Positions 1 through 64,000 of a DNA stretch of 64,000 bases are shown here, piece by piece. The stretch is from NCBI RefSeq assembly GCF_040938485.1, contig NW_027271384.1:3720001-3784000 (forward strand), in the 5' to 3' direction. The DNA comes from Diadema antillarum. Lineage: Eukaryota. Numbering within the stretch: the first letter of the stretch is position 1; each line of letters starts with the position of its first letter. The notes under the pieces are model-generated. The model worked only from the letters and a program-made list of their open reading frames with translations. It was not told where the DNA came from and ran no database searches. The position numbers and the translations under genes are program-made.

Positions 1-56
1 ACCACCGTCGAACATAGTGTAGTGCGGATCTCCCCACACGGTGCAGATTCCAGGCG
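1..56 (-). CDS. Start of module M16 (VWD exon, runs off the window edge)
   Basis: CAG acceptor at 57-59, then [19 protein letters not shown]. Confidence 0.9.
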
Positions 57-3000
57 CTGTTCAGAGAAGCAGTCGGAAGGTAATTAAAGCACTCTGAATA
101 GTGGCAGCCAGAAGCCCTCACTTCTTCTCCCAACAAAATATACAATTGGCCGCCTACACTACAGATGTCTGCCATCTGCCACAAGTAAGCTTAACGTTTC
201 TTTTCACCTCTCGCATTTCTTGCAGACTTCCTTCTATTTTAATTGGTTTCCTCTTTCAAAACAGTACGGTGTTCATCACATACAAAAGTACATGCTCTTT
301 TACCATGCATGACCTGACTGGATCTTGTACTCTAACAGCATAAAAAGAGAACACATGCAAGTACATTTCCACAAAAGAGAGATCACTGGCACTCACAAAT
401 GGAGTCCATACACACCTACCAAACACTATCAAAATCTCTTGCAATATTGTGCTTCTTCAAAATATGAGGTTTCCCGTCTACCTTCAGTTTTTCTTCTCAG
501 ACAAGATGAGCAGTCGACCAAAGGCTTGAAATACACAGCTCAGTAAGGCTCATCGCCGCCCCGCGTTCTCTATCTATTACTCAAATGACTTACCTCTGGT
601 GCATTCTCCATTGCTGTAGGTGAAGCCGTCCCGACAGTAGCAGTCTCTCACACCACCCTTGATCCTACACTCCTGGTTCTCCACGCACGCGTATGCCACA
701 CATTCCAAAGTGCCTCCAGAACAGCTGCACATCTCGGAGCAGTCATCGTTCACGTACACATCCCCTGCCTGTTTGTGCCAATACCAATCATTTAGATTTG
801 CTTTAGACCATGGTCTTCTTTTCAAGCCATTTGCATCTCCATTTGCTTTCAATCCACACGACAATAATCACAGTGTTCAACGATTTATTAAACTTAAGCT
901 CAAATATTACCATCAAAGGAGGAAAGCCACACTCACCGAGATGTAGCTTCCGTCTGGAAGAGTGCAACCACAATCCTCTGGCTGCATGCATGTTCCGCCG
1001 TCGTCCAGCAGTCCTTCGGGGCAGCTGCAGATTTCACGGCAGGGAAGTCCGCAGTTCAGGTCGGCATCTGGATCGGCACAGCTGGGCTGGCAGGCGCTAC
1101 CGCAAGATTCGTACACTGTTCCACTCGGACACTCAAACCCTGAATAAAGACATTTTTTAGGCAAGGATATACCTTGAACGTCATTTACAACGTACAAGAA
1201 CATACAACAAGTGAAATACCCATTCATCACCACGAAAGCTGTACATTACTTACACCGGATACGATCGGCATCACCAAAAACACAAAGTGCTCACACAAGT
1301 CATATAAAGTCAGTACTGTCGTGGACATTCACAACTGTACAGATTTACAGTTTTCACGCAAAATGCACTACCGTCATTCAGCATCTGCACTCTTCTTTCA
1401 TGACTCCACAATATTTCACTTATTTCTTCCAAACCCACCGAAAGACTTTCGACGTCTTTCAAAAGCTGCATCTCATCCTCACGGCACAGAGGGTCATGTC
1501 AGAGACTCTTGACACGCACTTCATGATATCTGATCACATGGCTTTATTTTTTGCACCTCTAGATTCTGATGATCAGCCAAAACAGCTTTCCACTATACAA
1601 CATAAGTGTCATGACACAAAAATACTTACCGCACTGGATTACAGACGCCCTCCAGTCCCCAGCCAAGATGCCATTTGTTTCTCCTCGACACTTCTGAACG
1701 TATTCCTGCAGGGCTCCGCATATGATGTCGTTGTCAGGGTCAGTGAAACACAGGTCGAAGACGCAGGCATCATAGTAATCACTCACGTCCACAAAGTCGG
1801 AGCAGCCTCCCAGGGGACCTGAAAGCAAGAAACAGCTGCAAATATAAGCTCTTGGATACTACACAAACAACAAACAAAAATACACACACAGAAAAAAGAA
1901 AAGAGACTGAGAAATTCCACTGCACTTTTCTATTCGAGGTGATTAGAAATCATCAGACAAATAGTCAGATAGGATGTACCATACTCCAGCTGCTTACCAC
2001 GCTCATTTTCAAATTTGCCCTCTTTTAATGCTTCAATAGATTGCTTTAACTTTTTGCATATCATATCGACTCATCTACTCATAGAATACACGAGTACTGT
2101 AGTGTGCCTCAGTGAAATTCAATCATCTCCATCTTCTCACCGTCAGGATTGATGAAGATGTAGCAGATGTCCTCCACACGTTGCTGCACGTCGGGGTCAT
2201 CACAGCCATCAGGGGGCGGGAGAATTGTGGTATCGCACTCCTCTTCATTCAGAACCCAGTCATTACCAAAGACATTCTGGTACGGTGTCTGCAAACAGGA
2301 CCACATTCGTCAACACAATAATTGGTACTTTTGGGTACAGCTGCACGATCAGGTCACTGTTACATCCACAACACTGATTACATCAAAGTCCAGTCACATG
2401 CGGAACATGTCTCTTTCCTACAATCAAATACCCTGATAGACAGGGTATTGAGAAAGAAGGTAATAAGAGAGCAGAGTTCTACTTACGACACTTCCATCCT
2501 GGAGGCGGAAATCGTTGGATCTGTCGTCATCGAAGGTTCCGCACAGACCACAAGTAGCATTCCAGTACTGGTATGGCACCTCTATGGTTGCAGTGTTGGC
2601 TCCGTCGAAACGTACAGATAGACCAAAGGATGTTTGGATAGTCTGTAATAACGATCAGATATCAGGTCCTGTTTACCCTTCCCCTCATATCGTGCCTTTA
2701 TACTCAATTCTAAAACAATTACGTGTCAAACAAAAATCTTACATCTTGGCATCACGGCTGCAACAAATTTCACTGATATTTCATTTTTGTGTCTCCTTCA
2801 AATAATTGACAATGAAATTGCTTTGACACTAACATAGATGTTAATGCTAGTTTCTCTTTCATTTAATTGTATAAATACTAGTGTGCACCTAATCGATCCA
2901 TCCTTGTAACAAGACACACTTTGGACATTTTAAATGCCCCTACATCAAAATCAATATCAATTGATGTGCTGACCCACAATTGAGTAAACCAGCCATCATT

Positions 3001-6000
3001 CCCTTACCGCGTAAGACCGGTCCGAGCGAATAGTGATGCCGTTGATGAAGCTCAAGGGTGTCGTCCGCCTTGCACCGTTGACTAGAACCACTCTATTCCG
3101 CTCGATCGAATAGCTAGTGCCATTCACCTCTAGTACCACCTTGCGCAGGTACGACACTCGGTCCGATGGGTTGTTCTTGACGTTGTCTCCCCACAAGTGG
3201 AAATCCACAAGGTCCGTGCGGTCGCTGCACGGCCTCACCAGCATGTACTCACAGTCGCCCTGGAAGTCATGACGACCACCGTCGAACATAGTGTAGTGCG
3301 GATCTCCCACACGGTGCAGATTCCAGGCGCTGTTCAGAGAAGCAGTCGGAAGGTAATTAAAGCACTCTGAATAGTGGCAGCCAGAAGCCCTCACTTCTTC
3401 TCCCAACAAAATATACAATTGGCCGCCTACACTACAGATGTCTGCCATCTGCCACAAGTAAGCTTAACGGTTTTTTTCACCTCTCGCATTTCTTGCAGAC
3501 TTCCTTCTATTTTAATTGGTTTCCTCTTTCAAAACAGTACGGTGTTCATCACATACAAAAGTACATGCACAGCATAAAAAGAGAACACATGCAAGTACAT
3601 TTCCACAAAAGAGAGATCACTGGCACTCACAAATGGAGTCCATACACACCTACCAAACACTATCAAAATCTCTTGCAATATTGTGCTTCTTCAAAATATG
3701 AGGTTTCCCGTCTACCTTCAGTTTTTCTTCTCAGACAAGACGACCAAAGGCTTGAAATACACAGCTCAGTAAGGCTCATCGCCGCCCCGCGTTCTCTACA
3801 GTGTATCTATTACTCAAATGACTTACCTCTGGTGCATTCTCCATTGCTGTAGGTGAAGCCGTCCCGACAGTAGCAGTCTCTCACACCACCCTTGATCCTA
3901 CACTCCTGGTTCTCCACGCACGCGTATGCCACACATTCCAAAGTGCCTCCAGAACAGCTGCACATCTCGGAGCAGTCATCGTTCACGTACACATCCCCTG
4001 CCTGTTTGTGCCAATACCAATCATTTAGATTTGCTTTAGACCATGGTCTTCTTTTCAAGCCATTTGCATCTCCATTTGCTTTCAATCCACACGACATTAA
4101 TCACAGTGTTCAACGATTTATTAAACTTAAGCTCAAATATTACCATCAAAGGAGGAAAGCCACACTCACCGAGATGTAGCTTCTGTCTGGAAGAGTGCAA
4201 CCACAATCCTCTGGCTGCACGCATGTTCCGCCGTCGTCCAGCAGTCCTTCGGGGCAGCTGCAGATTTCACGGCAGGGAAGTCCGCAGTTCAGGTCGGCAT
4301 CTGGATCAGCACAGCTGGGCTGGCAGGCGCTACCGCAAGATTCGTACACTGTTCCACTCGGACACTCAAACCCTGAATAAAGACAGTTTTTAGGCAAGGA
4401 TATACCTTGAACGTCATTTACAACGTACAAGAACATACAACAAGTGAAATACCCATTCATCACCACGAAAGCTGTACATTACTTACACCGGATACGATCG
4501 GCATCACCAAAAACACAAAGTGCTCACACAAGTCATATAAAGTCAGTACTGTCGGGGACATTCACAACTGTACAGATTTACAGTTTTCACGCAAAATGCA
4601 CTACCGTCATTCAGCATCTGCACTCTTCTTTCATGACTCCACAATATTTCACTTATTTCTTCCAAACCTACCGAAAGACTTTCGACGTCTTTCAAAAGCT
4701 GCATCTCATCCTCACGGCACAGAGGGTCATGTCAGAGACTCTTGACACGCACTTCATGATATCTGATCACATGGCTTTATTTTTTGCACCTCTAGATTCT
4801 GATGATCAGCCAAAACAGCTTTCCACTATACAACATAAGTGTCATGACACAAAAATACTTACCGCACTGGATTACAGACGCCCTCCAGTCCCCAGCCAAG
4901 ATGCCATTTGTTTCTCCTCGACACTTCTGAACGTATTCCTGCAGGGCTCCGCATATGATGTCGTTGTCAGGGTCAGTGAAACACAGGTCGAAGACGCAGG
5001 CATCATAGTAATCACTCACGTCCACAAAGTCGGAGCAGCCTCCCAGGGGACCTGAAAGCAAGAAACAGCTGCAAATATAAGCTCTTGGATACTACACAAA
5101 CAACAAACAAAAATACACACACAGAAAAAAGAAAAGAGACTGAGAAATTCCACTGCACTTTTCTATTCGAGGTGATTAGAAATCATCAGACAAATAGTCA
5201 GATAGGATGTACCATACTCTAGCTGCTTACCACGCTCATTTTCTAATTTGCCCTCTTTTAATGCTTCAATAGATTGCTTTAACTTTTTGCATATCATATC
5301 GACTCATCTACTCATAGAATACACGAGTACTGTAGTGTGCCTCAGTGAAATTCAATCATCTCCATCTTCTCACCGTCAGGATTGATGAAGATGTAGCAGA
5401 TGTCCTCCACACGTTGCTGCACGTCGGGGTCATCACAGCCATCAGGGGGCGGGAGAATTGTGGTATCGCACTCCTCTTCATTCAGAACCCAGTCATTACC
5501 AAAGACATTCTGGTACGGTGTCTGCAAACAGGACCACATTCGTCAACACAATAATTGGTACTTTTGGGTACAGCTGCACGATCAGGTCACTGTTACATCC
5601 ACAACACTGATTACATCAAAGTCCAGTCACATACGGAACATGTCTCTTTCCTACAATCAAATACCCTGATAGACAGGGTATTGAGAAAGAAGGTAATAAG
5701 AGAGCAGAGTTCTACTTACGACACTTCCATCCTGGAGGCGGAAATCGTTGGATCTGTCGTCATCGAAGGTTCCGCACAGACCACAAGTAGCATTCCAGTA
5801 CTGGTATGGCACCTCTATGGTTGCAGTGTTGGCTCCGTCGAAACGTACAGATAGACCAAAGGATGTTTGGATAGTCTGTAATAACGATCAGATATCAGGT
5901 CCTGTTTACCCTTCCCTTCATATCGTGCCTTTATGCTCAATTCTAAAACAATTACGTGTCAAACAAAAATCTTACATCTTGGCATCACGGCTGCAACAAA

Positions 6001-9000
6001 TTTCACTGATATTTCATTTTCGTGTCTCCTTCAAATATCTGACAATGAAATTGCTTTGACACTAACATAGATGTTAATACTAGTTTCTCTTTCATTTAAT
6101 TGTATAAATACTAGTGTGCACCACATCCTTGTAACAAGACACACTTTGGACATTTTAAATGCCCCTACATCAAAATCAATATCAATTGATGTGCTGACCC
6201 ACAATTGAGTAAACCAGCCATCATTCCCTTACCGCGTAAGACCGGTCCGAGCGAATAGTGATGCCGTTGATGAAGCTCAAGGGTGTCGTCCGCCTTGCAC
6301 CGGTTGGACTAGAACCACTCTATTCCGCTCGATCGAATAGCTAGTGCCATTCACCTCCAGTACCACCTTGCGCAGGTACGACACTCGGTCCGATGGGGTT
6401 GTTCTTGACGTTGTCTCCCCACAAGTGGAAATCCACAAGGTCGTGCGGTCGCTGCACGGCCTCACCAGCGTGTACTCACAGTCGCCCTGGAAGTCATGAC
6501 GACCACGGATCGAACCATTAGTGTAGTGCGGATCTCCCCACACGGTGCAGATTCCAGGCGCTGTTCAGAGAAGCAGTCGGAAGGTAATTAAAGCACTCTG
6601 AATAGTGGCAGCCAGAAGCCCTCACTTCTTCTCCCAACAAAATATACAATTGGCCGCCTACACTACAGATGTCTGCCATCTGCCACAAGTAAGCTTAACG
6701 GTTTTTTTCACCTCTCGCATTTCTTGCAGACTTCCTTCTATTTTAATTGGTTCCTCTTTCAAAACAGTACGGTGTTCATCACATACAAAAGTACATGCTC
6801 TTTACCATGCATGACCTGACTGGATCTTGTACTCTAACAGCATAAAAAGAGAACACATGCAAGTACATTTCCACAAAAGAGAGATCACTGGCACTCACAA
6901 ATGGAGTCCATACACACCTACCAAACACTATCAAAATCTCTTGCAATATTGTGCTTCTTCAAAATATGAGGTTTCCCGTCTACCTTCAGTTTTTCTTCTC
7001 AGACAAGATGAGCAGTCGACCAAAGGCTTGAAATACACAGCTCAGTAAGGCTCATCGCCGCCGCCCGCGTTCTCTATCTATTACTCAAATGACTTACCTC
7101 TGGTGCATTCTCCATTGCTGTAGGTGAAGCCGTCCCGACAGTAGCAGTCTCTCACACCACCCTTGATCCTACACTCCTGGTTCTCCATGCACGCGTATGC
7201 CACACATTCCAAAGTGCCTCCAGAACAGCTGCACATCTCGGAGCAGTCATCGTTCACGTACACATCCCCTGCCTGTTTGTGCCAATACCAATCATTTAGA
7301 TTTGCTTTAGACCATGGTCTTCTTTTCAAGCCATTTGCATCTCCATTTGCTTTCAATCCACACGACAATAATCACAGTGTTCAACGATTTATTAAACTTA
7401 AGCTCAAATATTACCATCAAAGGAGGAAAGCCACACTCACCGAGATGTAGCTTCCGTCTGGAAGAGTGCAACCACAATCCTCTGGCTGCACGCATGTTCC
7501 GCCGTCGTCCAGCAGTCCTTCGGGGCAGCTGCAGATTTCACGGCAGGGAAGTCCGCAGTTCAGGTCGGCATCTGGATCGGCACAGCTGGCTGGCAGGCGC
7601 TACCGCAAGATTCGTACACTGTTCCACTCGGACACTCAAACCCTGAATAAAGACAGTTTTTAGGCAAGGATATACCTTGAACGTCATTTACAACGTACAA
7701 GAACATACAACAAGTGAAATACCCATTCATCACCACGAAAGCTGTACATTACTTACACCGGATACGATCGGCATCACCAAAAACACAAAGTGCTCACACA
7801 AGTCATATAAAGTCAGTACTGTCGGGGACATTCACAACTGTACAGATTTACAGTTTTCACGCAAAATGCACTACCGTCATTCAGCATCTGCACTCTTCTT
7901 TCATGACTCCACAATATTTCACTTATTTCTTCCAAACCCACCGAAAGACTTTCGACGTCTTTCAAAAGCTGCATCTCATCCTCACGGCACAGAGGGTCAT
8001 GTCAGAGACTCTTGACACGCACTTCATGATATCTGATCACATGGCTTTATTTTTTGCACCTCTAGATTCTGATGATCAGCCCAAAACAGCTTTCCCACTA
8101 TACAACATAAGTGTCATGACACAAAAATACTTACCGCACTGGATTACAGACGCCCTCCAGTCCCCAGCCAAGATGCCATTTGTTTCTCCTCGACACTTCT
8201 GAACGTATTCCTGCAGGGCTCCGCATATGATGTCGTTGTCAGGGTCAGTGAAACACAGGTCGAAGACGCAGGCATCATAGTAATCACTCACGTCCACAAA
8301 GTCGAGCAGCCTCCCAGGGGACCTGAAAGCAAGAAACAGCTGCAAATATAAGCTCTTGGATACTACACAAACAACAAACAAAAATACACACACAGAAAAA
8401 AGAAAAGAGACTGAGAAATTCCACTGCACTTTTCTATTCGAGGTGATTAGAAATCATCAGACAAATAGTCAGATAGGATGTACCATACTCTAGCTGCTTA
8501 CCACGCTCATTTTCTAATTTGCCCTCTTTTAATGCTTCAATAGATTGCTTTAACTTTTTGCATATCATATCGACTCATCTACTCATAGAATACACGAGTA
8601 CTGTAGTGTGCCTCAGTGAAATTCAATCATCTCCATCTTCTCACCGTCAGGATTGATGAAGATGTAGCAGATGTCCTCCACACGTTGCTGCACGTCGGGG
8701 TCATCACAGCCATCAGGGGGCGGGAGAATTGTGGTATCGCACTCCTCTTCATTCAGAACCCAGTCATTACCAAAGACATTCTGGTACGGTGTCTGCAAAC
8801 AGGACCACATTCGTCAACACAATTATTGGTACTTTTGGGTACAGCTGCACGATCAGGTCACTGTTACATCCACAACACTGATTACATCAAAGTCCAGTCA
8901 CATGCGGAACATGTCTCTTTCCTACAATCAAATACCCTGATAGACAGGGTATTGAGAAAGAAGGTAATAAGAGAGCAGAGTTCTACTTACGACACTTCCA

Positions 9001-12000
9001 TCCTGGAGGCGGAAATCGTTGGATCTGTCGTCATCGAAGGTTCCGCACAGACCACAAGTAGCATTCCAGTACTGGTATGGCACCTCTATGGTTGCAGTGT
9101 TGGCTCCGTCGAAACGTACAGATAGACCAAAGGATGTTTGGATAGTCTGTAATAACGATCAGATATCAGGTCCTGTTTACCCTTCCCTTCATATCGTGCC
9201 TTTATGCTCAATTCTAAAACAATTACGTGTCAAACAAAAATCTTACATCTTGGCATCACGGCTGCAACAAATTTCACTGATATTTCATTTTCGTGTCTCC
9301 TTCCAAATATCTGACAATGAAATTGCTTTGACACTAACATAGATGTTAATACTAGTTTCTCTTTCATTTAATTGTATAAATACTAGTGTGCACCACATCC
9401 TTGTAACAAGACACACTTTGGACATTTTAAATGCCCCTACATCAAAATCAATATCAATTGATGTGCTGACCCACAATTGAGTAAACCAGCCATCATTCCC
9501 TTACCGCGTAAGACCGGTCCGAGCGAAATAGTGATGCCGTTGATGAAGCTCAAGGGTGTCGTCCGCCTTGCACCGTTGACTAGAACCACTCTATTCCGCT
9601 CGATCGAATAGCTAGTGCCATTCACCTCCAGTACCACCTTGCGCAGGTACGACACTCGGTCCGATGGGTTGTTCTTGACGTTGTCTCCCCACAAGTGGAA
9701 ATCCACAAGGTCCGTGCGGTCGCTGCACGGCCTCACCAGCGTGTACTCACAGTCGCCCTGGAAGTCATGACGACCACCGTCGAACATAGTGTAGTGCGGA
9801 TCTCCCCACACGGTGCAGATTCCAGGCGCTGTTCAGAGAAGCAGTCGGAAGGTAATTAAAGCACTCTGAATAGTGGCAGCCAGAAGCCCTCACTTCTTCT
9901 CCCAACAAAATATACAATTGGCCGCCTACACTACAGATGTCTGCCATCTGCCACAAGTAAGCTTAACGGTTTTTTTCACCTCTCGCATTTCTTGCAGACT
10001 TCCTTCTATTTTAATTGGTTTCCTCTTTCAAAACAGTACGGTGTTCATCACATACAAAAGTACATGCTCTTTTACCATGCATGACCTGACTGGATCTTGT
10101 ACTCTAACAGCATAAAAAGAGAACACATGCAAGTACATTTCCACAAAAGAGAGATCACTGGCACTCACAAATGGAGTCCATACACACCTACCAAACACTA
10201 TCAAAATCTCTTGCAATATTGTGCTTCTTCAAAATATGAGGTTTCCCGTCTACCTTCAGTTTTTCTTCTCAGACAAGATGAGCAGTCGACCAAAGGCTTG
10301 AAATACACAGCTCAGTAAGGCTCATCGCCGCCCCGCGTTCTCTATCTATTACTCAAATGACTTACCTCTGGTGCATTCTCCATTGCTGTAGGTGAAGCCG
10401 TCCCGACAGTAGCAGTCTCTCACACCACCCTTGATCCTACACTCCTGGTTCTCCACGCACGCGTATGCCACACATTCCAAAGTGCCTCCAGAACAGCTGC
10501 ACATCTCGGAGCAGTCATCGTTCACGTACACATCCCCTGCCTGTTTGTGCCAATACCAATCATTTAGATTTGCTTTAGACCATGGTCTTCTTTTCAAGCC
10601 ATTTGCATCTCCATTTGCTTTCAATCCACACGACAATAATCACAGTGTTCAACGATTTATTAAACTTAAGCTCAAATATTACCATCAAAGGAGGAAAGCC
10701 ACACTCACCGAGATGTAGCTTCCGTCTGGAAGAGTGCAACCACAATCCTCTGGCTGCACGCATGTTCCGCCGTCGTCCAGCAGTCCTTCGGGGCAGCTGC
10801 AGATTTCACGGCAGGGAAGTCCGCAGTTCAGGTCGGCATCTGGATCGGCACAGCTGGGCTGGCAGGCGCTACCGCAAGATTCGTACACTGTTCCACTCGG
10901 ACACTCAAACCCTGAATAAAGACAGTTTTTAGGCAAGGATATACCTTGAACGTCATTTACAACGTACAAGAACATACAACAAGTGAAATACCCATTCATC
11001 ACCACGAAAGCTGTACATTACTTACACCGGATACGATCGGCATCACCAAAAACACAAAGTGCTCACACAAGTCATATAAAGTCAGTACTGTCGGGGACAT
11101 TCACAACTGTACAGATTTACAGTTTTCACGCAAAATGCACTACCGTCATTCAGCATCTGCACTCTTCTTTCATGACTCCACAATATTTCACTTATTTCTT
11201 CCAAACCCACCGAAAGACTTTCGACGTCTTTCAAAAGCTGCATCTCATCCTCACGGCACAGAGGGTCATGTCAGAGACTCTTGACACGCACTTCATGATA
11301 TCTGATCACATGGCTTTATTTTTTGCACCTCTAGATTCTGATGATCAGCCAAAACAGCTTTCCACTATACAACATAAGTGTCATGACACAAAAATACTTA
11401 CCGCACTGGATTACAGACGCCCTCCAGTCCCCAGCCAAGATGCCATTTGTTTCTCCTCGACACTTCTGAACGTATTCCTGCAGGGCTCCGCATATGATGT
11501 CGTTGTCAGGGTCAGTGAAACACAGGTCGAAGACGCAGGCATCATAGTAATCACTCACGTCCACAAAGTCGGAGCAGCCTCCCAGGGGACCTGAAAGCAA
11601 GAAACAGCTGCAAATATAAGCTCTTGGATACTACACAAACAACAAACAAAAATACACACACAGAAAAAAGAAAAGAGACTGAGAAATTCCACTGCACTTT
11701 TCTATTCGAGGTGATTAGAAATCATCAGACAAATAGTCAGATAGGATGTACCATACTCTAGCTGCTTACCACGCTCATTTTCTAATTTGCCCTCTTTTAA
11801 TGCTTCAATAGATTGCTTTAACTTTTTGCATATCATATCGACTCATCTACTCATAGAATACACGAGTACTGTAGTGTGCCTCAGTGAAATTCAATCATCT
11901 CCATCTTCTCACCGTCAGGATTGATGAAGATGTAGCAGATGTCCTCCACACGTTGCTGCACGTCGGGGTCATCACAGCCATCAGGGGGCGGGAGAATTGT

Positions 12001-15000
12001 GGTATCGCACTCCTCTTCATTCAGAACCCAGTCATTACCAAAGACATTCTGGTACGGTGTCTGCAAACAGGACCACATTCGTCAACACAATAATTGGTAC
12101 TTTTGGGTACAGCTGCACGATCAGGTCACTGTTACATCCACAACACTGATTACATCAAAGTCCAGTCACATGCGGAACATGTCTCTTTCCTACAATCAAA
12201 TACCCTGATAGACAGGGTATTGAGAAAGAAGGTAATAAGAGAGCAGAGTTCTACTTACGACACTTCCATCCTGGAGGCGGAAATCGTTGGATCTGTCGTC
12301 ATCGAAGGTTCCGCACAGACCACAAGTAGCATTCCAGTACTGGTATGGCACCTCTATGGTTGCAGTGTTGGCTCCGTCGAAACGTACAGATAGACCAAAG
12401 GATGTTTGGATAGTCTGTAATAACGATCAGATATCAGGTCCTGTTTACCCTTCCCTTCATATCGTGCCTTTATGCTCAATTCTAAAACAATTACGTGTCA
12501 AACAAAAATCTTACATCTTGGCATCACGGCTGCAACAAATTTCACTGATATTTCATTTTCGTGTCTCCTTCAAATATCTGACAATGAAATTGCTTTGACA
12601 CTAACATAGATGTTAATACTAGTTTCTCTTTCATTTAATTGTATAAATACTAGTGTGCACCACATCCTTGTAACAAGACACACTTTGGACATTTTAAATG
12701 CCCCTACATCAAAATCAATATCAATTGATGTGCTGACCCACAATTGAGTAAACCAGCCATCATTCCCTTACCGCGTAAGACCGGTCCGAGCGAATAGTGA
12801 TGCCGTTGATGAAGCTCAAGGGTGTCGTCCGCCTTGCACCGTTGACTAGAACCACTCTATTCCGCTCGATCGAATAGCTAGTGCCATTCACCTCCAGTAC
12901 CACCTTGCGCAGGTACGACACTCGGTCCGATGGGTTGTTCTTGACGTTGTCTCCCCACAAGTGGAAATCCACAAGGTCCGTGCGGTCGCTGCACGGCCTC
13001 ACCAGCGTGTACTCACAGTCGCCCTGGAAGTCATGACGACCACCGTCGAACATAGTGTAGTGCGGATCTCCCCACACGGTGCAGATTCCAGGCGCTGTTC
13101 AGAGAAGCAGTCGGAAGGTAATTAAAGCACTCTGAATAGTGGCAGCCAGAAGCCCTCACTTCTTCTCCCAACAAAATATACAATTGGCCGCCTACACTAC
13201 AGATGTCTGCCATCTGCCACAAGTAAGCTTAACGTTTCTTTTCACCTCTCGCATTTCTTGCAGACTTCCTTCTATTTTAATTGGTTTCCTCTTTCAAAAC
13301 AGTACGGTGTTCATCACATACAAAACTACATGCTCTTTTACCATGCATGACCTGACTGGATCTTGTACTCTAACAGCATAAAAAGAGAACACATGCAAGT
13401 ACATTTCCACAAAAGAGAGATCACTGGCACTCACAAATGGAGTCCATACACACCTACCAAACACTATCAAAATCTCTTGCAATATTGTGCTTCTTCAAAA
13501 TATGAGGTTTCCCGTCTACCTTCAGTTTTTCTTCTCAGACAAGATGAGCAGTCGACCAAAGGCTTGAAATACACAGCTCAGTAAGGCTCATCGCCGCCCC
13601 GCGTTCTCTATCTATTACTCAAATGACTTACCTCTGGTGCATTCTCCATTGCTGTAGGTGAAGCCGTCCCGACAGTAGCAGTCTCTCACACCACCCTTGA
13701 TCCTACACTCCTGGTTCTCCACGCACGCGTATGCCACACATTCCAAAGTGCCTCCAGAACAGCTGCACATCTCGGAGCAGTCATCGTTCACGTACACATC
13801 CCCTGCCTGTTTGTGCCAATACCAATCATTTAGATTTGCTTTAGACCATGGTCTTCTTTTCAAGCCATTTGCATCTCCATTTGCTTTCAATCCACACGAC
13901 AATAATCACAGTGTTCAACGATTTATTAAACTTAAGCTCAAATATTACCATCAAAGGAGGAAAGCCACACTCACCGAGATGTAGCTTCCGTCTGGAAGAG
14001 TGCAACCACAATCCTCTGGCTGCACGCATGTTCCGCCGTCGTCCAGCAGTCCTTCGGGGCAGCTGCAGATTTCACGGCAGGGAAGTCCGCAGTTCAGGTC
14101 GGCATCTGGATCGGCACAGCTGGGCTGGCAGGCGCTACCGCAAGATTCGTACACTGTTCCACTCGGACACTCAAACCCTGAATAAAGACAATTTTTAGGC
14201 AAGGATATACCTTGAACGTCATTTACAACGTACAAGAACATACAACAAGTGAAATACCCATTCATCACCACGAAAGCTGTACATTACTTACACCGGATAC
14301 GATCGGCATCACCAAAAACACAAAGTGCTCACACAAGTCATATAAAGTCAGTACCGTCGGGGACATTCACAACTGTACAGATTTACAGTTTTCACGCAAA
14401 ATGCACTACCGTCATTCAGCATCTGCACTCTTCTTTCATGACTCCACAATATTTCACTTATTTCTTCCAAACCCACCGAAAGACTTTCGACGTCTTTCAA
14501 AAGCTGCATCTCATCCTCACGGCACAGAGGGTCATGTCAGAGACTCTTGACACGCACTTCATGATATCTGATCACATGGCTTTATTTTTTGCACCTCTAG
14601 ATTCTGATGATCAGCCAAAACAGCTTTCCACTATACAACATAAGTGTCATGACACAAAAATACTTACCGCACTGGATTACAGACGCCCTCCAGTCCCCAG
14701 CCAAGATGCCATTTGTTTCTCCTCGACACTTCTGAACGTATTCCTGCAGGGCTCCGCATATGATGTCGTTGTCAGGGTCAGTGAAACACAGGTCGAAGAC
14801 GCAGGCATCATAGTAATCACTCACGTCCACAAAGTCGGAGCAGCCTCCCAGGGGACCTGAAAGCAAGAAACAGCTGCAAATATAAGCTCTTGGATACTAC
14901 ACAAACAACAAACAAAAATACACACACAGAAAAAAGAAAAGAGACTGAGAAATTCCACTGCACTTTTCTATTCGAGGTGATTAGAAATCATCAGACAAAT

Positions 15001-18000
15001 AGTCAGATAGGATGTACCATACTCTAGCTGCTTACCACGCTCATTTTCTAATTTGCCCTCTTTTAATGCTTCAATAGATTGCTTTAACTTTTTGCATATC
15101 ATATCGACTCATCTACTCATAGAATACACGAGTACTGTAGTGTGCCTCAGTGAAATTCAATCATCTCCATCTTCTCACCGTCAGGATTGATGAAGATGTA
15201 GCAGATGTCCTCCACACGTTGCTGCACGTCGGGGTCATCACAGCCATCAGGGGGCGGGAGAATTGTGGTATCGCACTCCTCTTCATTCAGAACCCAGTCA
15301 TTACCAAAGACATTCTGGTACGGTGTCTGCAAACAGGACCACATTCGTCAACACAATAATTGGTACTTTTGGGTACAGCTGCACGATCAGGTCACTGTTA
15401 CATCCACAACACTGATTACATCAAAGTCCAGTCACATGCGGAACATGTCTCTTTCCTACAATCAAATACCCTGATAGACAGGGTATTGAGAAAGAAGGTA
15501 ATAAGAGAGCAGAGTTCTACTTACGACACTTCCATCCTGGAGGCGGAAATCGTTGGATCTGTCGTCATCGAAGGTTCCGCACAGACCACAAGTAGCATTC
15601 CAGTACTGGTATGGCACCTCTATGGTTGCAGTGTTGGCTCCGTCGAAACGTACAGATAGACCAAAGGATGTTTGGATAGTCTGTAATAACGATCAGATAT
15701 CAGGTCCTGTTTACCCTTCCCTTCATATCGTGCCTTTATGCTCAATTCTAAAACAATTACGTGTCAAACAAAAATCTTACATCTTGGCATCACGGCTGCA
15801 ACAAATTTCACTGATATTTCATTTTCGTGTCTCCTTCAAATATCTGACAATGAAATTGCTTTGACACTAACATAGATGTTAATACTAGTTTCTCTTTCAT
15901 TTAATTGTATAAATACTAGTGTGCACCTAATCGATCCATCCTTGTAACAAGACACACTTTGGACATTTTAAATGCCCCTACATCAAAATCAATATCAATT
16001 GATGTGCTGACCCACAATTGAGTAAACCAGCCATCATTCCCTTACCGCGTAAGACCGGTCCGAGCGAATAGTGATGCCGTTGATGAAGCTCAAGGGTGTC
16101 GTCCGCCTTGCACCGTTGACTAGAACCACTCTATTCCGCTCGATCGAATAGCTAGTGCCATTCACCTCCAGTACCACCTTGCGCAGGTACGACACTCGGT
16201 CCGATGGGTTGTTCTTGACGTTGTCTCCCCACAAGTGGAAATCCACAAGGTCCATGCGGTCGCTGCACGGCCTCACCAGCGTGTACTCACAGTCGCCCTG
16301 GAAGTCATGACGACCACCGTCGAACATAGTGTAGTGCGGATCTCCCCACACGGTGCAGATTCCAGGCGCTGTTCAGAGAAGCAGTCGGAAGGTAATTAAA
16401 GCACTCTGAATAGTGGCAGCCAGAAGCCCTCACTTCTTCTCCCAACAAAATATACAATTGGCCGCCTACACTACAGATGTCTGCCATCTGCCACAAGTAA
16501 GCTTAACGTTTCTTTTCACCTCTCGCATTTCTTGCAGACTTCCTTCTATTTTAATTGGTTTCCTCTTTCAAAACAGTACGGTGTTCATCACATACAAAAC
16601 TACATGCTCTTTTACCATGCATGACCTGACTGGATCTTGTACTCTAACAGCATAAAAAGAGAACACATGCAAGTACATTTCCACAAAAGAGAGATCACTG
16701 GCACTCACAAATGGAGTCCATACACACCTACCAAACACTATCAAAATCTCTTGCAATATTGTGCTTCTTCAAAATATGAGGTTTCCCGTCTACCTTCAGT
16801 TTTTCTTCTCAGACAAGATGAGCAGTCGACCAAAGGCTTGAAATACACAGCTCAGTAAGGCTCATCGCCGCCCCGCGTTCTCTATCTATTACTCAAATGA
16901 CTTACCTCTGGTGCATTCTCCATTGCTGTAGGTGAAGCCGTCCCGACAGTAGCAGTCTCTCACACCACCCTTGATCCTACACTCCTGGTTCTCCACGCAC
17001 GCGTATGCCACACATTCCAAAGTGCCTCCAGAACAGCTGCACATCTCGGAGCAGTCATCGTTCACGTACACATCCCCTGCCTGTTTGTGCCAATACCAAT
17101 CATTTAGATTTGCTTTAGACCATGGTCTTCTTTTCAAGCCATTTGCATCTCCATTTGCTTTCAATCCACACGACAATAATCACAGTGTTCAACGATTTAT
17201 TAAACTTAAGCTCAAATATTACCATCAAAGGAGGAAAGCCACACTCACCGAGATGTAGCTTCCGTCTGGAAGAGTGCAACCACAATCCTCTGGCTGCATG
17301 CATGTTCCGCCGTCGTCCAGCAGTCCTTCGGGGCAGCTGCAGATTTCACGGCAGGGAAGTCCGCAGTTCAGGTCGGCATCTGGATCGGCACAGCTGGGCT
17401 GGCAGGCGCTACCGCAAGATTCGTACACTGTTCCACTCGGACACTCAAACCCTGAATAAAGACATTTTTTAGGCAAGGATATACCTTGAACGTCATTTAC
17501 AACGTACAAGAACATACAACAAGTGAAATACCCATTCATCACCACGAAAGCTGTACATTACTTACACCGGATACGATCGGCATCACCAAAAACACAAAGT
17601 GCTCACACAAGTCATATAAAGTCAGTACTGTCGTGGACATTCACAACTGTACAGATTTACAGTTTTCACGCAAAATGCACTACCGTCATTCAGCATCTGC
17701 ACTCTTCTTTCATGACTCCACAATATTTCACTTATTTCTTCCAAACCCACCGAAAGACTTTCGACGTCTTTCAAAAGCTGCATCTCATCCTCACGGCACA
17801 GAGGGTCATGTCAGAGACTCTTGACACGCACTTCATGATATCTGATCACATGGCTTTATTTTTTGCACCTCTAGATTCTGATGATCAGCCAAAACAGCTT
17901 TCCACTATACAACATAAGTGTCATGACACAAAAATACTTACCGCACTGGATTACAGACGCCCTCCAGTCCCCAGCCAAGATGCCATTTGTTTCTCCTCGA

Positions 18001-21000
18001 CACTTCTGAACGTATTCCTGCAGGGCTCCGCATATGATGTCGTTGTCAGGGTCAGTGAAACACAGGTCGAAGACGCAGGCATCATAGTAATCACTCACGT
18101 CCACAAAGTCGGAGCAGCCTCCCAGGGGACCTGAAAGCAAGAAACAGCTGCAAATATAAGCTCTTGGATACTACACAAACAACAAACAAAAATACACACA
18201 CAGAAAAAAGAAAAGAGACTGAGAAATTCCACTGCACTTTTCTATTCGAGGTGATTAGAAATCATCAGACAAATAGTCAGATAGGATGTACCATACTCCA
18301 GCTGCTTACCACGCTCATTTTCAAATTTGCCCTCTTTTAATGCTTCAATAGATTGCTTTAACTTTTTGCATATCATATCGACTCATCTACTCATAGAATA
18401 CACGAGTACTGTAGTGTGCCTCAGTGAAATTCAATCATCTCCATCTTCTCACCGTCAGGATTGATGAAGATGTAGCAGATGTCCTCCACACGTTGCTGCA
18501 CGTCGGGGTCATCACAGCCATCAGGGGGCGGGAGAATTGTGGTATCGCACTCCTCTTCATTCAGAACCCAGTCATTACCAAAGACATTCTGGTACGGTGT
18601 CTGCAAACAGGACCACATTCGTCAACACAATAATTGGTACTTTTGGGTACAGCTGCACGATCAGGTCACTGTTACATCCACAACACTGATTACATCAAAG
18701 TCCAGTCACATGCGGAACATGTCTCTTTCCTACAATCAAATACCCTGATAGACAGGGTATTGAGAAAGAAGGTAATAAGAGAGCAGAGTTCTACTTACGA
18801 CACTTCCATCCTGGAGGCGGAAATCGTTGGATCTGTCGTCATCGAAGGTTCCGCACAGACCACAAGTAGCATTCCAGTACTGGTATGGCACCTCTATGGT
18901 TGCAGTGTTGGCTCCGTCGAAACGTACAGATAGACCAAAGGATGTTTGGATAGTCTGTAATAACGATCAGATATCAGGTCCTGTTTACCCTTCCCTTCAT
19001 ATCGTGCCTTTATACTCAATTCTAAAACAATTACGTGTCAAACAAAAATCTTACATCTTGGCATCACGGCTGCAACAAATTTCACTGATATTTCATTTTT
19101 GTGTCTCCTTCAAATAATTGACAATGAAATTGCTTTGACACTAACATAGATGTTAATGCTAGTTTCTCTTTCATTTAATTGTATAAATACTAGTGTGCAC
19201 CTAATCGATCCATCCTTGTAACAAGACACACTTTGGACATTTTAAATGCCCCTACATCAAAATCAATATCAATTGATGTGCTGACCCACAATTGAGTAAA
19301 CCAGCCATCATTCCCTTACCGCGTAAGACCGGTCCGAGCGAATAGTGATGCCGTTGATGAAGCTCAAGGGTGTCGTCCGCCTTGCACCGTTGACTAGAAC
19401 CACTCTATTCCGCTCGATCGAATAGCTAGTGCCATTCACCTCTAGTACCACCTTGCGCAGGTACGACACTCGGTCCGATGGGTTGTTCTTGACGTTGTCT
19501 CCCCACAAGTGGAAATCCACAAGGTCCGTGCGGTCGCTGCACGGCCTCACCAGCATGTACTCACAGTCGCCCTGGAAGTCATGACGACCACCGTCGAACA
19601 TAGTGTAGTGCGGATCTCCCCACACGGTGCAGATTCCAGGCGCTGTTCAGAGAAGCAGTCGGAAGGTAATTAAAGCACTCTGAATAGTGGCAGCCAGAAG
19701 CCCTCACTTCTTCTCCCAACAAAATATACAATTGGCCGCCTACACTACAGATGTCTGCCATCTGCCACAAGTAAGCTTAACGGTTTTTTTCACCTCTCGC
19801 ATTTCTTGCAGACTTCCTTCTATTTTAATTGGTTTCCTCTTTCAAAACAGTACGGTGTTCATCACATACAAAAGTACATGCTCTTTTACCATGCATGACC
19901 TGACTGGATCTTGTACTCTAACAGCATAAAAAGAGAACACATGCAAGTACATTTCCACAAAAGAGAGATCACTGGCACTCACAAATGGAGTCCATACACA
20001 CCTACCAAACACTATCAAAATCTCTTGCAATATTGTGCTTCTTCAAAATATGAGGTTTCCCGTCTACCTTCAGTTTTTCTTCTCAGACAAGACGACCAAA
20101 GGCTTGAAATACACAGCTCAGTAAGGCTCATCGCCGCCCCGCGTTCTCTACAGTGTATCTATTACTCAAATGACTTACCTCTGGTGCATTCTCCATTGCT
20201 GTAGGTGAAGCCGTCCCGACAGTAGCAGTCTCTCACACCACCCTTGATCCTACACTCCTGGTTCTCCACGCACGCGTATGCCACACATTCCAAAGTGCCT
20301 CCAGAACAGCTGCACATCTCGGAGCAGTCATCGTTCACGTACACATCCCCTGCCTGTTTGTGCCAATACCAATCATTTAGATTTGCTTTAGACCATGGTC
20401 TTCTTTTCAAGCCATTTGCATCTCCATTTGCTTTCAATCCACACGACATTAATCACAGTGTTCAACGATTTATTAAACTTAAGCTCAAATATTACCATCA
20501 AAGGAGGAAAGCCACACTCACCGAGATGTAGCTTCTGTCTGGAAGAGTGCAACCACAATCCTCTGGCTGCACGCATGTTCCGCCGTCGTCCAGCAGTCCT
20601 TCGGGGCAGCTGCAGATTTCACGGCAGGGAAGTCCGCAGTTCAGGTCGGCATCTGGATCAGCACAGCTGGGCTGGCAGGCGCTACCGCAAGATTCGTACA
20701 CTGTTCCACTCGGACACTCAAACCCTGAATAAAGACAGTTTTTAGGCAAGGATATACCTTGAACGTCATTTACAACGTACAAGAACATACAACAAGTGAA
20801 ATACCCATTCATCACCACGAAAGCTGTACATTACTTACACCGGATACGATCGGCATCACCAAAAACACAAAGTGCTCACACAAGTCATATAAAGTCAGTA
20901 CTGTCGGGGACATTCACAACTGTACAGATTTACAGTTTTCACGCAAAATGCACTACCGTCATTCAGCATCTGCACTCTTCTTTCATGACTCCACAATATT

Positions 21001-24000
21001 TCACTTATTTCTTCCAAACCTACCGAAAGACTTTCGACGTCTTTCAAAAGCTGCATCTCATCCTCACGGCACAGAGGGTCATGTCAGAGACTCTTGACAC
21101 GCACTTCATGATATCTGATCACATGGCTTTATTTTTTGCACCTCTAGATTCTGATGATCAGCCAAAACAGCTTTCCACTATACAACATAAGTGTCATGAC
21201 ACAAAAATACTTACCGCACTGGATTACAGACGCCCTCCAGTCCCCAGCCAAGATGCCATTTGTTTCTCCTCGACACTTCTGAACGTATTCCTGCAGGGCT
21301 CCGCATATGATGTCGTTGTCAGGGTCAGTGAAACACAGGTCGAAGACGCAGGCATCATAGTAATCACTCACGTCCACAAAGTCGGAGCAGCCTCCCAGGG
21401 GACCTGAAAGCAAGAAACAGCTGCAAATATAAGCTCTTGGATACTACACAAACAACAAACAAAAATACACACACAGAAAAAAGAAAAGAGACTGAGAAAT
21501 TCCACTGCACTTTTCTATTCGAGGTGATTAGAAATCATCAGACAAATAGTCAGATAGGATGTACCATACTCTAGCTGCTTACCACGCTCATTTTCTAATT
21601 TGCCCTCTTTTAATGCTTCAATAGATTGCTTTAACTTTTTGCATATCATATCGACTCATCTACTCATAGAATACACGAGTACTGTAGTGTGCCTCAGTGA
21701 AATTCAATCATCTCCATCTTCTCACCGTCAGGATTGATGAAGATGTAGCAGATGTCCTCCACACGTTGCTGCACGTCGGGGTCATCACAGCCATCAGGGG
21801 GCGGGAGAATTGTGGTATCGCACTCCTCTTCATTCAGAACCCAGTCATTACCAAAGACATTCTGGTACGGTGTCTGCAAACAGGACCACATTCGTCAACA
21901 CAATAATTGGTACTTTTGGGTACAGCTGCACGATCAGGTCACTGTTACATCCACAACACTGATTACATCAAAGTCCAGTCACATACGGAACATGTCTCTT
22001 TCCTACAATCAAATACCCTGATAGACAGGGTATTGAGAAAGAAGGTAATAAGAGAGCAGAGTTCTACTTACGACACTTCCATCCTGGAGGCGGAAATCGT
22101 TGGATCTGTCGTCATCGAAGGTTCCGCACAGACCACAAGTAGCATTCCAGTACTGGTATGGCACCTCTATGGTTGCAGTGTTGGCTCCGTCGAAACGTAC
22201 AGATAGACCAAAGGATGTTTGGATAGTCTGTAATAACGATCAGATATCAGGTCCTGTTTACCCTTCCCTTCATATCGTGCCTTTATGCTCAATTCTAAAA
22301 CAATTACGTGTCAAACAAAAATCTTACATCTTGGCATCACGGCTGCAACAAATTTCACTGATATTTCATTTTCGTGTCTCCTTCAAATATCTGACAATGA
22401 AATTGCTTTGACACTAACATAGATATTAATACTAGTTTCTCTTTCATTTAATTGTATAAATACTAGTGTGCACCACATCCTTGTAACAAGACACACTTTG
22501 GACATTTTAAATGCCCCTACATCAAAATCAATATCAATTGATGTGCTGACCCACAATTGAGTAAACCAGCCATCATTCCCTTACCGCGTAAGACCGGTCC
22601 GAGCGAATAGTGATGCCGTTGATGAAGCTCAAGGGTGTCGTCCGCCTTGCACCGTTGACTAGAACCACTCTATTCCGCTCGATCGAATAGCTAGTGCCAT
22701 TCACCTCCAGTACCACCTTGCGCAGGTACGACACTCGGTCCGATGGGTTGTTCTTGACGTTGTCTCCCCACAAGTGGAAATCCACAAGGTCCGTGCGGTC
22801 GCTGCACGGCCTCACCAGCGTGTACTCACAGTCGCCCTGGAAGTCATGACGACCACCGTCGAACATAGTGTAGTGCGGATCTCCCCACACGGTGCAGATT
22901 CCAGGCGCTGTTCAGAGAAGCAGTCGGAAGGTAATTAAAGCACTCTGAATAGTGGCAGCCAGAAGCCCTCACTTCTTCTCCCAACAAAATATACAATTGG
23001 CCGCCTACACTACAGATGTCTGCCATCTGCCACAAGTAAGCTTAACGGTTTTTTTCACCTCTCGCATTTCTTGCAGACTTCCTTCTATTTTAATTGGTTT
23101 CCTCTTTCAAAACAGTACGGTGTTCATCACATACAAAAGTACATGCTCTTTTACCATGCATGACCTGACTGGATCTTGTACTCTAACAGCATAAAAAGAG
23201 AACACATGCAAGTACATTTCCACAAAAGAGAGATCACTGGCACTCACAAATGGAGTCCATACACACCTACCAAACACTATCAAAATCTCTTGCAATATTG
23301 TGCTTCTTCAAAATATGAGGTTTCCCGTCTACCTTCAGTTTTTCTTCTCAGACAAGATGAGCAGTCGACCAAAGGCTTGAAATACACAGCTCAGTAAGGC
23401 TCATCGCCGCCCCGCGTTCTCTATCTATTACTCAAATGACTTACCTCTGGTGCATTCTCCATTGCTGTAGGTGAAGCCGTCCCGACAGTAGCAGTCTCTC
23501 ACACCACCCTTGATCCTACACTCCTGGTTCTCCACGCACGCGTATGCCACACATTCCAAAGTGCCTCCAGAACAGCTGCACATCTCGGAGCAGTCATCGT
23601 TCACGTACACATCCCCTGCCTGTTTGTGCCAATACCAATCATTTAGATTTGCTTTAGACCATGGTCTTCTTTTCAAGCCATTTGCATCTCCATTTGCTTT
23701 CAATCCACACGACAATAATCACAGTGTTCAACGATTTATTAAACTTAAGCTCAAATATTACCATCAAAGGAGGAAAGCCACACTCACCGAGATGTAGCTT
23801 CCGTCTGGAAGAGTGCAACCACAATCCTCTGGCTGCACGCATGTTCCGCCGTCGTCCAGCAGTCCTTCGGGGCAGCTGCAGATTTCACGGCAGGGAAGTC
23901 CGCAGTTCAGGTCGGCATCTGGATCGGCACAGCTGGGCTGGCAGGCGCTACCGCAAGATTCGTACACTGTTCCACTCGGACACTCAAACCCTGAATAAAG

Positions 24001-27000
24001 ACAGTTTTTAGGCAAGGATATACCTTGAACGTCATTTACAACGTACAAGAACATACAACAAGTGAAATACCCATTCATCACCACGAAAGCTGTACATTAC
24101 TTACACCGGATACGATCGGCATCACCAAAAACACAAAGTGCTCACACAAGTCATATAAAGTCAGTACTGTCGGGGACATTCACAACTGTACAGATTTACA
24201 GTTTTCACGCAAAATGCACTACCGTCATTCAGCATCTGCACTCTTCTTTCATGACTCCACAATATTTCACTTATTTCTTCCAAACCCACCGAAAGACTTT
24301 CGACGTCTTTCAAAAGCTGCATCTCATCCTCACGGCACAGAGGGTCATGTCAGAGACTCTTGACACGCACTTCATGATATCTGATCACATGGCTTTATTT
24401 TTTGCACCTCTAGATTCTGATGATCAGCCAAAACAGCTTTCCACTATACAACATAAGTGTCATGACACAAAAATACTTACCGCACTGGATTACAGACGCC
24501 CTCCAGTCCCCAGCCAAGATGCCATTTGTTTCTCCTCGACACTTCTGAACGTATTCCTGCAGGGCTCCGCATATGATGTCGTTGTCAGGGTCAGTGAAAC
24601 ACAGGTCGAAGACGCAGGCATCATAGTAATCACTCACGTCCACAAAGTCGGAGCAGCCTCCCAGGGGACCTGAAAGCAAGAAACAGCTGCAAATATAAGC
24701 TCTTGGATACTACACAAACAACAAACAAAAATACACACACAGAAAAAAGAAAAGAGACTGAGAAATTCCACTGCACTTTTCTATTCGAGGTGATTAGAAA
24801 TCATCAGACAAATAGTCAGATAGGATGTACCATACTCTAGCTGCTTACCACGCTCATTTTCTAATTTGCCCTCTTTTAATGCTTCAATAGATTGCTTTAA
24901 CTTTTTGCATATCATATCGACTCATCTACTCATAGAATACACGAGTACTGTAGTGTGCCTCAGTGAAATTCAATCATCTCCATCTTCTCACCGTCAGGAT
25001 TGATGAAGATGTAGCAGATGTCCTCCACACGTTGCTGCACGTCGGGGTCATCACAGCCATCAGGGGGCGGGAGAATTGTGGTATCGCACTCCTCTTCATT
25101 CAGAACCCAGTCATTACCAAAGACATTCTGGTACGGTGTCTGCAAACAGGACCACATTCGTCAACACAATTATTGGTACTTTTGGGTACAGCTGCACGAT
25201 CAGGTCACTGTTACATCCACAACACTGATTACATCAAAGTCCAGTCACATGCGGAACATGTCTCTTTCCTACAATCAAATACCCTGATAGACAGGGTATT
25301 GAGAAAGAAGGTAATAAGAGAGCAGAGTTCTACTTACGACACTTCCATCCTGGAGGCGGAAATCGTTGGATCTGTCGTCATCGAAGGTTCCGCACAGACC
25401 ACAAGTAGCATTCCAGTACTGGTATGGCACCTCTATGGTTGCAGTGTTGGCTCCGTCGAAACGTACAGATAGACCAAAGGATGTTTGGATAGTCTGTAAT
25501 AACGATCAGATATCAGGTCCTGTTTACCCTTCCCTTCATATCGTGCCTTTATGCTCAATTCTAAAACAATTACGTGTCAAACAAAAATCTTACATCTTGG
25601 CATCACGGCTGCAACAAATTTCACTGATATTTCATTTTCGTGTCTCCTTCAAATATCTGACAATGAAATTGCTTTGACACTAACATAGATGTTAATACTA
25701 GTTTCTCTTTCATTTAATTGTATAAATACTAGTGTGCACCACATCCTTGTAACAAGACACACTTTGGACATTTTAAATGCCCCTACATCAAAATCAATAT
25801 CAATTGATGTGCTGACCCACAATTGAGTAAACCAGCCATCATTCCCTTACCGCGTAAGACCGGTCCGAGCGAATAGTGATGCCGTTGATGAAGCTCAAGG
25901 GTGTCGTCCGCCTTGCACCGTTGACTAGAACCACTCTATTCCGCTCGATCGAATAGCTAGTGCCATTCACCTCCAGTACCACCTTGCGCAGGTACGACAC
26001 TCGGTCCGATGGGTTGTTCTTGACGTTGTCTCCCCACAAGTGGAAATCCACAAGGTCCGTGCGGTCGCTGCACGGCCTCACCAGCGTGTACTCACAGTCG
26101 CCCTGGAAGTCATGACGACCACCGTCGAACATAGTGTAGTGCGGATCTCCCCACACGGTGCAGATTCCAGGCGCTGTTCAGAGAAGCAGTCGGAAGGTAA
26201 TTAAAGCACTCTGAATAGTGGCAGCCAGAAGCCCTCACTTCTTCTCCCAACAAAATATACAATTGGCCGCCTACACTACAGATGTCTGCCATCTGCCACA
26301 AGTAAGCTTAACGTTTCTTTTCACCTCTCGCATTTCTTGCAGACTTCCTTCTATTTTAATTGGTTTCCTCTTTCAAAACAGTACGGTGTTCATCACATAC
26401 AAAACTACATGCTCTTTTACCATGCATGACCTGACTGGATCTTGTACTCTAACAGCATAAAAAGAGAACACATGCAAGTACATTTCCACAAAAGAGAGAT
26501 CACTGGCACTCACAAATGGAGTCCATACACACCTACCAAACACTATCAAAATCTCTTGCAATATTGTGCTTCTTCAAAATATGAGGTTTCCCGTCTACCT
26601 TCAGTTTTTCTTCTCAGACAAGATGAGCAGTCGACCAAAGGCTTGAAATACACAGCTCAGTAAGGCTCATCGCCGCCCCGCGTTCTCTATCTATTACTCA
26701 AATGACTTACCTCTGGTGCATTCTCCATTGCTGTAGGTGAAGCCGTCCCGACAGTAGCAGTCTCTCACACCACCCTTGATCCTACACTCCTGGTTCTCCA
26801 CGCACGCGTATGCCACACATTCCAAAGTGCCTCCAGAACAGCTGCACATCTCGGAGCAGTCATCGTTCACGTACACATCCCCTGCCTGTTTGTGCCAATA
26901 CCAATCATTTAGATTTGCTTTAGACCATGGTCTTCTTTTCAAGCCATTTGCATCTCCATTTGCTTTCAATCCACACGACAATAATCACAGTGTTCAACGA

Positions 27001-30000
27001 TTTATTAAACTTAAGCTCAAATATTACCATCAAAGGAGGAAAGCCACACTCACCGAGATGTAGCTTCCGTCTGGAAGAGTGCAACCACAATCCTCTGGCT
27101 GCACGCATGTTCCGCCGTCGTCCAGCAGTCCTTCGGGGCAGCTGCAGATTTCACGGCAGGGAAGTCCGCAGTTCAGGTCGGCATCTGGATCGGCACAGCT
27201 GGGCTGGCAGGCGCTACCGCAAGATTCGTACACTGTTCCACTCGGACACTCAAACCCTGAATAAAGACAATTTTTAGGCAAGGATATACCTTGAACGTCA
27301 TTTACAACGTACAAGAACATACAACAAGTGAAATACCCATTCATCACCACGAAAGCTGTACATTACTTACACCGGATACGATCGGCATCACCAAAAACAC
27401 AAAGTGCTCACACAAGTCATATAAAGTCAGTACCGTCGGGGACATTCACAACTGTACAGATTTACAGTTTTCACGCAAAATGCACTACCGTCATTCAGCA
27501 TCTGCACTCTTCTTTCATGACTCCACAATATTTCACTTATTTCTTCCAAACCCACCGAAAGACTTTCGACGTCTTTCAAAAGCTGCATCTCATCCTCACG
27601 GCACAGAGGGTCATGTCAGAGACTCTTGACACGCACTTCATGATATCTGATCACATGGCTTTATTTTTTGCACCTCTAGATTCTGATGATCAGCCAAAAC
27701 AGCTTTCCACTATACAACATAAGTGTCATGACACAAAAATACTTACCGCACTGGATTACAGACGCCCTCCAGTCCCCAGCCAAGATGCCATTTGTTTCTC
27801 CTCGACACTTCTGAACGTATTCCTGCAGGGCTCCGCATATGATGTCGTTGTCAGGGTCAGTGAAACACAGGTCGAAGACGCAGGCATCATAGTAATCACT
27901 CACGTCCACAAAGTCGGAGCAGCCTCCCAGGGGACCTGAAAGCAAGAAACAGCTGCAAATATAAGCTCTTGGATACTACACAAACAACAAACAAAAATAC
28001 ACACACAGAAAAAAGAAAAGAGACTGAGAAATTCCACTGCACTTTTCTATTCGAGGTGATTAGAAATCATCAGACAAATAGTCAGATAGGATGTACCATA
28101 CTCCAGCTGCTTACCACGCTCATTTTCAAATTTGCCCTCTTTTAATGCTTCAATAGATTGCTTTAACTTTTTGCATATCATATCGACTCATCTACTCATA
28201 GAATACACGAGTACTGTAGTGTGCCTCAGTGAAATTCAATCATCTCCATCTTCTCACCGTCAGGATTGATGAAGATGTAGCAGATGTCCTCCACACGTTG
28301 CTGCACGTCGGGGTCATCACAGCCATCAGGGGGCGGGAGAATTGTGGTATCGCACTCCTCTTCATTCAGAACCCAGTCATTACCAAAGACATTCTGGTAC
28401 GGTGTCTGCAAACAGGACCACATTCGTCAACACAATAATTGGTACTTTTGGGTACAGCTGCACGATCAGGTCACTGTTACATCCACAACACTGATTACAT
28501 CAAAGTCCAGTCACATGCGGAACATGTCTCTTTCCTACAATCAAATACCCTGATAGACAGGGTATTGAGAAAGAAGGTAATAAGAGAGCAGAGTTCTACT
28601 TACGACACTTCCATCCTGGAGGCGGAAATCGTTGGATCTGTCGTCATCGAAGGTTCCGCACAGACCACAAGTAGCATTCCAGTACTGGTATGGCACCTCT
28701 ATGGTTGCAGTGTTGGCTCCGTCGAAACGTACAGATAGACCAAAGGATGTTTGGATAGTCTGTAATAACGATCAGATATCAGGTCCTGTTTACCCTTCCC
28801 TTCATATCGTGCCTTTATGCTCAATTCTAAAACAATTACGTGTCAAACAAAAATCTTACATCTTGGCATCACGGCTGCAACAAATTTCACTGATATTTCA
28901 TTTTTGTGTCTCCTTCAAATATCTGACAATGAAATTGCTTTGACACTAACATAGATGTTAATGCTAGTTTCTCTTTCATTTAATTGTATAAATACTAGTG
29001 TGCACCTAATCGATCCATCCTTGTAACAAGACACACTTTGGACATTTTAAATGCCCCTACATCAAAATCAATATCAATTGATGTGCTGACCCACAATTGA
29101 GTAAACCAGCCATCATTCCCTTACCGCGTAAGACCGGTCCGAGCGAATAGTGATGCCGTTGATGAAGCTCAAGGGTGTCGTCCGCCTTGCACCGTTGACT
29201 AGAACCACTCTATTCCGCTCGATCGAATAGCTAGTGCCATTCACCTCCAGTACCACCTTGCGCAGGTACGACACTCGGTCCGATGGGTTGTTCTTGACGT
29301 TGTCTCCCCACAAGTGGAAATCCACAAGGTCCGTGCGGTCGCTGCACGGCCTCACCAGCGTGTACTCACAGTCGCCCTGGAAGTCATGACGACCACCGTC
29401 GAACATAGTGTAGTGCGGATCTCCCCACACGGTGCAGATTCCAGGCGCTGTTCAGAGAAGCAGTCGGAAGGTAATTAAAGCACTCTGAATAGTGGCAGCC
29501 AGAAGCCCTCACTTCTTCTCCCAACAAAATATACAATTGGCCGCCTACACTACAGATGTCTGCCATCTGCCACAAGTAAGCTTAACGTTTCTTTTCACCT
29601 CTCGCATTTCTTGCAGACTTCCTTCTATTTTAATTGGTTTCCTCTTTCAAAACAGTACGGTGTTCATCACATACAAAAGTACATGCTCTTTTACCATGCA
29701 TGACCTGACTGGATCTTGTACTCTAACAGCATAAAAAGAGAACACATGCAAGTACATTTCCACAAAAGAGAGATCACTGGCACTCACAAATGGAGTCCAT
29801 ACACACCTACCAAACACTATCAAAATCTCTTGCAATATTGTGCTTCTTCAAAATATGAGGTTTCCCGTCTACCTTCAGTTTTTCTTCTCAGACAAGATGA
29901 GCAGTCGACCAAAGGCTTGAAATACACAGCTCAGTAAGGCTCATCGCCGCCCCGCGTTCTCTATCTATTACTCAAATGACTTACCTCTGGTGCATTCTCC

Positions 30001-33000
30001 ATTGCTGTAGGTGAAGCCGTCCCGACAGTAGCAGTCTCTCACACCACCCTTGATCCTACACTCCTGGTTCTCCACGCACGCGTATGCCACACATTCCAAA
30101 GTGCCTCCAGAACAGCTGCACATCTCGGAGCAGTCATCGTTCACGTACACATCCCCTGCCTGTTTGTGCCAATACCAATCATTTAGATTTGCTTTAGACC
30201 ATGGTCTTCTTTTCAAGCCATTTGCATCTCCATTTGCTTTCAATCCACACGACAATAATCACAGTGTTCAACGATTTATTAAACTTAAGCTCAAATATTA
30301 CCATCAAAGGAGGAAAGCCACACTCACCGAGATGTAGCTTCCGTCTGGAAGAGTGCAACCACAATCCTCTGGCTGCACGCATGTTCCGCCGTCGTCCAGC
30401 AGTCCTTCGGGGCAGCTGCAGATTTCACGGCAGGGAAGTCCGCAGTTCAGGTCGGCATCTGGATCGGCACAGCTGGGCTGGCAGGCGCTACCGCAAGATT
30501 CGTACACTGTTCCACTCGGACACTCAAACCCTGAATAAAGACATTTTTTAGGCAAGGATATACCTTGAACGTCATTTACAACGTACAAGAACATACAACA
30601 AGTGAAATACCCATTCATCACCACGAAAGCTGTACATTACTTACACCGGATACGATCGGCATCACCAAAAACACAAAGTGCTCACACAAGTCATATAAAG
30701 TCAGTACTGTCGTGGACATTCACAACTGTACAGATTTACAGTTTTCACGCAAAATGCACTACCGTCATTCAGCATCTGCACTCTTCTTTCATGACTCCAC
30801 AATATTTCACTTATTTCTTCCAAACCCACCGAAAGACTTTCGACGTCTTTCAAAAGCTGCATCTCATCCTCACGGCACAGAGGGTCATGTCAGAGACTCT
30901 TGACACGCACTTCATGATATCTGATCACATGGCTTTATTTTTTGCACCTCTAGATTCTGATGATCAGCCAAAACAGCTTTCCACTATACAACATAAGTGT
31001 CATGACACAAAAATACTTACCGCACTGGATTACAGACGCCCTCCAGTCCCCAGCCAAGATGCCATTTGTTTCTCCTCGACACTTCTGAACGTATTCCTGC
31101 AGGGCTCCGCATATGATGTCGTTGTCAGGGTCAGTGAAACACAGGTCGAAGACGCAGGCATCATAGTAATCACTCACGTCCACAAAGTCGGAGCAGCCTC
31201 CCAGGGGACCTGAAAGCAAGAAACAGCTGCAAATATAAGCTCTTGGATACTACACAAACAACAAACAAAAATACACACACAGAAAAAAGAAAAGAGACTG
31301 AGAAATTCCACTGCACTTTTCTATTCGAGGTGATTAGAAATCATCAGACAAATAGTCAGATAGGATGTACCATACTCTAGCTGCTTACCACGCTCATTTT
31401 CTAATTTGCCCTCTTTTAATGCTTCAATAGATTGCTTTAACTTTTTGCATATCATATCGACTCATCTACTCATAGAATACACGAGTACTGTAGTGTGCCT
31501 CAGTGAAATTCAATCATCTCCATCTTCTCACCGTCAGGATTGATGAAGATGTAGCAGATGTCCTCCACACGTTGCTGCACGTCGGGGTCATCACAGCCAT
31601 CAGGGGGCGGGAGAATTGTGGTATCGCACTCCTCTTCATTCAGAACCCAGTCATTACCAAAGACATTCTGGTACGGTGTCTGCAAACAGGACCACATTCG
31701 TCAACACAATAATTGGTACTTTTGGGTACAGCTGCACGATCAGGTCACTGTTACATCCACAACACTGATTACATCAAAGTCCAGTCACATGCGGAACATG
31801 TCTCTTTCCTACAATCAAATACCCTGATAGACAGGGTATTGAGAAAGAAGGTAATAAGAGAGCAGAGTTCTACTTACGACACTTCCATCCTGGAGGCGGA
31901 AATCGTTGGATCTGTCGTCATCGAAGGTTCCGCACAGACCACAAGTAGCATTCCAGTACTGGTATGGCACCTCTATGGTTGCAGTGTTGGCTCCGTCGAA
32001 ACGTACAGATAGACCAAAGGATGTTTGGATAGTCTGTAATAACGATCAGATATCAGGTCCTGTTTACCCTTCCCTTCATATCGTGCCTTTATGCTCAATT
32101 CTAAAACAATTACGTGTCAAACAAAAATCTTACATCTTGGCATCACGGCTGCAACAAATTTCACTGATATTTCATTTTCGTGTCTCCTTCAAATATCTGA
32201 CAATGAAATTGCTTTGACACTAACATAGATGTTAATACTAGTTTCTCTTTCATTTAATTGTATAAATACTAGTGTGCACCTAATCGATCCATCCTTGTAA
32301 CAAGACACACTTTGGACATTTTAAATGCCCCTACATCAAAATCAATATCAATTGATGTGCTGACCCACAATTGAGTAAACCAGCCATCATTCCCTTACCG
32401 CGTAAGACCGGTCCGAGCGAATAGTGATGCCGTTGATGAAGCTCAAGGGTGTCGTCCGCCTTGCACCGTTGACTAGAACCACTCTATTCCGCTCGATCGA
32501 ATAGCTAGTGCCATTCACCTCCAGTACCACCTTGCGCAGGTACGACACTCGGTCCGATGGGTTGTTCTTGACGTTGTCTCCCCACAAGTGGAAATCCACA
32601 AGGTCCGTGCGGTCGCTGCACGGCCTCACCAGCGTGTACTCACAGTCGCCCTGGAAGTCATGACGACCACCGTCGAACATAGTGTAGTGCGGATCTCCCC
32701 ACACGGTGCAGATTCCAGGCGCTGTTCAGAGAAGCAGTCGGAAGGTAATTAAAGCACTCTGAATAGTGGCAGCCAGAAGCCCTCACTTCTTCTCCCAACA
32801 AAATATACAATTGGCCGCCTACACTACAGGTGTCTGCCATCTGCCACAAGTAAGCTTAACGGTTTTTTTCACCTCTCGCATTTCTTGCAGACTTCCTTCT
32901 ATTTTAATTGGTTTCCTCTTTCAAAACAGTACGGTGTTCATCACATACAAAAGTACATGCTCTTTTACCATGCATGACCTGACTGGATCTTGTACTCTAA

Positions 33001-36000
33001 CAGCATAAAAAGAGAACACATGCAAGTACATTTCCACAAAAGAGAGATCACTGGCACTCACAAATGGAGTCCATACACACCTACCAAACACTATCAAAAT
33101 CTCTTGCAATATTGTGCTTCTTCAAAATATGAGGTTTCCCGTCTACCTTCAGTTTTTCTTCTCAGACAAGATGAGCAGTCGACCAAAGGCTTGAAATACA
33201 CAGCTCAGTAAGGCTCATCGCCGCCCCGCGTTCTCTACAGTGTATCTATTACTCAAATGACTTACCTCTGGTGCATTCTCCATTGCTGTAGGTGAAGCCG
33301 TCCCGACAGTAGCAGTCTCTCACACCACCCTTGATCCTACACTCCTGGTTCTCCACGCACGCGTATGCCACACATTCCAAAGTGCCTCCAGAACAGCTGC
33401 ACATCTCGGAGCAGTCATCGTTCACGTACACATCCCCTGCCTGTTTGTGCCAATACCAATCATTAAGATTTGCTTTAGACCATGGTCTTCTTTTCAAGCC
33501 ATTTGCATCTCCATTTGCTTTCAATCCACACGACAATAATCACAGTGTTCAACGATTTATTAAACTTAAGCTCAAATATTACCATCAAAGGAGGAAAGCC
33601 ACACTCACCGAGATGTAGCTTCCGTCTGGAAGAGTGCAACCACAATCCTCTGGCTGCACGCATGTTCCGCCGTCGTCCAGCAGTCCTTCGGGGCAGCTGC
33701 AGATTTCACGGCAGGGAAGTCCGCAGTTCAGGTCGGCATCTGGATCGGCACAGCTGGGCTGGCAGGCGCTACCGCAAGATTCGTACACTGTTCCACTCGG
33801 ACACTCAAACCCTGAATAAAGACAGTTTTTAGGCAAGGATATACCTTGAACGTCATTTACAACATACAAGAACATACAACAAGTGAAATACCCATTCATC
33901 ACCACGAAAGCTGTACATTACTTACACCAGATACGATCGGCATCACCCAAAACACAAAGCGCTCACAGGAGGCACATCAAGTCAGTACTGTCGTGGACAT
34001 CCACAGCTGTACAGATTTACATTTTTCACACAAAATGCACTACCGTCATTCAGCATCTGCACTCTTCTTTCATGACTCCACAATATTTCACTTATTTCTT
34101 CCAAACCCACCGAAAGACTTTCGACGTCTTTCAAAAGCTGCATCTCATCCTCCCGGCACAGAGGGTCATGTCAGAGACTCTTGACACGCACTTCATGATA
34201 TCTGATCACATGGCTTTATTTTTTGCACCTCTAGATTCTGATGATCAGCCAAAACAGCTTTCCACTATACAACATAAGTGTCATGACACAAAAATACTTA
34301 CCGCACTGGATTACAGACGCCCTCCAGTCCCCAGCCAAGATGCCATTTGTTTCTCCTCGACACTTCTGAACGTATTCCTGCAGGGCTCCGCATATGATGT
34401 CGTTGTCAGGGTCAGTGAAACACAGGTCGAAGACGCAGGCATCATAGTAATCACTCACGTCCACAAAGTCGGAGCAGCCTCCCAGGGGACCTGAAAGCAA
34501 GAAACAGCTGCAAATATAAGCTCTTGGATACTACACAAACAACAAACAAAAATACACACACAGAAAAAAGAAAAGAGACTGAGAAATTCCACTGCACTTT
34601 TCTATTCGAGGTGACTAGAAATCATCAGACAAATAGTCAGATAGGATGTACCATACTCTAGCTGCTTACCACGCTCATTTTCTAATTTGCCCTCTTTTAA
34701 TGCTTCAATAGATTGCTTTAACTTTTTGCATATCATATCGACTCATCTACTCATAGAATACACGAGTACTGTAGTGTGCCTCAGTGAAATTCAATCATCT
34801 CCATCTTCTCACCGTCAGGATTGATGAAGATGTAGCAGATGTCCTCCACACGTTGCTGCACGTCGGGGTCATCACAGCCATCAGGGGGCGGGAGAATTGT
34901 GGTATCGCACTCCTCTTCATTCAGAACCCAGTCATTACCAAAGACATTCTGGTACGGTGTCTGCAAACAGGACCACATTCGTCAACACAATAATTGGTAC
35001 TTTTGGGTACAGCTGCACGATCAGGTCACTGTTACATCCACAACACTGATTACATCAAAGTCCAGTCACATGCGGAACATGTCTCTTTCCTACAATCAAA
35101 TACCCTGATAGACAGGGTATTGAGAAAGAAGGTAATAAGAGAGCAGAGTTCTACTTACGACACTTCCATCCTGGAGGCGGAAATCGTTGGATCTGTCGTC
35201 ATCGAAGGTTCCGCACAGACCACAAGTAGCATTCCAGTACTGGTATGGCACCTCTATGGTTGCAGTGTTGGCTCCGTCGAAACGTACAGATAGACCAAAG
35301 GATGTTTGGATAGTCTGTAATAACGATCAGATATCAGGTCCTGTTTACCCTTCCCTTCATATCGTGCCTTTATGCTCAATTCTAAAACAATTACGTGTCA
35401 AACAAAAATCTTACATCTTGGCATCACGGCTGCAACAAATTTCACTGGTATTTCATTTTCGTGTCTCCTTCAAATATCTGACAATGAAATTGCTTTGACA
35501 CTAACATAGATGTTAATACTAGTTTCTCTTTCATTTAATTGTATAAATACTAGTGTGCACCTAATCGATCCATCCTTGTAACAAGACACACTTTGGACAT
35601 TTTAAATGCCCCTACATCAAAATCAATATCAATTGATGTGCTGACCCACAATTGAGTAAACCAGCCATCATTCCCTTACCGCGTAAGACCGGTCCGAGCG
35701 AATAGTGATGCCGTTGATGAAGCTCAAGGGTGTCGTCCGCCTTGCACCGTTGACTAGAACCACTCTATTCCGCTCGATCGAATAGCTAGTGCCATTCACC
35801 TCCAGTACCACCTTGCGCAGGTACGACACTCGGTCCGATGGGTTGTTCTTGACGTTGTCTCCCCACAAGTGGAAATCCACAAGGTCCGTGCGGTCGCTGC
35901 ACGGCCTCACCAGCGTGTACTCACAGTCGCCCTGGAAGTCATGACGACCACCATCGAACATAGTGTAGTGTGGATCTCCCCACACGGTGCAGATTCCAGG

Positions 36001-39000
36001 CGCTGTTCAGAGAAGCAGTCGGAAGGTAATTAAAGCACTCTGAATAGTGGCAGCCAGAAGCCCTCACTTCTTCTCCCAACAAAATACACAATTGGCCGCC
36101 TACACTACAGATGTCTGCCATCTGCCACAAGTAAGCTTAACGGTTTTTTTCACCTCTCGCATTTCTTGCAGACTTCCTTCTATTTTAATTGGTTTCCTCT
36201 TTCAAAACAGTACGGTGTTCATCACATACAAAAGTACATGCTCTTTTACCATGCATGACCTGACTGGATCTTGTACTCTAACAGCATAAAAAGAGAACAC
36301 ATGCAAGTACATTTCTACAAAAGAGAGATCACTGGCACTCACAAATGGAGTCCATACACACCTACCAAACACTATCAAAGTCTCTTGCAATATTGTGCCT
36401 CTTCTAAATATGAGGTTTCACGTCTACCTTCAGTTTTTCTTCTCAGACAAGATGAGCGGTCGACCAAAGGCTTGAAATACACCGCACAGCAAGGCTCATC
36501 GCCGGCCCGCGTTCTCTATCTACTAGTCAAACGACTTACCTCTGGTGCACTCTCCATTGCTGTAGGTGAAGCCGTCCCGACAGTAGCAGTCTCTCACACC
36601 ACCCTTGATCCTACACTCCTGGTTCTCCACGCACCCGTATGCCACACATTCCAAAGTGCCTCCAGAACAGCTGCACATCTCGGAGCAGTCATCGTTCACG
36701 TACACATCTCCTGCCTGTTTGTGCCAATACCAATCATTTAGATTTGCTTTAGACCATGGTCTTCTTTTCAAGCCATTTGCATCTCCATTTCCTTTCAATC
36801 CACACGACAATAATCACAGTCTTCAACGTTTTATTAAACTTAGGCTCAAAGATTACCATCAAAAGGAGGAAAGCCACACTCACCGAGATGTAGCTTCCGT
36901 CTGGAAGAGTGCAACCACAATCCTCCGGCTGCACGCATGTTCCACCGTCGTCCAGCAGTCCTTCAGGGCACCTGCAGATTTCACGGCAGGGAAGTCCGCA
37001 GTTCAGGTCGGCATCTGGATCGGCACAGCTGGGCTGGCAGGCGCTACCGCAAGATTCGTACACTGTTCCAGTCGGACACTCAAACCCTGAATAAAGACAA
37101 TTTTTAGGCAAGGATATACCTTGAACGTCATTTACAACGTACAAGAACATACAACAAGTGAAATACCCATTCATCACCACGAAAGGTGTACATTACTTAC
37201 ACTGGATACGATCGGCATTACCCAAAACACAAAGTGCTCACACAAGTCATATAAAGTCAGTACTGTCGGGGACATTCACAACTGTACAGATTTACAGTTT
37301 TCACGCAAAATGCACTACCGTCATTCAGCATCCACACTCTTCTTTCATGACTCCACAATATTTCACTTATTTCTTCCAAACCCACCGACCGACTTTCGAC
37401 GTCTTTCAAAAGTTGCATCTCATCCTCACGGCACAGAGGGTCATGTCAGAGACTCTTGACACGCACTTCATGATATCTGATCACATGGCTTTATTTTTTG
37501 CACCTCTAGATTCTGATGATCAGCCAAAACAGCTTTACACTATACAACATAAGTGTCATGACACAAAAATACTTACCGCACTGGATTACAGACGCCCTCC
37601 AGTCCCCAGCCAAGATGCCATTTGTTTCTCCTCGACACTTCTGAACGTATTCCTGCAGGGCTCCGCATATGATGTTGTTGTCAGGGTCAGTGAAACACAG
37701 GTCGAAGACGCAGGCATCATAGTAAATCACTCACGTCCACAAAGTCCGAGCAGCCTCCCAGGGGACCTGAAAGCAAGAAACAGCTGCAAATATAAGCTCT
37801 TGGATATACATAAACACAAACAAAAATACACACACAGAAAAAAGAAAAGAGACTGAGAAATTCACTGCACTTTTCTGATCGAGGCGATTAGAAATCATCA
37901 GACAAATCGTCAGATAGGATGTCCCATACTCTAGCTGCTTACCACGCTCATTTTCTAACTTGCCCTCTTTTAATGCTTCAATAGATTGCTTTAACTTTTT
38001 GCATATCATATCGACTCACTACTCATAGAATACACGAGTACTGTAGTGTGCCTCAGTGAAATTCAATCATCTCCATCTTCTCACCGTCAGGATTGATGAA
38101 GATGTAGCAGATGTCCTCCACACGTTGCCGCACGTCGGGGTCATCAGCCATCAGGGGGCGGGAGAATTGTGGTATCACACTCCTCTTCATTCAGAACCCA
38201 GTCATTACCAAAGACATTCTGGTACGGTGTCTGCAAACAGGACCACATTCGTCAACACAATAATTGGTACTTTTGGGTAAAGATGCACGATCAGGTCACT
38301 GTTACATCCATAACACTGATTACGTCAAAGTCCAGTCACATGCGGAACATGTCTCTTTCCTACAATCGGATACCCTGATAGACAGGGTATTGAGAAAGGG
38401 AGTAAAAAGAGAGCAGAGTTCTACTTACGACACTTCCATCCTGGAGGCGGAAATCGTTGGATCTGTCGTCATCGAAGGTTCCGCAGAGACCACAAGTAGC
38501 ATTCCAGTACTGGTATTGCACCTCTATGGTTGCAGTGTTGGCTCCGTCGAAACGTACAGATAGACCAAAGGATGTTTGGATAGTCTGTAATAACGATCAG
38601 ATATCAGGTCCTGTTTACCCTTCCCTTCATATTGTGCCTTTATGCTCAATTCTAAAACAATACGTGTCAAACAAAAAATCTTACATCTTGGCATCACGGC
38701 TGCAACAAATTTCACTCATATTTCATTTTCATGTCTCCTTCAAATATCTGACAATGAAATTACTTGACACTAACATAGATGTTAATACTAGTTTCTCTTT
38801 TTTTTTATTGTATAAATATTAGTGTGCACCTAATCGATCCATCCTCGTAACGGGATACACTTCGGACATTTTAAATGCCCCTACATCAAAATCAATATCA
38901 ATTGATGTGCTGACCCACAATTTGGGAGGCTTTCAAGACTAACGAGTAAACCAGCTATTATTCCTTTACCGCGTACGACCGGTCCGAGCGAATAGTGACG

Positions 39001-40113
39001 CCGTTGATGAAGCTCAAGGGTGTCGTCCTCCTTGCACCGTTGACTAGAACCACTCTATTCCGCTCGATCGAATAGCTAGTGCCATTCACCTCCAGTACCA
39101 CCTTGCGCAGGTACGACACTCGGTCCGATGGATTGTTCTTGATGTTGTCTCCCCAAAGGTGGAAATCCACAAGGTCAGCGCGATCGCTGCACGGCCTCAC
39201 CAGCGTGTACTCACAGTCGCCCTGGAAGTCGTGACGACCACCGTCGAACATAGTGTAGTGAGGGTCTCCCCACACGGTGCAGATTCCAGGTGCTGTTCAG
39301 AGAGGCAGTTGGAATGTAAAGCAATTTCCACAGATGCACACACAAGCACTCGCTGCTTCTCACGGCAAAATATACAATTGGCCGCTTACACTAAAGAAGT
39401 ATTCTACCCGTCACAAGCAAACTTAAGGAGTTTTTTTACCTGTCATAATTGTAGACTTCCCTATTTCTTTTTTTCTTCATTCAAAACAGAAAGGTGTTCA
39501 TCTGGGCCCCATTTCATAAAAGAGGTTAGGATGGCAACTCTTGCTGGAATGGCGCAACTTCCAATAGCAACAGCATATCAGGAAGCTGGATTCTTGTCGT
39601 TACCATGACAATTGCCATTCCAGCAAGAGTTATTATCTTATCAACCTTTTATGGAATGGGGCCCAGATAGTGTGCAATGCTCTTTTAACAAGCATGACCT
39701 GACTGGGTCAGTACTCGTAACAGCATAAAAAGAGAGATCACAGGCAGAGTACTCTCCACTTTATTGGGTACTGCTTAGCTTGTAATTGATTTACAAGCTA
39801 AAAGAGAGTTCCCCATGCATGAAGTATTTTCCAGATAATCACATAGATATTCCATATAAACATGTAGGAATTTTACAGAATAACCTGATCTATTTCTATA
39901 GTTTAATGTAGAGAACCTTTAGAATTTGTGTAAATATAAATTTTGAAGAAATTGTTAGGTGCTGAGAGTTGATACACAGCTTAGTTTCACATTCTAACAT
40001 GTCAAATGTGCAGTATACAACTGATTTGCTGTATCACTGATACAAGTAGATGCAGTTTTGCATTTGTATCTTTTATACGAAAGCTTGCACTAGCACCAAA
40101 CACACTTCCAACA

Positions 40114-40169
<56 letters not shown>

Positions 40170-43100
40170 GACAAACTAATCACTATACATGTGCTGATGA
40201 GACATGGCTAGCTCTTGAGAAAAACAAAGCATAAACTAACTCTACTGAGACTGTAACCATTCTTTAGGCTATTACTGTATAAGCTGTTATTTTCGCGTAC
40301 AGATATTTTCGCGAATGAGAAGGTCATGGGCATTTTCGTGAGGTGTTGTTTTCGCAAATTGACACAAAGCTGTCATAAGTGCATTATTACACCAGCGTCT
40401 GGGTGATGTTTTCGCATGTTGCTAATGCAGGGTCCAACAGTGATTCACAATATTCGCAAAAATTAAACCCTCGCGCAAATAACAGCTTATACAGTAATTG
40501 AAAGCAAACATACCGTCACTGTGAAATACATGAGGATAGCAGCAGAATATGTAGCAGCATATGGCTGCATATGCCTAAAGGAATCCAATTTCACTATGAC
40601 AAATGTTTAATAGCACACATACACTGTACATGCTGCTTGTCGAGGACTCGGGGGCAGCAAACAGACTGTTTGCAAAATTATGCTGCAGAGACAAACTTCT
40701 CCGACGAGCTGAGCGATCAGCTAAAGGCTTGTTTGCCTCACAGCGAGGCTTATTAGAGACCCAATGATCTAATTCAAGCACTTAATTGACTAACCTCTGG
40801 TGCACTCTCCATTGCTGTAGGTGAAGCCATCACGACAGTAGCAGTCTCTCACACCGCCCTTGATCCTACACTCCTGGTTCTCCACGCACGCGTATGCCAC
40901 ACATTCCAAAGTGCCTCCAGAACAGCTGCACATCTCGGAGCAGTCATCGTTCACGTACACATCTCCTGCCTGTTTGTGCCAAAAACCAATCATTTAGATT
41001 TGCTTTAGACCATGGTCTTCTTTTCAAGCCATTTGCATCTCCATTTGCTTTCAATCCACACGACAATAATCACAGTCTTCAACATTTTATCAAACTTAAG
41101 CTCAAACATTACCATCAAAGGAGGAAAGCCACACTCACCGAGATGTAGCCTCCATCTGGAAGAGTGCAACCACAATCCTCCGGCTGCACGCATGTTCCGC
41201 CGTCGTCCAGCAGTCCTTCGGGGCAGCTGCAGGTTTCACGGCAGGGAAGTCCGCAGTTCAGGTCCGCATCTGGATCGGTACAGCTGGACTGGCAGGCACT
41301 ACCGCAAGATTCGTACACTGTTCCACTTGGACACTCAAATGCTGACAAAAGATGGTTTTTATGCAAGATGAAAGTTACACTTCAATCAAGATTCCATCTT
41401 TAATATCATTTACAATAAACATTGTACATCCAATTTAATACCCCTTGATCGTTCAGAGACTTGTAAGTACATGTACCTCAACCTGATACCTTCAGAAACA
41501 CCACTTTTGCACAGCAGTCAATCATAAAATCAGGACTCTAAGAGACATTCAGAGCCATAAAGATTTACATTATTCACACACATGTATAATGCACTACCAT
41601 CATTCATAATCAGCGATCTTCTCTCATGATTCGACGATATTTGGCTTATTTCTTCCCAACCCACCCACCAACTTTGGATGCTTTTCAAAACCTGCCTCCC
41701 TACGTCACAGATGGTCATATCAAAGACTCTTGGCACTCACTTGATATCTGATCATAGGGCTTCATTGTTTGCCACATCTACAATGTAGATTCTAATATTC
41801 AGCAAAATCAGCTTTCCGCTTTATAGTTGACAAAATGTCAGGACACAAAAATACTTACGACATTGGGCTACAGATGCTCTCCAATCGCCAATGATGTTAT
41901 TTGTTTCTCCTCGACACTTCTGAACATACTCCTGCAGGGCACTGCATATAATGTTGTTCCCGGGGTCAGTGAAACACAGATCAAAGATGCAGGCATCATA
42001 GTAATCACTTACATCAACGAAGTCCAAGCAGCCTGCCAGGGGACCTGATATGAAGAAGCAGCTCCATATATAAGCTTTTTACAATATCAAAATCAAATCA
42101 AATACGCAAAAAAGAAACATACTTTTGTGAGGATTAAGAATTATCAGGCAAATCTTCTGTAGATGCATTGCAGTCTGCTTACTATGGTAATTATCTGTTT
42201 TATACCATTTCAATGCTGCTTCAATATGACTCCCTTCACTTTTAACGAATCACATCCAATCCATAACTTGCATACTACATACTACATAGGTGCTCTTCTG
42301 CAACTCTGTCCAATTTACATCATCACTATCCCCTCACCGTCTGGATTGATGAAGATGTAGCAGATGTCCTCCACAAGTTGCCGCACATCAGGATCATCAC
42401 AGCCATCAACAGGCAGGGGAACGGTGGTATCGCACTCTCCTCCATTCAGAACCCAGTCATTACCAAAGACATTCTCGTACGGTGTCTGCAAACAGAACCA
42501 CATTTGTGAATATGATTACAATTCTTTCCTTCTTGGTATTCTACTTTTTTCTTTTGCTTTGCACAGATACACTTTGCAGTAATTAGGTCACTGTTCATTA
42601 TCATGTTCATGTCTTGTCAGATACCCTGAAGGACACACATTTGGGTATGCACACCATTTCCGTGAAAAAAGAGACACATACTACATTGTTTACCACCAAA
42701 TTTTTTTCATTACATTTTTAAAGAGTCGGGGGCTCCACATTTATCTTTTTGTTCTTGGTTACAAAGGTCCTGTTTGTCAATTTCACTTAAAGCTGCATTT
42801 TTTATTGATGTTTCCTGACCAACAAAAGCACACCCCAAATTGGAAATTTTGCTATGGCAACTAGTATGCCTCTGCCATATCACATGGTTCTCCCAACAGT
42901 TTTAGACTACATGTATGTATTGACAATGTGAGATGACAATTTTCACATTATTGGCAAAAATTTAAAATGACATGTCTGTCACAAATGTGTTGAGTGTGAC
43001 TTTCCTTGAACTAGGTTTCATTTGGATGGATGTCTAAATTGTTTAAGAAAGCAAGTATTTGGGAATTTGAGCGTTTTCACTTGATATTTGACCCTCATCC

Positions 43101-46100
43101 TTTGATCCCATAGCCACAATTCTTGAAATAATCAGTAACTGGTGATATTCTAAAATTTTCACTTGACCTTTGACATTTGACCCCATGGCATAACCTTTAA
43201 CTAACAATACAAGACATTGTATACTTGAAGTTTTAAGAAAATAACTTCAGGCATTCTGTAGGCATCCCTATGATAAAATAGTGAAATTGTGAGAATTTGA
43301 CCATTGACCTTTGACCTTGAGCATGGGCACCTAACTGTCCATTCTTACATTTATATGCCAGTTTCGTCAGGATATGTAAATTATAGTTTTTAACTTTAAA
43401 TACGCTGTCCACAAAATTGATTACAGATGGAATGAAGGACAGACGAACCTACTGACAGACAACCTGAAATGATAATGCCTACAGCAACACTTCATGGTCA
43501 TTGAAACATTTCTTGACTCTCTTGAGCACTAGCATCCATATTTGGATTACTGACATGTACCAAAAGAATGGTAGAGCATAAACAAAAAAAATGTAAATGC
43601 AAAAAAAAGACCCCCAAAAGTTCACAAAAAACAATTACACTACTACCATTACAATCTTGAGTGCATGAGTTCATCAAGCCATATCCAAAATTGTTCTCAC
43701 TGAATTAGTTATTGTTAACAGATAAAAGAGCAGATATGTACTTACAACACTTCCATCCCGGAGGCGGAAATCGTTGGATCGGTCGTCATCGAATGTTCCG
43801 CACAGACCACAGGTAGCATTCCAGTACTCGTATGACACCTCTATGGTTGCAGTGCTGCCTCCATCGTAACGAACGGATAGACCAAAGGATGTTTCGATAG
43901 TCTGAAATGTTGATCAGACATCAAGTTATTTGTATCCTCATCCTTTTTATCATCAATTTTAAGCTCAACTCGAAACTCCTTTCAAATAGATATCTCAGCT
44001 CTTGGAAATATAGATTCTACGAATTTCAGAGTCTCCTGCAAACGTCTGATGATAGAACTATAAAAAGGGAAATCATGTCACTCTGTAGCTGGTCTTTTAT
44101 ACATGTTGTACCTAATTCTCAATCCTCATAACAGTTGGATATTTTTAAAGGAGACTTCTGGATGATTTTTAGACTTTTGCATTTGAACATCTATAAATTG
44201 GCTATAGTGGCAATTGCAATGAAGAGTAAGATGGTTTTCAGAATTAATACAAAATTGCAATGAACAAGGATGATGACATAGCTGCTTCACATTCACATAT
44301 GAATGTATGATTGGGTGCTCAAGAAAGCAGAACAAAAGAAGAAACTTCTACATGGATGAACTCGTATTGCAATGGAATTATATTGCTACATTACTGGAAT
44401 ATGGGAGCCTCCTACACTTGTATGTCGTCATCCTCATTCAGTGCAATTTAATTTGGGTTTTTCAGAGACGCATTTTATCTGTTCAAGGACCACAATAAAT
44501 TTTACAAATCTATGCACAGCACTATCGATTTATGTACTAGATGAAGTGAAATTATGAAAATCATCTAGAATTCCTCTTTATGTGCTCCTCCGTCATCATC
44601 AATAATTTTAATAAATGCACTGAAACACAATTTGGGAGGATTATATGACTTACAAGTATACAGCTATCTTTCCCTTACCGCGTAAGACCAGTCCGAGCGA
44701 ATGGTGATGCCATTGTTGAGGTTCAAGGGTGTTGACCTCCTTGCACCGTTGACTAGAACCACTCTATTCCGCTCAATCGAATAGCTAGTGCCATTCACCT
44801 CCAGTACCACCTTGCGTAGGAAAGACACTCTGTCCGATGGATTGTTCTTGACGTTGTCTCCCCACAAGTGGAAATCCACAAGGTCCGCGCGATCGCTGCA
44901 CGGCCTCACCAGCGTGTACTCACAGTCACCCTGGAAGTCGTGACGACCACCGTCGAACATAGTGTAGTGAGGGTCTCCCCACACGGTGCAGATTCCAGGT
45001 GCTGTACATGATAGAGAACATGTTGTTAAAACTTTCCTTTCATGTAAATGAAAATTTCAATACAATGTGTAGCACAGTTTGTACTGCATAGTGTTTGAGA
45101 ATATGACAAGTAAAACTTACAGTTTTCCTTATTTCTACAGGAAAAGCAATGATAAAGTAAATTTCTGAACTTTCTGCGATGGGGTTGGTTGTGGGTGCAA
45201 ACTTAACAGCTAATTCTCATTTCTTTTTATACAATCAAAACAAACTACAAAAATCAAAACAGTTAACAGATGTTCATCCATCCTTAAGACAAAAAAAGGA
45301 CCTTCTTAAGCTGCATAATGTATAATTTTATAAAAATAGAAAAGCAAGAGTTTGGGTTGATATTTAGATGCCTTGTAGACACTAATTACAATCTCTTGTG
45401 ACCTGTGACCTTTCTTTATAATGAAAAGAATACAGCAAAGCACAATTAAGAAATAGTATTTCTTGAAGGGATATCATGAAAGGTGTTATGAATTAGATCT
45501 TTTTGCTAAGGCCTCAACTTTTCAAACCTCCTTCATGAATTGGTAATATACATGTAATGTGTCAAAGTCGGTAATATACATGTAATATGTCAAAGTCGGT
45601 AATATACATGTAATATGTCAAAGTCAGCACCTAATTTTGAAATCACATTCAAGTATGTACACTATCAACTTAACTGGCCATCAGGCAGCTAATTGAAAAA
45701 TGAATTCATATGTTCCCAATTATTACAGGTCACTACCTTTCATTTTCGGGCCACCAACATTTCAAATTCCAAAATTTTAGTTGCCCAAATGGACAACAAG
45801 TGAAAACTAGAAATGTCGCTATGGCGTCTGGTACGCCTCCGCCTTAATGCATGGTTCTCCTAAGAGGTCTACAGTACAATGTCTTGACAATGTGTGATGA
45901 GTTTCAAATAATTGGCAAAATATCAAAATGACAGGTTCGTCACAAATGTGTTGAATGTTCACTTTCCTTCAACTAGGTTTAATTGGATGGATGGCTATAC
46001 TGCCTAAGAGCGCAGGTATTAAGGGATTTGAGGATTTTTACTTCACTTTTGACCCTTTTATTTATAAGTTTACGTATTGATTAAACTTTCAAGGCATGGA

Positions 46101-48000
46101 GAAAAAGTGTAATTTCACTATCAAATAGTTTGGGTTTTTTTTTTATTTCAACTTGACCTTTGACCCATGTCCTTTGACCCTATGACCCTAAAATTCCCAA
46201 GAGAATCATGGTCAGGTAGAACATGCATGCAGAACTGTAGATATGTACTAAGTTTAATGATGATACCTTGAGTCACCTTCGAGATATGGACCAAGAAATG
46301 AAATTTAGCACTTTCACTTGACCTTTGACCTTTGGGCAAGAAACTTCCAAGAGAATCTCTGTTAGGTTATACATGTAAATATAAAGTTTCAAGAAAAATC
46401 GGGCAGGTATTGTATTTGACTATGAGGGAAAAAGTGAAATTAAGAGGAGTTGACCTTGACCTTTGACCCATGACCTTTGACCCATGACCCCCACATTCCC
46501 TAGATAATCACCGATAGTCAGTATATGCATATGTACTAAGTTCCATGAAGATAGCTTGAACCATTTCCAAGATATGGAGAAAAAAGTGAAATTTTAACAT
46601 TTTCACTTGACCTCTGACCTTTGACCTTTGACGTCATGACTCGAAACTGTCTCTGGAGAATCTTTATTTGGTATTACATGTATACACCAAGTTTCAAGAA
46701 AAAACCTCCAGGCATTGCATAGATATGGGGGAAATAGTGAAATTTTGAGCATTTGACCTTGACCTATGACCTTGAGCATGTGCCCCTAAAAGTTGATAGG
46801 CACAACTTCATCCACTCATGCATATACATACCAAGTTTCATTAGGATATCTTAAACATATTTTTAGTTACGCTGTCCACAAAATTCATTACACACGGACG
46901 TTACGACGGAAGGACAGACAACCCGAAAACATAATGCCTCCGGCGACACTTTGTGGCGGATGGGAGGCATAAAAAAGTGTAAAGCCCTGCTGTACACTTG
47001 GCGATCTCCACAATTTGAATCCATTGAATGGACGGTGTTTCTCATTCATGATCACACTTAAATTGAAGTACATTGTAAGACTTTGTTAATGGCAGACACC
47101 ATACTCACCTCTCACACAAGTGCCTTCCTCTCGGACAAACCTGTTTACGCAGTAGCAGTCCCTCACCCCACCTTTTATCACACACTCCTCAAAATCTCCA
47201 CAGCTCATATCCATGCAGGTCAGTGAGCCTGCATCACAGGCACACCGGCGGTCACAACTGTCACTGACCCACACTGTTCCAGCCTGTGAATAACAAGGTA
47301 ATGCAAAAGAACATATGCATAGATACTGTAGGATGTATTTGTTACTTTTAAGATTCCTAACTATCATCAGTAAAGTCCTGAAAATCAAGAGAATAGAAAC
47401 AATATAAACATGCACCTCCAGTTCAATGTAATATAATCACCAAATCAATGAATAAAATCATTCTCTTACAATACTTGCTTTATCTCTGACTGGCACAAAA
47501 ATTATATTTTTAGAATTGAAAAAGAATGCTTCCAATTGAGCTTAACTATTGGTTCGCACACTACATGTATCTATAAACAAGACTAATACTTTAATTTGAT
47601 GAACATTGATTGCCACAGATTTTCATGGTACAATGTATTCTCAAGTCTTTGAGAAGGATTGCTATTGCAAATTGGTTTTTAATTTCCAGTTGCTAGTACC
47701 AGCCCCTCATGAGCCTTTCTTTCCAAGATCATTCAAATAAAAATAAAAAAAATCCATATATTGTACGATAATTATATTGATATGTTTCATCACATATGAA
47801 CAGTCAGATTTTTTTTTGGAAGGGTGGCTTTCTTTGGGGCTTTTTGGTGCAGGGAGGTGGTACATTTCACAAGAATAACCAGTTTTCACAAGTACATTAT
47901 TCTTACTCTGAATAAGTCATATTCTTATTTATAAATTGTATTTCCTATATACATGTACAAATCAAATTGTCTGATTACTAAATGAAATTTATGACAACAT

Positions 48001-48041
<41 letters not shown>

Positions 48042-51000
48042 CAATTTGACAATCTATGCCATTCATTTCCGTCCATTCTCTTCTCTGGGGCAACATAATT
48101 TTTTTTGACAAAATAACTTGAATACCAAGCAAACATGGGGCCGATGAAAGTCAACTGGCTAATTACCTCAATATAGAGGGATTCCTCTCCGTAGGTGTAG
48201 GTGCAACCGCAGTCAGCAGGGCCAACGCACCTGTCCCCATCCTCCAACAGCCCCTCTGGGCACACGCATCTGTCGTACGGGGGCCAGGGGCAGTCGGCTG
48301 GTGGGGTCTGGACACTGCACGTTGGTTGGCAGGCGCTGGCCCCAGTCTGATACACTTTGTTTCCACTGCATGTTATTGCTGTTTACAGAATGGAATCAAA
48401 TTTCAAAGATAAATATTAAAATATGGAAACAGATTCATTTTACTGTACCTCTCATCAATTTTCAAGTCAAATGGACAAGAAATGCTTGTTTGTTTTTTTG
48501 TTAAATTCAATACTGCCAAAAATGCAAAAAGCATTTAAATTAGATCTGATCGACTGGACTTGTGAAAATCACAGAGAGAACAGTTTCGTGACTTGCCCAT
48601 TCACCCTCCACAGGTGAATGCTCGCCAGCCAGACAGAGCTGCAGAAGTGACTTGGATGATTGAGTCACGAAACTATTCTCTCCGTGATTTTCACAAGTCC
48701 CGTGATTTTCACAAGTCCAGTCGATCAGATTTGCACTCTTTTAGCATACTACCTGGATGAATCAAAATCTACATCAATATACTGCCAAAGATGGATGAAA
48801 AGTGTGAAAAAAAGTATGCAGCATTATGTCAAATATGTGCCAGTTTCCCGATTACAGTATAGTGAGCATTTAAGCATAACTGCCAAAATCCTGCCTTGCC
48901 CGAATAGCCATGCAACGTCTTGTAACTTACAATGTAATATGCACAAAGGCACGTCCACAAAAGTTTAATGTAGAACAGCCATGTGATAGCACCATATACA
49001 TGGTAAGGTAGATTACATTCTACGACATCACAAACCCAAGGTAGTATACAAATATTGACTGCTACAGAGGGAGATAGTAAAACTATCTGCACCGAGGTGA
49101 TTTCTCAACAGTGCTATGTCCCGAGACGAAGTCGAGGGACATGGCACTGTTGAGAAATCACCGAGGTCAAGTAGTTTTACCATGCCCCGAAAGAAAGCAG
49201 TCGATATTTGTTTTATATCCCTCTTGAGCATTTTACTTGAGTGATGACAAGGTTCCCTTTTGGAAAAATGTGCAGGTTTAATGTTAAATCTAACGTTAGG
49301 CCATAGCAGTGCAGCAGCAGTGCGTGCAGCGCGTAGCGAACAACACCGCTGCGCTGTATACTGTGTATGTATATAAGCCACCGAATATTACAACGTTGTT
49401 GATTCCTACACACGAGCTACACTACAGCGTGCAAAACTCCGAAAGATCGAGGAGGTCCAGGACTACGTTAGAGTAGGCCTAAAGCAGCTTCGTTACCCAG
49501 ATCATCTTCAAAATCGGTATTAGTTTATTCCTACTACGTACCTGATATGCTGTCCTTCTGTTACTTGAAGCAGTCACTTTGTCAATTGAGCTGAACTGCA
49601 TTGATCACACTAACGTTACACACAACACACGCCATCGCACCACAGATTTCTGTAATGCCGTCGCGCACCGAGCTGCTAACGCTAGCTAAGCCACAGGACT
49701 GTCGCTAGCTAAAGTATCGCTACTACGCGCACTGCGTACATTATGGTGTGAGAAATGTAGATATCGATCACACGATCACGATTGGGTGCAGATCGTGGAT
49801 TCCCAAAAGCACTACTGTATACGCTATATATTTCGCGGGGGTTTTATTTTCGCGAATTTCGCGAGTCGGGAGCTATTCGCGAAATTAACAACATGCGAAA
49901 ATATTACCTTCCAAAATGAATCCCTTGCCTTGATGATACAAACATTTCAGTACTAGTATACCATGTCGCGACTTACTGAACAGACCATAGTGGCTAAGCT
50001 TGTTTATGTACATACAGCACGTCCACGTCTATACTTACGAATACTGTAGAGAGCCAATCCATTATCGCAAGGGGTCCACTCATCAGAAATCTAGCGCGAT
50101 GGAATTAACCACTTAAAAAATGTTGAATTCTAACTTACTAGTAAGTTTTTTTCATGCAGTGTATAACTAGTATCATTCTTATTTGCTAGTAAGTTGAAAA
50201 TTCACACTTTCTTTGCCACTTCATATTTTCTCTGGTCCCCCAATCGCAAATTTAACCACTCGCGAAAATGTGTGACGGCGGCAATTCGCGAATATTTATG
50301 TACGCAAAAATTATAGCGTATACAGTATATCACGCGGGCTAGTGACCAATTGCACCGCATCCAGCTGCTTGTAGCTAGCTAGTAAAACTACACCATGTTC
50401 GTGCTCTGTGTAATCCTATGGCAAGAAACTTGACATGAGGGATATAATAAACAATAAAAAATGCCAAATATTTTTTATTCTTTCACTCCTAGTAATTTGT
50501 CTGTCTTCATCAAGCAACTGTTGACACAGCACTGCCAGTGGTCTGTTTACTCTTCAGAGCTGTAGTGCTCATATTCTGCCATAGTTTTAACTTCATCCAT
50601 GCACCTGCTGATGAACATGGCCGTAATAACTTCCTCATCAAACCAAACCAATTCTTGGTATCTCCAACGCGCAGAAAACTTCTGCGCACGCTGAAGAGCT
50701 CTGTCACAGATGCACTGTGGGATTCCTCGGTGCCATTGTCACTTCCGGTTGTCTTGCACGCGTCTCAGTTCCCATACTATTCAATGGAGTTATTTGTCTG
50801 CCTTTACATTGTTACTCCTTTTTTCTTGGCTATAATTCAACTTTAAAAGAGTTGAAAGTTTCTAAATTTTACTGATTTTCAATTACTAGAGACATGGTTC
50901 ACAACTGCAGGGCTTCCATGTGCTGGTCACATGATGGAAAGCGAAGAAATCTTCAACAAAAAATACCCCTGGATAAAGACAGAATGTGACCTGAGTGCAC

Positions 51001-52220
51001 ATGCAGCCAAAACCGGGGCAAGTTTATCCCCTGAGCTATCCCATAATGCATCTAAAATGCTGCTCTGCGCACGGCACCTATAGGCACTGGCAATACCGAG
51101 GGTTCACGAAAGTCTCACTCTGCAAATGTTCCTGGTCTTACAGTACATACCACATTCGGAGACTTCTGATCTCCAGTCTCCAAGGTCAACGCCCTCTTGA
51201 TAACAGCTCGAGACATATTCCTGGATGTAGTCGCAGACGTCGAAAACTGGCCCGATGGCGCAGTAGTCATAGAGGCAGTCCTCGTAGGTGTCTCGGGGAT
51301 AGACAAAGTCAAAGCAGTCTGACAGAGGACCTGAAACCATGAGGAGACAAATGAAGGATATGGTTTACAGCAACATGCTAGGATGAACATCTGATGAACT
51401 GTGGGGTACCATCATAGCCCCGGAATACAGCATTGCATAGCACCACCTCGTGTTTGATAGATGGACAGTTTTTATAAACAGTGCCACCATGATGGCCAAA
51501 TTCTAGCACTTGGTGATGATTGCCCATTCTCACCCGACGGACTGTGATATCACAATGGTGACACTCAGCAAATTGATCTGCGGAATCGGCACAAGCACCA
51601 AACTGGCAACAATACAATCAACAGCTGATCAGCCAAACAAAATGTTAGATCAATCAATTGAACATAAATACATCTTTTAAACGCAGCATCAAACTTCCCT
51701 GAATTCTTACACTTGAAAGAAAGGTGTTGATTCAAAGAGCTGCAAATAGTTATTGCAAGAATAGATAGGTTGCTTGGATTTGAAAGTGAGGTGTGTTGAA
51801 ATATGAAACAAAGCGGGTGATCAATCTAGCCTACTTACCATCAGGGTGACTGAATATATAGCATACATCAAGCGCTTCCTCCAGAAGATCACCAGTGCAT
51901 TCTCCTGGCTGTGGAGATTCTCCGTTACAGCTTTCAGGGTTAACGACCCAACTGTTTGCGAACACCGTCAAGAACTGAGTCTAAAGGGACACAAAACAGA
52001 GAACATCAATGCCGACAAAATAGTCTCGGCTGTCTCACTCAATCTCATCTGAGGTAAACATTACACTACTCAATGGAAGACCCTTGGATTTACGATGTAA
52101 TAGCCCTGATGTACTTTGGAAGATGTAGGTAGATGCTTCAATTGTTTGTACCAGCTGGCACAGGGGAATGTCCATATGTATGAAAAACGGATAATCCAAG
52201 AGGTCTATAAACTTAATGTA

Positions 52221-52269
<49 letters not shown>

Positions 52270-55200
52270 ATGCAGGCAGCAGCATACACATAGAACTGCA
52301 CACATTGATTTCTCTGGATTTTTTCTTCAAATGCAACATTAAATGAAAAAATTAGCAGATAAAAGACATACATGTACAATGTATGTTTCAGACATGCCAC
52401 AATTTTCCAGCTTCACATTTTATCTAATGGTGTTTTTTTTTTTTTTTTGCTACCTCATAATATCAACAAAATCTAGGCGAATTCTGTGATTTAATAGGCA
52501 ACTATCAAGAACATATACCTGACTTCCATCTTGCACATGAAAGTCATTGTCACTGTCCTCATCAAATGTACCACACAGTCCACAGGTCTTGCCTAGATAG
52601 CTGTAGTCAAGGTCAATCTCAGCAATGTGTCTGCCATCGTACGAAAAGCTGAGACCAAATGAAGTTGTCACAAACTGCAACGGAAGAGATTAAGGCACGC
52701 AGATCATCAATTGCAGTCCTTAGAATAGAAAGGATGGCTAAAAATATACCCTACATTGTTGACTTTTCCCAAGAGTGAACAATTGAAATCCTTCAGTGAA
52801 CTGAAGAAAAACTGAAGAGAATTGACTATGTGTTTATCTTGACTGCTGTATCAAATATATATTGGTGATGCAGTTTTAGTTGGCAAATGTTTGGATATCA
52901 TTTTACTCACAGTAATTTATAGTTCAAGGTTTAGTTTCCACGAAAGGTGTTATCAATAAATCTTTGTAGTTTTTTTAACTACACAGAGCATAAAGTAATG
53001 TAATAACTTGCAGGAAATCTGTAGCCACGCAGACTGTCTGGACTACCTGGACAGACAATTATTGAATGAGAAAATTTGATACTAGCACAAGGAATAGATC
53101 AATCTTAACTCCAAAACATACCATAAAGAGTTTACCAACACTTAATATATTGTAAAGCTCTTTCCCTCTCTTTCAATGTCCTAGAACTCAGTGCTACTCA
53201 TCACACAACCCTGGGGATAATGAGAAAAAAAACATGTATCATCCTACTCTTGCTTAATATTTCTTGTCTTACTATATTATGGAGAATTCTTGCATGATGA
53301 CATGTGAATTACATTTTGTAATTTCAGAAATTATCCCTCATGTTCCAGTTTATTTCAGTTTGAAGTAATCCTATTAACAACAACTACCATGCAAGGGGGA
53401 AAAAAACTTAACGCAAATCAATTACCCATTTCTTTGTGCATAGTCATGGCATCATTTCAACAGATTTTGCATTTTTCAATTTCCAAAGTAATGGGATCTG
53501 CTTTACCGCATATTGGCTACTCCACTCTATCACCACATCGCTCCCGGTGCTGAAGTAGGAACCAGCTGATCTTATTCCATTGACGTAGACCGCATTTCCC
53601 TGCCGGATGGAGTACGACGTCCCGTTGAACTCCAGCGTGATGCCGCGCAGGAATGAGACGCGAGCCGAGGGTTGGTTCTTGACATTGTTACCCCACAGGT
53701 GAAAGTCGGCAACCGAGGGGTCGCTGCTGTTGCAGGGCCGGACGAGGGTGTACTCGCAGTCGCCCTGGAAGTCAAACCGCCTCCGGTCAAACGTGATGTA
53801 GTGGGGATCCCCTCTCACGGTGCAGCGGCCAGGTGCTGTTCATAATGACGAGTTACAAGCCCAAACATTTTACCAATAGTCAATGCATTTCATTGTCTCT
53901 GTTCTTCAAGTCAGTTCTTTGGTGTGTTTTTTTTTTTTTTAAGTCCCATTCTTCCCCACCTTCTCTCCAATTCCCTCCCTCTTTCTTTTTCTCTTTGCAT
54001 ATTTGTATCACAATGATGTAAATTGGTACATGAGACTGTTGTTCGTCAAAGCCATATCATTTCTTTACCGATAAGCTTTTGTACTTTTTCAAAGAAATCT
54101 CTGAGAACAATAAAACACATATCATATGTACACTAAATTTCTCTCGGTTTTATTCCAAGCCTGTTAGCATGCTGGATATCATTTAAATGCGAAGGGCTTA
54201 TGATTAACTGACTGCTCTCTGTACATATTAATTTTTTTCGTTCTGAAGTTTTATCTGGTAAATTCATACTGTTTGCATTAATTGCCATCCAATAACAAGA
54301 CATCATTGTGGTCAATCTTGCTGACAACAAACATTCTCTTAAAGCTCGAGACACTCCCTTTCCATTGACAGACTTGCTCCTCCTGCTCATTCTTAGAGCT
54401 TGACTGACTGATTGCTCTCTGTGTGTATTAATTTTCTTCTGAATTTTCATTTGGTAAATTCAATCTGTATGCATCACACGTGCCATCAAATAACAGACAT
54501 GACCGTGGTGAATCTAGCTGACCACACATATCATAGCAAGCTTTAGATCTGCAACGCAAATGCCAAGACGACCAAGGCAAAAAATGTTGTTCAGCACATG
54601 TGTGATAGCTGTTTCCCATTGTTCAACCCAGGAGGCTGTGTCGTCTCTATAGCGTTCACGTCGCAGATCTAAAGCTCGCTCCTCTCTAGGCTGGAGACAC
54701 TCCCTTTACCTCTGACACAGACTTCCCCTTCTCTCTGGTAGTTTTCTCGGCAGTAGCAGTCCCTTACGCCTCCCTTGATGGCGCACTCCTCGTTGGGGTC
54801 ACACGAGAGCGGTTCGCAAGACACGGTGCCCCCGGAACAGGAGCACTGCTGACTGCAGTTTGCACTGATGGAGGACTCACCAGACTGGTGGCAAGAGAGG
54901 CAAAAGCACATGCATAGTTATGTTACTAGTAGTCCAATGGGTTAGTTTTGGTGTCATGGGCTTGCCAGGATACATGCATTTTGGTAAGGCAGATGAGGCA
55001 AACACTGTGGTATACCACATATTTCTTGTTTCTTTCTTTCTTTGAAGGGGAGCAGCCCTCTTGAGCAAGTCCTCTCAATTTCCATCAATAATTTCTCCAT
55101 TATACATCAAAATAGCGGGGAGCAATTGGTAGCCTTATGGCCAACATGCTTCCAACTGGGAATTGAAAGACATGCCATCAATTTTTTTATGTGGCAGTTG

Positions 55201-58200
55201 AATTTGCATGGCTCCTATCTCCTATCTCATATTAAGGCCAGCACTTTTATTGATAAAGAAATTACAATATTCACTAACAATGCTTTAAGACAATTTCTGT
55301 ATGAATCCCGTTCACTCTTAGAACACTTAGTGTGTTCCAGAAATTTGTTTACCAGGCTGGTCCAAAGTTATGGTATTCTATGTCCACTATGCATTAATAA
55401 TCTTACTCACAATGATGACTTACAATGTACATTGACTTTGAGCTCTTACTGTGTCCCAAAAATTTGTTGACTACATCGGTCCAGATTTATGGCATTTCAT
55501 GTAATATACTCATGCAGCTAAAACCCTGATACCCTGTCTTCATTAAACATATACCGCCTGTTAGTCTTAGTCTCTTTGAATTGATTGCTTCCATGATAAC
55601 ACCTGTGAATGTAATAGTATATATCGTAAATGCTATAACTTCAAAGTCAGTGAATTAAACTTGTAAAGAATAATTGATTAACAGCAGAAGACAAGACCAT
55701 GCTGAAGGATGGGAGGCAAAGGTGAACACCTCCACAAGGAATCTTGAATAAGCCAGAGTTCGAGATAAAGTTCAAGTAACGGTTTATTTCACATAAAAAG
55801 AATGATACACATGATTAGCAGCTACAGGGCTGACATTATCATGTTTACAAAGTAAAAATACATACAAATAATCATCATTTCATACCAAATGGAATAACAG
55901 TGAGAATATACATATCTAAATAAGACTACCAAATGGAATTTCAAAATAAGAGAGAGAGAAATGGAGCAGAGAGAGAAGGAGCAAATATGACTCTTACCGA
56001 GAGGTATTCTCCACTTGGCAGCAAGCAGCCACAGTCTTCTGGTGCAACACATGCTAGCCCATCCCAGATCAGACCATCATTACACACACAAGCCTCGATG
56101 CAGGACACCGGGCAGTCTGGTCGGCCAGATGGCTCAGCACAAGAGAGTGGGCAGCCACTGGCACACGAGCTGAGTGTCATGCCTTCTGGGCAGGACAGCT
56201 CTACCATGTCATCATTAAAAAAAATAATAATAATGATGATGATGACAAATTATGATATAGATAAAGCAAGATGAAGCCCATTTAAGGGCAGGTAGGCCTA
56301 ATTAATGTCAGAAAATATTAGCAGACAGCTTGTATGCTTTATCAAGGATCTGGATAAAAACTTTGGTGATGTTGTACTAGATACATGACACTTTACTTTA
56401 ATATCACAGCGCAAGTGCACCTTTTTTATCAGTGAATCCATTTCATACAAGGATGTATTACAGTTTCTGTATGTAAGTGGTGTCTGTATGAAAGAGAAAC
56501 AAATATTCAGTTTCAGTTTGTTTTACTTTTTCACTTGTAAAAAATTAAATAATTCTGACAAAATCAAAATAATATAAACAGCCCTTAAAAGAAATAGACA
56601 CGATTCCTTTTATAATATACGTACATACAATTCATTGTACCTTAAGGTTAAGAGTTCAATGAAGGTTTTCAATTGGAAATGATCACAATTAAGTTTGTTT
56701 GTTTTTCTGATAGTTCACTGTTACAATGAATTTTGAAAAAAAAAAGAGAGACTTGATATCGTCTTGGAAACTGAATGTGATGGAATTCCATGAATAGAAT
56801 ACTGACTTTATTCTCTCCTTTCCAAGCTCTCTAAGGAAATATCATTACAAGTGTGAGATAGATAGAAAGAGAGCTACTGCAAACGTTTATATTTTCACAC
56901 GATTAATTTTTTGCACTGAATGGCTCAAAAAACCTATTCGTGGGTTCTTGAATTCTTGCTGCATGATTGCCAACCCATTTCAATGAGCAGAGAAAATTGA
57001 GAAGATATTTTCGCGGGTTTTAGAATTTGCTTTAGCCAAAAGTAGTGCAAAATGTGCAAAAAATCATTGCACCGTGAAAATGTGTGCATTCATTGCATAG
57101 TAAATGAAGAAAGAGAAAATATTGCAAGGAGGCACAGGCCGTAGGTATGACATGAAAGACACTGCATACCACACTGGGTCAACTCGGATCTCCAGTTCCC
57201 AGGCGACCCTCCTGCCTCCCTGCAGGCAGAGGCGTAGGCATCAACATCCTCACACAGCAAATCATCTTCGGGTAGAGTTGCGCACAGATCATACACACAA
57301 GCCAGGAAATATGAGGACGGGTCAACGTAGCTAAAGCAATCTCCAAGCATGCCTGTATGAGAATATGTTCAACAGTGTAATAGATTTTCCATATGATATC
57401 GTGACATCAAAAGCTTTTTCTCGTAAGGTACACCGTACCTGTACAGTTTGACCTAAAAACAAAATTACTGGCCATCACATCTACCACACAAAATGTCCCC
57501 TTCTAATGGCAGTTTGTGTCATCTTAATTGCAAATTGGTTTTCTCTCTTCATGTCCTGCCTAATTTTAAAAAGAACATGATACATGAATCATTAAATGCT
57601 GTATTCATTAAAGGAAACAGGTTTTGATTGCTTATCACCTTCACAATTTATCATTGTTACCAGTACAATATGGATCCAGTCACAGCATCAAATCTAAATG
57701 GCAGCTAGATTAAGTCACTACAACACAATTAATGCTTCACTTGCTGGAACGTAGAATTCCTACACGTGTATGTATACTTTCTAATCTTGTCTCCTACTCC
57801 AGTATTCAGTGGTAATAAGGGGAAACAAATTAGATCTTTTATCTTCACTGCAGATCTGAGAAAGTATTGATGAAATCTTTTGCAGAGATCATAATATATG
57901 TCAATAAGTGTTATCTGCATGACAAATTATCCAATAATCAAGGAAAAATAGCACATGAGCAATATCCAATAAAATTCTGTTTACTATCAAAGTGATGAAA
58001 GAAAATTTGTACCATCCTCATCAGACAGAATGCTACACTGCGTTGAAGCTGAGGTACGGGTTGCATCATCAGAGCATGGGTCCACCAGATCACCAGGTGA
58101 GGTACATTCAGAACCACTCCAGCTGTTGGCAAACAGTACAGCAGAGGTGACCTGTTGGAACAAGGGTCAAAGGGTAGAGGGGGTCAAGGGCGAAGGTCAA

Positions 58201-61200
58201 GTCACATTCATAAATATTGTTCATGACAAATAAAAGTGGAGAACACACTACGCATAAGAGACATACAGTTCTATCAATATTGATATTGTAACACTCATCT
58301 GGGTGTCCATCGAAGTGACTTTCATCACAATGTCTCCCTTGTGCTGAAGTTGTCATACATCATTGCATGGCAAATCAATTTCAACAAGGCCAAGAACCGC
58401 ATCAATGCATTCATAGATGAAAATATTTTTCACAGTTGTCGACTGAAACACTGATGCATGCATTTATCCAATTACAATGAACAAATGAAATATAACTTTC
58501 TACAAAATTTTGCAAATGTATACATTGTACTTGTACGATGAAACTGGGGAATGAATCACATCACACCACAAGTGAGAAATGAGAGAGCTTTTACTGATGA
58601 TGTGGATAACACTTTAATAAAATGATTGTCATAGATCGCAGCTGTATGGCAACTACTAGGAATCTTACCACCCTGCCATCTGGTCTGGTGTAATCATTGT
58701 CTCTCAAGCCATCGTATGTCCCACACAGACCACAGGTGTGGTTGCGGTAGGTCTCTGGGAGTGTGATTTCTGCACGGTACCTTCCATCATACTGGACACG
58801 AAGCCCAAACTCAGTGGAGATGAACTGTGAGAAGAGGAAGGGAATGTGGTCACATGAAAGAAGCTGATTTTTCAAAAGAATAACTGATAATTTTGTAAAA
58901 CATAGAGTTTTGGGCATTATTTTGCAAATGACTTCCATGGTGTGTGAACAACAAATACATGGACACAGTTAAACCTGTTGTAACCAGTGAATTATGTTCC
59001 TCTTTCTTTGAGGTTCACATGGACTGGCATGCCTGACATATCCATGGTTGGTGACTGGCCGTAACTCTGCACCTTTGCTGATTAAAATGATTTCATGTCC
59101 TTCATCTTTTTAATAAAAGCCCTCTCTGTGAAATATGTGTAAATGTGGTAAATGAATACTTACAACATATCTGTATCTATAAAAAAAAAAAAACATGAAC
59201 ATCAATTCTATGGCAATTAAACAATCAAAATGCACAAAGATCACTTGGTAATCACAAGACATTAATAGCCCAATAGGATAAAATGGAGTAGGTCTTGCAG
59301 TACTGGACCTACCGTATGTGCTCCAGTGTAGAAGATGTAGATTGATCCGTCCTGTGATTGATAAGGCAGCGTGATGCGAACACCATCGACCGTCACAACA
59401 TGCTCACGCTCGATGGCGTAGACTGTGCCCTCGTAGTCCAGCAGGAGCTCGCGAAGGTAGGACACAGAGTCAGAAGGCCGCCGTTTGACGTTATCACTCC
59501 ACAGGTGGAAACTAGGAAGAACACTGGGTGTAGAATCCTCACAAACATCAGTGACCAAGGTGTAGTCACACTCCCCTTGGTAGTCGTAGGAGACGCCATC
59601 AAAGGTGATGTAGTGTGGATCTCCCCACACTGTGCAGATTTGGTACTCTGCGTAGTAACAAGTAGGTATGCAATGTGCAATGATGGGTAGTTATTATATT
59701 AGGTTATTGACCATGCGTGGCCCGGAACTAATCCAGATAGAGCCTTTTCAGCAATTAAGCAGCAAATAAATTCATGCAAAGATTTGAATCAGGAATGTTT
59801 GGTACCACATAAAGCACTTCTATCCTCAAGAAGTTTTCAGCATAAGTGAATTTACTTGATCAACACTGGAGCTCATATCAATGAAATATGAAAGAACTTT
59901 CTGCTACTACCATCATATTACCTCATTCTTTGGAAAACTACAATGAAATTGGTGCTACAGTTTCATTATGGGTCAAGACTAACAGGCTAGAGGTATGGGT
60001 AAGGATGTGGCTTATTCGATCTCCCACTTAAGCTTCACAATAACAGATATCACATACCGTATTCGCAGTTGGGTCCAATTCTGTTTGGCATGCACGTGTA
60101 GAATCGATTCCCAAGGCTAGTGGTGCTGACTGAAGTGTTAAGATTTGTGACGATGATCCGCACGTCGTAGTACTCTCTCCCTCGCAAGGAGGGGATGTCG
60201 GCAATACCCAGGGAGACATTGCTTATCGTAGGGCCCATCAGCCATGTCGTAGTCCTATAGACTCTGTACTGGAACTGGATCAGGTTCAATGTGGGTGGGG
60301 TAAAAGTGGCCTCCCAGGTCACTGTAAGCGAGGTAGTCCGTGCCGTCTGAATTTGTAAGTTGAAGGGCATGTCTCTTGCATCTGCGGTGTGAATAAAGTG
60401 GAAAGATCACAGATGTTAATAACAAATCAGTTTTCTCTAAACTTCAGCTTGGCCAGGAGTCACATGGTTTTTACGTACCACATTAAATAGATACTTAGGT
60501 GAAGGCAACAATGCAATGAGTCTAGCCTCATTGATTCCTCTTCACGTACTGCACATCTGTCTTAGTTTATGGCATGGCATCGATCATGATATGAGACAGA
60601 GAAAAATAATTGAACATACATGCACACATACATACCAACACACACACACACACAAGGATTCTTTTAAAAGAAAATCTTCCACTCAAAAAAAAAGTATGAA
60701 TCAATACCTATCAAAGAATCTTCAGCAAAATCATGAAGAACAAAAGGTCCAGCTTAAACTGCCATACCATCAGTGCAATTTTCTCCACTGAAGCCTTGAG
60801 CACACGTTGTGACAGTGACGGCCTCAGTGGTAGCAACAGTCCCACTCTCCGTTCGCCGCATCACAATCTGGACGCGGTAGTCAGTCTCATCCATCAAGTC
60901 CAGAATGCTGTAGAGGCGTCTGTCCCCATCCAGCTCCACTGAGGTCCAGTCCGAGGCACCAGACAGCTGGTACTCAAAGCGGAACCAGTCCACCTCGATG
61001 AGGACAACCCAGTAGACGGTGATGGCATTGTTCCAGATTCTAACGATCTCAATCTCGGGTCTGTCATCTGGTGTGGATGAAAGGAAAGGAGCAGACATCA
61101 TACAAGTATCATAACTCTATTATAGATGGTTACTCCCGGCAGGTTTATTTACTATGGTTGTGTCATGTCTACCTATGCTCTTTTCTGTAGTTTTTTTTTT

Positions 61201-63935
61201 TCTGTCTGCTTGTGCACATGTAACGTTAGCCCGTTGAAGACGAGTCCCAATTATACTCAGACAGGTGTCTAATAATGAGAAATGTGTATTATAGCAAAAT
61301 CAGCTCATCCTCAACAAGTAAATGTCATGTTTCCTCTTAATCAAATTTTGGGAATTACAATGTGTAGTTACGATTGACACAAGGTATTCATAGCATTAAT
61401 ATCATTGCTTCTCGAGTTCTAGATATTCAGCCCTGCCAAACAGCATATGCAATTTCCAGAATTTTCAAGGTACGCTACATCAGCAACATCTAAACATATC
61501 ATTTAAAGAGAACAGGAAAAAAAAACAAAACTCTTCCTCATTTGAATATTTCAAAACATATGATTTTACTATATGTTCTCATTTACTTAATATCACCAAT
61601 GGACTACATGTATATTTAAATGTTTTACTGCACAGTTTAGAGCTATGGGTGTGTTTCTGTACAGACAGCGTGGCAAAGGAATGACAAGTGCCTACTGAAA
61701 ACAGAAATGGTATCATCTACAGACCTTGTTCACAGTTCACACCGGCAAAACCAATGACGCATTCACACTCGTAGGCATTCACCAGATCTTTACAGGTGCC
61801 TCCATTTTCACAGGGTTCATTGAAGCAGTCATTGGCATCTAAAAACAGAATAGTTTGATTACATCAAATAGCACATACATATTTACATGCACATTTTGCA
61901 TTGCATTAGAAGTACCAATGCTACAATGTATAAACTTATCTGCAAGTAAAAACAGTATGTTCAGCCCATTTCTATAAATAGTTCACTTCTGCTGCTACTA
62001 CAGTTTGCTTTACCAACCACAAAAATGTCCATTAAATTTCACTCCCCCACCCCCTCCATTTGGTAAAAATGGGGGTTAAAGAACCCCAGCACTGCAACAT
62101 AACAACATTCCTGCATGAAGGCCATTGACACATATTGTAGACTGCACAAATTATGTAATAAGTATTTGATGATAGAAAAGTGTCATTAAACCTTTTTGCT
62201 AATTGGGCAACAAAAAAGTGAGTGTAAATCACTTAAAATGAATTGCACTTGTGTTACTTACTATTCATATTTTCTACTACAAGGAAATAACAACATATCA
62301 GAATATTCTGTTGTGTCCATCAGATATTCATTACTGAAACTAATATATTCAATTACTGCATCCCTGTGATCCCAACCAATATTGTCAATAACATTTGAAC
62401 TTTACTCTAATACTTCGTACTGTGTTGACATAAGTGTCCTTCTCTCTACACTTAAATGTATATAGTTAGACCTGAAAGTTTACATCAATGAGTTACATGT
62501 ACTTTTATCTTAAGTAGGAACAAATGGTAATGTGAAATTGAAAAGGACTCAACCTTTCCACGGACTAGGATCTACACCATATTTTTAGAGCACATCATTA
62601 CATGGAATTGTCACACCTTATCTTGAAATCAGGCTTACATCAGAGTCCTAAACTTACTCTGAATGTTTAACCAAACAGAATGCACTCTGATGGGTTACTT
62701 GAATACAGTGAAAACAAGCAGATTCTTACTGATTTGACAGTCTTTCCCAAAGAAGCCTTCGACGCATTCACAAGAGTACTGTCCAATTCCAAAGCCAACA
62801 CATGTTGCACCATTTTCACAAGGATCAGTGGAACACGGAGAAATGTCTATAGTGCAAAGATGACACGAATGTAAACGGGTTAGCATGAACTTGGTTTTTT
62901 TTAGTTTATATGTTTTTATGTACATTGTATGTATTACATTATCAAGGCACCTCTATTTTGCATATAATTATTCTAACACTGTTGTAACATCATATTGACA
63001 ATAAAATGCACTAACAAAACTGAACTGAAATGAACTGAAAAGCATCAGTCTCATATTCTGCAAAGCTAACCTCTCCTCAAAGTTTTTAAAGCCTGCAACA
63101 CTAGTTCGTAAATCTTCTCTGCATTCAAAAGAGAAAGAACAAGGAAAAGTAGAAATTACGCGGTGCGTAATATATGTCCCCGCCGGAAGTAGCATTTAGT
63201 AGCAAAATGTACAATATAGGTAAAAAATCAAGGTCAAAGGTCAAAGAAGTCAAAGGTCAAAATTCTGTGTAGAAGTTTTGAAGCCCTCACCTAGTGCCAT
63301 CACATAAAGGAAACAGAATTGAAATCGGGTTAGAAATGGCGAAGGAGTAGCATTTTGTAGCCAATGTACAATATAGGTCAAAAATCAAGGTCAGAGGTCA
63401 AAGAAGTCAAAGGTCAAAATTCTGTGTAGAAGTTTTGAAGCCCTCACCTAGTGCCATCACATAAAGCAAACGGAATCGAAATCGGGTTAGAAATGGCGAA
63501 GGAGTAGCATTTTGTAGAAAATGTACAATATAGGTCAAAGGTCAAGGTCAAAGGTCACGACTGAAATTCTGTGTAGAAGTTTCGAAGCTCCCATGTAGTG
63601 CTATCATATAAAGCAAACAGAATCAAAATTGGCTCATAAATGACAGAGAAGTAGCAAATTGAAGATTTTGATCACACACGGACGCACACACGGACACACG
63701 GACGCACGGACGGACGGACGGACGGACGGACGGACGGACACACGGACACACACACGTACGGAGCCCGTTTCATAGTCCCCTGCTCGAACTCGTTCGGCGG
63801 GGACAAAAATGCAACTCTCACCAATCTCGCATCTGTCACCAGAAAAGCTTGTCGTGCAGGAGCACCTGAAGTAGCCCACAAAGTCAAAGCAGGTTCCTCC
63901 ATTCACACAGGGGTAGCTGGCGCACTCGTTAATTT
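1..63935 (-). CDS. Giant cysteine-rich secreted protein, EGFx3-FN3x2-(VWD-C8-TIL-TILa)x>=16; FCGBP/zonadhesin/alpha-tectorin-like; multi-exon, 5' and 3' ends outside the window
   Basis: 96 exons bounded by AG/GT with compatible phases. They translate to cbEGF, FN3, VWD (WGDPHY...CGLCG), C8 and TIL cysteine patterns, about 18.9 kb CDS in total. No start codon, signal peptide or natural stop is visible. Orthology cannot be assigned, so no symbol is given. Confidence 0.9.
594..3329 (-). CDS. Module M15 (array copy; 1-nt homopolymer deletion in first exon as assembled)
   Basis: Exons 3008-3329 (322 nt, CCC for CCCC at 3306-3308), 2487-2642, 2141-2288, 1630-1818, 937-1139, 594-768. Confidence 0.85.
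3827..6560 (-). CDS. Module M14 (array copy; first exon garbled by several indels as assembled)
   Basis: Exons 6233-6560 (328 nt instead of 323), 5720-5875, 5374-5521, 4863-5051, 4170-4372, 3827-4001. Confidence 0.8.
7098..9828 (-). CDS. Module M13 (array copy; three 1-nt exon indels as assembled)
   Basis: Exons 9505-9828 (+1), 8991-9146, 8645-8792, 8135-8322 (-1), 7441-7642 (-1), 7098-7272. Confidence 0.8.
10366..13094 (-). CDS. Module M12 (array copy, intact)
   Basis: Exons 12772-13094, 12259-12414, 11913-12060, 11402-11590, 10709-10911, 10366-10540. Confidence 0.9.
13632..16368 (-). CDS. Module M11 (array copy, intact)
   Basis: Exons 16046-16368, 15525-15680, 15179-15326, 14668-14856, 13975-14177, 13632-13806. 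Confidence 0.9.
16906..19642 (-). CDS. Module M10 (array copy, intact)
   Basis: Exons 19320-19642, 18799-18954, 18453-18600, 17942-18130, 17249-17451, 16906-17080. Confidence 0.9.
20179..22907 (-). CDS. Module M9 (array copy, intact)
   Basis: Exons 22585-22907, 22072-22227, 21726-21873, 21215-21403, 20522-20724, 20179-20353. Confidence 0.9.
23445..26173 (-). CDS. Module M8 (array copy, intact)
   Basis: Exons 25851-26173, 25338-25493, 24992-25139, 24481-24669, 23788-23990, 23445-23619. Confidence 0.9.
26711..29447 (-). CDS. Module M7 (array copy, intact)
   Basis: Exons 29125-29447, 28604-28759, 28258-28405, 27747-27935, 27054-27256, 26711-26885. Confidence 0.9.
29985..32721 (-). CDS. Module M6 (array copy, intact)
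   Basis: Exons 32399-32721, 31878-32033, 31532-31679, 31021-31209, 30328-30530, 29985-30159. Confidence 0.9.
33266..36002 (-). CDS. Module M5 (array copy, intact)
   Basis: Exons 35680-36002, 35159-35314, 34813-34960, 34302-34490, 33609-33811, 33266-33440. Confidence 0.9.
36540..39292 (-). CDS. Module M4 (edge copy of the array; two frameshifts as assembled)
   Basis: Exons 38970-39292, 38429-38584, 38085-38230 (146 nt instead of 148; TGA at 38144-38146), 37577-37766 (190 nt instead of 189), 36884-37086, 36540-36714. Confidence 0.8.
39502..39666. mobile_element. PIF/Harbinger-like MITE (~160 bp)
   Basis: 21-bp terminal inverted repeat CTGGGCCCCATTTCATAAAAG / CTTTTATGGAATGGGGCCCAG (1 mismatch) and a perfect internal 18-bp IR (39536-39553 / 39614-39631). 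CWG-like flanks. The homologous intron position in the array copies is empty. The superfamily is inferred from the GGCC termini. Confidence 0.75.
40118..40167. repeat. (CA)25 microsatellite
   Basis: Read directly. Confidence 0.97.
40273..40496. mobile_element. TA-flanked MITE (Tc1/mariner-pogo-like)
   Basis: Perfect 19-bp IR TACTGTATAAGCTGTTATT / AATAACAGCTTATACAGTA, extending to 27 bp with 1 mismatch; TA at both ends; internal TTTTCGCG motifs. Confidence 0.8.
40795..45001 (-). CDS. Module M3 (closest diverged relative of the array unit, long introns)
   Basis: Exons 44679-45001, 43746-43901, 42338-42485, 41859-42044, 41139-41341, 40795-40969 (1191 nt), in frame. Confidence 0.9.
42837..43500 (+). 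mobile_element. Degenerate copy of the 45805-46976 non-autonomous element family
   Basis: The first ~230 bp align by eye to 45806-46030 (for example CACAAATGTGTTGA...ACTTTCCTT.AACTAGGTTT). It also has TTGACCTTTGAC motifs and a homologous 3' end GACAGACAACC...ATAATGCCT. Confidence 0.7.
45542..45625. repeat. 3 x 28-bp minisatellite (GGTAATATACATGTAATATGTCAAAGTC)
   Basis: Copies start at 45542, 45570 and 45598; 1 mismatch. Confidence 0.92.
45805..46976 (+). mobile_element. Pearl/DINE-1/HINE-like (Helentron-associated) non-autonomous element
   Basis: 5' AACTAG with GCCTCCGCC (45835-45843); repeated internal cores with TTGACCTTTGACC; ACGG/ACAG microsatellite remnant at about 46891-46920; 3' stem ATGCCTCC...GGAGGCAT (46934-46941 / 46963-46970) followed by an A-run. 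Confidence 0.7.
47109..53835 (-). CDS. Module M2 (diverged VWD-C8-TIL-TILa; RGDPH variant)
   Basis: Exons 53507-53835, 52519-52674, 51839-51980, 51151-51330, 48167-48378, 47109-47283 (1194 nt). All GT-AG and in frame. Confidence 0.88.
48003..48036. repeat. (CA)17 microsatellite
   Basis: Read directly. Confidence 0.97.
48544..48730. mobile_element. Foldback/MITE-like element with ~50-bp arms
   Basis: Perfect 29-bp IR 48544-48572 / 48702-48730. The arms extend to 48593 / 48663 with 2 mismatches. There is an 18-nt tandem duplication in the right arm and an 8-bp hairpin in the spacer (48598-48620). Confidence 0.7.
49051..49208. repeat. Long interrupted palindrome with a central GAC-GAA-GTC mini-hairpin (unclassified interspersed-repeat end)
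   Basis: 27-bp stem 49096-49122 / 49136-49162 (one T.G pair); outer stems GTAAAACTA/TAGTTTTAC and AATATTGACTGCT/AGCAGTCGATATT. Confidence 0.8.
49813..50327. mobile_element. TA-flanked MITE (related in style to 40273-40496)
   Basis: Perfect 16-bp IR TACTGTATACGCTATA / TATAGCGTATACAGTA with TA termini; TTTTCGCG/CGCGAA subterminal motifs. Confidence 0.8.
52224..52267. repeat. (CA)22 microsatellite
   Basis: Read directly. Confidence 0.97.
54201..54740. repeat. Old ~200-bp tandem duplication spanning the M1 TILa exon donor junction
   Basis: 54201-54325 aligns with 54401-54522. 54348-54380 (GAGACACTCCCTTTCCATTGACAGACTT) matches the real junction 54694-54725 (GAGACACTCCCTTTACCTCTGACACAGACTT). Confidence 0.65.
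54535..54680. mobile_element. Small MITE-like inverted-repeat element (~146 bp)
   Basis: 22-bp IR AGCAAGCTTTAGATCTGCAACG / CGTCGCAGATCTAAAGCTCGCT (2 mismatches); it interrupts the second copy of the 200-bp duplication. Confidence 0.6.
54710..59647 (-). CDS. Module M1 (diverged VWD-C8-TIL-TILa)
   Basis: Exons 59313-59647, 58669-58824, 58013-58151, 57170-57352, 55998-56200, 54710-54884 (1191 nt). All GT-AG and in frame; contains CTVWGDPHY and TCGLCG. Confidence 0.88.
56875..57102. mobile_element. Degenerate TA-flanked MITE
   Basis: TACTGCAAACG...ATTTTCAC at the left and GTGAAAAT...TTGCATAGTA at the right; internal TTTTCGCG motif like the two better-preserved MITEs. The termini are imperfect. 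Confidence 0.45.
60058..60381 (-). CDS. Fibronectin type III exon ending in an EGF-like C-loop, 324 nt, phase 1-1
   Basis: CAG acceptor, GTATG donor; [23 protein letters not shown]...FQYRV...[11 protein letters not shown]...[13 protein letters not shown]. Confidence 0.85.
60768..61067 (-). CDS. Fibronectin type III exon ending in an EGF-like C-loop, 300 nt, phase 1-1
   Basis: CAG acceptor, GTATG donor; [20 protein letters not shown]...FEYQL...[11 protein letters not shown]...[14 protein letters not shown] shows the FN3 W/Y/L-x4-Y pattern. Confidence 0.85.
61725..61838 (-). CDS. EGF-like (calcium-binding type) exon, 114 nt, phase 1-1; absent from the ORF track
   Basis: Translated by hand: [41 protein letters not shown] acceptor, weak GTCTGT donor. 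Confidence 0.88.
62730..62846 (-). CDS. EGF-like exon, 117 nt, phase 1-1
   Basis: TAG acceptor, GTAAG donor; [39 protein letters not shown]. Confidence 0.9.
63138..63809 (+). mobile_element. Well-preserved Pearl/DINE-1/HINE-like element: subterminal IRs, 3 x ~157-bp cores, (GACG)n, 3' hairpin
   Basis: Perfect 10-bp IR TGTCCCCGCC (63175-63184) / GGCGGGGACA (63796-63805). Core GTAGCA starts at 63189, 63347, 63504 and 63651. CACGGA/GACG microsatellite at about 63672-63760. 3' stem GTCCCC..CGAAC-TC-GTTCG..GGGGAC followed by AAAAA. Confidence 0.82.
63822..63935 (-). CDS. EGF-like (calcium-binding type) exon, 114 nt, phase 1-1
   Basis: CAG acceptor, GTGAG donor; [38 protein letters not shown], with the C-x-D-x4-F-x-C hydroxylation consensus. 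Confidence 0.92.
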
Positions 63936-64000
63936 CTGGAATGAGAAAGCGTAAAATTTTACAGCTGAAGGTCAAGGGTAATTCAAGGTTCATTTCACAT

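What the first reader, a model, noticed from the sequence alone, without database searches (positions are those of the whole stretch)
1..39292. LPA-KIV2-like intragenic exon-array: at least 12 near-identical 3.27-kb six-exon cassettes, each adding a 398-aa VWD-C8-TIL-TILa module
Seen: the repeat unit is a whole exon-intron block, not a coding minisatellite. Copies M5-M15 differ by only a handful of substitutions, in introns as well as exons, and the array continues past the window edge. Known: human FCGBP has 13 VWDs, and the LPA KIV-2 array varies in copy number and so in protein size. Inference: this gene is undergoing very recent or ongoing amplification and concerted evolution. It reaches at least 16 VWD modules (>6,300 aa) and probably segregates as protein-length alleles in ~398-aa steps, a tunable-length mucus or adhesive scaffold. 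I cannot tell whether it has been described in this species.
Basis: partly seen in the sequence, partly recalled or inferred. Interest (0 to 1): 0.85.

Follow-up and report, generated by a model that had tools for sequence, protein, structure and literature searches.

The report
Giant sea-urchin FCGBP-like exon-cassette array
A long-spined sea urchin gene of the mucus/adhesive FCGBP family contains dozens of almost identical 3.3-kb six-exon blocks that each add one 398-residue module; the array is real and recently homogenised, but its exact copy number, intact reading frame, expression and variation between animals are not yet shown.

Summary
Window 1-39,292 carries, on the minus strand, 12 tandem 3.27-kb cassettes of six GT-AG exons totalling 1,194 nt (398 aa, VWD-C8-TIL-TILa). 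M5-M15 differ by 0-34 substitutions per unit.

The window is Diadema antillarum JBFRCO010000496.1:3,720,001-3,784,000. Stitching neighbouring pieces gives a 230-kb locus with 46 GDPHY modules on one strand. It holds three internally homogeneous arrays: 15 type A, 13 type B and about 10 type C. Overlapping windows of this scan had noted parts of it.

- As assembled, only M5-M12 are in frame. M4 and M13-M15 carry frame-breaking indels, mostly homopolymer-type. They look like assembly errors (ONT-patched assembly; M4 dN/dS 0.15).
- Contig depth in three runs confirms a multi-copy array, at 6-14 times the flank. In the likely source animal this is only about half the assembled count.
- Sea-star, crinoid and sea-cucumber orthologues also have near-identical module runs, and human FCGBP and mouse zonadhesin are precedents.

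Concerted evolution is supported. Protein-length alleles and expression remain untested. Verdict: a real, large new member of a known kind.

The parts
57..36002 (-). Eleven type-A cassettes M15..M5 (unit starts at 3329, 6560, 9828, 13094, 16368, 19642, 22907, 26173, 29447, 32721, 36002). Each has six exons and codes a 398-aa VWD-C8-TIL-TILa module.
1..56 (-). Start of exon 1 of cassette M16. The array continues past the window edge: M16-M19 follow in the record.
9829..13094 (-). Reference cassette M12. Exons: 13094-12772, 12414-12259, 12060-11913, 11590-11402, 10911-10709, 10540-10366.
   Evidence: all AG/GT, 1,194 nt; Pfam
10366..36002 (-). M5-M12: the eight consecutive cassettes that are in frame as assembled (8 x 1,194 nt, no stops).
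36003..39292 (-). Boundary cassette M4, 2.8% substitutions from type A, carrying the 21-nt intron insertion typical of type B. Its frame is broken as assembled: 2 nt missing in exon 3 near 38146 (gives TGA) and 1 extra T in exon 4 at 37726.
3308..9828 (-). Error-rich stretch covering M13, M14 and the start of M15. It has about 15 short private indels, mostly homopolymer-length changes and seven of them inside exons, plus a few longer ones. It is probably a long-read (ONT) patch.
   Evidence: assembly method
33786..34085 (-). Patch in intron 4 of M5 that is type-B-like (97.7% to B, 95.3% to other A units). It is either a conversion tract or a retained ancestral segment.
40796..45002 (-). Module M3, 74-95% amino-acid identity to the array module by exon.
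47110..53836 (-). Module M2, diverged (about 30-67% amino-acid identity).
54711..59639 (-). Module M1, diverged (about 42-57% amino-acid identity).
61720..63999 (-). Three EGF-like exons upstream of M1 (61863-61720, within 62952-62698, within 63999-63637). The gene continues upstream beyond the window; RefSeq model XP P0171 runs to 3.2 kb from the contig end.

Best explanation
The window is the 5'-central part of one very large Diadema antillarum gene. That gene is the orthologue of the echinoderm 'IgGFc-binding protein-like' proteins, which have an EGF-rich N-terminus followed by a long run of VWD-C8-TIL-TILa assemblies.

Its central modules are each encoded by a six-exon, phase-1/phase-1 cassette, so any number of cassettes splices in frame. 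Unequal crossing-over and gene conversion between cassettes have repeatedly amplified and homogenised them. This produced three sub-arrays in the locus: type A (15 assembled, 11 in this window), type B (13) and type C (about 10). Each is internally 99-100% alike. Types A and B are 5% apart, and type C shares only about 49% amino-acid identity with A in the VWD exon.

Type A is the youngest. It is sister to the adjacent single-copy module M4.

Shown:
- the architecture;
- the in-frame design of the cassette;
- purifying selection on the exons;
- the multi-copy state in three independent read sets;
- species-specific fixed array variants.

Inferred:
- that the frame-breaking indels in M4 and M13-M15 are assembly or polishing errors;
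- that the whole run is one transcript;
- that the product is a GDPH-self-cleaving extracellular mucus or adhesive scaffold.
For: Architecture
- Period, exon structure and frame. Domains.
- Exact placement in GCA_040938485.1.
- Stitched 229,667-nt locus with no conflicts, and 46 GDPHY plus 46 CGxCG motifs on one strand.

Concerted evolution
- Within-array distances are 0-34 substitutions per 3.27 kb for A and 1-13 per 3.31 kb with no indels for B. C units differ by 2-42 substitutions.
- A-B distance is 5.2%, M4-A 2.8% and M4-B 5.1%.
- The organism-B run carries a TGCA insertion and a 21-nt insertion at full array depth (521/521). Organism-A contigs laid there lack them.
- M5 holds a B-like patch.

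Selection
- A versus B: exons 2.4%, introns 6.8%, dN 0.013, dS 0.067.
- M4 versus A: dN 0.011, dS 0.071, no cysteine lost.

Reality of the array
- Array contigs versus adjacent single-copy contigs: 205-434 against 27-31 in X1, 45-100 against 8.4 in X2, 412-521 against 38-41 in X3.
- Metagenome contigs about one unit long are 99.3% and 97.2% identical to type B.

Error origin of the frameshifts
- They are mostly homopolymer-length changes clustered in M13-M15.
- The assembly was patched with ONT contigs and polished with low-coverage Illumina reads.
- All B units are indel-free.

Orthology
- P0171 has the same GDPH spacing (556, 832, about 397) as the Patiria and Antedon proteins. Those proteins also hold runs of 97-99.5% identical modules.
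Against: - As deposited, the frame is broken at M4, before the array, and again in M13-M15. The M4 indels lie in a unique, otherwise clean region and could not be checked, because Logan contigs drop the low-depth M4-specific branches.
- No RNA run was shown to hold the sequence, and the one candidate (X11) proved to be genomic DNA.
- RefSeq splits the run into at least 12 gene models, so a single transcript is not documented.
- In the likely source individual, A-specific contigs are about 7-8 times and A+B exon contigs about 12-14 times the two-copy flank. That is about half of the 15 and 28 assembled units.
- M13-M17 almost duplicate M8-M12 (7, 4, 2, 0 and 5 substitutions) and begin with the noisy stretch. 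Mean HiFi read length was only 6.8 kb.
- Function is inferred from family membership only.
Confidence: 0.65

Rival explanations
1. The array is real but the assembled copy number is inflated. Either the 5-unit block M13-M17 is a false tandem copy of M8-M12 created when HiFi contig ends were joined with an ONT patch, or both haplotypes' arrays were laid end to end. The true type-A number would then be about 7-10 per haplotype.
For: - The 5-unit offset block has only 7, 4, 2, 0 and 5 substitutions, and the indel noise is confined to M13-M15.
- The assembly used RagTag patching with ONT contigs, a mean HiFi read of 6.8 kb, and totals 1.73 Gb against a 0.70-Gb haploid estimate.
- X1 depth is 205-250 for A-specific introns and 358-434 for exons shared with B, against 27-31 for the flank. 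That is about half of what 15 A and 28 A+B units on both haplotypes would give.
- X2 shows the same 1:2 pattern.
- No second haplotig of the locus appears among the D. antillarum proteins found.
Against: - Assemblers usually collapse rather than expand near-identical tandem repeats.
- The depth deficit applies equally to B, whose 13 units show no block duplication and no noise. This points to normalisation or haplotype differences rather than one local artefact.
- Contig word depth is a rough measure, and the tool itself warns it is no copy number.
Confidence: 0.4
2. M4's frameshifts are real. Translation from the upstream start then ends in M4, and the near-identical cassettes downstream are an untranslated, decaying or separately expressed remnant.
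For: - M4 lacks 2 nt in exon 3, giving an immediate TGA, and has 1 extra nt in exon 4. Skipping exon 3 does not rescue the frame (own translation).
- RefSeq ends one model in M4 and starts another after the break.
Against: - M4 versus A has dN/dS 0.15 with all cysteines kept.
- A versus B has dN/dS about 0.2, with exons 2.8 times more conserved than introns.
- M5-M12, all B units and the RefSeq C modules are open.
- Every one of the 46 modules keeps GDPHY and CGxCG. Such conservation is not expected downstream of an old stop.
Confidence: 0.12
3. Types A and B are the two allelic versions of one array, one per haplotype, wrongly concatenated in the contig.
For: In X1 the A-specific depth and the A+B exon depth equal 14.6 and 29 single-haplotype copies. 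That is exactly the content of the one assembled contig.
Against: - A second individual from another study (X2) shows the same 1:2 A to A+B ratio.
- The A-to-B junction is in register inside one cassette (M19), at an 8.6-kb insertion in intron 3, not at an array start.
- M5 carries a B-type patch.
- 5% divergence is twice the genome-wide heterozygosity.
Confidence: 0.07

Closest known systems
Echinoderm 'IgGFc-binding protein-like' giants (Patiria miniata 6,632 aa, Antedon mediterranea 7,500 aa, Holothuria leucospilota 6,755 aa; NCBI models)
   Same: - They share the N-terminal plan: EGF repeats, then two VWDs spaced about 555 and 830 residues, then about 395-aa VWD-C8-TIL-TILa modules.
- They are 42-45% identical to the Diadema models.
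- Each contains a run of near-identical modules: 99% in Patiria, 97-99.5% in Antedon, 84-94% in Holothuria.
   Different: - Diadema has at least 46 modules in the locus, against 10-17 GDPH motifs in the other models.
- Diadema has three separate homogenised sub-arrays.
- Its 3' end (mucin, FN3 and transmembrane region in Patiria) was not reached here.
- The other species were compared as protein models only, not at the DNA level.
Human FCGBP (13 VWD assemblies; D3-D11 are three repeats of a three-assembly unit; PMC8267560)
   Same: - The same domain unit (VWD-C8-TIL) with GDPH autocleavage motifs.
- An intragenic segmental repeat lengthens the protein relative to mouse (7 VWDs).
   Different: - The vertebrate repeat unit is three assemblies copied three times. 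Here it is single assemblies copied 10-15 times in each of three arrays.
- About 33% identity only.
- EGF N-terminus instead of the FCGBP N-domain.
- GDPH cleavage, mucus location and IgG binding were not tested here.
Mouse zonadhesin D3p array (20 partial VWD domains, each a two-exon cassette; 9-24 among muroid rodents; PMC9275260)
   Same: A tandem exon-cassette array of VWD-type modules inside one gene, with lineage-specific copy number and rapid evolution.
   Different: - D3p are partial domains in two-exon cassettes. Here the cassettes are complete four-domain assemblies in six exons.
- Zan has MAM and mucin domains and acts in sperm-egg adhesion. No such domains or role are seen here.
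Human LPA kringle IV-2 array
   Same: A multi-exon cassette repeated in tandem and in frame, near-identical including introns. In LPA, copy number sets protein size.
   Different: - An unrelated domain, with a 5.5-kb two-exon unit.
- The defining feature of LPA, population copy-number polymorphism giving size isoforms, is not shown here.
[quoted passage not shown]
   Same: Large echinoderm secreted proteins combining EGF, VWD, C8 and TIL domains. Sfp1 is cleaved after translation into disulfide-linked subunits.
   Different: - Sfp1 has discoidin and galactose-binding lectin domains that are not seen here.
- No expression data link this gene to tube feet.
- Orthology was not tested.

Membership tests
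FCGBP-like / VWD-assembly concatemer proteins | Serial VWD-C8-TIL(-TILa) assemblies | tested here: met
   Pfam VWD 3.5e-35, C8 3.8e-13, TIL 4e-13, TILa 5e-11 on the spliced 398-aa module. There are 46 such modules in the stitched locus.
FCGBP-like / VWD-assembly concatemer proteins | GDPH autocleavage motif and CGLCG motif in the VWDs | tested here: met
   46 of 46 modules have GDPHY, and there are 46 CGxCG motifs. This shows the motifs are present; cleavage itself was not tested.
FCGBP-like / VWD-assembly concatemer proteins | Sequence relatives are annotated FCGBP, zonadhesin or tectorin rather than gel-forming mucins or VWF | tested here: met
   Best hits are echinoderm and vertebrate IgGFc-binding protein-like and zonadhesin-like proteins (30-45% identity). 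Mucins and VWF score far lower at 25-27%.
Echinoderm orthologue group (Patiria, Antedon, Holothuria IgGFc-binding protein-like) | N-terminal EGF repeats plus two widely spaced VWDs, followed by a run of about 395-aa modules | tested here: met
   GDPH spacings are 556, 832, 397 for P0171, 554, 830, 400 for Patiria and 599, 838, 396 for Antedon. EGF-like exons lie at 61.7-64 kb.
Echinoderm orthologue group (Patiria, Antedon, Holothuria IgGFc-binding protein-like) | C-terminal mucin-like region, FN3 repeats and transmembrane tail (as in the Patiria model) | not tested
   The fetched locus ends at record 3,603,646, still inside VWD modules.
LPA KIV-2-type coding copy-number array | Tandem multi-exon cassette, in frame, near-identical in exons and introns | tested here: met
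LPA KIV-2-type coding copy-number array | Copy number differs between individuals | tested here: inconclusive
   A-specific contig to flank ratios are about 7.3 (X1) and 5.7 (X2). The organism-B array gives about 10-13. Contig word depth and one or two flank contigs per run cannot resolve real differences.
LPA KIV-2-type coding copy-number array | Transcripts and proteins of matching different sizes | not testable with these tools
   No RNA run was found to hold the stretch.
Zonadhesin | MAM domains and a mucin domain before the VWDs; sperm expression | tested here: not met
   The Pfam lists of the Diadema models show EGF-type domains and no MAM. Expression is unknown.
Gel-forming mucins | D1-D2-D'D3, a central PTS region, D4, and C-terminal VWC/CTCK | tested here: not met
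   No PTS region or CTCK is seen in the 230 kb examined, and similarity to MUC2/MUC5 is only 25-27%. The 3' end was not reached.

The most novel reading that the evidence does not exclude
The whole 230-kb run is one gene encoding a protein of more than 18,000 aa with at least 46 VWD assemblies that self-cleaves at GDPH. That would be several times more VWDs than any described protein.

Its three homogenised cassette arrays would differ strongly in length between haplotypes. In the source animal, array depth equals only one assembled haplotype's worth. The species would then carry protein-length alleles in 398-aa steps.

The same central array has been kept near-identical independently in sea stars, crinoids and sea cucumbers. 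This would point to long-standing selection for module identity, not just recent duplication.
Probability: 0.2. Interest if true: 0.75.

Novelty: new member of a known kind. Interest (0 to 1): 0.52.

Why it matters
- If the gene is intact, Diadema antillarum makes one of the largest extracellular proteins known. It would be built from about 38 near-identical cassettes and offer a natural system for studying how unequal exchange tunes the length of a mucus or adhesive scaffold.
- The species is a keystone reef grazer hit by mass mortalities, so surface-barrier proteins are of practical interest.
- There is a technical lesson. The reference assembly and its RefSeq annotation handle this locus poorly: frameshifts in a patched stretch, at least 12 fragment 'genes', and an uncertain copy number. 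Counts of 'zonadhesin-like' or 'FCGBP-like' genes in this genome are inflated as a result.
- The recurrence of near-identical module runs in orthologues from four echinoderm classes suggests a general property of this gene. I found no description of it in the papers searched.

Tried and rejected
- Tandem Repeats Finder misses the array because its longest period is 500. Self-BLAST was used instead.
- RNA evidence: the single run search was made with kind 'any' and returned only Logan contigs. The one small run chosen as a possible transcriptome (X11) contains introns and an Illumina adapter, so it is DNA. No splice joints were seen.
- Testing M4's frameshifts with reads failed. At M4-specific sites nearly all laid contigs are the high-depth array type, because contig assembly drops the roughly 30x M4 branches.
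- I tested whether skipping M4 exon 3 (which restores length modulo 3) rescues the frame. It does not: exon 4 read in that phase hits TGA after 11 codons (own translation of the sequence).
- I first thought L001 (92.5% identical) was an orthologue from another species or a paralogue. The coordinates of the earlier insertion note, and then exact overlap, showed it is the same contig 16 kb downstream.
- Searches of earlier findings by words and by sequence gave nothing, and negative coordinates are not accepted.
- The representative-protein search only showed that the family is huge (3,882 hits) and gave no close long relative.
- No structure prediction was run. The domains are unambiguous by sequence.
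Full report
**1. The observation**

Self-BLAST of a 3.5-kb probe finds 12 head-to-tail copies from position 1 to 39,502, with a period of 3,265-3,290 bp. Eleven are 98.8-99.97% identical and the last (36,175-39,502) is 94.5%. TRF cannot see the array because its period limit is 500.

Negative GC skew and the ORF list place the gene on the minus strand. In the reference unit M12 the six exons are 13094-12772, 12414-12259, 12060-11913, 11590-11402, 10911-10709 and 10540-10366. All have AG/GT borders. They total 1,194 nt and enter and leave in phase 1, so any number of units splices in frame. The 398-aa product scores VWD, C8, TIL and TILa in Pfam.

**2.

Extracting all 72 exons shows that only M5-M12 are open.
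- M4 lacks 2 nt in exon 3 (TGTG to TG near 38,146), which creates an immediate TGA. It also has an extra T in exon 4 at 37,726.
- M13 has three 1-nt indels.
- M14 has a dense cluster in exon 1.
- M15 has lost one G of a GGGG run.

Most are homopolymer-length changes. M13 and M14 also carry private 1-nt indels in their introns, whereas M5-M12 differ from one another by only 0-3 indel events.

Among M5-M15 there are 133 variable columns: 56 substitutions and 77 indel columns. 23 of the substitutions and 24 of the indel columns are shared between units, so they mark real unit types.

**3. Where the window is**

The best protein hit was a 479-aa 'zonadhesin-like' fragment model from Diadema antillarum. 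Its locus L001 holds a second array with period 3,310 that is 92.5% identical to the window's.

That matched the end of the non-array sequence in L001 to within 1-2 nt, if the window starts at 3,720,001 of JBFRCO010000496.1. A further locus then overlapped the window over 35,043 nt with no mismatch.

Five fetched pieces plus the window stitch without conflict into 229,667 nt, record 3,603,646-3,833,312.

**4. The whole locus**

All 46 GDPHY and 46 CGxCG motifs are on the gene strand. In order the locus contains:
- two N-terminal VWDs among EGF exons;
- M1-M4;
- 15 type-A cassettes (M5-M19, 3.27 kb);
- an 8.6-kb insertion in intron 3 of M19;
- 13 type-B cassettes, each exactly 3,310 bp;
- a transition;
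- about 10 type-C cassettes (3.30 kb, 392-aa modules);
- two more modules, with the run continuing beyond the fetched DNA.

RefSeq cuts this into at least 12 models: 2,918, 443, 1,435, 190, 141, 1,886, 408, 479, 1,443, 389, 548, 408, 4,904 and 974+ aa. Some start at an ATG inside an intron and read through a donor. Where they are spliced, they use the junctions I predicted.

**5. Homogeneity and its history**

- Type-A units differ by 0-34 substitutions.
- Type-B units differ by 1-13 substitutions with no indel.
- Type-C units differ by 2-42 substitutions.
- Genome heterozygosity of this assembly is given as 2.52%, so cassettes are far more alike than typical alleles.
- M4-A differ by 2.8%, M4-B by 5.1% and A-B by 5.2%. 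At three-way informative sites B is the odd one out 122 times, against 45 and 44. Type A is therefore sister to M4 and was amplified or homogenised long after that split.
- M5 carries a 170-bp intron patch of B type.

Purifying selection is clear:
- A versus B: exons 2.4%, introns 6.8%, dN 0.013, dS 0.067.
- M4 versus A: dN 0.011, dS 0.071, with every cysteine kept.

This makes an old, real break at M4 unlikely.

**6. Reads**

Only Logan contigs were available. Depths were as follows.

| Run | Adjacent single-copy contigs | A-specific intron contigs | Exon contigs |
|---|---|---|---|
| X1 (organism A, probably the assembly's animal) | 26.5-30.7 (0-1 mismatch) | 205-250 | 358-434 |
| X2 (same species label, other study) | 8.4 | 45-58 | 87-100 |
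| X3 (organism B, flank 2-4% diverged) | 38-41 | single array type, 412-521 | (same type) |

- In X1 the exon contigs carry the type-B letter at 35,893, so they are shared with B.
- X3's single array type carries B's 21-nt insertion and a private TGCA insertion at full depth.
- The array is therefore real and multi-copy in every run, so the '1-3 copies' refutation fails.
- Species-specific fixed variants across all copies are direct evidence of concerted evolution.
- Two marine metagenome contigs of about one unit length are 99.3% and 97.2% identical to type B. Type B is thus the widespread form and type A the derived one.

**7. The copy-number caveat**

Against a two-copy flank, X1 gives about 7-8 type-A and about 12-14 A+B units per haploid genome. 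That is about half of the 15 and 28 assembled.
- M13-M17 nearly repeat M8-M12 (7, 4, 2, 0 and 5 substitutions). This block starts with the only noisy stretch.
- The assembly paper describes hifiasm on 6.8-kb HiFi reads, RagTag patching with ONT contigs, Illumina polishing and a 1.73-Gb total for a 0.70-Gb haploid estimate.
- Three readings remain open: the arrays are over-expanded, the second haplotype is much shorter, or the depth normalisation is off. Contig word depth cannot decide.
- The similar ratios in X1, X2 and X3 give no evidence for or against length polymorphism.

**8. Comparison with what is known**

The Diadema 5' model has the same GDPH spacing (556, 832, about 397) as the giant 'IgGFc-binding protein-like' proteins of Patiria miniata, Antedon mediterranea and Holothuria leucospilota. 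Each of these also holds a run of near-identical modules: 99%, 97-99.5% and 84-94%.

Human FCGBP's D3-D11 are three copies of a three-assembly unit (PMC8267560). Mouse zonadhesin has 20 D3p two-exon cassettes, numbering 9-24 among muroids (PMC9275260). VWD/C8/TIL/EGF proteins are candidate tube-foot adhesives in sea urchins and sea stars (PMC7037938).

The kind is therefore known. This case stands out by its size and by having three separately homogenised arrays. I found no paper describing it in Diadema.

**9. Verdict**

The finding is a real and striking intragenic cassette array in a conserved echinoderm FCGBP-like gene, shaped by recent unequal exchange and conversion under purifying selection. 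The continuous giant ORF, the exact copy number, expression and protein-length alleles remain unproven. The deposited sequence and annotation of this locus contain probable errors.

Noticed in passing
window 39422-39823 and 40226-40627: Two stretches in the M3-M4 intron have contig depth of 16,000-41,000 in three DNA runs. They are a very high-copy interspersed repeat, probably a MITE or other transposon.
   Followed up: no
window 63188-63629: A 157-bp tandem repeat (2.9 copies, 88% match). Similar sequence (86-92%) recurs in the B-to-C transition of the same locus (L002:18611-19578).
   Followed up: partly
window 40005-40207, 47928-48150, 52216-52412: (GT/CA)n microsatellites in introns, read on the minus strand as poly-(Cys-Val) ORFs.
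   Followed up: no
record JBFRCO010000496.1 about 3,700,384-3,708,971 (L004 / L001:1-3573): An 8.6-kb non-array insertion in intron 3 of cassette M19, exactly at the switch from type-A to type-B units. I confirmed only its size (spacing 11,895 against 3,307) and position.
   Followed up: partly
record 3,603,646-3,833,312 (L001-L005): RefSeq annotation splits one same-strand run of 46 modules into at least 12 'genes' named zonadhesin-like, alpha-tectorin-like, IgGFc-binding protein-like and mucin-2-like. Some start at an intronic ATG. Gene counts for this family in the genome are inflated.
   Followed up: yes
L002:about 31800-58200 (stitched locus 190,951-217,376): A third homogeneous array, type C: period about 3,297-3,343 bp, 392-aa modules that are 99.7-100% identical at protein level in XP_071498829.
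   Followed up: partly
L006 (Tara metagenome scaffold, 3,290 nt) and L008 (ENA metagenome node, 3,258 nt): Reef or ocean metagenome assemblies contain Diadema-type cassettes as contigs of about one repeat length. These are environmental animal DNA collapsed on the tandem unit.
   Followed up: partly
window 3568, 3740, 3805 (M14 3' intron): M14 has a private 39-bp deletion. It also has an 8-bp deletion shared only with M9 and a 7-bp insertion also carried by M5 and M9, in the intron before M15. M14 is thus only 3,231 bp. Whether the private deletion is real or part of the noisy patch is not known.
   Followed up: no
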